Positions 1 to 63,442 of a DNA stretch of 63,442 nt are shown here, one piece after another (position 1 is the first letter of the stretch; the number at the start of each line of letters is the position of its first letter). The stretch lies in contig DHJV01000111.1 in assembly GCA_002404515.1 (NCBI GenBank), forward strand, positions 1 through 63,442, read 5' to 3'. Under the pieces are notes generated by a model that saw nothing but the letters and a program-made list of their open reading frames with translations, made no database searches and was not told where the DNA came from. A program made the translations under genes and the position numbers. Source of the stretch: Lachnospiraceae bacterium UBA4711. GTDB lineage: Bacteria > Bacillota > Clostridia > Lachnospirales > Lachnospiraceae.

Positions 1-241
1 CTACTTATTTGTTTCAAACTTATAATCTCCTTTTCAAGAAATGTAAAATTTGCAGATTTATATTTCTATGCGGTTGTTCACTGTGTTTCTAAAATCAAGT
101 TCATTATATAGTTGCCTGGAATGAGCGTCAAATATATTTTCTGCAGTTACATAAGAAAATATCTCAATACCAGATAGTTTTGTTGTCAATCTGAACAGAC
201 GCGGCATAGATATGGTATAAGAGAACGTTTGCGGAGAAAAG

Positions 242-511
242 ATGGATATTTCAAGTTATGTAACGGTGCTGCCGATTGTGATTATCTGTTATCTGGTTGG
301 AATCGGGTGTAAAGCGAGCAAGAAGATCAGTGATAAGGCGATTCCGGTGATTGTCGGCATCGTGGGAGGAATCGTTGCGGTGCCTGCCATGTATGTAATG
401 AAGAGCTTCCCGGCAGACGATATTATTACGGCAATCTCAGTTGGAATTATGTCCGGATTTGCATCCACGGGGATTAATCAGGTGTATAAACAGAGCAAAA
501 AAGAGGAGTGA
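242..511 (+). CDS. Phage-holin-like small membrane protein (Hol44-like)
   Basis: 89 aa, about three hydrophobic segments, 'DKAIPVIVG...SG..STGINQVYKQ' pattern, basic C-tail; GGAG RBS. No prophage genes nearby. Confidence 0.65.
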   Translation: MDISSYVTVLPIVIICYLVGIGCKASKKISDKAIPVIVGIVGGIVAVPAMYVMKSFPADDIITAISVGIMSGFASTGINQVYKQSKKEE

Positions 512-525
512 AAACAGGCAAATAA

Positions 526-593
526 ACCAATTTTGACGGAATACGCACCAATTATGCATGAACGCGAAAAAACAAAAATTTATGTGCTATTAT
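526..593 (+). promoter_or_regulatory. Putative LytTR-type activator box plus extended -10
   Basis: ACCAATTTTGAC (526) and ACCAATTATGCA (547), 21-bp period; TGcTATTAT with -10 at 588; no consensus -35. Confidence 0.6.
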
Positions 594-660
594 GTAAAAA
601 ATGACAAATTATTTATGTAAAAATAAATAGATTTGCGAAGGATAAAACATTTAGGAGAGA

Positions 661-1014
661 GTGTGCAATATGGTTGAAAATAATGTGGAGTCAGTAAGGG
701 AAAATGACCGTTATTTGGAAGCAATTATCAATCGGAAAAAGAGGACAATCCCGATTGCTTCAATCGAATATGTAGAGAGCAGAGGACGAAAAATCGTCTT
801 GCATCTGGGGTGTGGAGAGATGACATTTTATTCGAAGATTTCCGATATTGAGGAGAAACTGGTCAATAATGGATTTGTCCGTGTGCATCAGAGTTTTATG
901 GTTCGCATGGCAGATATATCGAAAATAAGCCGTACAGCTATAAAGTGTGGGAAGATAGAGGTTCCAGTGAGCCGGAGGTATTATGGGGAGTTGAGGAAAA
1001 TGGTTATGGAATAG
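661..1014 (+). CDS. Stand-alone LytTR DNA-binding domain protein (no receiver domain)
   Basis: 'IEYVES.GRK..LH...FY.K..DIEE.L...GFVRVHQSFMV...VPVSRRYY'; paralogous to the C-half of 17220..17921; GTG start after AGGAG. Confidence 0.85.
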   Translation: MCNMVENNVESVRENDRYLEAIINRKKRTIPIASIEYVESRGRKIVLHLGCGEMTFYSKISDIEEKLVNNGFVRVHQSFMVRMADISKISRTAIKCGKIEVPVSRRYYGELRKMVME

Positions 1015-1021
1015 ATAGATA

Positions 1022-1052
1022 AAAAGAGATCCGTTATATACAGATCTCTTTT
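1022..1052 (+). terminator. Rho-independent terminator
   Basis: AAAAGAGATC (1022-1031) / GATCTCTTTT (1043-1052) followed by a T-rich tract. Confidence 0.65.
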
Positions 1053-1066
1053 CGTTTTTAGGAAAA

Positions 1067-1672
1067 ATGTTAATGAAGAGGAAAATTATGGTGCGAATGA
1101 AGAATAAAAAAGGAAAAGAGAATATTATTTTTGCGATTATAGGATTGATAGGGATTATTCTGGTAATTGTTGGTGTGGTTATATTGTGGGGAGGGAAGAG
1201 AAAAACTGACACATCAACATACGGAATTACAGAACTGACAAATTCTGAGATTACACAAGAAACAGAGACAGCAACTGTTACAGTAGAAATAGAAACAACA
1301 GAAGATATGACAACGGAAGGGGAGACAACGGAGGTTATAACAACAGAGATATTTGGACAGGAAATATCCAACTCGCAGTCTTCAAAAGAATTAGATAGGG
1401 ATCAAACTTTGGTGGCAATCGAGAGATTCTGTAGGGAACAAAATCCTGATTTAAATAATATGAGTCAAGATGAGTATTCTTTTTATTGGGAACTGACATC
1501 AGAAACAGAACAGGAATATGTAGTCACATATCGCTCTTATACAGGAGCTTTTACATACTTCCATGTAAATCGAAGCACCGGAAATGTCACAACCATGGAA
1601 TATGTACCAGGGATAACGGATGGAGAAGTTCCAGGAACAGAAGAATTTCAGATTTGGGATTATATTCAATAA
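1067..1672 (+). CDS. Single-pass membrane protein: N-terminal TM, Thr/Glu-rich linker, unknown extracellular domain
   Basis: Basic N-terminus, hydrophobic 'IIFAIIGLIGIILVIVGVVILW', TE-rich linker like neighbouring FHA receptors; start uncertain. Confidence 0.7.
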   Translation: MLMKRKIMVRMKNKKGKENIIFAIIGLIGIILVIVGVVILWGGKRKTDTSTYGITELTNSEITQETETATVTVEIETTEDMTTEGETTEVITTEIFGQEISNSQSSKELDRDQTLVAIERFCREQNPDLNNMSQDEYSFYWELTSETEQEYVVTYRSYTGAFTYFHVNRSTGNVTTMEYVPGITDGEVPGTEEFQIWDYIQ

Positions 1673-1705
1673 GTATAAGAATGTGCAGGGGAAGGAGATG
1701 AAAAT

Positions 1706-4487
1706 ATGTCTGATAGATTATGCATGGGATGTATGGAAATTTATGACGATAAATATGATATTTGTCCGTATTGTGGTTATGAAGAAGGAACTCCGGCAAA
1801 AGAAGCAATTCATCTTGCACCAGGAACTGTGATTGAGAATAAATATATTGTTGGGCAGTCTATAGGAAATGGAGGATTTGGCGTTACCTATATTGGCTGG
1901 GATGCAGTGTTAAATCAGAAAATTGCAATCAAAGAATATCTTCCAAGTGAGTTTTCAACCAGAGCCATGGGCGTTTCAGATGTAACAATATTTACAGGAC
2001 AAAAAGAGGAACAATTTTTAAGTGGTGTAAATAAATTTGTGGATGAGGCACGGAGACTGGCAAAGTTTAAGGGTGTTTCAGGAATCGTGGACATACATGA
2101 TACATTTCAGGCGAATAATACTGCGTACATTATTATGGAGTATATTGATGGCGAGACACTGAAAGAAAGACTGGAGCGGGAAGGAAAAATCCCATATGAA
2201 GAAGCTTTAAAAATCATGAAGTCAGTCGTGGAAGCGTTGAAGGAAGTACATAAAGAGGGAATTTTACATCGAGATATATCGCCGGATAATATCATGATAT
2301 CCAAAGATGGTGATGTAAAAATCATAGATTTTGGTGCAGCAAGATATGCAACGACAGGACACAGCCGCAGTTTGTCAGTTCTGGTGAAGCCAGGATATGC
2401 ACCACAGGAGCAATACCGAAGCAGGGGCGATCAGGGAACATGGACGGATGTGTATGCCTGTGCGGCAACATTATATAAGATGATTACAGGTGTCACACCA
2501 GAAGATTCCATGGAGCGGGAATTGAAGGATACGCTTGTGGCACCGTCAAAGTTAGGGGTAAAAATACCAAAAGAATATAGAAAATGCAATCTTAAACGCA
2601 ATGAATCTGCGAATTGAGGATCGGACGCAGACGGCAGAAGACTTTGAAAATGATTTATTTTCGGACAAGGATGTAAAACGGAAAAAGGTTTATATAAGGA
2701 AAATGGATATAGGCAAATGGCCATTATGGGTAAAAATTGCTTCAGGAATCGGAACAGCGGCGGTTGTTACATGTATTGTGTTGCTGTTGACGGGAGTAAT
2801 TCGAGTCTCAGACATGTTCCATGGAGATAGCGGAAATCTCTCGGATGGATATGTGTACGCACCGAATATTATCAATACGGAGTTAGATGAGGCAGAGAAG
2901 AAGGTTTCAGAGGCGAAGCTCATCATGCAGATCACGGATAAGAAAAATGATTCCGTAATACCTGAAAATCTTGTGTTGACGCAAAATATTCCAGGCGGAG
3001 AAGTTGTGAAGGAAAAGACTGTCATGGCGATAGTCGTGAGTGCCGGAGAACAGGTTACATATATGCCGGACATCGAAGGATTGGAAAAAGATGCAGTTGT
3101 AGATTTGTTGATCAATATGGGATGGACGCAGGAGGATATCACGATAGAGGATAAAGAAAGTGATGTTGCACCTGGGTATGTAGCAGAGCTGGCAGTTGCA
3201 GACGGAAAAACCATTGCCTGTGGGGATGAAATTGCTGTTGGAACGAAAATGGTGATTTATATATCAACTGGTCGAAAAGATTACGACAATCAGAAACAGA
3301 CTACGGTTCCGGATGTATGCAACAAAAGCTGGGGAGAAGCTATGCAATCACTTGCATCGTCTAAACTCTACATATATAAACTGGCGACAGAATACAGTGA
3401 TACTGTTCCAAAAGGAAATATCATCAGTCAGAATCCAACGGCTAAAGAGACAATGACAGAAGGCGAAAAGGTTGGTGTTGTTGTCAGCCTTGGAAAACAG
3501 GAAGATGCAAAGATTCATGTACCAGATGTGCAGTATAAGAGCCGTGAACAGGCGATTGCAATCTTAGAGGTACAGGGACTTAAAGTGCAAACACAGGATG
3601 AAGAGAGTGACACGGTACAAAAGGATCATGTAATCAGACAGAGTGTAGAAGCAGGAACAGAGGTTGCAGGTGGAACAACGGTTATAATCTATATCAGTCT
3701 CGGAAATCCGGATGCTGTTTTGCAGTATGAGGGTACGACGGATGAGACAACAACGGAGAAAGGCAGTACGACGGAAAAGAAGGAGACAACCGAAAAACAG
3801 GATACGACAGAGCAGAACGATGACGCTGCCAATAAGGATGGAATTCCGAATGTTGTAGGTTTGCATTATTATGCTGCCAGAGATAAATTGTGGGACTGTG
3901 AACAGATAGATAATATATACGGTGGAAATATAGTGTTACTAAATGCTTACAAACCAGGAGTAGCAGATGGAATAGTATTTGCACAAAGTCCGGGATCACA
4001 GTTTAAAACGTATATTACTCAGCATTATAGTAGTGAATTTGCGAGTCCGTATCTTAATGACGACTGGTCAGATTGTTATATTTTATATGTGTCAGATAGT
4101 CGAGGTTGGACGTATTACCGATATCGGGATGTAATATCTTATGAAGAGACATCTTCAACAAACAATGTGCCACCGGATGGTTTTGAGTATTATAAAAGTG
4201 AAAATAGTGATACATACGGAGACTGGTCAGCATGGTCCGAATGGGGTGTCGATCCCGTGGCTGCGAGTGATGTATGTAATGTTGAACAGGATTCGTCAAC
4301 AGGGACGATATTGTACCGTTATCAGACGAGAGAAAAGACAACGACTACAACATATTATTTTAGAAAACCGATATATGGCGAGTGGTCAAGTTGGAGTGAA
4401 TCCCAATATTATCCAAGTGATACAAGGCAGGTAGAAGAACGATATGAAGAACATATGATACATCCAGCTTTGGGATTTTTTGCTTAG
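1706..4487 (+). pseudogene. Zn-ribbon/Ser-Thr kinase/TM/PASTA-repeat receptor kinase split by a +1 frameshift (ORFs 1706..2617 and 2601..4487)
   Basis: Intact GNGGFG, AIKE, HRDISPDN, DFG. Removing one A from the A4 run at 2569-2572 gives PKNIENAILNAMNLRIEDR, collinear with PKNKENAIMNALNIRIEDR of intact paralogue 14222..17197. Could be an assembly error. Confidence 0.85.
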
Positions 4488-4654
4488 AATTACCAGAGAT
4501 TTTGATTTGTGGAGAAAACCAGATATTGACGATGGAAGTCTCTGATGTCAGAGATACGATATTTAACAATATGAGACCGGTAAAGGGGAGAGCAGTTCAT
4601 ACCATATCATTTGAACCGGGCTCATGAGTGATTTTACGTTTACGGGGAGGAAGT

Positions 4655-5929
4655 ATGCAGGTAACAATTTGTTATGGCAACCAGAATTTGGGAAGTTATG
4701 ATCTGGAACAATTTCATAAAGAGGTAGTAAGCTTTGGCAGGCAGCCAGATAATGATATCGTGTTAAATTATGATTTCGTATCACGTGTACATGGTGTGTT
4801 TTATAAGGAAAATGGTATCTGGTATGTGCAGGATCTGAACAGTAGTAATGGTTTAATGAATAATAGTAAATTGTTAAAAAATCAAGAATTACAAGTGGGA
4901 GATATTTTGACAATTGATAGTAAAAGAAAGGAATATATACAAATTGTTGTGCAAGAAACAACAGATTCGGTTAATGACGAATCAATGCTTCGGTCAAAAA
5001 TGTATAAATTAATCTGGAAAGTTGCAATTCTATTATTATTAATGGGTGGAGTTTTAGGAGTTGTTAGATATAGGAGCAAGAACGCAGATAGACAAAGTAG
5101 TGATCAATCTAATATTGAAGGTACAGAAGGGGAAGATAGCGTAGCTTCATTACCAGATACCGAAGAAGAACAAAATGGGGGAGAAGCGGAAGCGGACCAT
5201 TATTTAAAAGTAAAAAGCGAATATTATGATTCTAATGATGAGTATACTGGAAAATGGATTTATGAATATGATTCAAATTATAATTTAAGTAGTATTAACT
5301 CTTATACAAAAGATGATCAATTAGAGGCTTCGGAAATATATGAATATGATTTGGATGGGAATACTACCTGTGAGAAATCTTGTACATATTATTCTGGTGA
5401 AACAGAAGAAACAGACACCATTTATATATATGAAAATAATAAAATGGTAAAATATTATGATCAAAAAATAGGTGGAGAGGATGTGGGATATCATGTTTTA
5501 GAATATGGAGATTCTCCGTATGCAATTAAGGAGACATATTATGATTCTATGGGAAATACTAATAGTTGGAATGAGTATGAATATGATGACAATGGAAATA
5601 ATATAAAGGATATATATTGGGTCGAGGACGGAAAGCAAGGTTATAGGTTGTGTTCAGAGACAACGAAGAAATATGAAAAGAATCAACTTATAGAGACGGA
5701 GGAGAATGTATACGATAAAGATGGTACAGTATATGAAAACGAGAGACAAACATATGAATATGATGAATACGGAAATGTTATTGAAAATGTCATTTATAAA
5801 AATGGTGAGTTGTCCAGAAGCTTTAAATGGCAGTACATATATAACGAATTTGGATTAATAGAAACAAGAAGTTATTATGTAGATGATAAGCTTTCATGGG
5901 TTGAAAAAAATGAGTATTCACTAAAGTAA
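4655..5929 (+). CDS. FHA-TM receptor with extracellular YD-like (YEYDxxGN) repeat domain
   Basis: N-terminal FHA (SFGRQ...SRVHG...DLNSSNG), one TM, repeats YEYDSNYN/YEYDLDGN/YEYDDNGN/YEYDEYGN; ATG 4655 after GGGGAGG. Confidence 0.85.
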   Translation: MQVTICYGNQNLGSYDLEQFHKEVVSFGRQPDNDIVLNYDFVSRVHGVFYKENGIWYVQDLNSSNGLMNNSKLLKNQELQVGDILTIDSKRKEYIQIVVQETTDSVNDESMLRSKMYKLIWKVAILLLLMGGVLGVVRYRSKNADRQSSDQSNIEGTEGEDSVASLPDTEEEQNGGEAEADHYLKVKSEYYDSNDEYTGKWIYEYDSNYNLSSINSYTKDDQLEASEIYEYDLDGNTTCEKSCTYYSGETEETDTIYIYENNKMVKYYDQKIGGEDVGYHVLEYGDSPYAIKETYYDSMGNTNSWNEYEYDDNGNNIKDIYWVEDGKQGYRLCSETTKKYEKNQLIETEENVYDKDGTVYENERQTYEYDEYGNVIENVIYKNGELSRSFKWQYIYNEFGLIETRSYYVDDKLSWVEKNEYSLK

Positions 5930-5972
5930 AAATATGTTTTTAGGGCACTGTTTATGAGGTAAGAGAGAAAAG

Positions 5973-6918
5973 ATGGAGTCAATGTATTATCTGCAAACAG
6001 GAACAATCATACATGGAAGATATGTGATACAGACCGTTTTAGATGAAGATGGATATGAAATTATATATAGAGCATGGGACAACATGCTTCAGGAAGAAGT
6101 ATGCATAAAGGAATATTATCCAGGAGGAGTCCGTATGTCGTGTAGATGAAAATAGTCAGGTACGTGTATATGCAGGCAGGCAAGGAAAGTATAAGCGAGG
6201 AATCGACCGTTTTTTATGGAAAGCAAGAAGATTGGCAAAACTTGATTCGGTAGAAAACATTGTTGAAGTGTATGATTATTTTGAAGAGAATAATACAGCA
6301 TATATAGTCATGGAATATGTGCAAGGTAAAACTCTCAAGAGGTTTGTAAAAGAAAATGATGGGAAAATCAGTGAAGACGTGGCAATTCATATTGCATGTT
6401 CTGTTTTAATTGCATTACAACATGTACAAGATGTGGGAATTATACTCGGAGACATTAGTCCGGATCATATTTATATATGTGAAAATCTACAAGTTGAATT
6501 AATTGCCCTCGGTATATTAACACAGGAAATTATTGAAGAAAGAAGAGGAGGAGATGCGATTTTTTTGCCAGGTTTTGAACCTCCAGAACAGTATGCACAC
6601 ACAAATCGGCAGGGGGCGTGGACAGACGTCTACTCGGTTGGCGCGATCGCGTACTATATGCTAACAGGGATAATTCCTCCGTGTTGGTTAGACAGAATAC
6701 AGATGGTAGAAATGTTGGATCCATTGGAAGAAATTGTCCCTTCAATTTCAAAGAATTTCAGCGATGCAATCATGAAAGCAATGAGTTTAAATACACGGGA
6801 TCGATTCTCGTCAGCAAAGGATTTTTTGAAAGCGTTGTTAAACGGCGAGGAGTCCCAAATAAAGAAGAAAAAAGTGCGCAGAAAAAAAGCGTTTAAGTCG
6901 AAAATCAATCGGAATTGA
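5973..6918 (+). pseudogene. Degenerate Ser/Thr pseudokinase, frameshifted (+1) near 6123
   Basis: 5973..6149 encodes a kinase N-lobe (YLQTGTIIHGRY...AWDNML...IKEYYP). The next frame continues VCRVDENSQ...RFLWKARRLAKL into ORF 6232..6918. G-loop reads LDEDGYE, HRD reads LGD, DFG reads ALG. Confidence 0.8.
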
Positions 6919-6945
6919 TCTATTTGATGGATTCCGATTGATTTT
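6901..6945 (+). terminator. Rho-independent terminator overlapping the pseudokinase stop
   Basis: Perfect 15-bp inverted repeat AAAATCAATCGGAAT / ATTCCGATTGATTTT. Confidence 0.7.
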
Positions 6946-6958
6946 TTTGCCATAAAAT

Positions 6959-7029
6959 ACCAATTTTGACGAAGTTTGAGTCAATTCTGCATGGCGATAA
7001 AAAATGTGATTTTTTTGTGATACTATAAT
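6959..7029 (+). promoter_or_regulatory. Putative LytTR-type activator box plus extended -10
   Basis: ACCAATTTTGAC (6959, identical to 526) and GTCAATTCTGCA (6980), 21-bp period; TGaTACTAT with -10 at 7021 (overlapping TATAAT at 7024). Confidence 0.6.
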
Positions 7030-7071
7030 GAACGGACATTTTGAACCTGAAAAAGGAGAATGCTTGGAAAT

Positions 7072-8382
7072 ATGCAAATTGTTATTAAGTATGCAGATAA
7101 AAAAATAGAAAGTCACATTTTAGAACAGTTCAATAAAGAAGTTGTAAGCTTTGGAAGACAGCTGAACAATGATATTATACTTGATTTGGATTTTATATCG
7201 AGAATACATGGCGTATTTTTTATGGAAGACGGAACATGGCATGTACAGGATCTGGACAGTACGAATGGATTGCTTGTAAATGGAACCTATATTGACCAGC
7301 CATATGCGATCAAAGAGGGGGATTGCATTTGTATACAGAGAAAAGATGGGGAAGAAAGTATAAGCATATATATCAGCGAATCAGAGCAAGCGAAGCTGGA
7401 TAAGGCCAGATCCCCTAAGAAGCTGGTTATTATTTTGAGTGTGATATGTGTATTGCTGGCAGCATTTATAGTTTCGTTGATTATTTACGCAACACACAGA
7501 GATTCGTCAGAGAAGGAAACGGCGACACCAACGGATGCTTCAACGGAGACAGAGGGAGCAACGGAAACAGAGGAACCAACAACTGTGACAACAACCGAGG
7601 CGGAAACTACGACGGAAGAAGTACAAGAAACAACGGAAGAAACAACAGAAGAAACGGTTACAACAGAAACCGTACAGAATGAGGTTTCGGAAACAGATTT
7701 CCCGGTAGAAAATAGTGTAGGCGGGTTGAGTTATTCGGAGGCGGCTAAGGATCAAGACCAGCATTTTTTCGTGGAACATAATGACTGCTATTATCCAATG
7801 ACAAACAGCGAATGCTTTGATGAGAACATGGTATCGTTAAAAATCAGGTTTGTGGGAGAAAATTTTGAATATGCCCAAGTGCATGTCGGTGACAAAATTG
7901 TTGGATTTGATGGTATGCATGGATTTAAATCCATATCAATTATTAATAGTGAAGGATATTCTGTTCCTCAGGAATTCGTTACATATGATGATGGTACAGT
8001 AGAGTTTCACAAGAGCAGTTTTAATTCATCCTTATACTACGACAAGTGTTTTATTACGACGAATAAAATATTTAAAATTAATGATGAGGATGCAAATAGG
8101 ATAACAGATTATGTAGAAATTGGAGATGGATGGCCTACATACAAATTTTTGTATTATGCAGAGCCAACGAATATTGAATTAACATATTATAAGAATTACG
8201 AGCAGGTAGTAAAAACAGTTTCTGTAGATAAGAAATGTTTTTTGTTGGGAGATAAGTATAAGGCTGATTACCAAGAGGCTCCAGAAGGGTATTTTTATTA
8301 TGACACATCGAATCTTCCACTTGGGAAATATGTAATTAATGCGATGGCAGGCGTGCAGTTTGCTATTGAAGTAGTTGAATAA
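7072..8382 (+). CDS. FHA-TM receptor with Thr/Glu-rich stalk and unknown extracellular domain
   Basis: FHA (VVSFGRQ..NDI...SRIHG...DLDSTNG), TM 'LVIILSVICVLLAAFIVSLIIYA', TE-rich linker; start chosen by homology to paralogues. Confidence 0.85.
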   Translation: MQIVIKYADKKIESHILEQFNKEVVSFGRQLNNDIILDLDFISRIHGVFFMEDGTWHVQDLDSTNGLLVNGTYIDQPYAIKEGDCICIQRKDGEESISIYISESEQAKLDKARSPKKLVIILSVICVLLAAFIVSLIIYATHRDSSEKETATPTDASTETEGATETEEPTTVTTTEAETTTEEVQETTEETTEETVTTETVQNEVSETDFPVENSVGGLSYSEAAKDQDQHFFVEHNDCYYPMTNSECFDENMVSLKIRFVGENFEYAQVHVGDKIVGFDGMHGFKSISIINSEGYSVPQEFVTYDDGTVEFHKSSFNSSLYYDKCFITTNKIFKINDEDANRITDYVEIGDGWPTYKFLYYAEPTNIELTYYKNYEQVVKTVSVDKKCFLLGDKYKADYQEAPEGYFYYDTSNLPLGKYVINAMAGVQFAIEVVE

Positions 8383-8416
8383 AAACTTGTTTTTAAACAG
8401 TGGAGTAACGTTTGAT

Positions 8417-10141
8417 ATGAAATCAATAGTAATTTATTATGGCAACCAAAAAAGCGAAAGCTATAATCTGGAACAATTTCAAAAGGAAGTCGTAAGCTTT
8501 GGAAGACAGCCGGACAATGATATTGTACTTGATTTGGATTTTGTATCGAGAATCCATGGTGTGTTTTATATGGAAGATGGCATATGGTATGTGCAGGATC
8601 TAAATAGTACGAATGGGATATTGGTGAATGGAAATCGCATAGAGCAATATGCGATTCAAGAGGGAGATTGCATTTGCATACAGGGAAAAGACAGTGAAGA
8701 ATGTATAAGTATATATGTTGGAGGGGAAAAAGAAAACAAGTCAAAAAAGAAACTGGTTATTATTTTTAGTGTTGCGTGTGTACTGTTGGCAGGATTTATA
8801 GTTTCATTGATTGTTTATGCAATGCATAGAGATTCGTCAAAAAAGGATACTGCAACACCGACGGATGCTTCCACAGTGGATGAGACGGAAGTGGAGTCCG
8901 AAGAAACTACAACTGTGACAACCACAGAAGGGGAAACGACTACAGAAGAAATACCTGAAGATATTGGATTTTCTTATGGGAAGCTACAAAATACAACGTT
9001 TATTTTTTCTAGTGGAGCAGGTGCATGGGAGACCAATTTATCCGTTGATGCAGATGGGAATTTCTCAGGTATGTTTCATGATAGCGAGATGGGAGATACC
9101 GGAGAAGGATATCCAAGTGGATCAATCTATTTTAGTGAATTTTCCGGACGGTTTGGACAGTTAGAAAAGGTGGATGATTACATCTATGCAACGACGATAG
9201 AATCGTTAGAGTATGTAAATGAACCGGGAACGGAAGAGATAAAGGATGAAATGCGATACATGTATAGTGAAGCATACGGACTCGAAAATGCAGGTCGAAT
9301 TTTGTTTTATCTTCCGGGAAGACCTTTGGACAGCTTCTCAGAGGAAGAACGGTCGTGGATGAATTTATATCTTATGAATAATTATGGTGGTAAGCTCCCG
9401 ATGGTTTTACTTTGCAATGAGAATGAAGAGCAGGTTATGCAGGGAAATAGCAGTTTGACAGCGGAATATCAGCCATATATAGATGTGTTAGAAAGAGAGG
9501 CGGATAAAATTTCTGCATATACAACGGGATATGGGAATGCCTCAATATGTTATATAGATGTTACGGGAGATGAGAAACCGGAACTGTTGTTTATGACAGA
9601 AAATTCTGAAACTGGAGGTGGAGATTTAAATATTTACACAATTGAAAATGGTAAAGAAAAGCAAATCTGTTTCTTGGAAAACTTAAATATTCCAGTGGCT
9701 GGTGGAACAGAGTACTGTGTGTTTCGCAAAAAAGATGATTTTCGATTATATGCAATATCTGAAACCTACGATGGTAATGGCTCACGTTCTACTTTTTATC
9801 GCTTTGATTTAGCGGATAATGGTTCATTGGTTGCGGAGCAAGTAATGTGTTGGAATGATAGTGGAGAAGTGAGTTCGTATATGGACAATGGTATTTATGA
9901 AATAGTATGTACAATTGGTGAAAAACAAGTCACTTCAGAAGAATTCATGGAAAATGTAATTTTATTTGTCAAAGATATGGAAATGGTTGCCTTAAATACA
10001 TATCGGGAGTTTGATTTAAGTCCATATATGCAACCGAGACCGACAAGTAGTATATTGCCAGCAATTTCAAAATCTGAGCATATTTATGTGGAAAGTTATG
10101 ACGCAGAGTATGGTATATATAGAGGCGATTTAGTAGATTAA
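8417..10141 (+). CDS. FHA-TM receptor with Thr/Glu-rich stalk and a different extracellular region
   Basis: FHA, TM and 'RDSS.K.TATPTDAST' nearly match 7072..8382; sequence after that is unrelated (FSSGAGAWET... domain). Confidence 0.85.
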   Translation: MKSIVIYYGNQKSESYNLEQFQKEVVSFGRQPDNDIVLDLDFVSRIHGVFYMEDGIWYVQDLNSTNGILVNGNRIEQYAIQEGDCICIQGKDSEECISIYVGGEKENKSKKKLVIIFSVACVLLAGFIVSLIVYAMHRDSSKKDTATPTDASTVDETEVESEETTTVTTTEGETTTEEIPEDIGFSYGKLQNTTFIFSSGAGAWETNLSVDADGNFSGMFHDSEMGDTGEGYPSGSIYFSEFSGRFGQLEKVDDYIYATTIESLEYVNEPGTEEIKDEMRYMYSEAYGLENAGRILFYLPGRPLDSFSEEERSWMNLYLMNNYGGKLPMVLLCNENEEQVMQGNSSLTAEYQPYIDVLEREADKISAYTTGYGNASICYIDVTGDEKPELLFMTENSETGGGDLNIYTIENGKEKQICFLENLNIPVAGGTEYCVFRKKDDFRLYAISETYDGNGSRSTFYRFDLADNGSLVAEQVMCWNDSGEVSSYMDNGIYEIVCTIGEKQVTSEEFMENVILFVKDMEMVALNTYREFDLSPYMQPRPTSSILPAISKSEHIYVESYDAEYGIYRGDLVD

Positions 10142-10145
10142 ATTT

Positions 10146-10213
10146 GTCAAATATAACAATAAACTATATAAAATTTGCAATGACGATAGCTTAAAAATTT
10201 TGCCGCTTATTAT
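10146..10213 (+). promoter_or_regulatory. Putative LytTR-type box (weaker) plus -10
   Basis: GTCAAATATAAC (10146) / TATAAAATTTGC (10167), 21-bp period; TATTAT at 10208, same offset as the other three boxes. Confidence 0.4.
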
Positions 10214-10246
10214 GAATATAATTCAAACGTATGAAGGAGGTTTCAG

Positions 10247-10999
10247 ATGATTACATATAAAATATATTCGGATATAGGAAAACGTGAAGTGAACGAAGAT
10301 AGTGTTGGTGAACAGGAAAAGGACGGAAATTATTTGTTTGTTTTAGCGGATGGCCTGGGTGGACATGGACACGGAGAATGTGCATCAAATCTGGCTGTGA
10401 CAACTTCTTCGGAAATGTTCCATGGGGAGTATTTTCAGGGGAAAAATGAAAAAGAATTTCTGGCACAATGCTTTGACTGTGCGCAGGATATTATCACGAT
10501 GTCACAGAAGGAGACACGCGAATATGCAGATATGAAGACAACGATGGTGCTGCTTCTGATTTCGGGAAATCGTGCTTATTGGGGACATATAGGAGATTCC
10601 AGATTATATTATTTTAAGAAAAATAAGATGGTTACGCGGACGCTGGATCACAGTGTCCCACAAATGCTTGTCAGCACTGGAGAAATCAAAGAAAAGGATA
10701 TTCGTGGACATGAGGATCGGAGCAGGTTGCTTCGGGTTGTGGGGAGTCCGTGGATGAATGGACATGCGTATGATATCTCGGAAGGGATAGATTTAAACAA
10801 GTCACAGGCTTTTTTACTTTGTTCGGATGGATTCTGGGAGCAGATCACGGAAAAAGAGATGATGCAGTGTCTGAAGAAGGCGGATACGGTAGATGCGTGG
10901 CTTGATCGCATGGTTGAGATAGTGAACGAGAACGGAAAAGGGTCGGATATGGACAACAATTCGGCGATTGCGGTATGGGTAGAGCCGGAGAATAAATAA
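10247..10999 (+). CDS. PP2C/PPM-family Ser/Thr phosphatase
   Basis: GKREVNED, VLADGLGGH, TT, HIGDSR, DHS, LLCSDG, DNNS motifs; AAGGAGG RBS. Confidence 0.95.
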   Translation: MITYKIYSDIGKREVNEDSVGEQEKDGNYLFVLADGLGGHGHGECASNLAVTTSSEMFHGEYFQGKNEKEFLAQCFDCAQDIITMSQKETREYADMKTTMVLLLISGNRAYWGHIGDSRLYYFKKNKMVTRTLDHSVPQMLVSTGEIKEKDIRGHEDRSRLLRVVGSPWMNGHAYDISEGIDLNKSQAFLLCSDGFWEQITEKEMMQCLKKADTVDAWLDRMVEIVNENGKGSDMDNNSAIAVWVEPENK

Positions 11000-11014
11000 A
11001 GAGGGGTAAAAGGT

Positions 11015-12022
11015 ATGAATAAGAGAAATATATGCTTTAGCATTCTTATAACAGTGTTTTCGTTGATGGCAGTAATTACGATGTTTCTGCCATATTTCCG
11101 GATTGGAACAACGGAAGTCAACGAGGCATTTGATACAACCTTTGATGGAATTGCACAACTGGATTCTGTATTTGAAGATGGTGGTTCCGGAGATTTGCTG
11201 CCATCCAGATCAGGTGTGAAATTATTGAAGAATGTCATAGATATTCCGACGGATCAGACATACAACTACATTTCCGGCTTGAAGAGACTGGTTGTAAGTA
11301 TGTTACTGGTTGCGTGGATAACAGCAGTTGCGGTGATTGTAATTGCATGGGTATTAAAGAAAAAAGCAAAATATATTGCCGGGATGACATTGTCTGCGGT
11401 TTCAATCGCAGCGTCGCTTACATTGTATATATCAGTTCCAGGTATCGCAAAGAATGCGTTGGTCGAGGCAATAGAGAAAAGTCTGTTTAATGATACTGGT
11501 ATATATGAAAATTTGCTCGGCAGCTTTGTAAAGGAAACCGTCCTTTCATATATTGGAAGGTTCTGCAGACTATTATTGCAGCATTCGGTACAGATAGGAT
11601 TCTGGCTCCTGATTGGCATGATGGGGGCAGTATTTATTGCATCTTTGGTCGGACTGATTCTGGAGTTTGTTCGGGGAAAAGTAGAATTGCCGTCAGCGGG
11701 AGAAGTTGCACAGGCTGTATCTGCAATGATATATGGAATTAAAGGAGAGTATGCGGGTGCAGAGGCAGCAGTGGGAGATGGAATTGTTATTGGGCGTGAT
11801 CCGGCTGCGTGTCAGTTGGTTCTCAATAAGGATAGAGTGAGCCGTAGACATTGTAAGATTGCATATAATCCGGCGAACAATACATATGTGGTAACTGATT
11901 ATTCCAGCAATGGAACTTATATATCCGGGAAAGCAATGCAGAAAAATCAACCGATAGAAATACCTGCCGGAACGATGATTCAATTGGGTAAAGATGGAGA
12001 TATATTCCGTTTGGGGAAATAG
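11015..12022 (+). CDS. Multi-pass membrane protein with C-terminal FHA domain
   Basis: About four hydrophobic segments; FHA 'IGRDP...VSRRHC...DYSSNGT'. Confidence 0.85.
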   Translation: MNKRNICFSILITVFSLMAVITMFLPYFRIGTTEVNEAFDTTFDGIAQLDSVFEDGGSGDLLPSRSGVKLLKNVIDIPTDQTYNYISGLKRLVVSMLLVAWITAVAVIVIAWVLKKKAKYIAGMTLSAVSIAASLTLYISVPGIAKNALVEAIEKSLFNDTGIYENLLGSFVKETVLSYIGRFCRLLLQHSVQIGFWLLIGMMGAVFIASLVGLILEFVRGKVELPSAGEVAQAVSAMIYGIKGEYAGAEAAVGDGIVIGRDPAACQLVLNKDRVSRRHCKIAYNPANNTYVVTDYSSNGTYISGKAMQKNQPIEIPAGTMIQLGKDGDIFRLGK

Positions 12023-12038
12023 ATAAGAGGGATGAACT

Positions 12039-14207
12039 ATGAAGAGAAGATGTCTGAATTGTATGAAAGAATTTGGAATACCGGAAGGACAAGAGCAGAA
12101 TCATTTTGCTTGCCCCTTTTGCGGATATAGAGAGGGAACGCCGCCGAAGGAGATAACGTATTTGTATCCAGGAACGATTTTGCAGAATCGTTATATTATC
12201 GGAACCACTCTCGGAGCAGGTGGATTTGGAATTACATATAAGGCGTGGGATACAACGTTAGAGATGGTTGTTGCGATCAAAGAATATTATCCGGCAGGTA
12301 TGGTACAGCGTGTGCCGGGTGATCCAAATCTGATCGTGTATGGAGGCAGACATCAGGAAGAGTTTTATTCCAACCTGGAGCGTTTCCTGGAGGAAGCGCG
12401 AAAGATGGCAATATTTGAAAAAAGTAAAAATATTGTCCATGTTGAAAATCATTTTGAAGCAAATAATACGGCGTATATCGTCATGGAATTTCTTGATGGA
12501 ATTTCCGTAAAGGAATTTATGAAACAGGAAGGCGGTAAGCTGGATATTGAAACAGCGTTAGAGATTGCATTTGCAGTTTCAGAAGCATTGCAGGAAATTC
12601 ACAATGCATCAATCCTGCATCGGGATATCAGTCCGGATAATGTATTTTTGTGTGAGGGAAACAAAGTTAAAGTCCTGGACTTTGGAGCTGCAAGATTATC
12701 GGATACAGAGAAGGAAGTGACACGTTCAATTATTTTGAAACCAGGATTTGCGCCACCGGAACAGTATCAGACAAAGAGTAAGCAGGGACCATGGACGGAT
12801 ATATATGCGCTGTCTGCGATGTTGTATTACTGCATAACCGGTGTCATGCCAGACGAGAGTACAAATCGAAAGATAGAGGATACGGTTGTTGCTCCGAAAG
12901 AATTAGATCCGTCAATACCGGATTATATCAGCGATACGATTATGCGTGGAATGGCAGTCAATGAGGCGCTGCGGTTTCAGAATATTGGTGAGTTTCAGAA
13001 AGCACTTTTAAAAGAAAAAAAGGTTGTTGACGATAAAACAGAGCTGAAAAAAAGAAAGAGAAGACGTGTGTTTACGATAGCAGCTGCGGTTCTTTTGCTG
13101 GCAGTCGGAGGGTTCGCGGCATGGCGTATCTATGACAGCAAGGATCCGGTTCTGAATCCGGCGACGATCACAGTCTGGGTTGCATATTCCGGAGATGAGG
13201 ATGCGGATTCAGCGAAACAAATGATGGAAGAGATGTCGGATATGTTCCAAAGTGATCAGGCTGCCGTAACAGTTTCCGTAGAAGCAATTCCAGAGGAACA
13301 ATATGCTGACAGACTGGAACAGGCAAAGGCAGATGGAACGATGCCAACAGTATATCAGGCGGAGTATGCATCAGAAGAGATACAGAATTCGGCTGCATCT
13401 GTAAAACCGGTTTATAACAGTATGGATAATCTGTCGGATTATTACTTCCTGAAATCATATAAAAAGAGGTTGATAGAGGAAAAAGAGGTTCCACTTGGGT
13501 TCAACATTCCGGTCGTGTATGTGCGCCGGTCGGATACGGTAGATGCATCTTCTTTTGAACTGAGTCGAATATCAGACATACAGGAATCACAGTATTATAT
13601 GGATTCTGCATATGCAGATATGCTGATCAACACTTTGGGAGGTAGTTATCATTATGAAAATGGTCTGGTTATGGATAATGCCGCAAAGGAACTGATACAG
13701 GATGTAGTGAAACATACGAAAAGCAATATAAAACTTGAAAATAGTGAAAAGGCGATGGATGGGTTTGCGAATGGAACGGTTTCTTATTATCTGGCATCTG
13801 TGCGGGAATTGCAGACATTTAATAAAAATGTAGTTGGATTGTATGAGATGCGGCCGATTCAGTCAAATACCTTGTGTGGCCGATTCACGAATGCGTATAG
13901 CATCAGTGGAAGTGCCAGTAAAGATGAGATTGCGGCTGCCAGAGTCTGGCTTCGGTACATGCTGGAGGAGGGACCGCAGAAGACCTATCATCTGGTGCAT
14001 CGACATGCGATACCACTGCAGAAAGATGCATACAGAGTATATGTGGATAATAACAGTAAGCTAAGTTTGATTGATGAATATTTAGATAATCTGAAATTCT
14101 ATCCGGAGAATGAAAAAAAGCTTGAAACACTGACGGCGGATTTGTGGAAGCAGGTTGTGCTAAAGCGAACAAAAACCATTGACGAATGGTGTGAGGAACA
14201 AAAATAA
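12039..14207 (+). CDS. Zn-ribbon/Ser-Thr kinase/TM/extracellular solute-binding-protein-like domain
   Basis: CLNC...CPFC; GAGGFG, AIKE, HRDISPDN, DFG; TM after KKRKRRR; 'ITVWV...VTVSVEAIPEEQYADRLEQAKADGTMPTVY' resembles family-1 sugar-binding proteins (SBP call less certain). Confidence 0.88.
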   Translation: MKRRCLNCMKEFGIPEGQEQNHFACPFCGYREGTPPKEITYLYPGTILQNRYIIGTTLGAGGFGITYKAWDTTLEMVVAIKEYYPAGMVQRVPGDPNLIVYGGRHQEEFYSNLERFLEEARKMAIFEKSKNIVHVENHFEANNTAYIVMEFLDGISVKEFMKQEGGKLDIETALEIAFAVSEALQEIHNASILHRDISPDNVFLCEGNKVKVLDFGAARLSDTEKEVTRSIILKPGFAPPEQYQTKSKQGPWTDIYALSAMLYYCITGVMPDESTNRKIEDTVVAPKELDPSIPDYISDTIMRGMAVNEALRFQNIGEFQKALLKEKKVVDDKTELKKRKRRRVFTIAAAVLLLAVGGFAAWRIYDSKDPVLNPATITVWVAYSGDEDADSAKQMMEEMSDMFQSDQAAVTVSVEAIPEEQYADRLEQAKADGTMPTVYQAEYASEEIQNSAASVKPVYNSMDNLSDYYFLKSYKKRLIEEKEVPLGFNIPVVYVRRSDTVDASSFELSRISDIQESQYYMDSAYADMLINTLGGSYHYENGLVMDNAAKELIQDVVKHTKSNIKLENSEKAMDGFANGTVSYYLASVRELQTFNKNVVGLYEMRPIQSNTLCGRFTNAYSISGSASKDEIAAARVWLRYMLEEGPQKTYHLVHRHAIPLQKDAYRVYVDNNSKLSLIDEYLDNLKFYPENEKKLETLTADLWKQVVLKRTKTIDEWCEEQK

Positions 14208-14221
14208 AGGGAGATATCGAT

Positions 14222-17197
14222 ATGGCTGATAAGTTATGTATGGGTTGTATGGAAAACTATAATGATAAATATGATGTTTGCCCATATTGTGGTTATGTGG
14301 ATGGAACAGCGCCGAAAGAAGCGTATCATCTTATACCGGGAACCATAATTGAAGGTAGATATATTGTGGGAAAGGTAATTGGAAATGGTGGGTTTGGTGT
14401 AACATATATAGGATATGATGCTGCGTTAAATCAGAAAATTGCCATTAAGGAATACCTACCGGGAGAGTTTTCAACCAGAGCTATGGGGTCACCGGATGTG
14501 ACAGTTTTCTCTGGAGAGAAGGAAGAACAGTTTGCAAGTGGAATCATAAAGTTTGTTGAGGAAGCAAGACGGCTTGCGAAATTCAAACATACGCCGGGAA
14601 TCGTGGATATCCACGATAGTTTTCAGGCGAATCATACGGCGTATATCATTATGGAATATATTGATGGAGAGACGTTGAAAGAAAAACTGGAACGGGAAGG
14701 TAGGATTCCGGTTGATGAAGCACTGAATATTATGATGCCAGTGATAGGGGCATTAAAAGAAGTGCACAAAGAGGGGATTTTACACCGGGATATTTCTCCG
14801 GATAATATCATGATCTCGAAGACTGGTGAAGTGAAGATCATTGATTTTGGTGCGGCACGATTTGCGACAACAACGCATAGTCGTAGTTTGTCTGTGCTTG
14901 TAAAGCCAGGGTATGCGCCGGAAGAACAGTATCGGAGCCGTGGGGATCAGGGAACATGGACGGATGTGTATGCCTGTGCGGCAACGTTGTATAAGATGAT
15001 CACGGGTGTGACGCCGGAAGATGCGATGGAACGTCGCAACAAAGATACATTGCTTCCACCATCCAAACTGGGAGTTAAGATCCCGAAGAACAAAGAGAAT
15101 GCGATTATGAATGCTTTGAATATTCGCATCGAGGATCGTACACAGACGGCAGATGATCTGGAAGCGGATTTGTTCGGTGACCAGGAAGTTAAGCGGAACA
15201 AGATTCATTTAAAGAAGATGGATATTGGTAAATGGCCAATCTGGCTGAAAATTATGTCGGGCATGGCGGCCGCTGCAGTGTGTGTATTTATTGTATTGCT
15301 GGTGACGGGCGTTATTAAGTTTGCAGATTTGTTCCATTCTAACCGGGGGCAGTTGGAAAATGGATATGTATATGCACCGGAAGTAGTAAACATTGCTTTG
15401 GCAGAGGCAGAAAAGACGGTCGGTGATGCTAATCTGATCACACAGATTACTGATAAGCAGCATTCCGATGAGATTGCAGAGGATATGGTGTTGCAGCAGA
15501 ATATTCCATCTGGAACAGTTGTACAAGAAAAAACGGTAATGGAACTGGTAGTAAGTGCCGGATATGAGAAGGGATATATGCCAGATATTGTCGGATTATC
15601 CAAGGATGAAGTGATGAAATTGCTTTTGGATATGGGATGGGATGAGAGTGCAATAACTTTTGAAGATGTGGAAAGCGAAATTGCTCCTGGTTATGTTGCA
15701 AAACAGGATGTGGAAGAAGGAACAGCGGTTAAAATCGGTGAAAAGATAACGATTTATCTGTCAAAGGGTGTTGATGGATATGACACGAACAACAATACAA
15801 AAGTTCCCAATCTTGTAAAAGACAAATGGTCTGATGCACAGAGCAAGGTAAAGGAAGCAAAATTGTATTTGTATAAATCTGGAACGGATTATAGTAACAC
15901 AGTTCCAAAAGGGTGCGTTATATCTCAGAATCCCGAAGCGGACACAGAGGTAGTTGAAGGATCGAAAGTAGGTGTGGTTATCAGTCTTGGAAAGCAAGAG
16001 GATGCAATGGTACATGTACCGGATGTCCAATATAAGAGCAAATCAGAGGCAATTGCATTGCTGCAGGCACAGGGACTTGAGGTGCAGACAAAGAATGAGG
16101 AAAGTGATTCTGTACAGAAAGATCATGTTATTCGTCAGAGTGTTGCAGCAGGAACAGAAGTGCAGGTTGGAACAACTGTGGTAATTTATATAAGTTTGGG
16201 AAATCCGAATGCAGTAATTACGTACGATCCAACGACAACACAGGCAAATGTGACAACTGAAAACAGCACAACGGAAAAAACAACAGCTTCAGCGGATAAT
16301 AAACCTTCAGATTCTTCGGGAAAGACTACGACGCAGGTAACTACAACAGAGACAAAGCAGGAGGAAGAGGTAGTCGTGAATCCGGTTACAACGACGGAAG
16401 CTCCACCACAGCCAGATCCCGAAGCAGGAAAGATTAAGGTCCCAAATCTGGTAGGAAAAACAGAAGCAGAGGCAAGAAAGAGCCTTAGCGATAAAAAGCT
16501 TTCTGCAGGAGCAGTTACATATCAACATAAAGAGGGCGCCACAGATGGAACGGTGCTTTCACAGGGAATAGAGCCAGATACAAAAGTTGCAAAGGAAACA
16601 GTTGTTAATTTTGTTGTTTGTGATAATACAAAGGTTAAATATTATCGCTATAGAGATGTGAAATCTTATGATGAGAAAACATCAACTTCAAGTGAAACGC
16701 CTCCTGCTGGCTATGAATATGTAAGAAGTCAGAACAGTACAAGTTATGGAGATTGGGGTGGCTGGTCTGATTGGGGAAAGAATGCAGTGGGATCAAGTGA
16801 TACTTGTGAGGTTCAAACAGAATCTGGAGCGGATTGTGGTTGGTATTATAATCCGCAGAATGGCACATTTAATGACAAAAATGTTAATGGAGTATGTACA
16901 AGACAAGAATACATTGCACCGTGGTCTTCGTTATCGCAAATGAATCCATTCCAGTGGGTTACAGGCGGAACCGAACGGTGGTGCTTAAATGGAGGTATTG
17001 TGTATCGACATGTTTCTGGTACGGGTGAATGGACGTGGTCAGGTACTATATATCGGTACAGACAAAGAAGCAAAACAGTTACGACTACTTATTATTTCCG
17101 AAAACCTGTTTATGGTTCGTGGAGTTCGTGGAGCACGAGTAAACCAGCATCGTTGTCGACGAGAGAGATAGAAACGTCGGAGGAATATAAATACTAA
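14222..17197 (+). CDS. Zn-ribbon/Ser-Thr kinase/TM/multiple PASTA/Trp-Arg-rich C-terminal domain
   Basis: CMGC...CPYC; full catalytic motifs; TM; about five VP[DN]-type PASTA repeats; C-terminal YRYR and WxxWSxW motifs. Confidence 0.93.
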   Translation: MADKLCMGCMENYNDKYDVCPYCGYVDGTAPKEAYHLIPGTIIEGRYIVGKVIGNGGFGVTYIGYDAALNQKIAIKEYLPGEFSTRAMGSPDVTVFSGEKEEQFASGIIKFVEEARRLAKFKHTPGIVDIHDSFQANHTAYIIMEYIDGETLKEKLEREGRIPVDEALNIMMPVIGALKEVHKEGILHRDISPDNIMISKTGEVKIIDFGAARFATTTHSRSLSVLVKPGYAPEEQYRSRGDQGTWTDVYACAATLYKMITGVTPEDAMERRNKDTLLPPSKLGVKIPKNKENAIMNALNIRIEDRTQTADDLEADLFGDQEVKRNKIHLKKMDIGKWPIWLKIMSGMAAAAVCVFIVLLVTGVIKFADLFHSNRGQLENGYVYAPEVVNIALAEAEKTVGDANLITQITDKQHSDEIAEDMVLQQNIPSGTVVQEKTVMELVVSAGYEKGYMPDIVGLSKDEVMKLLLDMGWDESAITFEDVESEIAPGYVAKQDVEEGTAVKIGEKITIYLSKGVDGYDTNNNTKVPNLVKDKWSDAQSKVKEAKLYLYKSGTDYSNTVPKGCVISQNPEADTEVVEGSKVGVVISLGKQEDAMVHVPDVQYKSKSEAIALLQAQGLEVQTKNEESDSVQKDHVIRQSVAAGTEVQVGTTVVIYISLGNPNAVITYDPTTTQANVTTENSTTEKTTASADNKPSDSSGKTTTQVTTTETKQEEEVVVNPVTTTEAPPQPDPEAGKIKVPNLVGKTEAEARKSLSDKKLSAGAVTYQHKEGATDGTVLSQGIEPDTKVAKETVVNFVVCDNTKVKYYRYRDVKSYDEKTSTSSETPPAGYEYVRSQNSTSYGDWGGWSDWGKNAVGSSDTCEVQTESGADCGWYYNPQNGTFNDKNVNGVCTRQEYIAPWSSLSQMNPFQWVTGGTERWCLNGGIVYRHVSGTGEWTWSGTIYRYRQRSKTVTTTYYFRKPVYGSWSSWSTSKPASLSTREIETSEEYKY

Positions 17198-17219
17198 ATG
17201 AATACAAGGAGATAAACAC

Positions 17220-17921
17220 ATGTTAAGAATTGGCATTTGTGATGATTCGCAACATGACAGAGATTTAATCCGTGAAACAGTTGGAAAGGCTCTTTTTGAT
17301 TATGAAGAAATTGAGATTACAATCTTTACATCGGGAGATAAAGTTATCAAGTCAATAGAACAGGGGCAGTTTGATTGTGAATTGCTTTTGTTGGACATTA
17401 TGATGGATCCTGTTAATGGCATGCAGGTTGCTGAATATATTCGTACAAATAAGGTAGATGTGGATATTATTTTCATTACACGGTCTACGCAATATGTATA
17501 TCAGGGGTATATATATAAAGCTTTTTCCTATGTGCTAAAGGAACAAGCGGGTAAAGACATGAGTCGAGAAGTGCGGAGATATGTAGATGAATTGAATGCT
17601 TCTGAGGAGTGCCTGAATGTAATTTCAAAGGGGAAAGCCAGAAGAATTCCTATTAATGCCATTCATTATGTTGAAAGCAACGGACGGTTGTTATTGTTAC
17701 ACTTAGAAAAAGAAGACGTGCCATTTTATGCAAAAATGGCAGAGATTGAAGTCGTTTTGGGTGAACGAGGATTTATTCGGACTCATCAGAGTTTTATGGT
17801 TCGTAAAGCAGATATATGTAGCATGACGCGTGAACGGGTAAATTGTGGAACATATGCTGTACCAATCAGTAGACGTTATTATCAGGAAATTAGAGATCTT
17901 TTCGATGGAGAAAGGAAATAA
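17220..17921 (+). CDS. LytTR-family response regulator (REC + LytTR), no cognate histidine kinase in window
   Basis: ICDD, LLLLDIMM (phospho-Asp), FIT, YVLK; LytTR FIRTHQSFMV...PISRRY. Confidence 0.93.
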   Translation: MLRIGICDDSQHDRDLIRETVGKALFDYEEIEITIFTSGDKVIKSIEQGQFDCELLLLDIMMDPVNGMQVAEYIRTNKVDVDIIFITRSTQYVYQGYIYKAFSYVLKEQAGKDMSREVRRYVDELNASEECLNVISKGKARRIPINAIHYVESNGRLLLLHLEKEDVPFYAKMAEIEVVLGERGFIRTHQSFMVRKADICSMTRERVNCGTYAVPISRRYYQEIRDLFDGERK

Positions 17922-17932
17922 GGAGAATGAAA

Positions 17933-18295
17933 ATGCCAAATTCAAAAATCACAATAACCAGAAGTCTGGCTCTCAATCGGGAAAGCACAGGGGCAATTAT
18001 TGGAATAAAAGGATATTTGTTAGGTAAGATTATTCGGTTAAAGCCAGATCAACGTGTGCTGCTTGGACGGGACGCGTCACAGTGCGACATTCTCTTGATG
18101 GGTGATATGGTAAGTCGTGTACATTGTTCAATCTATTTTGATTTGGGAAAAGGAAAGTATATTGTAAATGATTTATCAACCAATGGGATTCTTGTTGATC
18201 AAAAATATATGTTAAAGAAGAGACAGAATACGGAATTGCAACCGGGAAGCCAATTATTTATAGGCAGTGAAGACAATGTAATTTGCCTTGGATAA
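17933..18295 (+). CDS. Stand-alone FHA domain protein
   Basis: LGRD..QCDI...VSRVHC...DLSTNG; ATG 17933 has the better RBS spacing. Confidence 0.88.
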   Translation: MPNSKITITRSLALNRESTGAIIGIKGYLLGKIIRLKPDQRVLLGRDASQCDILLMGDMVSRVHCSIYFDLGKGKYIVNDLSTNGILVDQKYMLKKRQNTELQPGSQLFIGSEDNVICLG

Positions 18296-18363
18296 TACAA
18301 AAATTACAGTAACCATGTCAAAACTTACGATGGTGATCAAAAAATCATAGTATGCGATATGAT
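18296..18363 (+). promoter_or_regulatory. Putative LytTR-type box plus -10 upstream of the CHAP gene
   Basis: TACAAAAATTAC (18296) / GTCAAAACTTAC (18317), 21-bp period; TATGAT at 18358. Confidence 0.5.
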
Positions 18364-18407
18364 GATCTCAACACGAAATAAGAACCAATATGAGGGAGGT
18401 CATTCAT

Positions 18408-20276
18408 ATGAAGAAAAAGGGATTAAAAAGATTTATCAGCAAATGTCTGGCAGCGTGTCTGACAGTAACGATTATGGCAACTGGTGGGTTTGGAACAATG
18501 GTTTCCAAGGCTGGGCAGAGAGAAGATGTAGTAGCACTTGCAAAATCACAGGTTGGATATCATGAGAAGGCGTCCAATGCAAGTCTGGATGATTACACAG
18601 CCAACAGCGGTTCCGGTAATTACACGAAATATGCAAGAGACCTGGGGGTTAGAAATGGTCAGCCATGGTGTGCATATTTTGTATGGTGGGTGCTTCAGAG
18701 CAGTGGTGTGGATTCAAATGCATATCCAAGAACTGGATGGGTTCCAACGATTGCACAGTGGTTTAAAAATGCAGGATTATATCGGGCATCTGGAGGTTCA
18801 TATATGCCTAATCCAGGAGACATTGTTTTGTTTGGAAGTGATTATAGTCATGTTGGAATGGTTGAATATGTATCACAGGGGTATGTACATTGTATAGAAG
18901 GAAATTCCAGTGATCGTGTACGACAGACATCTTACAATTTGTATACTTCCTCTTATATGAGAGGATTCGGAGCTGTTAACTACAGACCATCTGATTCAAC
19001 AAAACCGACAGTCACAGATGTGAAGGTGACGGAGCAGACAGCAAATACTTATACCGTGCAATGTACTGTTACAGACGATGTAGCAGTTGCAAAGGTACAA
19101 TTCCCGACATGGACAGAAAAAGATGATCAGGATGATATTCGTTGGGATACTGTTACACAGTCCGATAATGGCGTATATACATACACAGTGAATATTGCAG
19201 ATCATGGTAATGAAGAGGGTGTTTATAACACACATATCTATGCATATGATACGAGTGGAAATGTATCTGATTGCCATACCGTACAGGTTACAATGGATAA
19301 GACAGCACCTTCATTTTCTGTAGTAGAGATTCGCGAGATCACAACAGAAGGGTTTAAGCTTCAGTTTGAGGCAAGCGATAATTTGACAGGAGTCCAGCAT
19401 ATTGGATGTCTTGCATATACAAATGGAAATGAATCATCCATTCCGGGAAAATGGTATGAGGATGGAAAGAATTTTGCAACTAATGTCGGTGGCGACAAAT
19501 GGGAATATGAAGTTAAGATTGCGGATCACGACAACACACGGGGCAGCTATGATGTAAAGCTTTTAGCATATGATAAATGTAACAATGTGTGTGAGTATAT
19601 TATCAAAGATATTGTAGTACCAGAGCCTGAAAATGTTGTGAGTGGATCTGTAGCAGGAGATATCGCAAATGATCCAACAATCTCAGAGACACCAGATTAT
19701 AACACAGGTAATGAATGGAATCCGGAGGATGCAACATCCACAGATGGACAGCCGGAGGATACAACGACAGAAGTGCAGGAACCGGCACAGAATGATACAA
19801 CTCCAGACGATACAACAGGAGATACCAATATTGTGATCGATACAAACATTAATGTAGAAAACAATTACACAACGATTACAAATAACTATATTTCCAATAA
19901 CACATACATTCAAAACGGAGTTACTTATACAGCATCAGATATTCCGGTATTAGACAGTGTTTCGGTCGCAGATACTTATATTGCTCCAACATCTACACAG
20001 GTTGGAACAAATCCATCGCAGACAGTGGAGCAGCTTATGGACACCAATCCGGCACAGGCAGTTTCAGGAGCTTTGACACAATATGCAGGAAACTGTGCAC
20101 AGTCTGCACAGGAGAATCCGTCGAACACGACAGAGGAGATTGAAGGAGAACAGGAACAAACAGAACTTGTAAATACATTGTCACAGTTGCAGGCAGAAGC
20201 CGGCGAGAAGACAAGTGTATCATATACAACAACGATTGATGGAAGAAAGGTGACATTTACAATTACCTTGAAATAA
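18408..20276 (+). CDS. Secreted CHAP-domain cell-wall hydrolase with GBS Bsp-like repeats and low-complexity tail
   Basis: Signal peptide; QPWCAYFV (Cys), SHVGMVE (His), IEGNS; 'VQFPTWTEKDDQDDIRW...HGNEEGVYNTHIYAYD'; GGGAGGT RBS. Confidence 0.88.
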   Translation: MKKKGLKRFISKCLAACLTVTIMATGGFGTMVSKAGQREDVVALAKSQVGYHEKASNASLDDYTANSGSGNYTKYARDLGVRNGQPWCAYFVWWVLQSSGVDSNAYPRTGWVPTIAQWFKNAGLYRASGGSYMPNPGDIVLFGSDYSHVGMVEYVSQGYVHCIEGNSSDRVRQTSYNLYTSSYMRGFGAVNYRPSDSTKPTVTDVKVTEQTANTYTVQCTVTDDVAVAKVQFPTWTEKDDQDDIRWDTVTQSDNGVYTYTVNIADHGNEEGVYNTHIYAYDTSGNVSDCHTVQVTMDKTAPSFSVVEIREITTEGFKLQFEASDNLTGVQHIGCLAYTNGNESSIPGKWYEDGKNFATNVGGDKWEYEVKIADHDNTRGSYDVKLLAYDKCNNVCEYIIKDIVVPEPENVVSGSVAGDIANDPTISETPDYNTGNEWNPEDATSTDGQPEDTTTEVQEPAQNDTTPDDTTGDTNIVIDTNINVENNYTTITNNYISNNTYIQNGVTYTASDIPVLDSVSVADTYIAPTSTQVGTNPSQTVEQLMDTNPAQAVSGALTQYAGNCAQSAQENPSNTTEEIEGEQEQTELVNTLSQLQAEAGEKTSVSYTTTIDGRKVTFTITLK

Positions 20277-20286
20277 ATTTCATATT

Positions 20287-20328
20287 ACCACATGGGATTG
20301 TCTGGGTCAGGCAGTCCCATATGGTGGT
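20287..20328 (+). terminator. Stem-loop after the CHAP gene (terminator or processing hairpin)
   Basis: ACCACATGGGATTGTCTG pairs with CAGGCAGTCCCATATGGTGGT, then a short T run. Confidence 0.5.
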
Positions 20329-20356
20329 TTTAGGGAAAGTGAGGAAATCCGGGTGT

Positions 20357-20950
20357 ATGGGAATTATACGATGTGAGAAAGGGTTGCATTTTTACGATAA
20401 TGTGAAATATGACAAATGCCCGTATTGTGAACAGCGGAAGCAGCAGATACAGAAGAATGCAAATATCATGCAGGAGCAGAAAACGGTTGCGGTACAGGCA
20501 GAGAAGCTTTCGGAATTGGAAGAATACATTTGCAGGCAGGAAGAAGAGAAGATAGAAGCCAATGATTATGGAAGGACAATCGGGTATTACTCGCCGGTAC
20601 GGGGAAACGATTATGTGACCGGGTGGCTGGTATGCGTGAAAGGCCTGGAAAAAGGACGAGATTATCGTATTCACCACGGATTCAACAGACTTGGGCGAAG
20701 TATGGATATGGATGTTGTTTTTTCGGAAGACAAAAGCATTTCACGGGATACGCATTGTTCGGTTGTATACGATGGAAAATCTAATCATTTTTATATTGTT
20801 CCGGGAAAAGGAACACTTACATATGTGAATCAGAAATTATTAGATAAACAACAGGTATTACGAAGCGGAGATCGATTATATATAGGAGACAGCATATTTG
20901 AGTTTGTAGCATATTGCAGGGAAGGACATACATGGGAGGAAGAAGAATGA
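20357..20950 (+). CDS. N-terminal Zn-ribbon + FHA protein
   Basis: CEKGLHFYD...CPYC; GWLV...LGRS...ISRDTH; ATG 20357. Confidence 0.88.
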   Translation: MGIIRCEKGLHFYDNVKYDKCPYCEQRKQQIQKNANIMQEQKTVAVQAEKLSELEEYICRQEEEKIEANDYGRTIGYYSPVRGNDYVTGWLVCVKGLEKGRDYRIHHGFNRLGRSMDMDVVFSEDKSISRDTHCSVVYDGKSNHFYIVPGKGTLTYVNQKLLDKQQVLRSGDRLYIGDSIFEFVAYCREGHTWEEEE

Positions 20951-23115
20951 AAAATATATGGAAAAAACTGGTTTTAACTGCATCACTACTGTGCCTGCTT
21001 ATCACTTCGACGATGGAGCTTGGAAGCAGTCGGGGTGTGAAAGCGAAGACGAGTGGAGTAGAGGTGGCTCCGACAACTACTGCTTCACAGGACACTACAC
21101 AACAGGGCATAACGACAGCAGAACAAAAACCGGCGACAACGGAGCAAGAAGTAACAACAACAGAAAAAACAACCATAGAAAAGACCACAGAAGAGGTAAC
21201 CACCGAAAAGAAAACGGAAGAAGTAACTACCGAAAAGACTACGACAGAAAAAAGCACAGAACAGACGACAGAGAAGAAAACAGAAACGACGACACAGGCA
21301 GTGCAGCAGGGAACAGGCAGCACGCAGGAAGTAACCAGTGAGCAGGAAACAACGGAAGCAGATCCATATAAAGACTATACACAGATCCATATGGAAACGG
21401 ATTCAGAAAACCGGGTAGAGCAGGTACAGGGAAATCTTCCTACGATTTGGATGGTATTTTATTATAACGGAAAAAACGGAGCACTTCAGGCAACCGATCC
21501 ACATAACGTCAGCATGCACTTCAATGGAAACGAATGGACGGCATCCGAACTGTCTCAGTGGAAAAAGACTGGATATGGAATCCATTATTATGTGTTATTG
21601 GATACATCAGGATCTGTGAAGGGATATTTCGCAGAACTGATTGATGCAATCAATGGACTGGCTCTGAAGATGGAAGAAGCAGATACACTCACTGTTTATA
21701 CGGTTGGAAATGCGTCCGATACATTAACACCTGTAATTGCAGATGCAACAGCAGATCAGACAGCGGAAATAAAAGAAAAACTGGATGCATTGTCTGCAAA
21801 TGATGAAAGAACCTATTTGAATGATGGTATTGTGAATCTGGTAAAACAGATTCAGACGAAAAATCAGAGTATAGAAGGAGACAGTTTTACCGGCAGAGAT
21901 ATTATTTTTGTGCTGTCGGATGGTGAGAATGATTCGAACACCGGAAAGACAAGTGAAGAAGTGAAAAGTGCATTGAAGGATGCGAATATCCCGGTTTATG
22001 CGTTTATGAACAAAAATGCGCAGGCAACGAATGGGAATGCCTTGGAAGGAATTGCAGCATCAAGCAGTGGCGAAGGTATTTACGTTGAGGACAATGATTT
22101 TTCAAACAGCGTGGAAACGAAAATCAATGAGTTACAGGATGCATGGATTGCAACCTTTACCAATACAGATGCACAGGAGGGCATAGGTTATACGATCGGT
22201 CTGAAACTTATTTTGGAGGATAGTCAGGAAATCTGGAATTATGCAGAAAAGGCGGTTGTATTTAATAAGGCACAGCCGGATTTAGAGCCACCACAGGTCG
22301 TTTCCGTTGTCCGTTCCGGAGATAATAGTATTGATATCAAATTCAGCGAGTTTGTCCTTGAGGCAGATTCCGTGGAGGCGTACAGAATCGTGGAAGACGG
22401 CGTGGCAACGGACAGTTCGTCAAGCGGGGGACAGGCAGCAAAGCTGCAATGTGTCAGCGTGTCGGAGACGGGAGCTCATACAGATTGTACATATCGACTT
22501 ACCATGAATGACACGATTTATAAGGGCGATTATTGTATTTATTTTTCCGGTATAACGGATTTGCAGGGAAATGCGCTTGCGGGCGAATACCATGTGAGTC
22601 TTACAGATGCACCGGAAAAACAGGTGGAAAAGGAAAGCTTTTTCAAGCAATTCTGGTGGATCTTCCTGGTAGTATTTTTAATTATACTGGTTGCAATATT
22701 GCTGGTTGTTTTCCATGTGATTAAGAAAAACAAGGGAATTGTAGTTGTAGATGATAAGGCTGTTTTTGCAGAAAATACAGACGTGAAGCAGCATATTATT
22801 CTGGAGCAGCAAAAAAGTGGACAGCCAATTAGTTTGTATTTGTATTCGAATGGAAAAATGATAAAGAGAGTAGATGCTGGTGTGCAGGGAAGCATTATCA
22901 TTGGACGTTCGGATCTGTGTGACATTTTTATTGATGATGTTATGATGTCCAGACAGCATTTTGCAATCGAATATGATGGTGAGAGTTTTTATATTCAGGA
23001 TCTGGATACAACCAATGGAACTATGTTGAATGGTGTGAAGATGACACATAAACGAAGATTGGAGAAAAACGATCGTATCACGGCAGGATCGTTGGATATC
23101 GTTGTAAGGTGGTAG
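20947..23115 (+). CDS. Signal peptide/Thr-Glu stalk/vWA (MIDAS)/Ig-like/TM/cytoplasmic FHA receptor
   Basis: LLDTSGSV (DxSxS), ERTYL, LSDGE; TM 'FWWIFLVVFLIILVAILLVVF'; FHA IGRS...MSRQH...DLDTTNGT; ATGA overlap with the upstream stop. Confidence 0.88.
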   Translation: MKNIWKKLVLTASLLCLLITSTMELGSSRGVKAKTSGVEVAPTTTASQDTTQQGITTAEQKPATTEQEVTTTEKTTIEKTTEEVTTEKKTEEVTTEKTTTEKSTEQTTEKKTETTTQAVQQGTGSTQEVTSEQETTEADPYKDYTQIHMETDSENRVEQVQGNLPTIWMVFYYNGKNGALQATDPHNVSMHFNGNEWTASELSQWKKTGYGIHYYVLLDTSGSVKGYFAELIDAINGLALKMEEADTLTVYTVGNASDTLTPVIADATADQTAEIKEKLDALSANDERTYLNDGIVNLVKQIQTKNQSIEGDSFTGRDIIFVLSDGENDSNTGKTSEEVKSALKDANIPVYAFMNKNAQATNGNALEGIAASSSGEGIYVEDNDFSNSVETKINELQDAWIATFTNTDAQEGIGYTIGLKLILEDSQEIWNYAEKAVVFNKAQPDLEPPQVVSVVRSGDNSIDIKFSEFVLEADSVEAYRIVEDGVATDSSSSGGQAAKLQCVSVSETGAHTDCTYRLTMNDTIYKGDYCIYFSGITDLQGNALAGEYHVSLTDAPEKQVEKESFFKQFWWIFLVVFLIILVAILLVVFHVIKKNKGIVVVDDKAVFAENTDVKQHIILEQQKSGQPISLYLYSNGKMIKRVDAGVQGSIIIGRSDLCDIFIDDVMMSRQHFAIEYDGESFYIQDLDTTNGTMLNGVKMTHKRRLEKNDRITAGSLDIVVRW

Positions 23116-23120
23116 GAGAT

Positions 23121-24392
23121 ATGACAGATTCAACAGTCGAATTAAAAAGTCAGCTGTGTCTGAATGGAAAATACATAATACAGCATACACTTGGCGTTGG
23201 AGGATTCGGAATTACATATGCGGCGTATGATATGGAGGCAAAACGAAACTGCGCTGTGAAGGAACTGTTTCCACAGGGAATCGTAATGAGAACGATGGAT
23301 GGAATGAACGTAGCGGTTGTATCGTCCGATAAGCAGGAGACGTTTGAGCATAGTAAGGAACGTTTTTTAGAAGAAGCAGAAATCCTTCAAAGTCTGAATC
23401 CAGTCAAGGAAGTAGTTTCGGTATATGACTTTTTCATGGAGAATGGAACGTGCTATTTCGTTATGGAATATCTGGAAGGGGTGACCTTGCGTAAGCTTGT
23501 GAAGATGTCCGGAAATGGCCTTCCATATGATGTTGTGATGGACACAGTGAGGAAGCTGGGACATGCACTGGTTATCGTGCATCAGCATAATTTCTTTCAC
23601 AGAGATATCAGCCCGGACAACATTATCGTGACAGGAAATGGAGAGGTAAAGCTGATTGATTTTGGAAATGCCAAGACGCTTTCACAGGACGCAAATCAGA
23701 AATTATCCGTAGTATTAAAGCCAGGGTTTGCACCGCTGGAACAATATTCATTGCATGGAAAGCAGGGTACATATACCGATGTCTATTCTCTGGCGTGTAC
23801 AATTTATTATATGATGACAGCCAAGAAGATACCGGATGCACTGGATCGTACAAAGGGAAAGACCTATCAGAAATTAAAGGAATTCGGATATCCGGCATTT
23901 GTCTCCGATACGATAGATAAAGCACTTGCGATTAAGTACACAGAACGTATACAGACGGTAAGTACTTTTTTGAAATGTCTGGGGTTGGCAGATGATCAAA
24001 ATATTCCGAAGGATCAGAAGGCATGGCTGACAAAGTATGTGCACAAAGTCCCGGAACCTCAGCCGTCCGCTGCGAAAAGATATATACAGATTCTTCAGGT
24101 AGGAAAAGCAGAAGTAAAATACGATCTTCCGGACAATAAGGGAATCACAATAGGGAGAGTTGCACAGTTTTGCGATATTGCGGTTGAGGGCGATCCGCAT
24201 ATAAGCAAAAAGCATTGTGAAGTGATATATGATGCAAAGGGAAGAAGATTTTTAGTGTTAGATCAGTCATCCAATGGATTATATATTAATGGACAAAAAC
24301 TTCCACATGGTCAGCCGGTAATGATAAAACCAGGGCAACTGATTATGCTTGGCAGTAATAGCAGTGGATTTAAGGTAGGTGAAAAGGTATGA
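23121..24392 (+). CDS. Soluble Ser/Thr kinase with C-terminal FHA domain
   Basis: GVGGFG, AVKE, HRDISPDN, DFG; no TM; FHA IGRV..CDI...ISKKHC...DQSSNG. Confidence 0.92.
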   Translation: MTDSTVELKSQLCLNGKYIIQHTLGVGGFGITYAAYDMEAKRNCAVKELFPQGIVMRTMDGMNVAVVSSDKQETFEHSKERFLEEAEILQSLNPVKEVVSVYDFFMENGTCYFVMEYLEGVTLRKLVKMSGNGLPYDVVMDTVRKLGHALVIVHQHNFFHRDISPDNIIVTGNGEVKLIDFGNAKTLSQDANQKLSVVLKPGFAPLEQYSLHGKQGTYTDVYSLACTIYYMMTAKKIPDALDRTKGKTYQKLKEFGYPAFVSDTIDKALAIKYTERIQTVSTFLKCLGLADDQNIPKDQKAWLTKYVHKVPEPQPSAAKRYIQILQVGKAEVKYDLPDNKGITIGRVAQFCDIAVEGDPHISKKHCEVIYDAKGRRFLVLDQSSNGLYINGQKLPHGQPVMIKPGQLIMLGSNSSGFKVGEKV

Positions 24393-25234
24393 CAGAAGAG
24401 GCTAGAAAGCAGAGAGATGTGACAACCGTCCGTTTTGAGAGAGATGTAGATATTGACAGCTTATTGGAGGCTTCGAATGCGTTGCATATAAATATGGGGA
24501 TATCCAGTATTTTAGGAACGAGGAAAAATCAACAGGATACCGTGTTTGGAGCGGTAGATGGAAATCGTGCGATTGCAGTTGTCTGTGATGGTATGGGAGG
24601 TATGAATGGTGGTGAACTCGCAAGTCAGACAGCGGCAACTATTCTGATTGATGATTATTACAACACGACGATCACAGATATGCGCGAGTTCTTTCAAAAA
24701 GAAGCGAAGAAGATGGATCAGGCAGTCAATAATCTGAAAAATGAAGATGGAAGACCACTGAATGGAGGAACGACTGTCGTTGCGGTTGTGATTGAAAACA
24801 ATCAAATGTATTTTTTGTCGGTAGGAGACAGCAAAATATATATACTGCGTGACAATGAAATCCTTGCAGTAAACCGGGAGCATAATTATCGGTTGAGTCT
24901 GGATGAGAAACTGAAAAAAGGGCAGATTACAAAGGAGCAATATATCGCAGAAGAAGATCAGGCAGAGGCACTGATCAGTTATCTGGGTATGGGAAATGTA
25001 TCCCTGATGGATATTAACAACGAACCATTTATACTGCAGGAAAATGATATTGTTTTGCTTTGCAGTGATGGATTATATAAGCGATTGCCAGATAAGGATA
25101 TCATGCAGATTATTCAGCTTGAGGAACCGGATATGAATCGTGCAGCACGCAGATTGACAGATGTAGTTATGATGCGCACACGAAAAAATCAGGATAATAC
25201 ATCGCTGGTGCTGATGCAATATAGCAGACACTAG
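24389..25234 (+). CDS. PP2C/PPM-family Ser/Thr phosphatase
   Basis: GTRKNQQD, VCDGMGG, GGTT, VGDSK, LCSDG, QDNTS. Confidence 0.95.
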   Translation: MTEEARKQRDVTTVRFERDVDIDSLLEASNALHINMGISSILGTRKNQQDTVFGAVDGNRAIAVVCDGMGGMNGGELASQTAATILIDDYYNTTITDMREFFQKEAKKMDQAVNNLKNEDGRPLNGGTTVVAVVIENNQMYFLSVGDSKIYILRDNEILAVNREHNYRLSLDEKLKKGQITKEQYIAEEDQAEALISYLGMGNVSLMDINNEPFILQENDIVLLCSDGLYKRLPDKDIMQIIQLEEPDMNRAARRLTDVVMMRTRKNQDNTSLVLMQYSRH

Positions 25235-25267
25235 GATGATATCATAAATTATTAGGAGGATAAAAGG

Positions 25268-26014
25268 ATGAATTTAAAGAGATGTAGCAATGGACATTTT
25301 TATGATGTGGATAAGTACGCAACCTGTCCACATTGTGCAGGTGCAAGCGGGGTTGATGACAGTATGGCAAGTACAGTTGCATATGGAGCGTCAGATGCAA
25401 CGGTTGGGTATACGGTTCCTGATAATCAGGGAGCAACGCTTGGTAGTACGGTTGCTTATGATGGAAATGCAGGAAATATGGGAATCTCATTGATGAGTGA
25501 GCAGAGCATTCCTACAACACCAAACAATGGCGCAACAAAAGCAGGAAGTCTGGAGGGCTGGCTGAAGGATCATTCACAGGATACAACTTCTGGCTGGAAT
25601 GCCCCGGATGAGGATGATCAAAAGACACAGAGACATTCTTCTCTGGACAGCAATGTAGAACCGGTTGTTGGCTGGCTGGTTTGCTTGAATGGTGAAGATG
25701 CAGGTAAGAGCTTTACGTTGAAGTCTGGAAGAAACTTTATTGGACGAGGTGCAGACATGGATGTTGTTTTGTCTGGCGACATGAGCGTATCCAGAGAAAA
25801 GCATGCAATCATTTTGTATGAGCCAAAGAAACGTGTATTCCTGGCACAGCCGGGAGAGTCCAAGGAATTGTTCTATGTGAATGATGAAGTTGTATTAAAT
25901 GTTACAAGTCTGAATGCATATGACAAGATTGCAATTGGAAATACCGAATTATATTTTGTTCCGTTCTGCGGAGAGGTATTTGCATGGGAGGACTTGGGTA
26001 AGGTAAATGAGTAG
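25268..26014 (+). CDS. N-terminal Zn-ribbon + Thr-motif linker + FHA protein
   Basis: CSNGHFYD...CPHC; repeated STVAY/ATVGY; GWLV...FIGRG...VSREKH. Confidence 0.9.
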   Translation: MNLKRCSNGHFYDVDKYATCPHCAGASGVDDSMASTVAYGASDATVGYTVPDNQGATLGSTVAYDGNAGNMGISLMSEQSIPTTPNNGATKAGSLEGWLKDHSQDTTSGWNAPDEDDQKTQRHSSLDSNVEPVVGWLVCLNGEDAGKSFTLKSGRNFIGRGADMDVVLSGDMSVSREKHAIILYEPKKRVFLAQPGESKELFYVNDEVVLNVTSLNAYDKIAIGNTELYFVPFCGEVFAWEDLGKVNE

Positions 26015-28301
26015 TGGATTTTATCAGAACCTATGTGTAACTGTATTTGATGGAGAAAGACCCAGCTATGAGGTGCGGCTTGCAAGCGTAGGGAAGGATG
26101 TAATCAGTTTTGGAAGGCAGTCAGATTGTGATATTGTGCTGACTTCGGAGTATGCATCGCGTATCCATGGATGTATTTATATGCAGGATGGAAAATGCTA
26201 TATCGAAGATATGAACAGTACAAACGGGCTGTTATATCATGGAAAACGAGCAAAACGCGTGCATGTGACAGACGGGGATTACATTCGGATTATTGCGCAG
26301 AAAAAGGATGCAGCAAAAGGGGTATTGTTTGTTTTTTCGGTTCAAAAACAGGAACAAAAATGGGTAAAATATGATCTTTCACAACTTGCATCGAAAGAAC
26401 GTATTACCCTGGGACGAGATGAGACGAATGATATCTGTCTGAAACATGTGAGTATTTCGCATAAACATGCGGAAGTGATGAGATACGGATCAGACTTTAT
26501 TCTTCGGGATTTAAACAGCACAAATGGTGTATATGTCAATGGGAAGAAAATACATGATAAAGTAAAGCTCCGGGATAAAGATTTTATTTTGATCTCTCAT
26601 ACGAGAATCATTTATGCAAATGGGACACTTTCCTATGTCTGTGCAAGAAATGGAATTTCTGTACAGGTCAGGAACGTGCAGAAACGTGTTGGAAAACATA
26701 AGGATATTACCATTTGTGATCATGTAAATTTGAGGATTGCGCCGGGAGAACTGGTTGCAATTATTGGTGGTTCCGGTGCCGGGAAATCAACATTGATGAA
26801 TTGTATCAGTGGCTATAGTAAACCGACAGCAGGAGAGGTACTTGTAAATGAAGTTGGACTGTATCAGAATTTCGATATGCTGAAGCATATTATTGGCTAT
26901 GTTCCGCAACAGGATATTGTATACGATAATCTGACGGTATATTCCATGCTATATTATTCTGCAAAACTTCGCTTGCCAAAGGATGTAAAGGACGAGGAAC
27001 TGCATGCAATCGTGGATAAAGTGATTGATACAGTGGAACTGACAGAACGCAAGGACACGTTTGTACGAAATCTTTCTGGTGGACAACGTAAGCGGGCAAG
27101 TATTGCTGTGGAGTTATTGACCGATCCAAAGCTGTTCTTCCTGGATGAACCGGCTTCCGGGCTGGATCCTGGAACGGAGCGGAGTCTGATTCGGACATTG
27201 AAGGGAATGACAGTTTCAGGTAAGACAGTTATTCTGGTTACACACAGTACTTTGAATCTGGATATGTATGACAAAATTGTATTTATGGGAACTGGTGGAA
27301 AATTGTGCTTTAGCGGAACATATCAGGAGGCATTGGCGTTTTTTCAGACAGAAGATATTGTTGATGTGTACGAGATGATCAGTAAACATGCTAGTTTCTG
27401 GCAAAAGCGGTATACTGAAAAGGTGAATGCGCAGAACATGTCTGGGGATAGTTCAAACAGTGAGAAAATTAGAAAATCATCAAAAAAGGGGGTTGTCAGA
27501 CAGTTTGGTGTTTTAAGTGCAAGATATATAAAATTGATGTTAAACGACAGACAACGTATGATATTGCTGTTGTTACAGGCCCCGTTACTGGCATATCTGA
27601 TCACACTTGTCGCAAATGGAAAGGAATTTGAACAGTATGAAGTTACGAAGAGTTTATTGTTTGCGCTTTCCTGTTGTGGTTTCTGGATTGGAATTTTAAG
27701 TTCCATTCAGGAGATTTGTAAAGAACGCAATATTTTGAAGCGGGAATATATGACGGGATTAAATTTGTGCAGTTATATTCTCAGCAAGGTAGTAGTATTG
27801 GGACTTTTATGTCTGATCCAGACATTATTGATCGTGACAACATTTACTGCTTTGTTGAAATATCCCGGGGAGGGAATCTGCATGCCCGCATATCTGGAAT
27901 ATTGTATGACGACATGGGGAACGGCTATGGCAGCGGCTGCTATAGGACTGTTTGTGTCGTCGCTGTTCTCAAATGCGGATCGGGCGATGACCGTGGCTCC
28001 AATTCTTCTTATGCCACAAATTCTGTTTTCTGGAGTCATCTTTAATCTGGAGGATGCTACGGAAGTTGTATCGTATTTGACTGTGTGTCGATGGTCGATG
28101 GAAGGATATGGCTCAACGGCAAATCTGAATGATTTGAAGTTAAAGATGCAGGATCAGGGGTTTGAAATTGTACATAAGGCAGAGGATTTCTTTACACATA
28201 ATCTGCAGCATATACTAACAGTCTGGGGAATCCTGTTATTGTTTATCGTAGGATTTTCTATTGCGTCAGGTCTTGTATTACGAAGACTGAGAAAAGTTTA
28301 G
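26007..28301 (+). CDS. 2xFHA-ABC ATPase-ABC2 permease fusion exporter
   Basis: Two FHA domains; GGSGAGKST, LSGGQ, FFLDE, VTH; about six C-terminal TMs. Architecture as in Mycobacterium Rv1747. Confidence 0.93.
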   Translation: MSSGFYQNLCVTVFDGERPSYEVRLASVGKDVISFGRQSDCDIVLTSEYASRIHGCIYMQDGKCYIEDMNSTNGLLYHGKRAKRVHVTDGDYIRIIAQKKDAAKGVLFVFSVQKQEQKWVKYDLSQLASKERITLGRDETNDICLKHVSISHKHAEVMRYGSDFILRDLNSTNGVYVNGKKIHDKVKLRDKDFILISHTRIIYANGTLSYVCARNGISVQVRNVQKRVGKHKDITICDHVNLRIAPGELVAIIGGSGAGKSTLMNCISGYSKPTAGEVLVNEVGLYQNFDMLKHIIGYVPQQDIVYDNLTVYSMLYYSAKLRLPKDVKDEELHAIVDKVIDTVELTERKDTFVRNLSGGQRKRASIAVELLTDPKLFFLDEPASGLDPGTERSLIRTLKGMTVSGKTVILVTHSTLNLDMYDKIVFMGTGGKLCFSGTYQEALAFFQTEDIVDVYEMISKHASFWQKRYTEKVNAQNMSGDSSNSEKIRKSSKKGVVRQFGVLSARYIKLMLNDRQRMILLLLQAPLLAYLITLVANGKEFEQYEVTKSLLFALSCCGFWIGILSSIQEICKERNILKREYMTGLNLCSYILSKVVVLGLLCLIQTLLIVTTFTALLKYPGEGICMPAYLEYCMTTWGTAMAAAAIGLFVSSLFSNADRAMTVAPILLMPQILFSGVIFNLEDATEVVSYLTVCRWSMEGYGSTANLNDLKLKMQDQGFEIVHKAEDFFTHNLQHILTVWGILLLFIVGFSIASGLVLRRLRKV

Positions 28302-28327
28302 GCAGGAGACACGGAGAGGAGACGAAT

Positions 28328-29260
28328 ATGGATATTATAGTAGTTGATCCAAATGGAAATCAGAGAAAATATAATATTGAAGCTTTTCAAAAAGAAGTTG
28401 TAAGCTTTGGACGGCAGCCAGATAATGATATTGTTTTTAATTATGATTTTGTGTCGCGTGTGCATGGTGTGATATATCGTGAGGGAATACAGTATTATAT
28501 AGAAGATATGAACAGTACAAATGGAATCTATGTAAATGGAAGCAGGACGAAGCGGGCAAAATTGAACATGGGAGATAGCATAGTGCTCGCACGTTCTTTA
28601 AAAGATGAAAGCCGGATTCAGATGTCGGTGGGTGACAATGTGGTAGTGCAACAAACATATGTACAACCATATCAGCAACCAGTTTATACAAATGGAAGCG
28701 GTGCATATGGAAATATTGTGCAGCAACAGCCGATGGCTTGGTATAAATTTATTATTTACTTTCAACTGTTTTTTGCCGCATTTTTTAGTGGAATGCTTGC
28801 GTTTATGGCATTTTCTACTGTTTCAAATATGAAAGATACAAGACCTAATATGCAATATTTGGAATGGGCAGATGATTTGCTTGATTCTAGCTATTCGGAC
28901 AGTATTGATTCTATTATAATACAGTATGTAATTCTAGGAGTATTGGCGGCAGTTACAGCAGTTATTTGCATAGTGGTACGAAATGAGTTGGCAGAATTTA
29001 AAGCCAGCGGTCCAAGAAATTATTATTTGGTTAATTTTATGATTGCAGCATGTTTATGCTTGTATGGTGCAATTGTATTTCAGCTTGCTTTTATCGAGCA
29101 AAATACATATATGTGGATTGAAAATGGTGGAGATGCAATGAGTGATGATGTGAAAGGTGCAATTTCGCTCTGTAGTGGAGTGATTATGGCAATAACAGGA
29201 TCTTATGTAGTGTTGAATAAATTGTATTTTGAGAGAAGAAAACATTTATTTACAAGGTAG
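28328..29260 (+). CDS. FHA + four-TM membrane protein
   Basis: FHA KEVVSFGRQPDNDIVFNYDFVSRVHGV (nearly identical to 4655 gene); 'PMAWYKFIIYFQLF' and TMs; C-terminal YFERRKHLF. Confidence 0.87.
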   Translation: MDIIVVDPNGNQRKYNIEAFQKEVVSFGRQPDNDIVFNYDFVSRVHGVIYREGIQYYIEDMNSTNGIYVNGSRTKRAKLNMGDSIVLARSLKDESRIQMSVGDNVVVQQTYVQPYQQPVYTNGSGAYGNIVQQQPMAWYKFIIYFQLFFAAFFSGMLAFMAFSTVSNMKDTRPNMQYLEWADDLLDSSYSDSIDSIIIQYVILGVLAAVTAVICIVVRNELAEFKASGPRNYYLVNFMIAACLCLYGAIVFQLAFIEQNTYMWIENGGDAMSDDVKGAISLCSGVIMAITGSYVVLNKLYFERRKHLFTR

Positions 29261-29282
29261 ATAAAAAGAGGAATGCATAGAC

Positions 29283-30287
29283 ATGAATATCAAAAAGTGT
29301 GAGCGAGGACATTTTTATAATGGGGACAAATATCAAACGTGTCCCCATTGCAAGGAAACAGAGACGGTAAAAGATATCCATCAAAATGAGGAGACAAAAC
29401 CGGTACATGGTTATCAGATTGATGAAAATATGCCGGAAACAATCGCATATGGAAGAAATGCAACAGTGGGTGATACGGTTGCATATACATCAAGCGATGC
29501 GGGCATGAAAGGCGAGTTTTTATATCAGAACGAGGATATGGCTCCTCAAAAACAGCAGCCAGTTGTACAGCAGGAGCATGTCCAGAATTTACTTCCGGTA
29601 GGATGGCTGGTGGCAGTATCCGGATTGGAATACGGGAAACAATATCCGATATTTACCTGTGACAATTTTATTGGAAGTAGTGCAGAAAATACTATTTGTA
29701 TACAGGGAGACGCATATGTTTTGCCAGAACACCATTGCACACTGTCGTTTGATATAATGCAGCAGAAGATTGTTTTGAACTTGGAAAGCTCAACTGGGGA
29801 AATCAATGTAAACGATGTGCGTGTAATGGAGAGCTGTTATTTGAATCATAAGGATAAAATCCAAATAGGTGGTTCTGTATACATGTTGATTGAGTTGTGC
29901 AGAGATGGGTTTTCCTGGTGGAACACTTTGCCTGTACAGGAGCAAAAAAAGACGGATCAGATTAATGATATTGACCTTGCCTTTTCGGAAGAACAGAGTA
30001 CAGGCATGAATTTAAATATGGAGGATATTCGGGCCAAGATGCGGGTACGACATTCTGTGGCATTTGCTCCACAGAAGATGCCAATATTGGCAGAGAGTAA
30101 TATGCAGGATGTCGCTTCAATGAGGGCTGGAGAGACAAGCGTTCTTATGGGGGATGGTATGATGGATATGTCTGATCTTCAGGAGACAAACGTTCTGGCA
30201 GCGTCTACATGGAGATGTGCGATGTGTAATGGATTAAATTCGGAATTCGCAAAAGTCTGTATGATATGTGGAGCAAAGAGGGTTTAG
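29283..30287 (+). CDS. Zn-ribbon + degenerate FHA + C-terminal RanBP2-type zinc finger
   Basis: CERGHFYN...CPHC; GWLV..FIGSS (no GR); WRCAMCNGLNSEFAKVCMIC fits W-x-C-x2-C-x3-N-x6-C-x2-C. Confidence 0.82.
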   Translation: MNIKKCERGHFYNGDKYQTCPHCKETETVKDIHQNEETKPVHGYQIDENMPETIAYGRNATVGDTVAYTSSDAGMKGEFLYQNEDMAPQKQQPVVQQEHVQNLLPVGWLVAVSGLEYGKQYPIFTCDNFIGSSAENTICIQGDAYVLPEHHCTLSFDIMQQKIVLNLESSTGEINVNDVRVMESCYLNHKDKIQIGGSVYMLIELCRDGFSWWNTLPVQEQKKTDQINDIDLAFSEEQSTGMNLNMEDIRAKMRVRHSVAFAPQKMPILAESNMQDVASMRAGETSVLMGDGMMDMSDLQETNVLAASTWRCAMCNGLNSEFAKVCMICGAKRV

Positions 30288-30371
30288 ATGAAATATCCAT
30301 CTAGTTATTTTCCTGCATTTACGTTATAATAAAGATAATTTTCAAATGAATAACATAACCGAGGTTAAATT

Positions 30372-31043
30372 ATGAATATCAGAAAATGTGAAAATGGTCA
30401 TTATTATAACGGAGACAGATACAAAATCTGCCCATATTGTGAGGAAGCGAATCTCCTGAAAAATCCAGACACTGTGAAGCAGGAGAATGTAAAAAAGGAA
30501 AAGGCAGATAAGAAGAAAGAACCGAAGGTTCGTCCGGTTAAGAAAAAATATGTGGAGAAGGATATCCGCCAGGATTATCGGAAATTGACAGAACTTCTGA
30601 TTGAATGGAACATGTCAATTACCACGATGGAGAGTGCAACTGCTGGGCAGATTGCGTCTCTGATTACGGATACGGAAGGGGCATCTGCCATCTTCAAAGG
30701 TGCAAGCATCACATATAGCAATGAGACGAAGATTATGCAGGGTGTGTCCGCAGAGGTGATTCATAAGTATACGGTGTATTCAAAGGAGACAGCGGAGGCG
30801 ATGGCGACCGCCTGCGCCAACATGTATGGTGCGGACATCGGAATTGGAGTCACCGGAACGATGGGAAATACAGATCCGGACAATGTGGATGCATCAGTTC
30901 CGGGACAGGTTTATTTTGCGATAAGCCTGAAAGGTACTGTCCGGTCCTATGTTGTCGAGATTCCACAGCAGCCAAGTAGGTTGATGTACAAACTGGCGGT
31001 GGCAAAGGAAGTCTATGATGTATTGATGAGATTGTTTGAGTAA
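30372..31043 (+). CDS. Zn-ribbon fused to CinA C-terminal / PncC (NMN amidohydrolase) domain
   Basis: CENGHYYN...CPYC; TMESATAG, EGAS, TYSNETK, MA..., GVTG motifs of CinA/PncC. Confidence 0.85.
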   Translation: MNIRKCENGHYYNGDRYKICPYCEEANLLKNPDTVKQENVKKEKADKKKEPKVRPVKKKYVEKDIRQDYRKLTELLIEWNMSITTMESATAGQIASLITDTEGASAIFKGASITYSNETKIMQGVSAEVIHKYTVYSKETAEAMATACANMYGADIGIGVTGTMGNTDPDNVDASVPGQVYFAISLKGTVRSYVVEIPQQPSRLMYKLAVAKEVYDVLMRLFE

Positions 31044-31047
31044 AAAG

Positions 31048-31087
31048 AAAGACATGATATACACCTCAAAATGTATATCATGTCTTT
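31048..31087. terminator. Bidirectional terminator ending the island and the convergent rpn gene
   Basis: Perfect 16-bp inverted repeat AAAGACATGATATACA / TGTATATCATGTCTTT. Confidence 0.8.
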
Positions 31088-31092
31088 TTGGA

Positions 31093-31473
31093 TTATTTAG
31101 AATTAAGAAGTGCTTGCATTTGCGCAAGCTCCTTTTTCAGAGATGCAATTTCAGAATCTCTGTTATCGAGTTCGTGTTGTTTTTCTTGTAATTCCTGTTT
31201 AGCATCTTGCAATTTATGTTGCTCTTGTTGTAATTCCTGTTTAGCATCTTGCAATTTATGTTGCTCTTGTTGCAATTCCAGCTGCTTGTCCTGGAGTTCC
31301 AGTTGTTTTTCGTGTAATTCCAGTTGTTTTTCGTGTAATTCCAGTTGTTTGTCCTGCAGTTCTAGTTGAACCTGTTCCAGTTGTTCCTGCCGTTGCTTTA
31401 ATAAGGCACGGTGCTGGTCCGCCATGTATTGGTACATATTTTCATCTAATTTTTGTAGTGCTTCTGAGAACAT
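31093..31473 (-). CDS. Putative internally initiated RpnS-like small protein (126 aa)
   Basis: GAGGAGGTGA SD (31488-31479) 5 nt upstream of in-frame ATG: MFSEALQKLDEN... Confidence 0.6.
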   Translation of the reverse strand: MFSEALQKLDENMYQYMADQHRALLKQRQEQLEQVQLELQDKQLELHEKQLELHEKQLELQDKQLELQQEQHKLQDAKQELQQEQHKLQDAKQELQEKQHELDNRDSEIASLKKELAQMQALLNSK

Positions 31474-32301
31474 TCCGATCACCTCCTCAGGGTTGTGGAC
31501 ATATTCTGAGATTTCTTCAAAGATCTCTTCCATCCACGGATATTTCAGGCATAAAGCTTCTGCTTCTTCGTAGGTTGACACGCAGAGCAAAGACAGCCAT
31601 GCTGTGAGTTCCTGTTCATCTTTAGCATACCCAACATTGCGAAATACGTCAAGTGAAATTAAGTAAAACTCTTGCAGCAGATCAATTTGCAAACCAGTGT
31701 CAAATACGGTTTTTCCGTGATGCAGATATAGCTGATTGGTTTCCGGGGTGTGAAAGGCGCGGTACACAGGGGCGTTAGAGCTTTCTGCATCTGTATTTTC
31801 AAATATTACAATCGTGTATACTTTGTTTAAAGCATCATAATTAAAACGCTCAAGAAGCTCATTTTTTACCTGCTCATATTGCCGAAGAAGTAGATCAGCA
31901 GAGTAACAGGACATTCTTTCAGCGGGAAATGCGGTAGCGAGCTTCTGAATTTCGACCGTGGTGATAGAACCATCTGCCAGACGGACGACGATGTCCATTA
32001 TAAGCAGGGCATTTCCTTTGATTAGAACATCTTTGTTAGAAAGTGTAGCGGTTACTGTCACAGGCTGTCCCATGATGGCAGAAATCAGTCTGGATAATCG
32101 GTTTGGGTGAATGTCTGTATTGAAAATGCGCTTGAAAAATGGATCGTAGGTAAGCGGAAGCGTTCGCTTGCTTAGAAAATAATCCTGAACCAGCATTTTC
32201 CAATCCGGCTTAAATGTACTATATAAAGCATTTGCGGTCGGATAAGATTGGATGTATTGTTCAAATTCTGTTACAGAGTGAAATAAATCGTTATGAAGCA
32301 T
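31093..32301 (-). CDS. Rpn-family (PD-(D/E)XK nuclease / putative transposase) protein with coiled-coil C-terminus
   Basis: LTYDPFFKRIF, IMDIVVRL.DGS...VEIQK, ERMSCYSADL; ATG 32301 after AAAGGAGG. Confidence 0.87.
   Translation of the reverse strand: MLHNDLFHSVTEFEQYIQSYPTANALYSTFKPDWKMLVQDYFLSKRTLPLTYDPFFKRIFNTDIHPNRLSRLISAIMGQPVTVTATLSNKDVLIKGNALLIMDIVVRLADGSITTVEIQKLATAFPAERMSCYSADLLLRQYEQVKNELLERFNYDALNKVYTIVIFENTDAESSNAPVYRAFHTPETNQLYLHHGKTVFDTGLQIDLLQEFYLISLDVFRNVGYAKDEQELTAWLSLLCVSTYEEAEALCLKYPWMEEIFEEISEYVHNPEEVIGMFSEALQKLDENMYQYMADQHRALLKQRQEQLEQVQLELQDKQLELHEKQLELHEKQLELQDKQLELQQEQHKLQDAKQELQQEQHKLQDAKQELQEKQHELDNRDSEIASLKKELAQMQALLNSK
31186..31374. repeat. Coding tandem repeats: 2 x 42 bp plus about 5 x 21 bp heptad units
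   Basis: ttgtaattcctgtttagcatcttgcaatttatgttgctcttg at 31186 and 31228; 21-bp units encode LELHEKQ/LELQDKQ. Confidence 0.85.
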
Positions 32302-32377
32302 AAAGTTCCTCCTTTGAAATAAAATGAATGCACAAAAAGTAAAATAAAATGGAATATCAATGAAATTGGTAAAGATA

Positions 32378-32500
32378 AAATTATAAAAGACTGTTACCGA
32401 ACTACGCCAGAACAACGATTCTCGACAACAAAGAAACTGTATCATAAACACATAATGCTTGTAAATAGCTTTTAGCAAATGCAACAAATGCTTGCATTTT
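32378..32500 (-). promoter_or_regulatory. Conserved rpn promoter, operator palindrome and leader hairpin (copy 1)
   Basis: Homologous to 35299-35430; TTTACA...TGaTACAGT on the minus strand; hairpin 32392-32430; inverted repeat AAATGCAA/TTGCATTT. Confidence 0.6.
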
Positions 32501-32602
32501 GTGGATAACTTTGCACAACGTATCAACTGTTTTATTATCTTGGAAAAGCACTATTTTCCATCATTCGTCATAGTATATACAAAGAGGGATAGCGAGGCAG
32601 CC

Positions 32603-33226
32603 ATGCAGACTTTTCATCACCCGCTCTCTCCCGAAGAGGAATCGTATTATCTGCAAAAAGCAAAGGCGGGCAATCTTTCCGCACGCAATATCCTTGTAGA
32701 ATACAATCTGCGTCTTGTCGCGCATATCGTCAAAAAATATCAAACCGGAAACCGTTCCACCGAGGATCTGATTTCCATCGGCACGATCGGCCTGATCAAA
32801 GCAATCAATACATATGATACTGACAAGGGTTCAAAGCTTGTCACCTACGCCAGCCGTTGTATCGAAAACGAACTTTTGATGCGGCTGCGGCAGGAGCGTA
32901 AGGAAGCGCGTGAGATTTCCCTGTACGAACCAATCGGCACTGACCGGGAAGGAAATGAAATCAGTTTGATGGATGTCATCCGAATTGATGAAGAAAATGT
33001 GCTTTTGAATGTTATCACATCCGAAAGCCTCAGAAATATCAATGAACTGTTTACCGAAGTATTAGACGACCGGGAGCAGCAGGTAATTGCGCTCCGTTAC
33101 GGTTTATACGACAACCGGGAGCTTACCCAGAAAGAGATCTCGAATCTGCTGCATATCTCGCGTTCCTATGTCTCACGGATAGAAAAAAAGGCACTGCTTA
33201 AGCTGCGCAGTGCCTTGTGCGTATAA
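32603..33226 (+). CDS. sigK: Sporulation sigma factor SigK (no pro-peptide, no skin interruption)
   Basis: PLSPEEE...YNLRLVAHIVKKY, EDLISIGTIGLIKAI, TYASRCIENE, EPIGTDREGNEISLMD, ISRSYVSRIEKKAL. Confidence 0.88.
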   Translation: MQTFHHPLSPEEESYYLQKAKAGNLSARNILVEYNLRLVAHIVKKYQTGNRSTEDLISIGTIGLIKAINTYDTDKGSKLVTYASRCIENELLMRLRQERKEAREISLYEPIGTDREGNEISLMDVIRIDEENVLLNVITSESLRNINELFTEVLDDREQQVIALRYGLYDNRELTQKEISNLLHISRSYVSRIEKKALLKLRSALCV

Positions 33227-33262
33227 TCTCGTATCCGAAATCCATGGATAAAAATGAATAGG

Positions 33263-33294
33263 GGGGTACCATTACCATTCTTCGCCGGTACCCC
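33263..33294. terminator. Hairpin between convergent sigK and the rpn-associated gene
   Basis: GGGGTACC / GGTACCCC inverted repeat; no clear U-tract. Confidence 0.4.
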
Positions 33295-33408
33295 TGTAAA
33301 TTATTGTTTTTCTGCCAATACGATATCAATGATCAGCAGGGAATCAACCGAATGACCTCCATAAAAAACCAAACACTTACACACTTTTCTTGACAAACTC
33401 GCCCAGTT

Positions 33409-33987
33409 TTAGTTTTTCCCTGCTAACAGAGATTCAAGTTCTGTAATTTCTTCCGCTGTTGCATCTAATTCTTGTTTCATCTGCTTTAGGTTTTCTTCCG
33501 ATGGTTTAATGCTTTCTTCCAATTGTCTTCTTATTTTATCCAATCGTTTATTTATTTCATCTGATTGTCTACATATTTCATCCAATCGTCTAATGTTTTC
33601 TTCTGATTGTTTAATGCTTTCTTCTGATTGTATTGGGAGATTTGTTTTCTCCTGTATTTCTTTTTGCATTTCTTCAATCATGTATTTCACTGTATTTCTA
33701 TCTGCAATTTTTAATGCTTCCGAAGACCTACGAAGCATCTCTTCGGTTAACATCTCTTCGTATTCTAATTGTTGTGGGGATTTTTCTTCTATTTCCAACT
33801 CTTGGTATTCATCCCTGTTATCTATCGGTTCCCCGTTTGACTGTCGTACTTTGGCCTGTAGTTCGTGCAACATGTATAGTGCAGTATTTCTGTCTGCAAT
33901 TCTTAATGCTTCGGAAGACATGCGAAATGCCTCTTCATCGGGTAACTGTTGAATATCCATATACATTTGTTGATTTTTTTCTTGCAT
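33409..33987 (-). CDS. Stand-alone protein made of two RpnS-like modules plus coiled coil
   Basis: MSSEALRIADRNTALYM and RSSEALKIADRNTVKYM match MFSEALKIADRNTVKYM of the upstream rpn; AAAGGAG RBS. Confidence 0.75.
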   Translation of the reverse strand: MQEKNQQMYMDIQQLPDEEAFRMSSEALRIADRNTALYMLHELQAKVRQSNGEPIDNRDEYQELEIEEKSPQQLEYEEMLTEEMLRRSSEALKIADRNTVKYMIEEMQKEIQEKTNLPIQSEESIKQSEENIRRLDEICRQSDEINKRLDKIRRQLEESIKPSEENLKQMKQELDATAEEITELESLLAGKN

Positions 33988-34001
33988 CTTCAGCGTCTCC
34001 T

Positions 34002-34301
34002 TTATTTTTGATAGATATTGGAAATATTATTTTTTGCTAGTAATGCTTTCAACTGCGCGTTTTCTTCCCGTGTACGCTGCAAATCGGCTTCTGTCAGTTT
34101 CTGATTTTCCTCTGCCAATTTCCGTTTTTCCGCTTCCTGCTGCAGGTTTTCTTCTGTTTGTTTCCGCCTTTGAGTCTCCTGCTGCAGGTTTTCTTCTGTT
34201 TGTTTACGTAGTTCGGCTTCATGCGTCGCCTTATCCTGCAGCTCTTCAATCATGTATTTCACTGTATTTCTATCTGCAATTTTTAACGCTTCTGAAAACA
34301 T
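34002..34301 (-). CDS. Putative internally initiated RpnS-like small protein (99 aa)
   Basis: GAGGAGGTGA SD (34316-34307) 5 nt upstream of in-frame ATG: MFSEALKIADRN... Confidence 0.6.
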   Translation of the reverse strand: MFSEALKIADRNTVKYMIEELQDKATHEAELRKQTEENLQQETQRRKQTEENLQQEAEKRKLAEENQKLTEADLQRTREENAQLKALLAKNNISNIYQK

Positions 34302-35153
34302 GAGAATCACCTCCTCAGGGTTGTTTACGTATGCACTCATTTCATGGAATATTGCTCCGCTCCATGGATAGCGTCTGATCACGCGTTCCACATCTGCCAT
34401 TGTCTCGGCAGTCAGGATGGAGAGCCAGCCTTCCAAGTTATTCATATTGCAATTAATAGTTTTCAAAGCATCTGAATTCTTACCATCAGTATATCCGTTT
34501 TGACTAAATACATCAAGTGCAATCAGGAAATATTCCTGAAGAAGATTCAATTTAAGGTTCGTGTCAAAGCGGGTTTTACCATGATGAATATAGGCGCCTT
34601 GCAGCATTGGATCCTTAAAATCGCCCTCGGTTTTTTCGTACAGAACAATGGTGTAAACTTTCTTCATATCAGAATATTTAAAGTTTTTGTCCTTCTTCAA
34701 ACGCGAGTATTCGCGCATCAGAAGGTCGGATGAGTAGCAGGAAATCCGCTCAGCAGTGAACATGTATGGGATTTTCTGGATTTCCACATTTGCAAGCGAA
34801 CCATCGCTTAACCGGACAACGATATCCATAATCAGCAGGGAATCAATTGATATGGCCGTATTCTCGGAGGGCAAGACACTCTCCACGGTGACCGGTTCTC
34901 CAATGATGGCGCTGAGCAGATGCGACAGCCAGTCTGGATGCCGGTCCGGGTGGAACATGCATTTGAAGAACGGATCGTAGGTAAGCGGCATCGTTTTCTT
35001 GCCAGTCATGTAATCCTCGAAACGCTTCTTCCAAGTTTCGTCGAGCAAGGCGTAGTCTGCATAGAGATTATGCTGTTTCATAGCTTCTTCCAGATCATTT
35101 ACAGTCGTGTAAAATATGTTCTGTGGTTCTTTGGTTATTGTTTCATTCGTCAT
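34002..35153 (-). CDS. Rpn-family (PD-(D/E)XK nuclease / putative transposase) protein
   Basis: LTYDPFFKCMF, IMDIVVRLSDGSLANVEIQK, ERISCYSSDL; paralogue of 31093..32301; AAGGAGG RBS. Confidence 0.88.
   Translation of the reverse strand: MTNETITKEPQNIFYTTVNDLEEAMKQHNLYADYALLDETWKKRFEDYMTGKKTMPLTYDPFFKCMFHPDRHPDWLSHLLSAIIGEPVTVESVLPSENTAISIDSLLIMDIVVRLSDGSLANVEIQKIPYMFTAERISCYSSDLLMREYSRLKKDKNFKYSDMKKVYTIVLYEKTEGDFKDPMLQGAYIHHGKTRFDTNLKLNLLQEYFLIALDVFSQNGYTDGKNSDALKTINCNMNNLEGWLSILTAETMADVERVIRRYPWSGAIFHEMSAYVNNPEEVILMFSEALKIADRNTVKYMIEELQDKATHEAELRKQTEENLQQETQRRKQTEENLQQEAEKRKLAEENQKLTEADLQRTREENAQLKALLAKNNISNIYQK
34135..34205. repeat. Coding 42-bp-period repeat (KQTEENLQQE x2)
   Basis: tcctgctgcaggttttcttctgtttgttt at 34135 and 34177. 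Confidence 0.8.
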
Positions 35154-35298
35154 AAGATATGCCTCCTTAAATTAGATGTGTACATGAAATATCTCTGTGA
35201 CAGAACGAAATAATTTCATGTAATTAAAGTTGTTAATGGGTAATAATTAAAATTTGCGCGCAAAAAGGGTAATAATTTGTATTCGAAGAATCGAATAG

Positions 35299-35430
35299 AA
35301 AATTATAAAATCAATAGACTGTTACCAAACTACGCTATGAACGAGCGCTTCTTGACAACAAAGAAACTGTACCATGAACGGTATCTGTTTGTAAAGATTT
35401 TTTTCAAAATGCTACAAATTGTAGCATTTT
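35299..35430 (-). promoter_or_regulatory. Conserved rpn promoter, operator palindrome and leader hairpin (copy 2)
   Basis: TTTACA...TGgTACAGT on the minus strand; hairpin 35320-35360; perfect palindrome AAAATGCTACAA-A-TTGTAGCATTTT (35406-35430). Confidence 0.6.
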
Positions 35431-35462
35431 ATATATAAAATACAAAAAGGCACTGTTCAAAC

Positions 35463-36716
35463 CTAACAGTGCCTTGTACGTATAATCATGCCTTTTTGTA
35501 TCTTCTCCGATTCGGAAACCTTCACGTGAAGCAATTGTTTTGGATGCGGTGCAGATTCCATCTCTGTGCCGTGTTCGTCGTGGATTGCAAGAACCTCCAC
35601 ATCCACATTTTCACCGTCAAATGCCATAACCTCGATGGTATCGCCCACGCAGAATTTGTTCTTCTGATGGATCACCAGTTCTCCTGCCTCTGTCACTTCC
35701 TCGATTGTACCAAGATAAACGCGGTTCTTCACATAAGTGTTACAGTCGTAGATCTGTGTCTCCTCGTTTGGTTTTCCATAATAAAATCCGGTTGTAAACT
35801 GACGGAACGTACATGCCGCGATTTCCTGACGGTAATGTTCCATCTTACTCTCATACAATTCCTTCGATGTATAATAATCATCAATTGCCTCCCGATATGT
35901 ACGGGTAACAACCGCCACATACAACGCTGTCTTCATGCGTCCCTCTACCTTGAAGGAATTGATTCCCGCGTCAATCATATCCGGGATATGTTCGATCATG
36001 CAGAGATCCTTGGAATTAAAGATATATGTGCCTCTGTCATCTTCTTCCACAGGAAGGTATTCCCCCGGTCGTTTCTCCTCCACAACCGCATATTTCCAGC
36101 GGCACGGATGCGTACAGGCGCCCTGATTTGCATCTCTGCCTGTAAAATAACTGCTGAGCAGGCATCTTCCGGAATAGGATATGCACATTGCTCCATGCAT
36201 AAATGCCTCGATTTCCATATCTACCGGAATATGTTCCCGGATCGTTTTGATTTCCTTTAATGAAAGCTCCCGCGCCGCTACCACACGTGTCGCACCCTGT
36301 TTTCTCCAGAAATCATAAATCAGATAGTTGGTGTTATTGGCCTGCGTGCTGATGTGAATGTCAATGCCGGGCAGAATTTCTTTCGCCAATGTGAAAATGC
36401 CCGGATCCGAAATAATAAATGCATCAATTTTTTCTTCAAGTCCTGTCTCTTTCAATTCATGGAAATACGCCTTAATTCCATCTATATCATCATTGTGTGC
36501 AAATATATTTACCGTCACGTACAGCTTCGCTCCATGTACATGTACATAGTCTGCTGCCTCATGCATCTCTTCGATTGTGAAGTTTCCTGCCTTTGCACGA
36601 AGCCCGTAATTTTTGCCGCCGATATAGACCGCATCTGCGCCGTAATCAACCGCTGTCTTCAATACTTCCAGACTTCCTGCTGGAATCAATAATTCCGGTT
36701 TCTGTATCTTATCCAT
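35463..36716 (-). CDS. U32 family peptidase-like protein (tRNA hydroxylation TrhP-type)
   Basis: PELLIPAG, GADAVYIGG, HGAMCISYSGRCLLS, ACTHPCRW, FKVEGRMK. Confidence 0.92.
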   Translation of the reverse strand: MDKIQKPELLIPAGSLEVLKTAVDYGADAVYIGGKNYGLRAKAGNFTIEEMHEAADYVHVHGAKLYVTVNIFAHNDDIDGIKAYFHELKETGLEEKIDAFIISDPGIFTLAKEILPGIDIHISTQANNTNYLIYDFWRKQGATRVVAARELSLKEIKTIREHIPVDMEIEAFMHGAMCISYSGRCLLSSYFTGRDANQGACTHPCRWKYAVVEEKRPGEYLPVEEDDRGTYIFNSKDLCMIEHIPDMIDAGINSFKVEGRMKTALYVAVVTRTYREAIDDYYTSKELYESKMEHYRQEIAACTFRQFTTGFYYGKPNEETQIYDCNTYVKNRVYLGTIEEVTEAGELVIHQKNKFCVGDTIEVMAFDGENVDVEVLAIHDEHGTEMESAPHPKQLLHVKVSESEKIQKGMIIRTRHC

Positions 36717-36810
36717 CTTCGATCCTCTTTCATTCGTATGCATTCTGATTTTTCAGCGAAATCATACACATACTTGCTATCCTGATATTCTATAATCCAC
36801 TTTCCTTACA

Positions 36811-37458
36811 TCATTCCCGCACAACCGAGATTGCCATACCATCCCCCACCGGCAGAATAGCTGTCTCCAGCCGTTCATCGTGTGTGAGTACATACAGATA
36901 TTCCCGCATCCGGTCATGAATCGTGCGGTTACGCTTTTCCACCAGAAAATGGGATTCTAATACTTCCCCTTCCTGCAGAATGTTATCCGATACGATCACG
37001 CTGCCCGGTTTTAACACGCGCATCACATCCGGCAGATAATAAATATACTGCGCCTTTGCTGCATCTACAAATGCAAACTCGCAGGTATCATCCGGAAGCT
37101 CCTTCAACGTCTCTGCCGCATCTCCACAAATCACCTGAATCTGTGTCTCTTTTCCAAGTCGTCTGATGTTTTCTCTCGCTTCCGCAGTCCGCTCCTCACT
37201 CAGTTCCAGTGTTGTGATCTGCGCATCTTCTGGCAGAAATCCTGTCATGTAAATAGAAGAATAGCCGACGGCTGTTCCGATCTCCAGAACACGCTTCGGC
37301 TTTTTCAATAGTAACTGTGTCTTTAATAATTCCCTTGCCTCCGGCCGGATCACCGGAACACCGCGTTTTACAGCATCCCGATATAATTCTCCCAACGCCC
37401 CGGCATCCTCCTTTGCCATTGAACGGACAAAGGATGTAATTCTCGCAAACTCATTCAT
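36811..37458 (-). CDS. O-methyltransferase (YrrM/TrmR-like)
   Basis: VLEIGTAVGYS, FVDAAKAQY, SDNIL, PVGDG; usual neighbour of U32. Confidence 0.9.
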   Translation of the reverse strand: MNEFARITSFVRSMAKEDAGALGELYRDAVKRGVPVIRPEARELLKTQLLLKKPKRVLEIGTAVGYSSIYMTGFLPEDAQITTLELSEERTAEARENIRRLGKETQIQVICGDAAETLKELPDDTCEFAFVDAAKAQYIYYLPDVMRVLKPGSVIVSDNILQEGEVLESHFLVEKRNRTIHDRMREYLYVLTHDERLETAILPVGDGMAISVVRE

Positions 37459-37460
37459 AC

Positions 37461-37928
37461 TTATTCATTATCCTCGTCGCTGCTTGTATCAATATTGCAG
37501 ATAATCTGCAAGATCTCATCGTAGGTCATGCTTGCGGACAAATGGTATTTTCCACTTGTGATCTTATTTCCATAACCTTTTACCTTTACCTTGGCATAAA
37601 AGACATACTTATCTTCAATAATCTCTGCATCCTGCAAAGCACTTCCGATCTCCATGATTGAGGAATCCGCCGGAATATCAACCACGATATACTGCTGGCT
37701 TCCCGGATGGTATGCAACATTTCCGAACACACCATAAGCAAAATTAAAGGAATATGTAAACAGCTTCACAATCAAAAATACGATCAGTACATTGACAAAT
37801 AAGCTGAACATAAATCCAGAAGAATTCTTCAAGCCCTTTCGAAGATTCTCTTCTTTTTTACGGACATTTTTCCTGCTTGTTTTTTTCTTTGCTGTTCCAT
37901 TTGTTGTTTTTTTCACATTTTCACTCAT
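37461..37928 (-). CDS. Short MltG/YceG N-terminal-domain membrane protein
   Basis: TM followed by 'IPADSS..EIG..L.DAEII...F......ITSGKYHLSASMTYDEILQII'; no catalytic domain. Confidence 0.7.
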   Translation of the reverse strand: MSENVKKTTNGTAKKKTSRKNVRKKEENLRKGLKNSSGFMFSLFVNVLIVFLIVKLFTYSFNFAYGVFGNVAYHPGSQQYIVVDIPADSSIMEIGSALQDAEIIEDKYVFYAKVKVKGYGNKITSGKYHLSASMTYDEILQIICNIDTSSDEDNE

Positions 37929-38256
37929 TGATGTAATCAAACTCCAATCCTTCTGCTATGGAATCAAACACCTGCTGTAGCAGTTTGCAGATCTGCTGTT
38001 CCGCCTGCAAAAAATCGCTCACCACAGAGTTGTGCAGCAGTTCGTCGTATTCCTTTGTCAGTTCTATCATCTCATCGTAGGGGTTTGCGCCCTGCCGATT
38101 CTGAAGCTCGTAATTCTTGGTACGGAATTCCTGCAGATGTCTGCTCAATTCCTCGTTCTCAAGAAGTGCCTGTTTTGTCCGCAGATACGTGCGGTACTCT
38201 TCAGATGCCCGGATATGTTCATTCAATTGTTTGCTCTCGTTAATAACCTGTCTCAT
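37921..38256 (-). CDS. YlbF/YmcA (Com_YlbF) family regulator
   Basis: 'LNEHIRASEEY...N.VVSDFLQAEQQ' and synteny with rnj. Confidence 0.8.
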   Translation of the reverse strand: MRQVINESKQLNEHIRASEEYRTYLRTKQALLENEELSRHLQEFRTKNYELQNRQGANPYDEMIELTKEYDELLHNSVVSDFLQAEQQICKLLQQVFDSIAEGLEFDYINE

Positions 38257-38257
38257 A

Positions 38258-39919
38258 TTAAACCTCTGTGATAATCGGCAGAATCATCGGGCTTCGCTTC
38301 ATCTTCTTCCAGAGGAAATCACTCAGCGCATCTCGAATCGCATTCTTCAATTTGCTCCAGTCGGTAATTCCCCGGTCTAAGCAGTTATCCAATGCTTCCT
38401 GCACAACCTCGCGGCATTCATCCATCAGGTTCTCTGCCTCACGCACATAAACAAATCCACGTGACACAATATCCGGTCCGGCAACCTGCTGGTTGCTTCC
38501 AGCCTCCAGTGTCACGACAACAATCAGAAGACCGTTCTCGGAAAGCTGCTGACGATCGCGCAATACAATATTTCCGACATCGCCAACACCAAGTCCATCG
38601 ACCAGAATGCCTTGTGCCTGTACTTTTCCGGTTACCTCGAAGGTATCCTCCCCGATGGATAACACATCACCGGCGGATAAAATCTTGACATTCTCCTTTG
38701 GAATTCCCATCTCCACTGCCAGTTCTGCATGACGCTTCAGATGGCGGTACTCACCATGTACCGGAATTGCATATTTCGGTTTTGTGAGCGCATACATCAG
38801 TTTTATCTCTTCCTGACAGGCATGTCCGGAAACATGAGTATCCTGAAAGATTACATGGGCACCCTTCATTTCAAGCTCGTTAATCACCTTGAAGATTGCC
38901 TTCTCATTTCCCGGAATCGGGCTGGATGAGAAGATAACCACATCGCCCGGTTTGATCGTAATCTGCTTATGAATACTGGCTGCAATTCTCGAAAGCGCTG
39001 CCATATTCTCGCCCTGACTTCCGGTTGTGATCAGCACCACCTGTTCATCCGGGTAATTTTTGATCTGATCAATCTCGATCAATGTATTGTCCGGTATATC
39101 AATATAGCCAAGCTCCGAAGCCGTCTGAATGACATTTACCATGCTTCGTCCCTCGACAACAACCTTTCTGCCATACTTGTACGCAGAATTGATAATCTGC
39201 TGTACACGGTCAACATTTGATGCAAATGTCGCAATAATAATTCGATGATCCTTGTTGTCATCAAATAAATGATCAAATACTTTTCCGATCGTTTTCTCGG
39301 ATGGCGTGTAACCCGGACGTTCCACATTTGTGGAATCTGCCATCAGCGCAAGTACGCCCTTCTTTCCAAGCTCACCAAATCGGGGCAGATCAATTGCCTC
39401 ACCAAAGACCGGTGTATAATCAACCTTAAAATCTCCGGTATGCACGATGATACCGGCTGGCGTATAAATCGCAAGTGCTGCCGCATCTGCAATTGAATGC
39501 GTTGTACGGATGAACTCGATGCGGAACGCACCCAGTGTAATCATCTGTCCATGTGTTACGATCTTTCTTCTGACGTTGTTAATATTTCCATGTTCACGAA
39601 GCTTATGCTCAATCAGCCCCATCGTCAGCTTGGTTGCGTAAATCGGCATATTCACTTCATTTTCTATATACGGAATCGCACCGATATGATCCTCATGTCC
39701 GTGCGTGATTACAAGTCCCTTTACTTTGTCCGCATTTTCCTTTAAGTATGTGACATCCGGGATAACAAGGTCGATACCAAGCATCTCATCCTTCGGAAAT
39801 GCAAGTCCACAGTCTACGACAATAATGCTGTCCTCATACTCGAACGCGGTAATGTTCATTCCGATCTGCTCTAATCCCCCAAGCGGAATAATCTTTACCG
39901 ACTTATTATTCTGTTTCAT
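38258..39919 (-). CDS. rnj: Ribonuclease J
   Basis: PLGGLEQIGMN, THGHEDHIG, HTGDFK, HVSGHA, PVHGEYRH. Confidence 0.96.
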   Translation of the reverse strand: MKQNNKSVKIIPLGGLEQIGMNITAFEYEDSIIVVDCGLAFPKDEMLGIDLVIPDVTYLKENADKVKGLVITHGHEDHIGAIPYIENEVNMPIYATKLTMGLIEHKLREHGNINNVRRKIVTHGQMITLGAFRIEFIRTTHSIADAAALAIYTPAGIIVHTGDFKVDYTPVFGEAIDLPRFGELGKKGVLALMADSTNVERPGYTPSEKTIGKVFDHLFDDNKDHRIIIATFASNVDRVQQIINSAYKYGRKVVVEGRSMVNVIQTASELGYIDIPDNTLIEIDQIKNYPDEQVVLITTGSQGENMAALSRIAASIHKQITIKPGDVVIFSSSPIPGNEKAIFKVINELEMKGAHVIFQDTHVSGHACQEEIKLMYALTKPKYAIPVHGEYRHLKRHAELAVEMGIPKENVKILSAGDVLSIGEDTFEVTGKVQAQGILVDGLGVGDVGNIVLRDRQQLSENGLLIVVVTLEAGSNQQVAGPDIVSRGFVYVREAENLMDECREVVQEALDNCLDRGITDWSKLKNAIRDALSDFLWKKMKRSPMILPIITEV

Positions 39920-39925
39920 TCTAAA

Positions 39926-40186
39926 CTAAACCTCCAAATCAATGTCTTCCAACAGCTCATCAAAGATTTTGATCACTGCTTTCAATTCGTTCTCATCTTC
40001 TACTTCTGCGTAAGAAACGACATCTCCTTCACTGTCCGGTTCCTCCTTCAGTACAAAGAAACTGCCATCCTCACTTTCTTCGTCATCTGTCACCAGAATG
40101 TAGTTCACTCCAAAAAGCGTTGTCTGCTCTAATACATACAACTCGATATCTCCATCTTCTGTTTCAAATGTAATCTTCTCACTCAT
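39926..40186 (-). CDS. DUF1292 family acidic protein
   Basis: 'YVLEQT...GVNYILVTD...VEDENEL.AV..IF'; synteny with ruvX. Confidence 0.82.
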   Translation of the reverse strand: MSEKITFETEDGDIELYVLEQTTLFGVNYILVTDDEESEDGSFFVLKEEPDSEGDVVSYAEVEDENELKAVIKIFDELLEDIDLEV

Positions 40187-40613
40187 CTCTTTTATGTGCC
40201 TCTCGATCCAGATAACTCTGCAATATGATAGCTGCCGCCATCTTGTCAATGTGTTCTTTTCTTCCGCTCACGCACACACCGGTCTCTTCTAAAATCCGGT
40301 TTGCTTCCACTGTTGTGAGCCGTTCATCCTCAAAAATAATCGGTAATCCGGTTCTGCGTTCCAGATTCTCCGCAAATTCTTTCGTTGCCTGTACTCTTGG
40401 ACCTTCCGTATTATTCATCATCTTCGGAAGTCCAAGTACGATTTTATCCACGTCGTGCTCCACCACGAGTGTCTCAATCCTTGCATAGGTCTGTCTCAGT
40501 TTATTCTCTTGTTTTCTCTCAATCGTTTCCAGCGGCTGCGCAATCAAACAAGTTGCATCTGACAATGCAACGCCAACCGTCTTGGAGCCATAATCCAATC
40601 CAAGGATTCTCAT
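40179..40613 (-). CDS. ruvX: RuvX/YqgF pre-16S rRNA nuclease
   Basis: MRILGLDYGSKTVGVALSD, GLPK, DERLTT, IDKMAAAIILQSYLD. Confidence 0.95.
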   Translation of the reverse strand: MRILGLDYGSKTVGVALSDATCLIAQPLETIERKQENKLRQTYARIETLVVEHDVDKIVLGLPKMMNNTEGPRVQATKEFAENLERRTGLPIIFEDERLTTVEANRILEETGVCVSGRKEHIDKMAAAIILQSYLDREAHKRDE

Positions 40614-40658
40614 ATTTCCCTGCTCCTTCTGCCATGCAGAAATATCCAAAGATATTCC

Positions 40659-40916
40659 TTACTTCAGTCGTGTCTCAATATAGTTTTCAAGAAGTACCTC
40701 TATGATCTCATCCCGCTCTGCTTTCATGATCAGACTTCTCGCATTTTTATAACTTGTAATGTAGGTTGGATCTCCACTCATCACATAACCGACGATCTGG
40801 CTGACAGGGTTGTATCCTTTCTCGGATAACGCCTCATACACCTGCTCTAAAATGTCAGATACCTCTATATTTGATTCATGGATAATTCCTATGTCCTGAG
40901 TATTTTGATTGTTCAC
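40659..40916 (-). CDS. ireB: IreB/ReoM (UPF0297) regulatory phosphoprotein
   Basis: VYEALSEKGYNPVSQIVGYVMSGDPTYITSYKNARSLI. Confidence 0.93.
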   Translation of the reverse strand: MNNQNTQDIGIIHESNIEVSDILEQVYEALSEKGYNPVSQIVGYVMSGDPTYITSYKNARSLIMKAERDEIIEVLLENYIETRLK

Positions 40917-40993
40917 TTTCTCACGTCCTTCTTTATCGCATTAAAAAACATTTGGCTTTATTTTAATATATGTAGCCTAAAATAGCAACTCTT

Positions 40994-43900
40994 TTATTTC
41001 AGCATGCCAAAGAAATCGTACTGGTTTGTCTCTGGAAGATCGCCCAAAAGTCCAAGTTCTTCCATCACATCGAGGATTGTCTTTGACACCTTTCCACGAA
41101 TACGGATATCCTCTTTCGACGTAAATGTGCCGCCTTTTGCCGCTTCCTCCAACTGCTGTGCCGCCTTTAAGCCCATGCCCGCAATGGATGCAAAGCTTGG
41201 CATGATCTTCCCATCTATGATCTGGAAACGGTCTGCCTTTGCGCGGTACAGATCAATCGGCATAAACTCAATGCCCCTCGCATACATTTCCTGTACCAGC
41301 CGCATATCACGCACCATATCCTTCTCCGTCGCACTCATGTCATTTTTATCCTTCTTCTGCAGGGCAGCCAGATTTTCCTCCAGTGCTTCCTTACCCAGGC
41401 ACATCTGCTGATAGTCAAACGCTGACGCACGGATACTAAAAAACGCCGTGTAATAGGCAAGTGGATATTTGATCTTGTAATACGCCACTCGCCAGCCCAT
41501 CATAACATAGGCAACCGCATGTGCCTTCGGAAACATGTACTTAATCTTCTCGCACGATTCCATATACCATTCCGGCACATCATGCTTGCGCATCTCCTCT
41601 TTCCACTCATCCCATTTGTCACATTTGCCTTTCGCAACGATACCTTTTCGTACCTTCTCCATGATATTAAATGCAAGCCCCGGTTCCAGTCCCCGGTAGA
41701 TCAGATACGTCATGATATCATCTCTTGTACAGATCGCAGATGAAAGCTCACAAACGCCCTCCGCAATCAATGTCTGTGCGTTTCCAAGCCATACATCCGT
41801 ACCATGGGAAAGTCCCGCGATACGCACCAGATCCGAAAATGCTTTCGGTGCTGCATCGATCAACATCTGCATCGCGAAGTCTGTACCAAACTCCGGAATA
41901 CCAAGTGTACCAAGCTTCGTGCCGCCGATATCCTCCGGCTTGATACCGAGCGCTTCCGTGTTATGGAACAAAGACATAACATCCTTATCATCCAGTGGAA
42001 TCGTCTTCGCATCCAATCCGGTCAGATCCTCCAGGCGACGAATCATCGTCGGATCATCATGACCGAGAATATCAAGCTTCAACAGGTTATGGTCGATGGA
42101 ATGGTACTCAAAATGTGTTGTAATAATATCGGTTGTTGTGTCATTCGCCGGATGCTGGATTGGAGTGAATGAATAAATCTCCTCATGCTTCGGCAGCACA
42201 ATCATACCACCCGGATGCTGCCCGGTTGTACGTTTCACTCCTGTCAGTCCAAGTGCTATCCGTTCCATCTCACAGCGGCGTTTCACCTGATCATGCTCTT
42301 CGTAATATTTGTACACATAACCAAACGCTGTTTTCTCCGCCAGAGAACCGATTGTTCCAGCGCGGAATGCCTTTCCCTTTCCAAAAAGCTCCTCCGTATA
42401 GGCATGTGCCTTCGGCTGATACTCGCCCGAAAAATTCAGATCGATATCCGGCTCTTTATCGCCATAGAAACCAAGGAATGTCTCAAACGGAATATCATGG
42501 CCTTCCTTTGTCATCAGCGTACCACACTTCGGGCATTTCCGATCTGGCATATCGCAGCCTGACTGTCCTTCGAACTGTTTCACAAAATCCGAATCAAAAT
42601 CTGTAAAGTAACACTTCGGGCAGATATAGTGTGCCGGAAGTGGATTTACCTCTGTGATACCTGCCATCGTCGCAACAAAGGACGAACCAACCGAGCCACG
42701 GCTGCCTACCAGATAACCATCACCATTTGATTTCCAAACCAACTTCTGGGCGATGATATACATAACCGCAAATCCATTCGAGATAATAGAATGCAGCTCC
42801 CGTTTCAGTCTCGCCTCCACGATCTCCGGCAAATTCGGTCCGTAAATCTCATGTGCCTTATCATAACAGATCGTCGTCAGTGTCTCATCGGAATTATCAA
42901 TGATTGGCGGACATTTATCCGGTCGTACCGGTGAGATACGTTCAATCATATCGTTGATCTTATTTGTATTTGTAATAACGACTTCTTTTGCGAGGTCACT
43001 GCCCAGATACTGAAACTCTGCAAGCATCTCATCCGTTGTACGGAAAAAGAGCGGTGGCTGGCGGTCTGCGTCATGAAAGCCCTTTCCTGCCATCATGATC
43101 CGCCGGTATATCTCATCCTCCGGGTCGAGGAAATGCACATCGCAGGTTGCAACCACTGGTTTACCAAACTGTTTGCCAAGGTCGCAGATCTTCCGGTTTA
43201 CATCCTGCAGGTCTTCCACGGTCTTAACCGGAGCTTTCTCATCATCGAGCAGGAACATGTTGTTTCCGACCGGCTGGATCTCATAGTAATCATAGAAATT
43301 ACATAATCTTGTAATCTCATCCTCACCCTCACCATACAACACTGCACGGTAAAGTTCACCCGCTTCACAGGCAGAACCGATGATCAGGCCTTCCCGGTAT
43401 TTGTTGATCAGGCTCTTCGGCATACGCGGACGCCGGTTAAAATATGTCAGGTGCGATTCAGAAATCAGGCGGTACAGATTCACACGTCCAACCTCATTTG
43501 CCGCCAATATGATACCATGATACGTTTTCGCTTTTCGAATCGCATCCGGGGATGCGGCCCCCGCCTCATTTAACTCATGAATTGTCGTTATGCCTTTTTC
43601 TTTGATCATCTTGATCATCTTGACGAAGATCTCAGCCGTAGCAGCCGCATCATCACAGGCTCTGTGGTGATGCTCATTGACAACGCCAAACTGCTTGCAC
43701 AGACGATCCAGTGTATACTTACCAAGCTCCGGAAGCAGAATATGTGCCAGTGTCATCGTATCTACGATCGTACTGTCAAACACCAGTCCCAGCCGTTTTG
43801 CATTCTCCCGTATAAATCCGGTATCAAAGGCAGCATTGTGTGCAACTACACTCGCATCGCCGATATACTCCAGAAATTTCGGCAGGATCACTTCTATGGT

Positions 43901-45556
43901 CGGTGCATTCTGCACCATCGCATCTGTAATGGAGGTAAGTTTGGTGATCGTATACGGAATCGGCACCTCCGGATTGACAAATTCAGAGAATGTATCCTGT
44001 ATCCGTCCATCCTTGATCCGCACGGCTCCAATCTCGATGATACGGTTATTTGTAGGGCTTAAACCTGTGGTTTCTATATCAAACACCACATATTCCGAAT
44101 CAATTTTCTGTCCTTTTTCGTTCTGGATCAGGCCCTTTACATCATCGACAAAGTAGCCCTCTACACCATAGATGATCTTAAAGTCCTCGCCCTTTTTGAG
44201 CTGATGATTTGCAATCGGAAACGCCTGTACAACGCCATGATCGGTAATGGCAAGCGCTTTCATGCCCCATTCCTTTGCACGGGCAATGACTTTTTCGATA
44301 CCAACCACACTATCCATCTCACTCATGACCGTGTGCAGATGCAGCTCGACACGTTTTTCAAGCGCGTTATCCATCCGTTTCTCCCGGAAATCATTCGCCG
44401 GTTTGATTCCGGCAACGGAAGAAAAAGTGATTTCTTTGCTGTAGCTGTCATACACCGGCACGCCCTTGATAATATAGAATTTGCCCTTCTGCAATTCATC
44501 CAGCAATGGTCCCCGGTCATCCGGCGGCACAAAGAGCTTGAACATGATTGTATCTGTAAAATCCGTAATTGAACCTGTGATAATAAACTTTCCGCTTCGC
44601 AGCTCACGATCCTCCAAAGCAATTATCTGTCCATGGATACAGCATTCTCCGGTACCTTCTTCGAGTGCTTCGATCTTGACAATATCCGCCTCACAGTTTC
44701 TTCCATAAAACACATCCGGATCCTGTGACTGCTGTTTACGATAGCTTCCATAATCACCTTTTCCGGAGAATTTGCGTTCCGGTCTGGCACCAGCGCCATA
44801 GGATTTGCCTGCGGCTGACGCCGGTTTTGTACTGGCCGCAGCTGGTTGTGGAGACTTCGGTGCAGCCGGCTGTGCGGCTGTTTTTGTTTCTGTCTGCTTT
44901 GCAGTCTTTTTATCTTCTGCACTTTTCTCTTTTTCCGAAGCATCCGAAGCAGCTTTTGCCGCCTGTAATTCTGCATTTTTCTCCTCGATCGTGCGAAGCT
45001 CCTGCTGTAAGCGCAGGGCATTTGCCTGCCGCAGCTTTGTTTTCTGCTCTAAGGAATAGCTGAATCCAACTTCGATTTCTTTTCCAAAATGGTCACGAAA
45101 ATAAGACACGAGAAAATCCCGTATCAGCTTTTCATGTTCCTTTGCAACCGAGGAATGTTCCACCGCAATACTGATCACATCCTCGTTATAATACCACTCC
45201 GCCCGGCTCATCAACCGAAATGCAATCCGGCTGATCCCGCGCAGCTCCTCTAACAGACTTTCCTTATAGTTTTCAGCGATCTGTCTGACATCATACTGTT
45301 CGGAAAGCTGATACCTCATAAATATCTGTATCTTCTTTCCTGCACCTCCCATATGATATGCATGCTGTGTCAACAATGCTTCCATACGGGTAATCATATG
45401 ATATGGAATCAGGTGGTCACTTTGCAGCGTAACAATCATCTGCTTTTTTGTCTCGTAGGTTTTGATACTCTCCACCTGCGTATCCGAAAAAAGGGCGTCA
45501 AGTTCCGCTCCACCCTTAAAAGCCGGAAATACATTACAAAATGTTTTGTTATCCAC
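40994..45556 (-). CDS. polC: DNA polymerase III PolC-type
   Basis: PHP HLHT/TDHG, embedded exonuclease VFDIETTG...HHRA.DD, GSRGSVGSS, KEPDIDLNFSGE, KIKYMFPKAH. Confidence 0.97.
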   Translation of the reverse strand: MDNKTFCNVFPAFKGGAELDALFSDTQVESIKTYETKKQMIVTLQSDHLIPYHMITRMEALLTQHAYHMGGAGKKIQIFMRYQLSEQYDVRQIAENYKESLLEELRGISRIAFRLMSRAEWYYNEDVISIAVEHSSVAKEHEKLIRDFLVSYFRDHFGKEIEVGFSYSLEQKTKLRQANALRLQQELRTIEEKNAELQAAKAASDASEKEKSAEDKKTAKQTETKTAAQPAAPKSPQPAAASTKPASAAGKSYGAGARPERKFSGKGDYGSYRKQQSQDPDVFYGRNCEADIVKIEALEEGTGECCIHGQIIALEDRELRSGKFIITGSITDFTDTIMFKLFVPPDDRGPLLDELQKGKFYIIKGVPVYDSYSKEITFSSVAGIKPANDFREKRMDNALEKRVELHLHTVMSEMDSVVGIEKVIARAKEWGMKALAITDHGVVQAFPIANHQLKKGEDFKIIYGVEGYFVDDVKGLIQNEKGQKIDSEYVVFDIETTGLSPTNNRIIEIGAVRIKDGRIQDTFSEFVNPEVPIPYTITKLTSITDAMVQNAPTIEVILPKFLEYIGDASVVAHNAAFDTGFIRENAKRLGLVFDSTIVDTMTLAHILLPELGKYTLDRLCKQFGVVNEHHHRACDDAAATAEIFVKMIKMIKEKGITTIHELNEAGAASPDAIRKAKTYHGIILAANEVGRVNLYRLISESHLTYFNRRPRMPKSLINKYREGLIIGSACEAGELYRAVLYGEGEDEITRLCNFYDYYEIQPVGNNMFLLDDEKAPVKTVEDLQDVNRKICDLGKQFGKPVVATCDVHFLDPEDEIYRRIMMAGKGFHDADRQPPLFFRTTDEMLAEFQYLGSDLAKEVVITNTNKINDMIERISPVRPDKCPPIIDNSDETLTTICYDKAHEIYGPNLPEIVEARLKRELHSIISNGFAVMYIIAQKLVWKSNGDGYLVGSRGSVGSSFVATMAGITEVNPLPAHYICPKCYFTDFDSDFVKQFEGQSGCDMPDRKCPKCGTLMTKEGHDIPFETFLGFYGDKEPDIDLNFSGEYQPKAHAYTEELFGKGKAFRAGTIGSLAEKTAFGYVYKYYEEHDQVKRRCEMERIALGLTGVKRTTGQHPGGMIVLPKHEEIYSFTPIQHPANDTTTDIITTHFEYHSIDHNLLKLDILGHDDPTMIRRLEDLTGLDAKTIPLDDKDVMSLFHNTEALGIKPEDIGGTKLGTLGIPEFGTDFAMQMLIDAAPKAFSDLVRIAGLSHGTDVWLGNAQTLIAEGVCELSSAICTRDDIMTYLIYRGLEPGLAFNIMEKVRKGIVAKGKCDKWDEWKEEMRKHDVPEWYMESCEKIKYMFPKAHAVAYVMMGWRVAYYKIKYPLAYYTAFFSIRASAFDYQQMCLGKEALEENLAALQKKDKNDMSATEKDMVRDMRLVQEMYARGIEFMPIDLYRAKADRFQIIDGKIMPSFASIAGMGLKAAQQLEEAAKGGTFTSKEDIRIRGKVSKTILDVMEELGLLGDLPETNQYDFFGMLK

Positions 45557-45560
45557 GTTT

Positions 45561-46649
45561 TTACTCCTCTTCCCAGTGATCCAGCTCGTACTTCAACGCC
45601 GCAAGCAGATTCTCCTGCGGAACCTTCTTAATGATCTCACCATGCTTCATCAGAAGTCCCTCACCATTGCCGCCTGCAATACCAAGATCAGCTTCCCTTG
45701 CCTCACCAGGTCCATTTACCGCGCATCCCATCACAGCAACTTTGATTGACAGATGGTCATAACCGGCAATCAGTTTCTCTACATCATTGGCAAGTCCGAT
45801 CAGGTCGATCTTTGTTCTGCCACAGGTCGGACAGGACACAAGTTCGATTCCATCCTTGCGCAGTCCCAGAGTCCGCAGAATCAGCTTCGCGGATGTGATT
45901 TCTTCAACCGGATCTCCCGTCAGAGATACGCGCATTGTATCGCCGATTCCCTGCCCTAAGATCAAACCGAGTCCCACCGCGGACTTAATATTGCCACGGT
46001 AGACCGTTCCTGCCTCTGTAATGCCGACATGCAAAGGATAGCTCGTCTGTTCTGCGATCAGTTCATGTGCATGTACACACATCATAACATCGGAGCTTTT
46101 GATACTGATTACAAGATTATCATAATCACATTCCTCGATCATCCGTACCTTGTCAAGTGCAGACTCCACGATACCTTCCGCTGTCACGCCTCCATATTTT
46201 TCAACCAGGTTTCGCTCTAAGGAACCGGAATTCACACCCACACGAATCGGAATATTCCGTTCCTTCGCAACTTTTACAACCTTTTTCAGATTTTCTTCTC
46301 CGCCGATATTTCCCGGATTGATTCGAATCTTATCTGCACCATATTCCATCGCAAGAATCGCCAGCCGATAATCAAAATGAATATCCGCTACGATTGGAAT
46401 ATGAATCTGTTCTTTAATCTTATCAAACGCTTTTGCAGCCGCTTCTGTATTCGCTGTGGATCGGATGATCTGACAGCCTGCCTTCTCCAGTTCCAGAATC
46501 TGTGCTACGGTTGCGTCTACATCGGATGTCTCTGTATTTGTCATAGACTGAATCGCGATCGGATTGCCACCGCCGATCACAACACCGCCAATATTTATCA
46601 TTCTCGTCGTATCTCTGTGTGGAAGTGTTTTTTTCGTTCCATATCTCAT
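45561..46649 (-). CDS. ispG: HMB-PP synthase (MEP pathway)
   Basis: IQSMTNT, ADIHFDY, RINPGNIG, SCPTCGRT, VAVMGCAVNGPGEA. Confidence 0.96.
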   Translation of the reverse strand: MRYGTKKTLPHRDTTRMINIGGVVIGGGNPIAIQSMTNTETSDVDATVAQILELEKAGCQIIRSTANTEAAAKAFDKIKEQIHIPIVADIHFDYRLAILAMEYGADKIRINPGNIGGEENLKKVVKVAKERNIPIRVGVNSGSLERNLVEKYGGVTAEGIVESALDKVRMIEECDYDNLVISIKSSDVMMCVHAHELIAEQTSYPLHVGITEAGTVYRGNIKSAVGLGLILGQGIGDTMRVSLTGDPVEEITSAKLILRTLGLRKDGIELVSCPTCGRTKIDLIGLANDVEKLIAGYDHLSIKVAVMGCAVNGPGEAREADLGIAGGNGEGLLMKHGEIIKKVPQENLLAALKYELDHWEEE

Positions 46650-46673
46650 AATCACAACCCCTTTTCTAACCCT

Positions 46674-47726
46674 TTAGAAAAATGCATTCTTAATATCATT
46701 AAAGAATACTACAACCATCAATACCATAAGCAGCGCAAATCCGATAAAATTCACAATTGCTTCCTTCTCCTGTGGAATCTTCTTCCTGCGGATTGCCTCA
46801 ATAAACAGGAACAGCAGTCTGCCGCCATCCAGTGCCGGAATCGGAAGCAGATTCATGATACCCAGATTCACGCTCAGCAAAATACTCCAGTTTAGAAGAT
46901 TCAGTATTACATTGATCACTGCCTCTTTCCGTGTTGTACTGATATCCTTTGCTTCTTCGATCACTTCGTTCATGGCACTTCCAACGCCGACTGGTCCCAT
47001 GATATCCCCATTTTTCACGCCACCTGTCACGATCATCCGAAGTCCCGTCACCGTCGCTTTCACCCAATATCGAAGCTCCAGGCCCGCATATTTGATGTCA
47101 TTTCCAAAGCCTGTGGACGCAACATAGCCTCCGGCAACTCCAAGTTTATAATTTCCTTCTTTGTCTACCTTCGGTGTTACAACAACAGATTCCTTTGAAC
47201 CATCTGCATGCTCAATCGAAAGTGTTACCGGTTTGGATGGATTTTCCGCCTGCATATAGAGTAAAATCTCTCGATAATTATAAATCTTCTTTCCATTAAT
47301 CGCTGTCACTGTATCTCCAACAACAATTCCGGCATCCTCCGCAGCAGAATGTTCTACCACGGTTGTAAGTCTGGCAGGGTCGCAACCAGTAAAATGTATC
47401 AAAATAATTGAAAGCAGAAATGCCAGAATAAAGTTGAACACAGGTCCTGCTGCAATCACCAAAATCCGTGCAAGCAGCGGCTTGTTGTTAAATGCATTCT
47501 CATCTTCGCTCTCGCCATCTTCCCCCATCATCATGCAGTATCCACCGATTGGCAGTAAACGCAGGGAATATTTCGTCTCCTTTTTCTGTATCGAAAAAAT
47601 AGCCGGTCCCATACCAATGGAAAACTCCATGACAGCAATCTTATTCATCTTTGCAACAATAAAGTGTCCAAACTCGTGAAAAAACACGATCACGCCAAAC
47701 ACTAATATAATCAGAATAATGTTCAT
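46674..47726 (-). CDS. rseP: RIP metalloprotease with PDZ domain
   Basis: HEFGH, PIGGYC, AGPVFN, NLLPIPALDGG. Confidence 0.93.
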   Translation of the reverse strand: MNIILIILVFGVIVFFHEFGHFIVAKMNKIAVMEFSIGMGPAIFSIQKKETKYSLRLLPIGGYCMMMGEDGESEDENAFNNKPLLARILVIAAGPVFNFILAFLLSIILIHFTGCDPARLTTVVEHSAAEDAGIVVGDTVTAINGKKIYNYREILLYMQAENPSKPVTLSIEHADGSKESVVVTPKVDKEGNYKLGVAGGYVASTGFGNDIKYAGLELRYWVKATVTGLRMIVTGGVKNGDIMGPVGVGSAMNEVIEEAKDISTTRKEAVINVILNLLNWSILLSVNLGIMNLLPIPALDGGRLLFLFIEAIRRKKIPQEKEAIVNFIGFALLMVLMVVVFFNDIKNAFF

Positions 47727-47753
47727 ACAATCTCCTTTTACGTCGAAACTCTA

Positions 47754-48899
47754 TCAACCGAATTGTCGTTCAATATAAGCATATACCCAGCGTTCCGTCC
47801 CCAGAATCTCTTCGAGCGTCGGATTCGCAATGGTCTTATGCTCCCCCATACAGGCTTCAATTATATCATAGATTTGTAAAAATTTTATGTCCTTGTGCAG
47901 GAACTTTGCAACTGCGCATTCATTTGCCGCATTGAGCACCGTCGGCATGGAACCACCGGTTTTAATTGCCTCATATGCAAAATCCAGTCCCTTGAATGTC
48001 TCTCTGTCTGGTTTGCTTGTGATGATTCCGGCAATCTTAGAGAAATCCAGACGATCACCAGCCAGATATCTACGTTCCGGATAATACAGCGCATACTGAA
48101 TTGGCAGACGCATATCTGCCGTTCCGAGCTGTGCCTTGATCGCACCATCCTCGAATTCCACCATTGAATGAATGATGCTCTGTGGCTGTACAACCACCTC
48201 GATATCCTCCGGCATCACATCAAACAGCCAGCGTGCTTCGATAACCTCCAGACCTTTGTTTACCAGTGTTGCAGAATCGATCGTAATCTTTCTTCCCATC
48301 GACCAGTTCGGATGCTTGAGTGCATCCTCCACTGTAACGTCCTTTAACTCTTCTCTTGTCTTTCCGAGGAATGGCCCACCCGATGCTGTGATCAGAAGCT
48401 TTGCAATCTTATTTTCCCTTTCCCCGTGCAGGCACTGGAATATCGCAGAATGCTCACTGTCTACCGGAAGAATCCGGACATGGTATTCCTCTGCCAGTTT
48501 CATAATCAGGTGTCCGGCCGTTACCAGTGTCTCCTTGTTTGCAAGTGCGATATCTTTTCCCGCCTTGATTGCCTCAATCGTCGGACGGATTCCGATCATA
48601 CCAACGATTGCTGTCACGACAAGCTCCGCTGGTTCATATGTAGCAGCTGCAATCAGTCCATCCATACCATAAACAATCTTACAATTAAAATCAGACAAGG
48701 CAATCCGTAACGCATCTGCCTTGTCTTTGCTTTGTACACTTACAAGTGCCGGCTTGAATTCCCGCACCTGTTTTTCCAGTAATTCTATATTATTTCCTGC
48801 TGCTAAGGCACCGACACGGATATCCGCATTGGCACGCACGACGTCGAGCGTCTGTGTACCAATCGAACCGGTCGAGCCGATAATCGCGATTGTTCTCAC
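47754..48899 (-). CDS. dxr: 1-deoxy-D-xylulose-5-phosphate reductoisomerase
   Basis: GSTGSIG, LANKETL, PVDSEHSA, HPNWSMG, NAANE; GTG start overlapping the cdsA stop. Confidence 0.96.
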   Translation of the reverse strand: MRTIAIIGSTGSIGTQTLDVVRANADIRVGALAAGNNIELLEKQVREFKPALVSVQSKDKADALRIALSDFNCKIVYGMDGLIAAATYEPAELVVTAIVGMIGIRPTIEAIKAGKDIALANKETLVTAGHLIMKLAEEYHVRILPVDSEHSAIFQCLHGERENKIAKLLITASGGPFLGKTREELKDVTVEDALKHPNWSMGRKITIDSATLVNKGLEVIEARWLFDVMPEDIEVVVQPQSIIHSMVEFEDGAIKAQLGTADMRLPIQYALYYPERRYLAGDRLDFSKIAGIITSKPDRETFKGLDFAYEAIKTGGSMPTVLNAANECAVAKFLHKDIKFLQIYDIIEACMGEHKTIANPTLEEILGTERWVYAYIERQFG

Positions 48900-49717
48900 A
48901 TTGCGCCTCCTAAGTTTCCAATCATAATTGAAAAGCAATAATATACAATTGGTGCTGTAAAGATAATACTGTCAAACCGATCCATGATACCTCCATGTCC
49001 CGGAATCAGTTTTCCGTAGTCTTTGATATCGTTGTTTCGTTTGATGGCGGATGCGGTCAGATCTCCAATCACTGCAAATCCGGCGCCCACAGCACCTGCT
49101 ACCGCAAAAATAAGTGGTGCATTTGTTAATTCATATACTTTTGCATTGAAGAATATTCCATACAATGCTCCAATCAGTGCAGAACCGAAAATACCACCCA
49201 GCAATCCTTCCACACTCTTCTTCGGGCTGAGCTTCGGTGACATCTTATGTTTTCCAAACTTCACGCCGACACAATAAGCAAATGTATCATTGATCCATGA
49301 ACAGATATATACCATCACGACCAAAGCCCCACCATATTTCAGGATACGAACCTGATACAGGAACGACAGCAGCAACGAAACATAGAAAAATGCCAAGATT
49401 GCAACCATTGCATCTTTGTCCGTGTGCTTTGGATATGTGACTACATAAACCGCTAAAACCAATAACACATACAGGATCATAAGTGGCAGAAGGTACTTCT
49501 CCAAATGGAAGAACAGGAAGCAATAATATGCGATCGTCATCAGATAAGCAAGCACTGCCATCGCAGTTTTCTCCTGCTTATAGACGCGCATCAGCTCGAA
49601 CACGCCGCCTAAACTCAAAAGCATAACCGCCACTCCGGTTACATAACCACCCAAATATAAAATTCCAATTGTGAGCAGTGTAAGCACTGCACCACTGATA
49701 AAACGTGTTTTAAACAT
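48896..49717 (-). CDS. cdsA: Phosphatidate cytidylyltransferase
   Basis: SPKKSVEG, GDLTASAIKR...KDYG.LIPGHGGIMDRFDS. Confidence 0.95.
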   Translation of the reverse strand: MFKTRFISGAVLTLLTIGILYLGGYVTGVAVMLLSLGGVFELMRVYKQEKTAMAVLAYLMTIAYYCFLFFHLEKYLLPLMILYVLLVLAVYVVTYPKHTDKDAMVAILAFFYVSLLLSFLYQVRILKYGGALVVMVYICSWINDTFAYCVGVKFGKHKMSPKLSPKKSVEGLLGGIFGSALIGALYGIFFNAKVYELTNAPLIFAVAGAVGAGFAVIGDLTASAIKRNNDIKDYGKLIPGHGGIMDRFDSIIFTAPIVYYCFSIMIGNLGGAM

Positions 49718-49720
49718 AGT

Positions 49721-50449
49721 TTATTTTACTCCACCAAATCTTCGCTCTCTACCATTGTAATACCGGACTGCTTCTTTCAATGATTCCTTGTTAAAATCCG
49801 GCCACAAGGTATCTGTGAAATAGAATTCTGCATAGGCAAGCTGCCAGATCAGATAATTTGATAACCGCAGTTCTCCGCTTGTGCGGATCAGCAGATCCGG
49901 ATCCGGAAGATCTGCTGTGTCCAGATGCTTCGATATCACATCCTCCGTGATTTCTTCCGGTGCAAGTGTTCCTTCCTGTACCTCTTTTGCAAGCTTTGTC
50001 ATCGTCCGGCGCAGTTCATCCCTGCCACCATAGTTCAATGCAATCGTAAAATCCAGTTTGTCAAACTTCGCTGTCTCACGCTCTGCATGTTCAAGCATCT
50101 CCACAATATCCGCGTCAAGCGCACTCCGGTCTCCGATCACACGAATCCGCAGTCCATCCTTTGTGGCACGCTCCACACAATTTGTGAGATAACTGCGAAG
50201 CAGATTCATGATTCCGTTCACTTCCTCTGTCGAACGTTTCCAGTTCTCCGTGGAAAATGCATACACCGTCAGATAGCGGATTCCCAGATCCGCCGCATCC
50301 CGGCAGATCTGTTCCAACACCTTTGCACCCTGTCTGTGTCCCATGTTACGTGGTAGCAGGCGTTTCTTCGCCCACCTGCCATTGCCATCCATAATGATTG
50401 CTACATGGGTAGGTATTTCCAATTCTTCTCCATCAATGATTTTCTTCAT
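49721..50449 (-). CDS. uppS: Undecaprenyl diphosphate synthase
   Basis: HVAIIMDGNGRWA, FSTENW, NYGGR, RTSGELRLSN. Confidence 0.96.
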   Translation of the reverse strand: MKKIIDGEELEIPTHVAIIMDGNGRWAKKRLLPRNMGHRQGAKVLEQICRDAADLGIRYLTVYAFSTENWKRSTEEVNGIMNLLRSYLTNCVERATKDGLRIRVIGDRSALDADIVEMLEHAERETAKFDKLDFTIALNYGGRDELRRTMTKLAKEVQEGTLAPEEITEDVISKHLDTADLPDPDLLIRTSGELRLSNYLIWQLAYAEFYFTDTLWPDFNKESLKEAVRYYNGRERRFGGVK

Positions 50450-50452
50450 AGC

Positions 50453-50998
50453 TTATACTGTCATGATTTCCTTTGTCTTTGTCTCGATTTCCTGATCAAC
50501 CTGTGCCACATACTTGTCTGTCATCTTCTGAACCTTCTCTTCATTGCCCTTGAGTTCATCGTCAGACATCTCTGCTGCCTTGTTTGCCTTCTTCAATGCA
50601 TCGTTTGCATCACGACGGATATTACGGATTGCAACCTTTGCATTCTCGCCCTTCTTCTTAACGTCCTTTGCAAGCTCTTTTCTTCGATCCTCTGTCAGCT
50701 CTGGGAAGTTGATAATAATGTTCTTGCCATCGTTGTTCGGATTGATACCAAGATCAGAACATACAATTGCTTTCTCGATCTCCTTAATCAGACTTGACTC
50801 CCAAGGTGAGATCATGATTGTTCTTGCCTCCGGAACTGTGATATTTGCCACCTGCTGCAATGGTGTAGGTGCTCCGTAATAAAGTACTGTGATACGATCC
50901 AGAATATGTGGGTTTGCACGTCCTGCACGGATTGTGCTGTATTCCTTCTCCAGGCTCTCAATTGTCTTCTTCATCTTCTCTTCATACTGTGCTAACAT
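50453..50998 (-). CDS. frr: Ribosome recycling factor
   Basis: IRAGRANP, LGINPNNDG, KVAIRNIRRD; GGAGG RBS. Confidence 0.96.
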   Translation of the reverse strand: MLAQYEEKMKKTIESLEKEYSTIRAGRANPHILDRITVLYYGAPTPLQQVANITVPEARTIMISPWESSLIKEIEKAIVCSDLGINPNNDGKNIIINFPELTEDRRKELAKDVKKKGENAKVAIRNIRRDANDALKKANKAAEMSDDELKGNEEKVQKMTDKYVAQVDQEIETKTKEIMTV

Positions 50999-51053
50999 TT
51001 TTCTTCCTCCAAATATAATATACTTTTCTGTCATCCTGACATGTAACAATCTC

Positions 51054-51758
51054 TTACTCTACTGTCACGGTTGTTCCGGTAAATCCGCCTGTCACCGCTT
51101 TCTCGATACTGTTTGTATCGTTCAGTCCAAACAGCATCATTGGCATCTTGTTCTCCATTGCAAGCACAGCGGCCGCAAGATCGATCACACCAAGCTTCTT
51201 ATCCACGATCTCTGAGATTGGCATCGTGTCATATTTTTTTGCATTCGGATTCGTCTTTGGATCACTGTCATACACACCATCAATCGCTTTCGCAGAGAGG
51301 ATGACATCTGCCTCTACCTCGATTGCCATAAGCACAGTTGCCGTATCCGTCGAGAAGTATGGATGTCCGGTTCCACCCGCGAAAAATACAACCTCACCAT
51401 TCTCCAGATACTCGATTGCCTTGTCCTTGTTAAAAAGCTCTGTCATGCTGCCACAGGCAAACGGTGTCATGATATGTGTCTTCAATCCCTCTGCGCGCAT
51501 CGCATCAGCTGCATAGATGCAGTTCATCACAGTTGCCAGCATGCCAATCTGGTCTGCCTTTACACGATCCATGTTATCGGATGTTCTGCCTCTCCAGAAA
51601 TTTCCTCCGCCGATTACAATACTTACCTGAATATGCTTATCGCAGATTGCCTTTACCTGCTTTGCCACATCACGGACAACTGCCTCATCAAATCCGGTAT
51701 GCTTTTCTCCAGCAAGTGCCTCACCGGAAAGTTTCAATAAAATTCTGTCCATCTTCAT
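51054..51758 (-). CDS. pyrH: UMP kinase
   Basis: LLKLSGEAL, GGGNFWRG, GTGHPYFSTD, DGVYDSDP. Confidence 0.96.
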   Translation of the reverse strand: MKMDRILLKLSGEALAGEKHTGFDEAVVRDVAKQVKAICDKHIQVSIVIGGGNFWRGRTSDNMDRVKADQIGMLATVMNCIYAADAMRAEGLKTHIMTPFACGSMTELFNKDKAIEYLENGEVVFFAGGTGHPYFSTDTATVLMAIEVEADVILSAKAIDGVYDSDPKTNPNAKKYDTMPISEIVDKKLGVIDLAAAVLAMENKMPMMLFGLNDTNSIEKAVTGGFTGTTVTVE

Positions 51759-51779
51759 CGTTTGATACTCCTCTTCGTT

Positions 51780-52940
51780 TTATTCAAAAAAGCTCTTAAC
51801 ATCAATCTCCGAATAGCACTGTGAACACATTCCCTCGATCACTGCACCGTTGTTGATCTGTACGGATCTTGACTTTATATTTCCCATAATTACCGCAGTC
51901 GAATCCACAATTACAGGTCCCTGTACATCGATATCGCCCTTGACTGCTCCCGCGATTACGGCAGAACCTGCAAATACATTTCCTACAACAACCGTTCCTA
52001 CGCCGATCTTTGCTGCATCCACAACGTGTACATCGCCCTCAATTCTTGCTGCGTTCGCATACAACTCACCAACCTGTACATCTCCGGTAATTGAACCGCC
52101 CACGATCAGCTTTCCATCACAGCTGACTGCGCCGTTGACCGTTCCGATCAGATCGATACAGCCATCCGTCTGCAAATCACCGTTGATGACTGTTGTCTTT
52201 GTAATGTAGGTTGTATCCGCCTCCACGAGAGAACCAACATCTGTCTTTTCTTCTGTTGCCGTATCCATGGTTGTCTCCATTGCTGTATCCTCCTGTACGC
52301 GTTCATTTTCCATCTGTGTCTCTTCCTCTGCCTGCTTCGCCAAGGTGTCCTCCACAGCCTTCTCCAGATCTGCTGTCAGAAAATTCTGCAGTTCTTCCTG
52401 CTTGTTCTCTGTCTCCGGCTCGGTCAAAAGTGCTTCTTCCGTATGTTCCAGCATATTTCCCTCATCAAGTGCATCGAGTGACTTTAACTCATCTGTCTCT
52501 TCTGCCACATCCTCTGATTTCTCAGTGCCGGTCTCTGTCACCGTCTCCGCCTGCAAATACTCGGTATCCGGTTTTGGCTCCAGCTCATCCTCCGAGAATG
52601 GCTCCGGTTCCATTTCCAGCTCATCCTGAATCACCTCTGCCTCCGGCACGGTATCAAACACAGAAGTTTCTTCCGCCGGCTTATCCTTCTCGGTCGTCTC
52701 TACATTGGAGAATTGCTCCAGATTGTCAGATGCTTCCGGCATCTCTGGCTCCGGTCTGTCAATCCGGATCTCATCGAGATCCTCCAGCAGATCTTCCGGT
52801 GCGACCTCCATCTGGTCATTTTCGTCAAATGTATTTACCATATCTTCATCGTCGTATTCTGCGCCAAGTTCATCCTTGTCCGGCATAAGCTCATTGACTG
52901 CCTGCGCAAAATCGCGCTTGAAATCTTTAAAAAATCCCAT
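51780..52940 (-). CDS. Bactofilin (polymer-forming cytoskeletal protein) with long acidic N-terminal region
   Basis: C-terminal beta-helix repeats 'TYITKTTVINGDL...G.V.G.V...GAVIEG'; conserved-looking N-terminal MGFFKDFKRDFAQAVNEL. Confidence 0.85.
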   Translation of the reverse strand: MGFFKDFKRDFAQAVNELMPDKDELGAEYDDEDMVNTFDENDQMEVAPEDLLEDLDEIRIDRPEPEMPEASDNLEQFSNVETTEKDKPAEETSVFDTVPEAEVIQDELEMEPEPFSEDELEPKPDTEYLQAETVTETGTEKSEDVAEETDELKSLDALDEGNMLEHTEEALLTEPETENKQEELQNFLTADLEKAVEDTLAKQAEEETQMENERVQEDTAMETTMDTATEEKTDVGSLVEADTTYITKTTVINGDLQTDGCIDLIGTVNGAVSCDGKLIVGGSITGDVQVGELYANAARIEGDVHVVDAAKIGVGTVVVGNVFAGSAVIAGAVKGDIDVQGPVIVDSTAVIMGNIKSRSVQINNGAVIEGMCSQCYSEIDVKSFFE

Positions 52941-52998
52941 GTAGACTTCCTCCTTGTCTCATCTTTTCATTATACACCATGCCTACTCTGAAATCAAT

Positions 52999-55356
52999 TT
53001 ATTGACTCTGCTTTTCCGTAATTCTTCCATTTTCACAATCGAGACACATAATCCGCATCCGGTGAATGCGCTGGTATATCTTCTCTCCACAGCCGATGGC
53101 TGCCGGAATCCCAAACTCCGCGCACCGAATTGCCATATGCGATGCCGCGCCGCCATATTTTGTCACAAATCCGGCAATATCCTTCGCAAAAATCCAGTCA
53201 TATCCAGGGTCTGCTTTCGTAAGCACTACAATCTTTCCTGTGATATCGGAATCATGATTCTCATCGAGATTGACGATTGGTGCCTCCACAACCTTGTTCG
53301 TGATGAAATTCGGTCTTGCCTCATCAATATCAATGACATCAATATCACCAACATCGAAGATGACCTCCGGTAATACGAGGTACGAATTTACATGATAAAA
53401 CCGCCGTCGTGTCTCAATCGTCTGAATATAGGAATCCCGGCTGTGATAGCTTAAGAGATCCTGAATTTCCAGATAAGACATATCTTCCCTGGCAATTGCC
53501 ATCACCTCACCAAGTTTTACAATCACATCCAGCATCAGTGACAGTGACTTCGTAAACTCAAATTTAAAATATTCGCGGTTCTGTGTTGCCGTCTTGATAA
53601 ATTCAATGAACTTCTCTGGTGTAACCGGAATACCTGCCTCATCCAAAGCAACCTGTAACCGTTCCAGATCGAGGCTTTTTGCTTCCTGCTTTACCTTATT
53701 GTTTCCTGTCAGATTGGCAGATGCCACATCAAAATAAATATTCCGATAGCTGTCTGAACGGATATCGTACGTACCAAGTCTCAAATGTCCATACAGATGA
53801 TTGAAATCATCCCGGCTCAGCTTGCCATGGCTGTATAAGTCAAAATCGCGCTCAAACTCCGAAGCGACCGTTGGAATGGACAACATAAAATCATCCATCT
53901 CCTGCTTCGTAAAATATCCTTTTTCCACCAGCGTCCGGCAAAAGCTCCGCGCCATAAATGCACAGCGCGCCTGTCTTGTAAACTGCGGTGTTCCATGATC
54001 CTTGATCGAATCAAGCAATTCGTCAATGTAGCTGTACAGCTTCATGACATTTGTCTCCGCAAGCGGTGTATGCTTCCGAAGCTCATGACGCAGCTCTGTG
54101 AGCTGTCCCAATGACCGCAGATCCTCCTCGCAGATTTCATCGTAATGTTCTAACGTCTGCTTTGCAATCTCAAACAATGCATTTCGAAGCTGGGAGATCT
54201 CCGCATCATCAAAACCATATTCCGTAAGTTCCTTCAGACGCGTGTCCGTCATAAAATCATAAGTGTTGAAAATAATCTCAAATTCAATCTTATCGTGTGC
54301 GGTCTTATCCCGTCTTAATTTCTGCTCATAATACTGATTCAGCTTATAGCACAGATCCTCCGGCAATCCTGCCGGTGTCAGGCCATCAAATGTATAATTC
54401 ACCGATATATACGGCTTATTGCCAACCTTCTGCATCAGTTCTCCCCGCACCGGCTGATAGCCTAGTGGCTGCAGACCTGCTGACCAGATGTGTGCCGTGA
54501 TTAGTTCCCGGTACAGGGAGTAGTCAAGCGGTCTTGGATTGCTGCCGATAATCTCCGCCGGATTCCAGAATGCCATATCGGAAAGGATGTGGAATGTATC
54601 GAGATATTTACACTTTGCAAGCGCTTTTGTATCCTTGAATTCCCGGTCTGTCATCGGTGCAATAATCTTCAATGCAGCCGCCAGTGGACGCACCTGGAAA
54701 ATCACAACCGTTCCATCTTCCAGAATTGCGAATTCAATATCAAGTGCTGAAACATACTCATAAATTTTTTCAATTTCTTTGACTGCCGTCAGCAAATCTA
54801 CAAACTCATATTCCAAGAACTCTCTGGATGCATTTTTTGCAATCCATTTTGTCTTGCCACGGACACCACTTGTCACAGAATCCGTGCTTCCATTATCATC
54901 ATACGTTACCATATAATACGGACGGTTATATATAATATCCCGTGTGAAAACAACACCCGAAATCCGTACATGGTCAGTCTGCCTCTGAACCAAAACCTCT
55001 TCGTTTGACTCGATCAGCTTCTGTTTTGCTTCTTCTGTGAAATCTCCCTCCACATAAGAGCGGTACACCGTCTCGATCGCCTCTGTGATTGCTGCATCGT
55101 TCGATGCATCAACCCCGAGTACACTCTCAAAGTGTCCGGCATTGCTCGTCTCCAGATTATCCTCACTTCTTGAGGAGCTTCGCACAACGATCGTCTCTCC
55201 GGTAAACTGTTCCTTGATCGCCGCTATCACACCTGCCGGATTTCCAAAGAAATCCGCCGCATATACAATGCTTAATTCCTCAATATAGGAATGCTTTACA
55301 ATTTCACGCAGATCAGCCAAAGTATCCGCTTTGGTCGATATCAAATATTCCTTCAT
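52999..55356 (-). CDS. PEP-utilising/PPDK-like enzyme resembling Cj1418-type L-glutamine kinase
   Basis: N-terminal STKADTL, VRSS..ED...SNAG.F.S ATP-grasp, DIEFA, QVRPL; C-terminal phospho-His swivel ADPGYDW...ASHMAIRCAEFGIPAAIGCGE. Confidence 0.75.
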   Translation of the reverse strand: MKEYLISTKADTLADLREIVKHSYIEELSIVYAADFFGNPAGVIAAIKEQFTGETIVVRSSSRSEDNLETSNAGHFESVLGVDASNDAAITEAIETVYRSYVEGDFTEEAKQKLIESNEEVLVQRQTDHVRISGVVFTRDIIYNRPYYMVTYDDNGSTDSVTSGVRGKTKWIAKNASREFLEYEFVDLLTAVKEIEKIYEYVSALDIEFAILEDGTVVIFQVRPLAAALKIIAPMTDREFKDTKALAKCKYLDTFHILSDMAFWNPAEIIGSNPRPLDYSLYRELITAHIWSAGLQPLGYQPVRGELMQKVGNKPYISVNYTFDGLTPAGLPEDLCYKLNQYYEQKLRRDKTAHDKIEFEIIFNTYDFMTDTRLKELTEYGFDDAEISQLRNALFEIAKQTLEHYDEICEEDLRSLGQLTELRHELRKHTPLAETNVMKLYSYIDELLDSIKDHGTPQFTRQARCAFMARSFCRTLVEKGYFTKQEMDDFMLSIPTVASEFERDFDLYSHGKLSRDDFNHLYGHLRLGTYDIRSDSYRNIYFDVASANLTGNNKVKQEAKSLDLERLQVALDEAGIPVTPEKFIEFIKTATQNREYFKFEFTKSLSLMLDVIVKLGEVMAIAREDMSYLEIQDLLSYHSRDSYIQTIETRRRFYHVNSYLVLPEVIFDVGDIDVIDIDEARPNFITNKVVEAPIVNLDENHDSDITGKIVVLTKADPGYDWIFAKDIAGFVTKYGGAASHMAIRCAEFGIPAAIGCGEKIYQRIHRMRIMCLDCENGRITEKQSQ

Positions 55357-55371
55357 CTTCTGCCCTTCATT

Positions 55372-56181
55372 CTACAATACAAACTTCTTAATCACTTCTA
55401 CCAGTCCATCCTCGTCGCAGGAAGCTGTCACATAATCAGCGGCATCCTTTACGACCTGCTGTGCATTTCCCATCGCAACACCGACACCCGCATATTCCAC
55501 CATCGTCTTGTCGTTGAAACCATCGCCACAACAGATACACTGTTCCCTTGTCATGCCAATATGCTCCAGAAGCCGTGCGATGGATTCTGCCTTATCCACA
55601 CCCTTTACCGTAATCTCAATGAAATACGGTTCGGACCGGAATACATTCAAATCCGGTGCAACGAGTGCCGCAAGCTCCTTCTCATACTTTTCTGCGGTCT
55701 CTGGCTCGGCTGTCATCAGGCACTTAATCATATCGAAATCCACAACCCCGAGAAAATCATCCACCTGGCATAATTCCATATGATTCAGTCGTGCCTCAAA
55801 CTCCATATAGCCATCGGTATCCGTTCCGGTAATCACCTGATTGCCCTTGTATGTGACCATACCAATATGGTGTTTCTTTGCAAATTCATAGAGAATCTTT
55901 GCATACCGGTTTGGAATTGCCTTTGTGTAGATCACTTCCTGTGTCGCACACGAAATCACTTTTCCACCATTGAAACTCAGTGCATAACCGCCATGCTCCG
56001 CAAGTTCTAAAGCATCGGAATACTGCTTCAACCCCGGAAACGGTCTGCCCGATGCCAGTGCCACAATATGTCCCTGCTCCTGTATCAGCTTCAGATATTT
56101 CAACGTCTCCGGTGTAATCTTTTTCTCTGAATTCACAAGTGTACCATCAATATCTAATACTAAAATCTTTCTATCTGTCAT
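55372..56181 (-). CDS. Cof-type HAD-IIB hydrolase
   Basis: LDIDGTL, ASGR, KGVDKA, GDGFND, VAMGNA. Confidence 0.93.
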   Translation of the reverse strand: MTDRKILVLDIDGTLVNSEKKITPETLKYLKLIQEQGHIVALASGRPFPGLKQYSDALELAEHGGYALSFNGGKVISCATQEVIYTKAIPNRYAKILYEFAKKHHIGMVTYKGNQVITGTDTDGYMEFEARLNHMELCQVDDFLGVVDFDMIKCLMTAEPETAEKYEKELAALVAPDLNVFRSEPYFIEITVKGVDKAESIARLLEHIGMTREQCICCGDGFNDKTMVEYAGVGVAMGNAQQVVKDAADYVTASCDEDGLVEVIKKFVL

Positions 56182-56298
56182 AATTATCCTCTATCAGCAT
56201 ATTTTCATTTCATGCCATTGCAATATACTCCTGGGCACGGTTATATTTATTTTACCATTTTCAGGGACATATGAAAAGAAGTATGTTATAATATTTCT

Positions 56299-56733
56299 AT
56301 GGAAATTTTGATTCATATTGAAAAAAAGAAACTGGATAGCGAATACACGAAAGCGGTTGCGGAGTATGTCAAACGACTCTCCGCTTTTTGTCGTGTGAAA
56401 TGTATATATTATAAAGATTTCTCGAAATTAGAGCTGCAGAATTCATCCGCCTGTTTTCACGTTGTTCCCGGTGCTGAAACAATTTCATCGGAAGAATTTG
56501 CAGCAACGATCGAGCAGCTCGGTCTGTCCGGTTATTCCCGCATTGAGTTTGTTATTGCAGCGCAGGAAAAAGCATATACAAATGCGATGACTGCTTATGA
56601 CCCGGATACCGCAAAGATTACCCGGTTCTCACTTTCCGGCTTTGCAATGTCCGTTGACCTTACGACCGTTGTTCTGACCGAACAGCTTTACCGTGCCTAC
56701 ACGATCTTAAATCACATCACTTATCACAAATAG
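56299..56733 (+). CDS. RlmH-like SPOUT protein (keeps the C-terminal tail, degenerate SAM knot)
   Basis: EYVKRL, ISSEEFA, TEQLYRAYTILNHITYHK; lacks IGGxxG and TFPH. Confidence 0.72.
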   Translation: MEILIHIEKKKLDSEYTKAVAEYVKRLSAFCRVKCIYYKDFSKLELQNSSACFHVVPGAETISSEEFAATIEQLGLSGYSRIEFVIAAQEKAYTNAMTAYDPDTAKITRFSLSGFAMSVDLTTVVLTEQLYRAYTILNHITYHK

Positions 56734-57175
56734 TATCCGCCAGCACTTCCATGAGCATCACACGCATCAACTGGTGTGGAAATGTCATATTCGAAAAGCT
56801 GATCTTATCATCCGCACGTTTCACCACCGCATCTGACAATCCAAGTGATCCCCCGATTACAAATGCAAGGCTTGTTTTTCCTCTTTGTTCCGCAGTTGCA
56901 ATACTCTTTTTTATTTTGGAATTATCCATCTTTTTTCCGTCGATACAGAGTGCCGCCACATAATCCGTATTCTGTATCTGACTTAGGATTTTCTCTCCCT
57001 CCGTCTCCTTGATCTTACGAGTCACGTTTTCTGATGTCTGTTTCGGTATACTTTCATCCTTCAGGCAGATCAGTTTTATTGGCATCTTTTTGTTGATCTG
57101 CTTCTGGAATTCATCTATTTTGTTCTGATAAAAAGTTTCTTTTACGTTCCCAACTACGATCAGTTTTATCTGCAT
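56717..57175 (-). CDS. rlmH: RlmH 23S rRNA m3-pseudouridine methyltransferase (lacks the C-terminal YRA...YH tail)
   Basis: IKLIVVG.VKE, EGEKIL, ALCIDGK, FVIGGSLGL, SFSNMTFPHQLMRVMLME, then ends early. Confidence 0.8.
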   Translation of the reverse strand: MQIKLIVVGNVKETFYQNKIDEFQKQINKKMPIKLICLKDESIPKQTSENVTRKIKETEGEKILSQIQNTDYVAALCIDGKKMDNSKIKKSIATAEQRGKTSLAFVIGGSLGLSDAVVKRADDKISFSNMTFPHQLMRVMLMEVLADTICDK

Positions 57176-57321
57176 ATCCTGTTTTCTCCTGATTTTCCTT
57201 GTTAAATTTTACACTTTGCCCGATTATTTACACAAACTTTCAACTTATGTCATAATTTGTTCATAATTATAACTTATATTATAACCATAGTTTTTTCATA
57301 AATCCTCTCTTTTTAAGATAC

Positions 57322-57360
57322 AAAAAGAAAATGCCGGCTCGCATCCGGCATTTTCTTTTT
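57322..57360 (-). terminator. Rho-independent terminator after putP
   Basis: AAAAAGAAAATGCCGG / CCGGCATTTTCTTTTT perfect 16-bp inverted repeat. Confidence 0.85.
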
Positions 57361-57371
57361 TATTCTATTTA

Positions 57372-58922
57372 TTATGCATTGATGTTTCCATTCTTCACAT
57401 CTTCAAATTCCTGCATGATCTCATCGCTGACCTTTGGTGTTACAAGTGATACAACAATGATGAAAATAAGGCTGACGATAAATCCAACTAACAGAGAATA
57501 CACACCTGTATAAGTTGCCGGTGTCACATGAACCCCATCCAATGTACAGCACTTAATGTAGTCCCAGATGATAACAGTCAGTCCTCCACTTGCCATGCCG
57601 GCTGCGGCACCTGCCAGATTCATACGTTTCCAGTAAAGGGACATCAGGATTGCCGGGCCAAACGCACTGCCAAGTCCTGCCCATGCATCACTGACCAGAT
57701 TCATGATCGATGAATTTGGATTCCATGCAATAACGATGGCAATGATTGCAACAGCAAATACCGTTACACGTGCAATCACCAACACCTGCTTATCTTTAAG
57801 CTTCTTGAAGAACACACCCTTGAACAGGTCATTTGCCACAGCAGAAGACGATACAAGGAGCTGAGAATCTGCGGTTGACATGATTGCAGCTAAGATACCA
57901 CATAACAGCAGGCCACCAATAAATGGCAATGAGTAATCTGACATGAACAGTTTCTTGATCATCTCGATATAGACATTCTCATACTGTGCTCCTTCGTTGG
58001 AAAGTACCATTGGGTACAGATATGCACGTCCAAGCACACCGATCACACAGGCAAGTACAAGTGAGATCAATACCCACACGATTGCAACCTTCTTGGATTT
58101 TGCAAGTTCCTTCTCATCACGGACTGCCATGAAACGCACAAGGATATGTGGCATACCACAGTAACCAAGCCCCCATGCAAGCTGGGATGCAATACTGATA
58201 CCGGAAATCGGCTTGCCATCCTGCATGAAGATATTCAGATAATCCTTTGCATCGACATTTAATCCAGAGTTTACAAGGTTTGGTACAATATTTCCAGTTC
58301 CAAGTACGATCACAACTAAGATTGGAACTGCCAATACACCCACTAACATCATCATGCCCTGTACAAAGTCTGTTGTACAGACAGCAAGGAATCCACCAAG
58401 GAATGTATAAATCAAAATAACGACCGCACCCACAATCAGTGCCTGATGATAATCAAGCTTCGTAATCGATGCGAACAGCTTTCCACCAGATGCAAACGCA
58501 GATGCAGAATATACCACGAAGAAGATTACGATAACAATCGCAGATATCGTAATCAGAATATTGTGTTTATCGCGGAACCGGTTGTTTAAGTACTCCGGGA
58601 TTGTCATTGCATTGCCTGCCTTGATCGTATAGCGGCGCAGACGGCCTGCAACGATCACCCAGTTTAAAATCGTACCGATCAAAAGACCGATTGCAATCCA
58701 CGCCTGATTTGCACCGAATGCATAGACACAGCCAGGAAGTCCCATCAGCATCCATCCACTCATATCGGATGCCTGCGCAGAAAGGGCTGTCACCCATCCT
58801 CCTAAGTTTCTACCTCCTAAGAAGTAATCATCCGAGCTTTTGTTTTTTCTCGCTGTAATAATACCGATTCCCAACATGAAAATCATGTAAATTACAAATG
58901 CAAGTATTACCCATGTTGACAT
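57372..58922 (-). CDS. putP: Sodium/proline symporter (SSS family)
   Basis: DYFLGGR, ALSAQASDMSGW.LMGLPG, GGFLAVCTTD, GYCGMPHILVRFM, AAIMSTADSQLL. Confidence 0.92.
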   Translation of the reverse strand: MSTWVILAFVIYMIFMLGIGIITARKNKSSDDYFLGGRNLGGWVTALSAQASDMSGWMLMGLPGCVYAFGANQAWIAIGLLIGTILNWVIVAGRLRRYTIKAGNAMTIPEYLNNRFRDKHNILITISAIVIVIFFVVYSASAFASGGKLFASITKLDYHQALIVGAVVILIYTFLGGFLAVCTTDFVQGMMMLVGVLAVPILVVIVLGTGNIVPNLVNSGLNVDAKDYLNIFMQDGKPISGISIASQLAWGLGYCGMPHILVRFMAVRDEKELAKSKKVAIVWVLISLVLACVIGVLGRAYLYPMVLSNEGAQYENVYIEMIKKLFMSDYSLPFIGGLLLCGILAAIMSTADSQLLVSSSAVANDLFKGVFFKKLKDKQVLVIARVTVFAVAIIAIVIAWNPNSSIMNLVSDAWAGLGSAFGPAILMSLYWKRMNLAGAAAGMASGGLTVIIWDYIKCCTLDGVHVTPATYTGVYSLLVGFIVSLIFIIVVSLVTPKVSDEIMQEFEDVKNGNINA

Positions 58923-59609
58923 TTAATCTTTGGTCTCCATAAGAAACAGGTACCCATCTCCAATCGTTATGTGACCTTCCTCCTCTCTTAATTCGTTGCT
59001 GATTCCTATCGTCTCTCCCTTTTTGATCGACAGGTCATGCGCGTTGTATTTGAAGCCTTTTAGGGTAATGCCCTTCACACATTCCGAAAAGGGCAGTAAA
59101 GATATGTAAGATCCATACAGATTTTCTGCACGAACTATCTTTTCTTTTTCAATCAGGGAAATCCGGTTGTGCGGATCCAGAATCTCCGCGCATATTCCCG
59201 CCTGATAACATGTATAGAGCAGCCCCAGATTTCCAAGTGTGTGGTCGAGTCTGGTTCCGGTTGCTCCAAGCAGCACCGCACGTGTAAATCCACACTTTGC
59301 CGCCTCCAGGATTGCAACATGTGTATCCGTGAAATCCTTCTCCGGATTCAACACAATGCATCTATCACGCACAACGGCATCAGGGCTTGTCACATATTTC
59401 GCTCTGATGCCGTCATTTGCGGAATCAAAATCTCCAATTATCAGATCCGGTTCGATGTCCAATTGTTCTAACATTTCCAGTCCCTTGTCTACACCGATCA
59501 CATACGGATGAACCGGATATCCATATGCTCCCTCATAAACGGCCGTGAGCAGACTTTGATCGACCGAGCCGCCTGTAACAATGAGACAATATTTACTCTC
59601 TGTTTTCAT
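58923..59609 (-). CDS. thiN: Thiamine diphosphokinase
   Basis: GVDKG, IIGDFDS, PEKDFTDT, GATGTRLDH, GFKY, GISNE. Confidence 0.93.
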   Translation of the reverse strand: MKTESKYCLIVTGGSVDQSLLTAVYEGAYGYPVHPYVIGVDKGLEMLEQLDIEPDLIIGDFDSANDGIRAKYVTSPDAVVRDRCIVLNPEKDFTDTHVAILEAAKCGFTRAVLLGATGTRLDHTLGNLGLLYTCYQAGICAEILDPHNRISLIEKEKIVRAENLYGSYISLLPFSECVKGITLKGFKYNAHDLSIKKGETIGISNELREEEGHITIGDGYLFLMETKD

Positions 59610-59618
59610 TTTTATATT

Positions 59619-60272
59619 CTATGCGTTCAGCTTCTCCATGAAAGCTGCGATATTGGCTTTCTTGTCGCCCTTGAATACAGCAGAGCCTGCAACGACAACA
59701 TTGGCACCAGCATCTAGTACGTCCTGTACGTTGTCAACCGTGATACCACCATCCACCTCGATCAGAAGCTCTGGATTTTTCTCTTCGGCAAGCGCCTTTA
59801 CTTCCTGTAATTTCGTAAGGGCAATCGGCATAAATTTCTGTCCGCCAAAGCCCGGGTTCACGCTCATAATCAGTACCATATCTACCTGATTGATATAGTA
59901 CTCTAACCAATGCACTGGTGTCTCCGGATTCACAGCGACACCAACCTTCATACCCGCTGCCTTGACAGCATCAATCGTCTCCTGCAGATTCTTGCATGCT
60001 TCATAATGTACGGTCAGCATGTCTGCGCCCGCATCCGCAAATGCATCAATATAACGAATCGGTTCATTGATCATCAGATGTACATCAAAAAAGCTGTCTG
60101 TGACCTTACGGATACATTTGATAACCGGTGGTCCAAAGGAGATGTTTCGTACAAAGGTTCCATCCATAACATCTAAGTGAAACCATTTCACGCCTGCCTC
60201 ATCCAGCACTTTTGCATTTCGTTCAATATGGTTAAAATCAATTGACAACAATGACGGTGAAAGAATATTCAT
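59619..60272 (-). CDS. rpe: Ribulose-phosphate 3-epimerase
   Basis: SPSLLS, HLDVMDG, DVHLM, MSVNPGFGGQ, EVDGG. Confidence 0.96.
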   Translation of the reverse strand: MNILSPSLLSIDFNHIERNAKVLDEAGVKWFHLDVMDGTFVRNISFGPPVIKCIRKVTDSFFDVHLMINEPIRYIDAFADAGADMLTVHYEACKNLQETIDAVKAAGMKVGVAVNPETPVHWLEYYINQVDMVLIMSVNPGFGGQKFMPIALTKLQEVKALAEEKNPELLIEVDGGITVDNVQDVLDAGANVVVAGSAVFKGDKKANIAAFMEKLNA

Positions 60273-60274
60273 AC

Positions 60275-61159
60275 CTACCATCTCCTTTTATTTTTTAATT
60301 CCTCATATAACTGTACATAATTGTCGTAGCGAAGCTGAGAGATCGTCCCCGCCTGCAATGCTTCTTTCACTAAGCACTCCGGCTCATGTATATGCACACA
60401 GCCGTTAAACTTACAACGGCCATTATAGCTTTCAAATTCCCGGAAATACTCTTTCAGGTCTTCCGGTTCTACATCCTCGATCACAAGGGAACTGAATCCC
60501 GGTGTATCCATGATATATGTGTCCTCTTCAATATAGATCAGCTCCGAATGTCTGGTTGTATGTTTTCCTCTACGGATCTTCTCACTGACCGCCCCGGTCT
60601 GCACCTGTGCCTGCGGATGCAGTGCATTTAACATCGATGATTTTCCGACGCCGGATGGACCTGCGAAAACACTTGTCTTTCCCCGGATGGCTTCCCGGAA
60701 TGTATCAACTCCGACATTTTCCTTTGCAACCGTCAGGAATACCTGATATCCGGCACCTGCATAGATATCACAGATTTCCTGTGCCTCCTGTTCACTGACC
60801 AGATCAGATTTGTTAAAGCAGATCAACGTATCAACCCCCTGCTGTTCCATCATGATCAAAAAACGATCTAACAGGTTGTAATTTGGTTTTGGATCTGCGA
60901 GAGCAAATACGATCACTGCCTGATCGACATTCGCAACCGCCGGTCGGATCAGCAGATTCTCCCGCGGTAAGATTTCGACGATATTTCCGGTCTTATCCTG
61001 CTCACTGATGATTTCAATCTCAACATCGTCCCCGACTGCCGGTTTAATCTTCTGGTTACGGAATGATCCCTTAGCCTTGCACTCATATATGGTTTTTACA
61101 GTATTATGTGGGTGGATATAATAAAATCCACCCACACCTTTCATAATCTTTCCCTGCAT
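60275..61159 (-). CDS. rsgA: Ribosome small subunit-dependent GTPase A
   Basis: NKSDL, GPSGVGKSS, GKHTTRH, DTPGF, C-terminal CKFNGC.H..EP.C. Confidence 0.96.
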   Translation of the reverse strand: MQGKIMKGVGGFYYIHPHNTVKTIYECKAKGSFRNQKIKPAVGDDVEIEIISEQDKTGNIVEILPRENLLIRPAVANVDQAVIVFALADPKPNYNLLDRFLIMMEQQGVDTLICFNKSDLVSEQEAQEICDIYAGAGYQVFLTVAKENVGVDTFREAIRGKTSVFAGPSGVGKSSMLNALHPQAQVQTGAVSEKIRRGKHTTRHSELIYIEEDTYIMDTPGFSSLVIEDVEPEDLKEYFREFESYNGRCKFNGCVHIHEPECLVKEALQAGTISQLRYDNYVQLYEELKNKRRW

Positions 61160-61176
61160 AGACTTCCTATACTCTT

Positions 61177-63396
61177 TTATTCTTCCGAATAAGATACATT
61201 CGGTGCCGGTACGGAGAATGAACTTGTCACGTCCGTTCCGCCTGCCAGAATTACAAAGCTTGCGCTGCCTCCCTGCGAATCCAGATTTGGTACAGTTGCA
61301 GATACATTATAAGAGTTTCCTGATGTAACAGTGATTGTCTGCTCATACACAGCACCACCGTTAAATATTACCTGAACCGTAACGGCGGATCCGTCTAATG
61401 CAGCATCATTACATGTAATTGTTCCTGAGATATTAGCTGTATATTTCTTTGCCTTCTGCTCTGGTCCATCACTGATGACAAAATCAACACTGTCACCCTC
61501 TGTCACAGTTGTTCCTCTCGAAGGATTCTGACTGATAACCATACCTGCTGCAACACTGTCACTGTTTGCATGTGTGACACTTCCTGCTGAAAGCTTCTTG
61601 CTTGACAGCGAATCTCTTGCCTGTGCCTCTGTGAGTCCCCCTAAGTTCGGAACTTCTACTTCCTTCTTCTCCGAACCGTTGCTGACTGTCACAATAACCT
61701 TAGAACCCTTCGCTGCCTTAGTTCCTCCAGCCGGTTCTGTCTTAATAACCTTATCTTTCTCTACATCATCGCTGTAGTCATATGCATGACTGACTTCAAA
61801 TCCTGCTTCCTGCAGAAGTGTCACAGCCTGAGAATCTTCATAATTTGTTACATCCGGCACATCCACTTCTTCTGCACCGGCACTGACTTTGAGTACGATC
61901 TCCTGATCAGCCGGGATTGTCTCGCCTTCTTTCACGCTCTGCTCAAAGACGTAACCTTCCTGTGTCTTCTCATCCTCTACATGCTCTGTCTTGACGTTTG
62001 TAAATCCTGCATCTGAAAGCATCTTCAGTGCTGCTTCTTCTGATACACCTGTGACATCGATCATGGCGATGGACTGTACTTCCTCCGTTGTAATCTTATT
62101 CTTGTTATCCTTCTTGGAACCAAACTTGAACCAGCCAAGGACATTACCAAGTACAACTATAATGATGATTGCAATAATAACAGCCGTTGCCACGCCTGCG
62201 ATCGTAACAGCCTTACGAATCCCCGGATCAATGCCATCCGGATCTTCCTCTTCTTCTAACTCTTCATCGTCATCATAATCCTGAACCTTTTTCAGATTGC
62301 CACGCTTTGGCTGTGGTTCCGGCTCGTAATCATCCTCTTCCCATTCGTCATCATCCTGCAGAAGCTCATTGATTCTGCCATTATTTGCCTGCGGGGTAGA
62401 GTTGTATCCAATCGGGCGGATCTCACCCATCTCCTGTGATACTGGTGGATTGTCGTATGACTGGCTATACAGGTCACGGTTTGCGCTTCCGTTACGAATT
62501 GCCTGTACGTCTTCCTTCGTCCACTCCTGTGTCGGACTGTTTGTGATTGAAGTAGGCGCAACCACAATATCAATATTCGGATTGTTCTGCACGCGCTTTA
62601 AATCTGCGATCAATGCGCTTGCTGTCAGATATCTGCGCTCCGGCTTCTTCTGTGTTGCCTTCAGAATGATCTTTTCGAAGCTGGAATAAATATCCGGGTA
62701 ATACTGTCTTGGTGGAATCATCTCATTCTGGATATGCATGAGTGCAACCGATACGTTGTTATCCCCCTCAAACGGCACTCTTCCGGTTACCATCTCATAC
62801 ATCGTGATACCGAGTGAATAAATATCGCTTCGTTCGTCACTGTATCCACCTCTTGCCTGCTCCGGGGATATGTAATGCACACTGCCCATCGCGCCGGAAG
62901 TGAGCGTATTGCTGCTCGCTGCTTTGGCGATACCGAAATCTGTGACCTTGATATTTCCATTTTTGGATACAATAATATTCTGTGGTTTGATGTCACGATG
63001 AATAATATGGTTCTCATGTGCAGCTTCCAGTCCGGATGCAATCTGAATTGAGAAGTTGATAGCCGTCTCCATATCAAGACGTCCATGCTGTTCAATATAC
63101 TGTTTTAATGTGATTCCCTCTACAAGTTCCATCACGATACAGTAGATGCCTTCATCATCAACAACATCATATACATTTACAATATTCGGATGTGTCAGTC
63201 CCGCAGAAGCCTGTGCTTCAATCCGGAACTTCGTCACAAAATTCTTATCGTTGCTGAACTCCGGTTTCAACACCTTGATTGCCACGTTTCGGTTCAATCT
63301 GTGGTCTCTTGCTTTGTAGACAATGGACATGCCGCCTGCACCGACCACGTCTAAAATCTCATATCTATCACATAATATCATTCCTGGTTTTAACAT
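61177..63396 (-). CDS. pknB: Housekeeping Stk1/PrkC-type PASTA Ser/Thr kinase
   Basis: GAGGMS, HRDIKPQN, DFGIA, GSVHYISPEQARG, TM, three PASTA repeats; canonical position upstream of rsgA-rpe-thiN. Confidence 0.95.
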   Translation of the reverse strand: MLKPGMILCDRYEILDVVGAGGMSIVYKARDHRLNRNVAIKVLKPEFSNDKNFVTKFRIEAQASAGLTHPNIVNVYDVVDDEGIYCIVMELVEGITLKQYIEQHGRLDMETAINFSIQIASGLEAAHENHIIHRDIKPQNIIVSKNGNIKVTDFGIAKAASSNTLTSGAMGSVHYISPEQARGGYSDERSDIYSLGITMYEMVTGRVPFEGDNNVSVALMHIQNEMIPPRQYYPDIYSSFEKIILKATQKKPERRYLTASALIADLKRVQNNPNIDIVVAPTSITNSPTQEWTKEDVQAIRNGSANRDLYSQSYDNPPVSQEMGEIRPIGYNSTPQANNGRINELLQDDDEWEEDDYEPEPQPKRGNLKKVQDYDDDEELEEEEDPDGIDPGIRKAVTIAGVATAVIIAIIIIVVLGNVLGWFKFGSKKDNKNKITTEEVQSIAMIDVTGVSEEAALKMLSDAGFTNVKTEHVEDEKTQEGYVFEQSVKEGETIPADQEIVLKVSAGAEEVDVPDVTNYEDSQAVTLLQEAGFEVSHAYDYSDDVEKDKVIKTEPAGGTKAAKGSKVIVTVSNGSEKKEVEVPNLGGLTEAQARDSLSSKKLSAGSVTHANSDSVAAGMVISQNPSRGTTVTEGDSVDFVISDGPEQKAKKYTANISGTITCNDAALDGSAVTVQVIFNGGAVYEQTITVTSGNSYNVSATVPNLDSQGGSASFVILAGGTDVTSSFSVPAPNVSYSEE

Positions 63397-63442
63397 GATT
63401 TCAACCCTTTCTGCTATATTCGTTCTCTATTCGGTCATCTCT

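Follow-up and report, generated by a model that had tools for sequence, protein, structure and literature searches.

A 30-kb phospho-threonine signalling island of a Lachnospiraceae bacterium as a probable expansion of a sporadic Clostridial operon

The gene block described here is best explained as a lineage-specific, partly decaying 30-kb expansion of a conserved, sporadic Clostridial operon. It occupies positions 661 to 31043 of the window, by which we mean the whole 63,442-nucleotide stretch that was analysed (contig DHJV01000111.1 of Lachnospiraceae bacterium UBA4711, a gut organism). An initial annotation of about 24 plus-strand genes with particular signalling domains was borne out by Pfam and NCBIfam searches, in which 24 ORFs, all on the plus strand, carried the expected domains. 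The twelve FHA genes reported there were likewise recovered, with 13 FHA domains among them, and by motif inspection 10 of the 13 keep the canonical phospho-Thr-binding residues, while the catalytic motifs of four island kinases and both PP2C phosphatases are intact. Each of the building blocks has characterised analogues. Literature searches found no description of the operon, and its nine-gene Clostridial core seems undescribed, in agreement with the suggestion that the system was a new one. The features of the region are as follows.

242..511, +, holin (Phage_holin_5_2; Pfam E=2.4e-24)
661..1014, +, DNA-binding LytTR protein lacking a receiver (45% identity with the LytTR part of 17220)
1067..1672, +, single-pass membrane protein, Thr/Glu-rich linker, small ectodomain (Pfam, topology)
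1706..2617, +, Zn-ribbon and Hanks kinase, N-terminal half of a kinase-PASTA paralog (K, HRD, DFG intact)
2601..4487, +, TM, 4 PASTA repeats and C-terminal domain, C-terminal half of the split kinase (PASTA E=1.9e-43)
4628..5929, +, variable receptor-like protein: N-terminal FHA, 1 TM helix, Tyr/Asp-rich repeat ectodomain
5973..6918, +, kinase pseudogene (frameshift near 6123-6133; LGD for HRD, ALG for DFG)
7060..8382, +, FHA-TM-ectodomain protein (Pfam, topology)
8375..10141, +, FHA-TM-ectodomain protein (Pfam, topology)
10247..10999, +, PP2C phosphatase 'a', Stp1/IreP-like (NF033484 E=2.5e-51; DGLGG, CSDG, DNNS present)
11015..12022, +, 4-TM membrane protein, C-terminal canonical FHA (Pfam, topology, motifs)
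12039..14207, +, receptor kinase: Zn-ribbon, Hanks kinase, 1 TM helix, MalE-like solute-binding ectodomain (Pfam)
14222..17197, +, receptor kinase: Zn-ribbon, Hanks kinase, 1 TM helix, 5 PASTA repeats, C-terminal domain
17220..17921, +, response regulator, receiver and LytTR (Pfam)
17927..18295, +, small stand-alone FHA protein (Pfam, motifs)
18390..20276, +, secreted CHAP peptidoglycan hydrolase, Bsp-like repeats (CHAP E=1e-11, GBS_Bsp-like E=4.7e-23)
20321..20950, +, Zn-ribbon-FHA adaptor 1, ZnFHA1 (Pfam, topology)
20914..23115, +, receptor: signal/TM, Thr/Glu-rich linker, vWA (DxSxS), beta-rich region, TM, cytoplasmic FHA
23109..24392, +, soluble Hanks kinase with C-terminal FHA, without Zn-ribbon or TM helix
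24389..25234, +, PP2C phosphatase 'b' (NCBIfam NF033484 E=6.5e-41; motifs checked)
25268..26014, +, Zn-ribbon-FHA adaptor 2, ZnFHA2: Zn-ribbon, ~100-residue linker with Thr120, GarA-like FHA
26007..28301, +, ABC exporter: 2 N-terminal FHA, NBD, ABC-2 membrane domain (Pfam FHA, ABC_tran, ABC2_membrane)
28328..29260, +, FHA protein, 4 C-terminal TM helices (Pfam, topology)
29283..30287, +, Zn-ribbon-FHA paralog 3, ZnFHA3, second Cys-rich motif at the C-terminus
30372..31043, +, Zn-ribbon fused to a PncC (NMN deamidase-type) domain (TIGR00199 E=1.9e-23)
31046..31089, no strand, bidirectional intrinsic terminator, 18-bp stem, between convergent genes

The genes are closely packed, with intergenic gaps of -37 to +141 nt and, as had been noticed, overlaps between neighbours, in six pairs. 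The strong terminator thought to close the block was found as the 18-bp stem listed last. Inside the island, terminator-like sites (10 against 9.1 expected, and 15 against 8.0) and promoter-like sites (71 against 67.8, and 53 against 46.4) occurred at about chance frequency. The left edge is out of view because the contig begins at window position 1; the holin gene, which ends 150 nt 5' of the first island gene and also lies upstream in the related genome G061, is of uncertain membership. A housekeeping PASTA kinase is indeed encoded apart from the island (61177-63396, minus strand), upstream of rsgA, rpe and the thiamine pyrophosphokinase gene. The description of the island as self-contained did not hold, as 6 further Hanks kinases and 9 further FHA matches are present elsewhere in the same genome.

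For distribution we took relatives of the vWA-TM-FHA protein as the marker, which yielded 53 public loci. Marker-bearing genomes numbered 12 of 59 in the genus, 17 of 401 in the family and 7 of 399 in the class; this sporadic occurrence shows that the system is dispensable, and such patchiness would be as compatible with a role in conflict or in a niche as with one at the envelope. Carriers available in culture include Butyribacter intestini TF01-11, Anaerostipes sp. 992a and Senimuribacter DSM 106208. PP2C genes lie near the marker in 53/53 loci and a Hanks kinase in 52/53. Among the core members, PP2C 'b' was found in 48 of the 53 loci, ZnFHA2 in 47, ZnFHA1 in 43, kinase-FHA in 35, kinase-PASTA in 34, TM-FHA in 33 and kinase-SBP in 29; the island-like gene before the marker is ZnFHA1 in 42/53, and the one after it is a kinase in 45/53. 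The common order reads PP2C / Zn-ribbon-FHA / vWA-TM-FHA / kinase-FHA / PP2C / Zn-ribbon-FHA, followed by TM-FHA / kinase-SBP / kinase-PASTA or 2xFHA-ABC. The check that had been proposed, a search for conserved order in Clostridia, thus gave a positive result: all 4 same-genus genomes examined have PP2C / TM-FHA / kinase-SBP / kinase-PASTA / LytTR / FHA / CHAP / (ZnR-FHA) / vWA-FHA / kinase-FHA / PP2C / ZnR-FHA / FHA-ABC, and a condensed nine-gene form occurs in other families, including one examined genome of another family. Pfam bore out the order in 5 distant loci, one of them in a Coriobacteriia MAG with a LytTR regulator, a PP2C and a RicinB-CHAP protein downstream, and the core order holds in several families, with protein identities of 24-40%.

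Five kinase genes were counted originally, and five there are: three intact ones, a split one and a pseudogene, so that two of the five are broken in this copy. The 1706 product is 82% identical to residues 1-289 of the 14222 product, and the 2601 product 47% identical to its residues 299-868. The two ORFs are separated by a +1 insertion in a run of four A residues at 2569-2572, and we observed that the base at 2569 is absent from contigs of 4/4 metagenome runs, which show no further gap across 2440-4509; G061 has another +1 insertion in the split gene, 43 nt upstream. From these comparisons, 1706 and 2601 are a single kinase-PASTA gene broken by a +1 insertion. The 5973-6918 region is a pseudogene: it is frameshifted (our own reading), degenerate in its motifs and largely deleted or replaced in relatives, being mostly absent in G061 and in contigs of runs X2 and X8 (joint 5932 to 6726). 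The 12039 product matched Pfam Pkinase (E=2.9e-30) and SBP_bac_8 (E=1.6e-8); its ectodomain was modelled by AF2 with mean pLDDT 91, and Foldseek ranked MalE-type binding proteins highest, with TM-scores of 0.67-0.73 when normalised to the model.

Topology prediction places the sensor domains outside the cell, which supports the extracellular sensors claimed at the outset. These ectodomains diverge much faster than the cytoplasmic modules: across 8 genus-level loci, median identity is 29% for the vWA ectodomain against 71% for the canonical cytoplasmic FHA domain of the same protein, and 46% for the ectodomain of the PASTA kinase against 79% for its kinase domain. The 7060 product is 71% identical to the 8375 product in its FHA/TM part, and their ectodomains are unrelated; no family was found for the 8375 ectodomain, for which all Atlas leads score at most 0.88, nor for the 1067 product or the C-terminal domain of the 14222 product. 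The 4628 ectodomain is swapped in related strains (joint 4851 to 6051).

In the Zn-ribbon-FHA proteins we observed a Thr that is conserved within an acidic, disordered linker and lies 15 residues ahead of the GarA-like FHA domain, a feature first noted here. The Thr stands at -15 (+/-1) from the G-W-L-V anchor in 39/42 ZnFHA1 and 39/44 ZnFHA2 proteins, T120 is at least 90% conserved across the 44-sequence alignment, and the surrounding sequence consists of acidic residues in a row followed by K/R, the Thr itself, V/I, any residue and Y/F. Counts of T-[VIL]-[AGS]-[YF] in ZnFHA1, 2 and 3 were 24, 37 and 15 against 1.4, 1.6 and 0.2 expected, figures that overstate independence because the orthologs share ancestry and the motif was chosen after the proteins of the window had been inspected. 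Enrichment of this motif was absent from kinase-FHA, PP2C and vWA-FHA proteins. The AF2 model of ZnFHA2 has a disordered linker between well-modelled parts (pLDDT 92-94 for the Zn-ribbon, 96-98 for the FHA), and the closest solved folds are those of GarA, OdhI and FhaA, with target-normalised TM-scores of 0.83-0.90. In the FHA binding loop, ZnFHA1 and ZnFHA2 do not have the customary Asn; the FHA domain of ZnFHA3 has degenerated, with loss of the GR Arg and the SxxH Ser. ZnFHA1 orthologs align from residue 13 on, and its start is therefore probably near 20357.

Of the outputs first proposed, export and wall hydrolysis were overstated: like the LytTR regulators, they are recurrent, not universal, with the ABC exporter in 15 of the 53 loci, the LytTR regulator in 12 and CHAP in 9, counts that may miss some since flanks were at most 10 kb and contigs end. 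Residues 1-215 of the exporter best matched, in the PDB, the FHA domain of Rv1747 (6cah, E=8.8e-8), whose domain architecture the exporter shares; its inter-FHA linker is only ~30 residues long, unlike the phosphorylated unstructured linker of Rv1747. The 17220 regulator keeps Asp59, no histidine kinase gene was found inside the island, and the Glu at this phospho-acceptor position in three distant orthologs (L053, L068, L071) fits control other than by His-Asp transfer. The small FHA gene 17927 starts 5 nt after the regulator gene, and the two recur as a unit in relatives. The CHAP protein has a hydrophobic segment at its N-terminus. As for the last gene, taken before for a CinA/PncC fusion, full CinA was rejected: it encodes a Zn-ribbon and a PncC domain only, with an N-terminus that shares 58% identity with the 29283 N-terminus across 31 residues. 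PncC adjoins the core in just 2/53 loci, both near-identical relatives; this gene is a local addition, and the postulated NAD-salvage output found no support.

We regard as rather unlikely, though it accounts for several observations, a surface threat-sensing or defence function in which fast-evolving ectodomain receptors detect phage adsorption, epibionts or competitors and trigger a protective envelope change or lysis. It would suit the patchy distribution, the replacement and decay seen between strains in the variable arm, the rapid ectodomain divergence, the low GC of the island (40.1% against 45.2% in adjoining housekeeping genes; GC3 37.8% against 47.6%) and its position at a synteny break, adjoining a PD-(D/E)XK_2 gene, where G009 has a type IV pilus operon. 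Such a function is likened to threonine-phosphorylation control of the Pseudomonas H1-T6SS and to Esr of Actinomycetales, a precedent which, according to PMC13622651, combines vWA with a kinase/phosphatase pair and an output protein bearing FHA, often with zinc fingers, and senses epibionts. However, relaxed constraint could also give fast ectodomain divergence, PADLOC's matches were all generic ones, to kinase (PD-T4-6, mad6), ABC and PP2C, with no component specific to any system, Pfam detected no MoxR, beta-propeller sensor, nuclease or other toxic effector or secretion system in the island, and a search for copies of the cluster on plasmids and phages found none.

Improbable, in our estimate, is a second, paralogous growth and division control cluster tuning peptidoglycan synthesis in growth, chaining or sporulation, after the manner of PrkC/Stp or the mycobacterial FhaA-FhaB-PstP-RodA-PbpA-PknA-PknB locus. 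PASTA kinases, Stp1-like PP2Cs and a CHAP hydrolase are present, and the membrane FHA proteins match the FhaB/FipA model weakly; yet Pfam found no FtsW/RodA, PBP or division genes in the island, a canonical prkC-rsgA-rpe operon exists separately, with a PrkC only ~31% identical to the island kinases and lacking their Zn-ribbon, and the cluster was not found in about four-fifths of the genus genomes searched, which one would not expect of a core system for growth control. A kinase ectodomain with a MalE-like fold, and a GarA/OdhI-like FHA preceded by a disordered linker with a putative phospho-site, would also be expected of a nutrient relay that reports dietary or host oligosaccharides through GarA-like adaptors to metabolism or transport, for which PMC5448819 and PMC9769921 provide an Actinobacterial precedent in GlnH-PknG-GarA/OdhI. 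We think this highly doubtful, as the core is not accompanied by any conserved metabolic enzyme or importer, kinase-SBP occurs in only 29/53 loci, and the vWA, PASTA and ABC-2 exporter components point to the envelope. Scarcely credible is an accidental pile-up of duplicated signalling genes without joint function: many paralogs, a pseudogene and a split gene might suggest it, but the genes are tightly packed or overlapping, and the gene order conserved across families disfavours it.

Considering domain content, models and analogy together, we think it probable that the products form a membrane-associated phospho-Thr signalling complex that would couple surface sensing to envelope outputs. In our proposal, three kinds of ectodomain would sample the surface, PASTA for wall fragments, MalE-like for oligosaccharide-type ligands and vWA/MIDAS for protein or glycan. 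The Zn-ribbon receptor kinases would autophosphorylate, and membrane proteins whose only inside domain is FHA (vWA-TM-FHA, TM-FHA and the variable FHA-TM-ectodomain proteins) would bind the phospho-Thr marks and, once docked, bring in the soluble kinase-FHA; the arrangement would resemble the PpkA vWA receptor kinase, except that receptor and kinase are separate and would be rejoined through FHA/phospho-Thr docking. The kinases would then phosphorylate the conserved Thr of the linker and thereby switch the Zn-ribbon-FHA adaptors, as phosphorylation does for GarA/OdhI. One output may be gating of the 2xFHA-ABC-2 exporter, by analogy with PknF, a positive regulator of Rv1747 according to PMC3138270, and another the LytTR regulator together with the small FHA protein encoded next to it. 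The two PP2Cs would reset the system, and both outputs would act on the CHAP wall hydrolase, with envelope remodelling as the net effect.

The block at 661-31043 of the window (bases 1-63,442 of contig C2, from a MAG of 170 contigs that is 82% complete) contains 24 ORFs, all on the plus strand, and Pfam and NCBIfam searches bore out the domain inventory given for it in the initial annotation. These searches identified, all on the plus strand, five Hanks-kinase genes, two Stp1-like PP2C genes, 13 FHA domains across twelve genes, one LytTR-only protein and one receiver-LytTR regulator, together with a vWA-TM-FHA protein, a 2xFHA-ABC-ABC2 exporter, a CHAP/Bsp-repeat hydrolase and a PncC-domain protein. 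The genes to which we refer by name are as follows.

10247-10999, plus: PP2C_a
11015-12022, plus: TM-FHA protein
12039-14207, plus: kinase-SBP
14222-17197, plus: kinase-PASTA
17220-17921, plus: receiver-LytTR regulator
17927-18295, plus: small FHA protein
18390-20276, plus: CHAP hydrolase
20321-20950, plus: ZnFHA1, a Zn-ribbon-FHA (ZnR-FHA) protein
20914-23115, plus: vWA-TM-FHA protein, used as marker
23109-24392, plus: kinase-FHA
24389-25234, plus: PP2C_b
25268-26014, plus: ZnFHA2, a ZnR-FHA protein
26007-28301, plus: exporter
29283-30287, plus: ZnFHA3, a ZnR-FHA protein
30372-31043, plus: PncC protein

Intergenic spacing in the island ranges from -37 to +141 nt. The strong terminator thought to close the block was located at 31046-31089 as a bidirectional structure with an 18-bp stem, and promoter-like and terminator-like sites inside the island were no more frequent than expected by chance. 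The housekeeping prkC gene does lie apart from the island, at 61177-63396, in an ordinary prkC-rsgA-rpe context. The description of the island as self-contained did not hold, however, in that it is not the sole such module in the organism: the genome yielded 12 Pkinase and 22 FHA matches in total. An 859-aa open frame with two FHA matches was seen about 33 kb past the window (G000:C2:96769-97275, minus strand, in the same genome), and more kinase/FHA pairs on contigs C100, C162, C48 and C130. A 386-aa bactofilin-domain protein is encoded at 51780-52940 (minus strand), inside the housekeeping block (pyrH, frr, uppS, cdsA, dxr, rseP, ispG, polC).

Five kinase genes were indeed present, but the one at 1706 is split from its PASTA half and the one at 5973-6918 is dead. 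The kinase at 1706 has 303 aa and, with the overlapping ORF 2601 (a TM segment and 4 PASTA repeats), spans the whole of the 991-aa kinase 14222, to which the 2 ORFs are 82% and 47% identical, respectively. The split is caused by a fourth A at 2569-2572. Contigs from 4/4 metagenome runs (related strains, 90-99% alike) have one base fewer at 2569, are otherwise gap-free over 2440-4509, and carry the kinase-PASTA gene intact. The related MAG G061, 96% identical here, has three A's at 2569-2572 but an extra G 43 nt upstream (window 2527-2528); this insertion, within 2520-2685 of locus L104 (G061:C39), leads to a stop codon and a downstream ATG identical to that of the window. Since the window has an extra A and G061 an extra G, in sequence that is otherwise identical over the surrounding 160 nt, these are two distinct +1 insertions, both of which break the gene in its juxtamembrane region, between kinase and PASTA sensor. 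They may mean that the two parts have been uncoupled more than once, or they may be errors of assembly.

The kinase gene at 5973-6918 contains, by our reading, one frameshift, near 6123-6133, its HRD and DFG motifs read LGD and ALG, and it is mostly absent from G061 and from contigs of metagenome runs X2 and X8; it is a pseudogene. The ORF at 6146-6253 was rejected as spurious, the segment being accounted for by one frameshift and not two. The remaining four kinase domains retain K, HRD and DFG, and both PP2Cs retain their metal-binding motifs. Canonical GR, SxxH and N residues were found in 10/13 FHA domains, the exceptions being ZnFHA1 and ZnFHA2, which are without the Asn, and ZnFHA3, which is without the Arg and Ser.

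A query with the vWA-TM-FHA protein detected orthologs in 5/60 relatives. In all 4 same-genus matches the island order was retained, that is, PP2C / TM-FHA / kinase-SBP / kinase-PASTA / receiver-LytTR / small FHA / CHAP / (ZnR-FHA), followed by vWA-TM-FHA / kinase-FHA / PP2C / ZnR-FHA / 2xFHA-ABC / FHA-TM; the fifth match, from another family, is a condensed version of the cluster. A scan of one genome per species, keeping loci where the match covers the vWA part, gave 53 loci, whose record titles include Lachnospiraceae, Eubacterium, Family XIII, Acutalibacteraceae, Ruminococcus, Faecousia and Peptococcaceae, as well as one Coriobacteriia MAG and one Gastranaerophilaceae MAG. Cultured carriers are Butyribacter intestini TF01-11, Anaerostipes sp. 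992a and Senimuribacter DSM 106208.

Table. Components at the 53 loci, with ORFs assigned by best BLAST match to island proteins. Counts are lower bounds because of contig ends and the 10-kb flanks used.
Component: loci
Any PP2C: 53/53
Any kinase: 52/53
PP2C_b: 48/53
ZnFHA2: 47/53
ZnFHA1: 43/53
Kinase-FHA: 35/53
PP2C_a: 35/53
Kinase-PASTA: 34/53
TM-FHA: 33/53
Kinase-SBP: 29/53
Small FHA: 17/53
ABC exporter (coverage at least 60%): 15/53
LytTR regulator (identity at least 30%): 12/53
CHAP: 9/53
PncC: 2/53

Pfam upheld a core order in 5 distant loci (87 ORFs), namely PP2C / ZnR-FHA / vWA-TM-FHA / kinase-FHA / PP2C / ZnR-FHA / TM-FHA / kinase-X / kinase-PASTA or 2xFHA-ABC, and downstream of the Coriobacteriia locus we observed a LytTR regulator, a PP2C and a RicinB-CHAP protein. 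The conserved order that the initial annotation had proposed to look for in Clostridia was thus recovered both within the genus and, as a core, in distant loci, and the cluster exceeds chance co-location. A homologous-protein search returned 9 relatives, for which the sole name given was 'FHA domain-containing protein', and we found no description of the Clostridial operon in the literature, although the supplementary tables of PMC7159879, PMC13622651 and PMC11217815 might list such loci.

At a marker threshold of E 1e-20 or better, vWA-TM-FHA was present in 12/59 genus genomes (one partial), in 17/401 family genomes (own genome counted; about 10 full length) and in 7/399 class genomes, and tblastn against plasmids and phages did not find it. 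GC content is 40.1% in the island and 45.2% in the neighbouring housekeeping genes, with GC3 values of 37.8% and 47.6%. G009, a complete genus genome without the cluster, is syntenic with the window between the U32 peptidase gene and about 32,537, beyond which G009 has a type IV pilus operon, and in the relatives G001 and G021 the cluster and this housekeeping block are on separate contigs. From this we conclude that the cluster is accessory and undergoes movement or rearrangement. At the right edge of the island are two genes for PD-(D/E)XK_2 'transposase-family' nucleases, at 31093-32526 and 34002-35153 (both minus strand), with a sigma-70 family gene at 32492-33226 (plus strand) between them. 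At the left, a Hol44-type holin gene (242-511, plus strand) lies just 5' of the LytTR-only gene, and the contig begins about 240 nt before it. A break in the G061 contig at almost this position suggests that a repeat or the end of a prophage lies 5' of the holin.

Sequence divergence is much greater in the ectodomains than in the cytoplasmic modules. Among 8 genus-level loci, median identity was 29% for the vWA ectodomain versus 71% for the FHA domain of the same protein, 46% for the ectodomain of the PASTA kinase versus 79% for its kinase domain, and 80% for the FHA domain of ZnFHA2; PP2C_a, which is 61-67% identical among relatives, was left out of this comparison, the 10-kb flanks falling short of the gene. 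In 20914-23115 the vWA domain has a signal/TM segment on one side and a TM helix on the other and is therefore extracellular, and the C-terminus of the protein is its FHA domain. A confident model (pLDDT 91) of the kinase-SBP ectodomain is MalE-like, and the ectodomain encoded at 8375 gave only leads scoring 0.88 or less in the ESM Atlas. Long Thr/Glu-rich low-complexity linkers with T-T-E-K-type repeats follow the membrane anchors of several extracellular proteins (20914-23115, 7060-8382, 8375-10141, 1067-1672 and 14222-17197) and may be wall-spanning or glycosylated stalks. The island PASTA kinases also share a conserved C-terminal domain of about 190 residues, rich in Trp, Ser and Tyr and without a Pfam match (16610-17197, 4000-4487), which recurs in a few relatives (L032, L034, L036, L043 and L046) and is not in housekeeping PrkC. 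Regulator 17220 is present without an adjacent histidine kinase, Pfam giving no HATPase_c or HisKA match in the island; its acceptor Asp is Glu in 3 distant orthologs, and in one distant locus (L074) a GHKL kinase adjoins the regulator on the opposite strand.

Seven island proteins begin with a common Zn-ribbon (C-x2-C or C-x2-G-H, a gap, then C-P-x-C): the TM kinases 1706, 12039 and 14222, the three ZnR-FHA proteins and the PncC protein. Housekeeping PrkC is without it. In ZnFHA1 (39/42 orthologs) and ZnFHA2 (39/44) a Thr is found at -15 (plus or minus 1) from the G-W-L-V start of the FHA domain, preceded by an acidic run and K/R and followed by V/I and aromatic residues. Across the 44 aligned ZnFHA2 sequences the Zn ligands do not vary and conservation of T120 is at least 90%. 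The AF2 model of ZnFHA2 shows a folded Zn-ribbon, a disordered linker of about 100 residues that holds the Thr, and a confident FHA domain, whose closest solved structures are GarA, OdhI and FhaA; in the ESM Atlas the protein matched unnamed FHA clusters. The ZnFHA2 tail past the FHA domain (residues 228-240) is also conserved among orthologs, with F230, P232, C234, F238 and W240 each invariant or at least 90% conserved. The resemblance to GarA/OdhI of Actinobacteria lies in the disordered N-terminal segment with a Thr, a kinase target in GarA/OdhI and a candidate here, followed by the FHA domain; the differences are the ETTS motif there versus acidic-K/R-T-V/I here, with the Thr 15 residues before the domain, and the N-terminal Zn-ribbon here.

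Each building block of the cluster has a characterised analogue (Rv1747/PknF, PpkA/PppA/Fha1, ArnA/ArnB, the Deinococcus vWA-kinase-FHA-PP2C operon, the Esr and vWA-MoxR systems, and GarA/OdhI), and by its defining tests each of those systems excludes the cluster. The exporter is a fusion of the type of Rv1747 of Mycobacterium tuberculosis, with two N-terminal FHA stretches, ABC_tran and ABC2_membrane in one polypeptide (Pfam) beside Hanks kinases, and kinase-FHA, three genes upstream, is its putative cognate kinase in the operon. Its FHA domains alone matched the Rv1747 FHA domain best among solved structures, with the ArnA FHA domain also among the PDB sequence matches, and the whole protein retrieved only ABC NBDs from the PDB. 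The FHA domains span residues ~33-100 and ~133-196, so that the linker between them is only about 30 residues, unlike the long unstructured inter-FHA linker of Rv1747 with its phospho-acceptor Thr residues (T152 and T210; PMC8339232). In further contrast to PknF/Rv1747, the exporter belongs to a core of about nine genes and was found in only 15 of the 53 loci. Kinases were found in 52.

ArnA/ArnB of Sulfolobus acidocaldarius pairs a zinc-finger-FHA gene with a vWA gene under control of Hanks kinases and a phosphatase (PMC6509490); similarly, ZnFHA1 directly precedes vWA-TM-FHA among island-like genes in 42/53 loci, and the Zn-ribbon ligands are invariant. The ArnB vWA, however, is cytoplasmic and its phosphorylated C-terminal helix bundle is bound by FHA, whereas the vWA here is extracellular in a protein with its own TM helix and C-terminal FHA domain; the ArnA finger is RanBP2-type with four Cys, versus C-H-C-C ligands here; and the phosphatase there is PP2A versus PP2C here, where there is no archaellum. 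In the Pseudomonas H1-T6SS pathway PpkA/PppA/Fha1 an extracytoplasmic vWA and a Hanks kinase likewise act together with a PP2C and an FHA reader, PpkA having the kinase-plus-vWA architecture (PMC1262709); here kinase and vWA are on separate proteins, each with an FHA domain, and the organism is Gram-positive, without T6SS genes in the cluster. A vWA protein, a Ser/Thr kinase, an FHA protein and a PP2C also share one operon in Deinococcus radiodurans (DRA0331-DRA0334; bioRxiv 10.64898/2026.01.23.701218), but that operon has four genes, with FHA fused to PP2C, has no receptor kinases, exporter or Zn-ribbon-FHA adaptors, and is linked to the DNA-damage response. Esr of Actinomycetales and vWA-MoxR systems (PMC13622651, PMC7159879) combine vWA with a kinase/phosphatase pair and with an output protein that carries FHA and often zinc fingers, and have diversified sensors; the pair and the FHA output protein are present here, but MoxR ATPase, beta-propeller EsrA, transglutaminase and Esx genes were not found in the island (Pfam). 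Those type VII secretion variants that include kinase, PP2C and FHA components are defined by an EssC/TsxC FtsK-like ATPase and a WXG100 protein (PMC11217815), and membership was rejected, Pfam finding neither in the island.

Membership of T6SS and of MoxR-ternary systems was also rejected, the defining genes being missing from the island (Pfam): no T6SS family was among the matches of 26 island proteins, TagH matches (NCBIfam) covered the FHA domain only and fell below the model cut-off, and no AAA/MoxR family matched in the island or in 5 distant loci. The actinobacterial FhaA-FhaB-PstP-RodA-PbpA-PknA-PknB division cluster has FtsW/RodA and a PBP in the operon and is near-universal in its lineage; membership was rejected here too, as the island has no FtsW/RodA or PBP (Pfam), and the 12/59 genus genomes with the marker likewise speak against it.

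We think the likeliest mechanism, and on balance a probable one, is a membrane phospho-Thr signalling complex that links surface sensing to envelope outputs. The PASTA ectodomains would sense wall fragments, the MalE-like one an oligosaccharide-type ligand and the vWA/MIDAS one a surface ligand, and the Zn-ribbon receptor kinases would autophosphorylate. Membrane proteins with FHA as sole cytoplasmic domain could then bind the phospho-Thr marks and bring in the soluble kinase-FHA; the ZnR-FHA proteins would be phosphorylated next on their linker Thr, switching these adaptors as in GarA/OdhI. Predicted outputs are an FHA-gated ABC-2 exporter (by analogy with PknF/Rv1747; PMC3138270), the CHAP hydrolase and the LytTR regulator, the latter acting with the small FHA protein as its partner, and the two PP2Cs would reset the system.

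A surface threat-sensing or defence system seems to us rather unlikely, although the patchy distribution, variable arm and fast-evolving ectodomains would fit one, as would the likeness to the recently reported Esr pathway (PMC13622651). Against it, PADLOC 2.0 found no known defence component: among the 24 island proteins there was no system-specific component, 15/24 were without a match, and the remaining matches were domain-level only, to kinase (PD-T4-6, mad6), ABC (mad3, mad8, AriA) and PP2C (PDC-M21C) entries. We regard as decidedly doubtful, taken as a whole, a more elaborate proposal of an innate-immunity-like surface surveillance system of Gram-positive gut bacteria, with interchangeable receptors on a shared kinase/PP2C hub. 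In it, a fast-evolving ectodomain array (vWA-TM-FHA, FHA-TM-ectodomain), with only FHA inside the cell, would dock onto the hub through phospho-Thr; the Zn-ribbon would be a common tag of hub kinases and output adaptors with FHA or PncC heads; and contact with phage, epibiont or competitor would lead the cell to remodel its envelope, undergo controlled lysis or change its NAD pool.

Ser/Thr phospho-signalling in Firmicutes is known mostly from the single PrkC/Stp pair. The cluster is a conserved FHA-based multi-receptor circuit of two PP2Cs, two to three kinases, a vWA receptor and GarA-like adaptors, found in gut and rumen Clostridia, cultivable strains included, and it supplies a defined candidate phospho-site. 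If it is a defence system, it would represent a new class of surface-sensing systems, and the surveillance proposal, if true, would mean that Firmicutes have a modular receptor-adaptor-effector logic of a kind so far undescribed in them. Under the signalling complex that we favour, the cluster would be a natural case of a receptor kinase put together non-covalently via FHA docking, and it is a candidate means for commensals to sense wall fragments, glycans or surface contact.

Follow-up and report, generated by a model that had tools for sequence, protein, structure and literature searches.

The window analysed here is a stretch of 63,442 nucleotides from Lachnospiraceae bacterium UBA4711 (GCA_002404515.1 DHJV01000111.1:1-63442), and its positions 4,655 to 10,141 contain three plus-strand genes for FHA-TM-ectodomain proteins. 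Proteins of this family are predicted to begin with a cytoplasmic FHA domain and to cross the membrane with one TM helix; an acidic stalk of T/E-rich tandem repeats then leads to a C-terminal extracellular domain. Gene 4655 (4655..5929, 424 aa) encodes an FHA head (~nt 4655-4960), a single TM segment (~5009-5065) and a YD-like tail from residue 182 on (~nt 5198-5926). Gene 7072 (7072..8382, 436 aa) encodes an FHA domain, a TM segment (~7429-7485), a T/E tandem-repeat stalk (~7486-7716, with the tandem repeats at 7541-7657) and an all-beta tail (~7717-8379). In gene 8417 (8417..10141, 574 aa), the FHA domain is followed by a TM segment (~8756-8812), a stalk (~8813-8956), module A (~8957-9451) and the hypervariable module B (~9452-10138). 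One hydrophobic helix follows the FHA domain in each of the three. The longer forms of the same open reading frames, which serve as their names in the searches, begin at 4628, 7060 and 8375; the ATG starts at 4655, 7072 and 8417 are consistent with the paralogue alignment. A further gene, 28328 (28328..29260, plus strand, 310 aa), joins a head of the same FHA subfamily to a four-TM tail, in which the four hydrophobic segments expected from an earlier, sequence-only reading are present. The array lies within an accessory island of ~31 kb in a Coprococcus-like Lachnospiraceae chromosome.

The N-terminal FHA domain was detected by Pfam in genes 4655, 7072, 8417 and 28328 with E values of 2.9e-16, 1.4e-15, 3.2e-18 and 5.1e-18, respectively (PF00498 scores of 60.1, 57.9, 66.3 and 65.7 bits; gathering cutoff 20.7 bits). 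These four heads had been described as near-identical. Over ~115 aa, identity to the 8417 head is 67% for 7072, 54% for 4655 and 48-50% for 28328, as compared to 36% and 33% for the first and second FHA domains of the ABC exporter encoded by gene 26007. The heads therefore form a clear subfamily but are not near-identical. In BLASTP, the 28328 head shares 48-51% of its residues with the 4655 and 8417 heads and 40% with the 7072 head, and the motif KEVVSFGRQPDNDIV is exact in three of the four (4655, 8417 and 28328). BLASTP comparisons gave 5e-79 for 7060/8375, 2e-36 for 4628/8375 and 3e-27 for 28328/8375, and the remaining FHA domains of the window either failed to match these heads or reached only 1e-4 to 1e-5. 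By these measures, the likeness of the heads far exceeds both chance and generic FHA resemblance. The first FHA domain of 26007, which had been counted with the same heads, is their nearest outgroup; it falls in the outgroup clade of the head tree and is well short of near-identity. Genes 7072 and 8417 also share, as had been noticed, the TM segment and a HRDSS.K.TATPTDAST stalk (70% aa identity over 184 aa, 74% nt identity over 548 nt). The paralogue heads of the window are only 74-80% identical at the nucleotide level, and the genome bears no visible trace of recent exchange between its own copies.

Residues G29, R30, S44, H47, S64, N66 and G67 are invariant in all six aligned FHA domains. 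We take the Gly-Arg, Ser-x-x-His and Asn-Gly loops to be the phospho-threonine-binding residues of FHA domains. When the head was aligned with GarA, the GR, SRxH (SRRH in GarA) and SxNG (SLNG in GarA) motifs coincided. Searches of solved structures with the 8417 head returned GarA (E 3.6e-8), Rv1747 FHA-1 (1.3e-6) and OdhI (6e-6), and EmbR was also matched. As judged from these alignments, the FHA heads are a conserved and distinct subfamily in which the canonical residues for phospho-threonine binding are retained.

The C-terminal parts were predicted from the sequence to be mutually unrelated, and all-against-all BLASTP of eight tail segments indeed gave no pair at E < 0.01. In the case of 4655, a YEYD..GN motif is repeated in the tail, and its Atlas neighbours are RHS/YD clusters at 0.85, which is a lead only. 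This agrees with the earlier description of the tail as YD-like, but the Pfam RHS_repeat profile (PF05593) scored 14.2 bits (E 0.06) over one stretch, below its cutoff of 22, and the label is best kept as tentative. Headless proteins with a YD tail also occur (P0114, P0115). The predicted model of the 7072 tail is all-beta (pLDDT 82, pTM 0.79) and gave 0 PDB and 0 viral matches at E <= 0.001 in the fold search; only 14 relatives were found among 1.84 billion representatives, and they include Zn-ribbon-TM proteins and lipoproteins. The 8417 ectodomain is predicted to be beta-rich (pLDDT 70.8). Its module A is also present in DUF1311/LprI lipoproteins (44% identity to P0067), and P0088 carries modules A and B together with sigma-70 region 4. 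Pfam and fold searches of the ectodomains returned no recognised ligand-binding family, and the fold searches of the ectodomain and tail models matched no known adhesin or phage receptor. The same outer modules stand behind lipoprotein signal peptides, or behind a TM segment that follows a Zn-ribbon or sigma-70-like N-terminus. This distribution suggests that the outer modules of the array are extracellular and sensory.

The locus was compared across three assemblies, two of them metagenome bins. The flanks in L002 are 99-100% identical to the window at the nucleotide level, as in a near-identical genome. Gene 4655 matches L002 at 99% nt identity as far as ~4851-4853 (residue ~66), after which there is no homology until 5985. 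In L001, a different tail ORF without a match to the window lies upstream of the 8417 orthologue. Array composition thus varies between strains rather than being invariant. Database proteins display the same pattern. P0065, which is 96% identical to gene 7072, and P0066 represent 428 and 306 member sequences, respectively; the two mismatch at position 2, match from 3 to 172 and diverge from 173 in the stalk, where P0065 continues into a 7072-type tail and P0066 into a YD-like tail. The window 4655 tail is 90.5% identical to that of P0066 (220/243), though the heads differ, that of P0066 being of the 7072 type. In P0064, a 7072-like head is followed by a third tail. L005 has a tandem pair of genes whose sister heads (support 100/98) are joined to a 4-TM tail in one and to a DUF4234 3-TM tail in the other. 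A head tree was built from 27 selected rows; on it, identical heads bear different tails and the tail labels need 10 changes (minimum 7). There are also old head-tail pairs: P0062 and P0063 are 46-48% identical to 8417 over their full length, and in P0101 the L002-type tail follows a 4655-like head that has diverged.

These comparisons show that the outer parts are independent cassettes, with the same cassette found on different heads and the same head with different cassettes. The joints lie in one of two places, the repetitive stalk or the interior of the conserved core that encodes the FHA domain. Some head-tail pairs are old and vertically kept, with swaps that are occasional and not rampant. 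The sequence-only reading had proposed that the inner module stays constant and that outer modules are exchanged at the FHA or stalk, and this is borne out by L002, P0065/P0066, P0064, L001 and the module B classes described below. The inverted repeats of the array were limited to two short hairpin-type ones, with no repeat pair flanking the tails, and Pfam scans of the island ORFs found no recombinase/invertase and no reverse transcriptase. With neither long inverted repeats nor these enzymes, the array is unlikely to be a shufflon or to be served by a diversity-generating retroelement.

Module B of gene 8417 is ~70% identical to L002 at the nucleotide level, inside flanks that are 99-100% identical. 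Among 62 AB-type proteins, module B identity to the window is 99% in one, 70-75% in 48, 61-62% in 11 and 40% in two, and module A is 94-98% identical to the window in 60 of the 62. Module B falls into three discrete, anciently diverged allele classes (99, ~71 and ~61% aa identity). Between the window and L002, module B has a dS of 1.39 (saturated), a dN of 0.19 and a dN/dS of 0.14; between L002 and L001 its dS is 0.02. The dS of the 8417 head is 0 between the window and L002 and 0.51 against L001, as in a mosaic gene. dN/dS ranges from 0.12 to 0.14 in module B and from 0.05 to 0.16 in module A, and in these two modules it shows no positive selection on residues. The diversifying selection suggested earlier is not upheld in the sense of fast amino-acid change, given the values for module B between the window and L002. 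The alleles of module B are instead old and subject to purifying selection, and it is recombination that moves them, not fast point-mutational diversification that makes them.

The island is rich in Hanks kinases, PP2C phosphatases and further FHA proteins, and a housekeeping PrkC operon is located elsewhere in the window. Between array members lies a decayed, frameshifted Hanks-type kinase gene (5974..6918, plus strand; ATG at 5974, main ORF 6232-6918). Its Pfam Pkinase match begins at profile position 53, LGD stands in place of HRD and ALG in place of DFG, and window positions 6205-6752 are absent from L002. Directly downstream of the array is a PP2C phosphatase gene (10247..10999, plus strand; Pfam PP2C_2 E 1.3e-17) that is 98% conserved in L001 and L002. 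Its product is a likely eraser in the same phospho-threonine circuit as the array. Two intact membrane Hanks kinases were identified by Pfam on the plus strand, a kinase-TM-SBP protein (12039-14207) and a kinase-TM-5xPASTA protein with a distal tip (14222-17197). Both have a Zn-ribbon N-terminus, keep an HRDISPDN loop and DFG, and may provide phospho-threonine sites for docking. As compared to L001, kinase 14222 is 90-100% identical over residues 1-800 and only 18-34% identical over residues 801-991, so that its own distal tip is swapped in that strain. A paralogue of 14222 (1706..4487, plus strand) consists of a kinase (1706-2617) and a TM-PASTA part (2601-4487) in overlapping frames; its identity to 14222 is 82% in the kinase domain and falls to 45% across the PASTA part, and the split is also present in L002. 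The ABC exporter gene 26007 (26007..28301, plus strand) encodes two N-terminal FHA domains (113 bits), ABC_tran (E 2.7e-30) and ABC2_membrane (E 2.1e-20), all by Pfam, and so has an Rv1747-type layout.

Rv1747 of Mycobacterium tuberculosis is reported to be an FHA-ABC exporter that is encoded beside the Hanks kinase PknF and regulated by Thr phosphorylation (PMC3138270, PMC8339232). The array is similar in having an FHA domain on a membrane protein near a Hanks kinase, and gene 26007 has the same layout. Unlike Rv1747, the array proteins have one FHA domain, one TM helix, an extracellular domain and no transporter, and they make up a family of several copies, with tails that vary from one close relative to the next. 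GarA and OdhI are the array head's best sequence matches among solved structures. Together with FhaA and FhaB/FipA, they are phospho-threonine readers of Hanks kinases. The actinobacterial FHA adaptors are either soluble or carry a C-terminal FHA domain without an ectodomain, and we know of no cassette polymorphism in them. FhaB/FipA (NF049868, equivalog) was the top NCBIfam match of the array heads, but its scores of 47.5, 54.1, 63.2 and 50.2 bits (4628, 7060, 8375 and 28328) lie below the curated cutoff of 125, and membership of that family was rejected. PASTA Hanks kinases (PrkC, StkP, PknB) resemble the array proteins in being bitopic and in having a conserved signalling module in the cytoplasm, and they bear extracellular sensor repeats; island kinase 14222 has the same constant-inside, swapped-tip pattern as the array. 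Unlike these kinases, the array proteins have no catalytic domain and could only read phosphorylation, not write it.

In polymorphic toxins such as Rhs and CdiA, C-terminal cassettes are reported to be exchanged by recombination behind a constant N-terminal part (PMC3482391). The array is similar in its constant N-terminus and exchanged tails, one of which is YD-like. Unlike the toxins, its constant part is cytoplasmic and membrane-anchored, and no toxin domain, immunity gene or secretion signal was found. The tails matched no Pfam family, PADLOC gave only weak stalk-region matches on 7072 and 8417, and the genes that follow the three array members are the kinase remnant, the next FHA gene and the PP2C gene. 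A polymorphic toxin system was rejected, there being no recognisable C-terminal toxin domain and no adjacent immunity gene.

On balance, we regard as probable a bitopic FHA-TM-stalk-ectodomain family with swappable cassettes that is wired to a kinase/PP2C network. Exchange would proceed by homologous recombination, with incoming DNA or between tandem paralogues, and would be anchored on the 5' side by the conserved head or stalk and on the 3' side by the conserved gene downstream. Balancing or frequency-dependent selection on the surface-exposed tips may hold several alleles in the population. The conserved residues and the gene neighbourhood suggest that the FHA heads may dock at Thr-phosphorylated sites, either on the Zn-ribbon Hanks kinases encoded alongside them or on substrates of these kinases. 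Through each protein, one extracellular binding specificity would then be coupled to the network, with the protein serving as an accessory sensor or adaptor subunit. If true, this would be a surface set of mix-and-match parts linked to protein kinases.

The flow of information could also run from the inside out. The array would then encode surface proteins of an adhesin or wall-binding type with an FHA domain through which the cytoplasm controls their display or activity, and the tails would vary for escape from phages or host antibodies aimed at the exposed tips, not as different sensory inputs. The tip of PASTA kinase 14222 is swapped too, so variation would track exposure and not the FHA head. 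Discrete ancient alleles in the most distal module beside a conserved proximal one are also consistent with escape, long T/E stalks would carry the tips through the wall, and the tails are found on lipoproteins with Ig and DUF6273 domains. However, modules A and B also occur on sigma-factor-like and Zn-ribbon membrane proteins that resemble signal transducers, and the fold searches returned neither of the protein types expected; we consider this reading rather unlikely. Still less probable is homotypic kin recognition, by which allele-specific outer modules would bind like to like between cells and report contact via the FHA/kinase network. The discrete allele classes, with purifying selection within each, would fit it, but we know of no contact-dependent social behaviour in gut Lachnospiraceae. 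The constant anchor and variable domain recall TraA of Myxococcus xanthus, a surface receptor whose variable domain is reported to have discrete specificity alleles (PMC3820747, PMC6626042). The likeness is one of layout alone, in another phylum and envelope type. To our knowledge, TraA has no link to FHA domains or kinases.

The order of parts in the array is the same as in YscD of type III secretion, GltG of gliding and EssC of type VII secretion, in which an FHA fold at the cytoplasmic N-terminus precedes a TM helix and an outer domain. Like them, the array proteins would be structural scaffolds of an envelope machine and build a ring or platform without phospho-signalling. The Pfam Yop-YscD_cpl model (PF16697, YscD cytoplasmic; cutoff 33.2 bits) was passed by three heads (8375, 46.4; 4628, 36.4; 28328, 36.0 bits; 7060 scored 30.9), and weak NCBIfam matches to GltG and TagH were obtained. 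PF16697 scored below PF00498 for every head. The NCBIfam scores were far under their cutoffs, at 32-36 bits against 650 for GltG. Unlike these scaffolds, the array keeps all phospho-threonine-binding residues and sits amid kinases and PP2C phosphatases without cognate machine genes: the island has no secretion or motility genes, and none for secretion were among the 50 ORFs scanned across the window. Mutually unrelated tails on one head are also ill-suited to a fixed machine part, and a scaffold role is very improbable. An equally doubtful case is that nothing here is dynamic, the paralogues dating from ancient domain shuffling and the strain differences being artefacts of metagenome assembly or binning. 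The divergence of the paralogue heads is consistent with this, L001, L002 and L005 are metagenome bins or uncharacterised isolates, and the phylum label of L005 is at odds with its content. However, the variant proteins stand for large clusters (341 members for P0087 and 271 for P0004, besides those given above for P0065 and P0066), the three module B classes recur across the 62 proteins, the near-identical flanks of the replaced segments are collinear within single contigs, and the breakpoints fall at meaningful domain borders.

Gene 1067 (1067..1672, plus strand) encodes a small bitopic protein without an FHA domain, with a TM segment at residues 20-38 and a T/E stalk repeat at 1295-1352. 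The sequence-only reading had taken it for a headless member of the array. Its Atlas neighbours have no FHA domain and no Pfam family, and its likeness to the array is confined to the low-complexity stalk. Its membership of the family is doubtful; the TM segment, the T/E stalk and a small C-terminal part are present as described. By its architecture alone, gene 1067 is a possible headless analogue of the array proteins.

The array genes at 4655-5929, 7072-8382 and 8417-10141, named here by their start nucleotide, each encode an N-terminal FHA domain (the head), one TM helix and a C-terminal outer domain (the tail). Their heads, described as near-identical in the sequence-only reading, do form a common subfamily, but near-identity is true only for the motif KEVVSFGRQPDNDIV. 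Compared to the head of 8417, identity is 67% for 7072, 54% for 4655, 48-50% for gene 28328 (same head subfamily, four-TM tail) and 36% for the first FHA domain of gene 26007, an ABC exporter. BLASTP between heads gave E values of 5e-79 to 8e-19; the remaining FHA domains of the window matched the array heads at E 1e-4 to 1e-5 or not at all. G-R, S-x-x-H and S-x-N-G were invariant in 6/6 aligned FHA domains. The head motifs line up with those of GarA in an alignment, and the head also matches OdhI, Rv1747 FHA-1 and EmbR. No head reached a curated equivalog threshold in NCBIfam, and the only family assignments that hold are the FHA domain as such and, for gene 26007, the Rv1747-like layout.

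Behind the heads, 7072 and 8417 have their TM helix and stalk in common, as had been proposed: head, TM helix and stalk together are 70% identical over 184 amino acids (74% over 548 nt), and the T/E-rich stalk is built from short tandem DNA repeats. The tails are mutually unrelated, again as proposed; an all-against-all comparison of eight tail segments returned no pair at E < 0.01. Gene 1067, a small TM/T-E stalk protein taken for a headless member of the array, is similar in layout, but its sequence likeness is confined to the low-complexity stalk. At L002, a related locus from another assembly, the 1067 orthologue (1093-1545) stops after about 150 codons as compared to 201.

Comparison at the level of whole loci covered five loci out of three assemblies (one genome scan). 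L002 is 99-100% identical to the window at the nucleotide level throughout most of 10.3-18 kb, and 95-100% identical in the 1.6-4.8 kb stretch. In its 4655 orthologue the match ends at residue ~66, directly after the FHA SxNG loop (nt ~4851), and the remaining FHA domain, the TM helix and the whole ectodomain are unrelated to those of the window. Identity also falls to ~70% across module B, the distal module of 8417 (nt ~9450-10250), with smaller dips in the stalks and in the C-terminal part of 2601, a TM-PASTA gene. Locus L001 (~93% nt) carries a different tail ORF directly upstream of its 8417 orthologue, which has no match in the window or among the collected proteins; the contig begins at this ORF, so its head lies out of view. 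In L005 (~73% nt), the FHA-ABC gene is followed by two tandem genes, as against a single one in the window. This pair has sister heads (support 100/98), with four TM segments in one tail and a DUF4234 3-TM tail in the other. The L005 contig is collinear with the window island and has the same FHA/kinase/ABC set. Its content looks Lachnospiraceae-like, and its record label (uncultured Bacteroides sp.) may therefore be wrong. At locus L003, the 28328 orthologue (9848-10950) is split into two ORFs.

Tail exchange was also seen among database proteins, for which cluster member counts are the values in the search tables. A search with the 4655 head returned 75 proteins among 285 candidates, and a search with the rest of the 4655 protein returned 3 among 1355. 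The window's combination of 4655 head and YD-like tail was absent from both sets. One cluster, P0066 (306 members), has a YD-like tail 90.5% identical to that of the window (220/243), and this tail sits behind a 7072-type head, TM helix and stalk. The 7072 orthologue, P0065 (428 members, 96% identity), matches P0066 at positions 3-172 and departs from it from position 173 onward, inside the stalk. Joints in the FHA domain or the stalk had been anticipated, and both kinds were found: in the FHA core between 4655 and its L002 orthologue at nt ~4851, and in the stalk between P0065 and P0066 at position 173. A third unrelated tail follows a 7072-like head, TM helix and stalk in P0064 (17 members), the YD tail of P0114 and P0115 follows just a short basic N-terminus and a TM helix, and P0087 (341 members) represents the 4655 allele of the L002 type. 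On a tree of heads with 27 hand-chosen rows (5 from the window, 7 from the loci and 15 database proteins, 5 of these from 60 representatives carrying modules A and B), eight tail labels require 10 changes, the minimum being 7. Hybrid heads were found in P0049 and P0064. Old, stable head-tail pairs are also present, namely P0062/P0063 (46-48% identity over the full length) and P0101. Truncated 8417-type proteins, P0102 and P0104, change reading frame either past the stalk or near the start of module A; these may be assembly errors or recurrent inactivation, and P0104 comprises 18 member sequences from 11 contigs.

The kind of variation was assessed for 8417 with Nei-Gojobori dN/dS values, in which dS above 1 is saturated. 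Between the window and L002, the head has dS 0 and dN 0.004, and module B has dS 1.39 (saturated), dN 0.19 and dN/dS 0.14. Between the window and L001, the head has dS 0.51, dN 0.074 and dN/dS 0.14. By these values 8417 is a mosaic, with module B alleles that diverged long ago and evolve under purifying selection. Positive selection was rejected because dN/dS is well below 1 in all segments compared between distinct alleles; the lone value of 0.7, for module B of L002 as compared to L001 (dS 0.02, dN 0.015), rests on almost no differences. Diversifying selection, in the sense of fast amino-acid change as originally suggested, does not agree with the dN/dS of module B between the window and L002. 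Among 62 proteins carrying modules A and B, module B is 99% identical to that of the window in one (P0004), 70-75% in 48, 61-62% in 11 and 40% in two distant orthologues. Module A is 94-98% identical to the window in 60 of the 62.

Pfam, searched with the eight tail segments at E <= 1, returned nothing above the cutoff. Module A recurs in lipoproteins that also bear DUF1311/LprI, and proteins with sigma-70 regions or Zn ribbons have modules A and B following a TM helix. A set of 1.84 billion representatives contained 14 relatives of the 7072 tail, C-terminal in every case, in carriers that include a Zn-ribbon-TM protein, lipoproteins with Ig and DUF6273 domains, and other membrane proteins. 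The structural model of this tail is all-beta and confident (pTM 0.79), and a fold search with it gave no matches at E <= 0.001 in PDB and BFVD. The 8417 ectodomain model is beta-rich (pLDDT 70.8, pTM 0.48); beta-propeller-like PDB matches, integrin alpha and nucleoporins among them, had a TM of only ~0.2 and were set aside as uninformative. The 7072 tail, modules A and B, and the tails of P0087 and P0064 are candidate new extracellular domain families.

Variation of this kind reaches beyond the FHA proteins. In kinase 14222, a PASTA Hanks kinase, residues 1-800 are 90-100% identical to those of L001 and the distal 190 residues (801-991) only 18-34%. This tip (16622-17197; about 9000-9640 in L001) is replaced in L001 with its flanking W-rich framework retained, and by eye the new core resembles a motif of the peptidoglycan-binding type. 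At the position of HRDxKxxN where Lys is usual for Hanks kinases, the four intact island kinase domains (1706, 12039, 14222 and 23109) have Ser, reading HRDISPDN. A CxxC...CPxCG zinc-ribbon-like N-terminus is present in 1706, 12039 and 14222 and absent from 23109; the housekeeping PrkC (61177-63396) shows the common form, HRDIKPQN, and lacks the ribbon. The Zn-ribbon kinases near the array keep the HRD Asp, DFG and the AIK Lys, and their activation loops are Thr-rich. The kinase domain at 1706-2617 (82% identical to that of 14222) and the TM-PASTA part at 2601-4487 occupy two overlapping frames. L002 has the same split, which excludes an isolated sequencing error; the pair may be a pseudogene, may function as two genes or may be joined by a programmed frameshift. 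Inside the array, the kinase at 5974-6918 is frameshifted, with LGD for HRD and ALG for DFG, and L002 lacks window positions 6205-6752 (548 nt) of it.

The array thus has constant heads, exchanged tails and discrete old alleles, and its joints fall in the FHA core and in the stalk. Exchange would proceed via homologous recombination anchored on the conserved flanks. The donor of the window's 4655 tail block, which includes the second FHA half and the TM helix, was not found; none of the three tail-search proteins has a 4655-type head, and none of the 75 head-search proteins has this combination. A shufflon or a diversity-generating retroelement (DGR) was rejected because Pfam scans of the island ORFs detected no invertase or reverse transcriptase and no flanking inverted repeats were found in the array. 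Recent gene conversion within this genome was not seen, the top nucleotide identity between paralogues being 80% over 186 nt. A role in defence was likewise rejected, since PADLOC returned generic kinase, PP2C and ABC hits and weak stalk-region hits on 7072 and 8417.

The exposed tips would be held by balancing selection. The heads would dock on Thr-phosphorylated partners, most plausibly the neighboring Zn-ribbon kinases, with the PP2C enzymes as would-be erasers, and the signal could run outside-in from a sensor or inside-out to control a surface protein. A broader and rather unlikely reading is a plug-in receptor system at the population level. Recombination would move a pool of extracellular recognition cassettes between FHA anchors, kinase tips, lipoproteins and sigma-factor-like transducers; frequency-dependent selection would maintain the distal alleles (module B classes, the YD tail and others) for self/non-self or phage/host recognition; and FHA docking on Thr-phosphorylated Hanks kinases would be the readout. 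If true, this would amount to a bacterial counterpart of polymorphic immune or kin receptors, connected to Ser/Thr phospho-signaling.

In Firmicutes, knowledge of FHA adaptors and Hanks kinases comes mostly from a single housekeeping PASTA kinase, and the numerous additional kinases and FHA proteins found in gut Clostridia are largely uncharacterized in function. Working analogues are Rv1747/PknF and GarA/FhaA-type FHA adaptors, YscD/GltG-type FHA-TM scaffolds, PASTA kinases and, for polymorphism, polymorphic toxins and TraA. Searches of the literature outside subscription journals returned no paper on FHA proteins of this anchored kind whose ectodomains are exchangeable. In the sections consulted, one study (eLife, PMC7159879) names FHA solely as an effector domain that turns up sporadically in vWA systems, and the bSTK atlas preprint does not cover such proteins. 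The locus offers a testable case in which one conserved phospho-threonine reader carries different outer domains in close relatives, with joints mapped and allele classes discrete. Should the heads dock on the island kinases, Ser/Thr kinases would gain a modular route to alternative extracellular inputs; if it is phages or antibodies that target the tips, the locus marks surface variation between strains of an abundant group of human gut commensals.

The array lies in an accessory island (positions 1-31,000, + strand genes, GC 34-43%), and the rest of the window holds - strand housekeeping genes at GC 44-48%: PolC, IspG, RseP, Dxr, CdsA, UppS, Frr, PyrH and a PrkC-RsgA-Rpe-thiamine pyrophosphokinase operon. 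By Pfam, the island encodes five Hanks-type kinase genes and one decayed kinase gene, two PP2C phosphatases, two LytTR regulators, one VWA-FHA protein, an ABC exporter with two FHA domains, and about eleven FHA proteins overall. The 8417 protein has its closest match in a named organism in Coprococcus hominis (83% identity). At the border between the low-GC island and the housekeeping part, where GC skew changes sign, two PD-(D/E)XK (PDDEXK_2) transposase-like genes lie on the - strand (31093-32526 and 34002-35153). A phage-type holin (Hol44 family, 242-511), a stand-alone LytTR domain (661-1014), a LytTR response regulator (17220-17921) and a CHAP/Bsp-repeat wall hydrolase (18390-20276) hint at a link to regulated lysis or wall remodeling. 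A short N-terminal segment is common to the genes at 20321-20950, 25268-26014, 29283-30287 and 30372-31043 (58% identity over 31 amino acids between 29283 and 30372; 48% over 27 between 25268 and 30372), with a zinc-ribbon-like reading in the L005 orthologues; three of the four have a C-terminal FHA domain and one is CinA/PncC-like. In the VWA-FHA protein (20914-23115), hydrophobic segments at residues 19-37 and 582-600 enclose a T/E tandem-repeat stretch and the VWA domain, with FHA C-terminal, so the VWA domain may be extracellular in an inverted version of the array layout. Its repeat stretch (residues 51-100) differs in L003.
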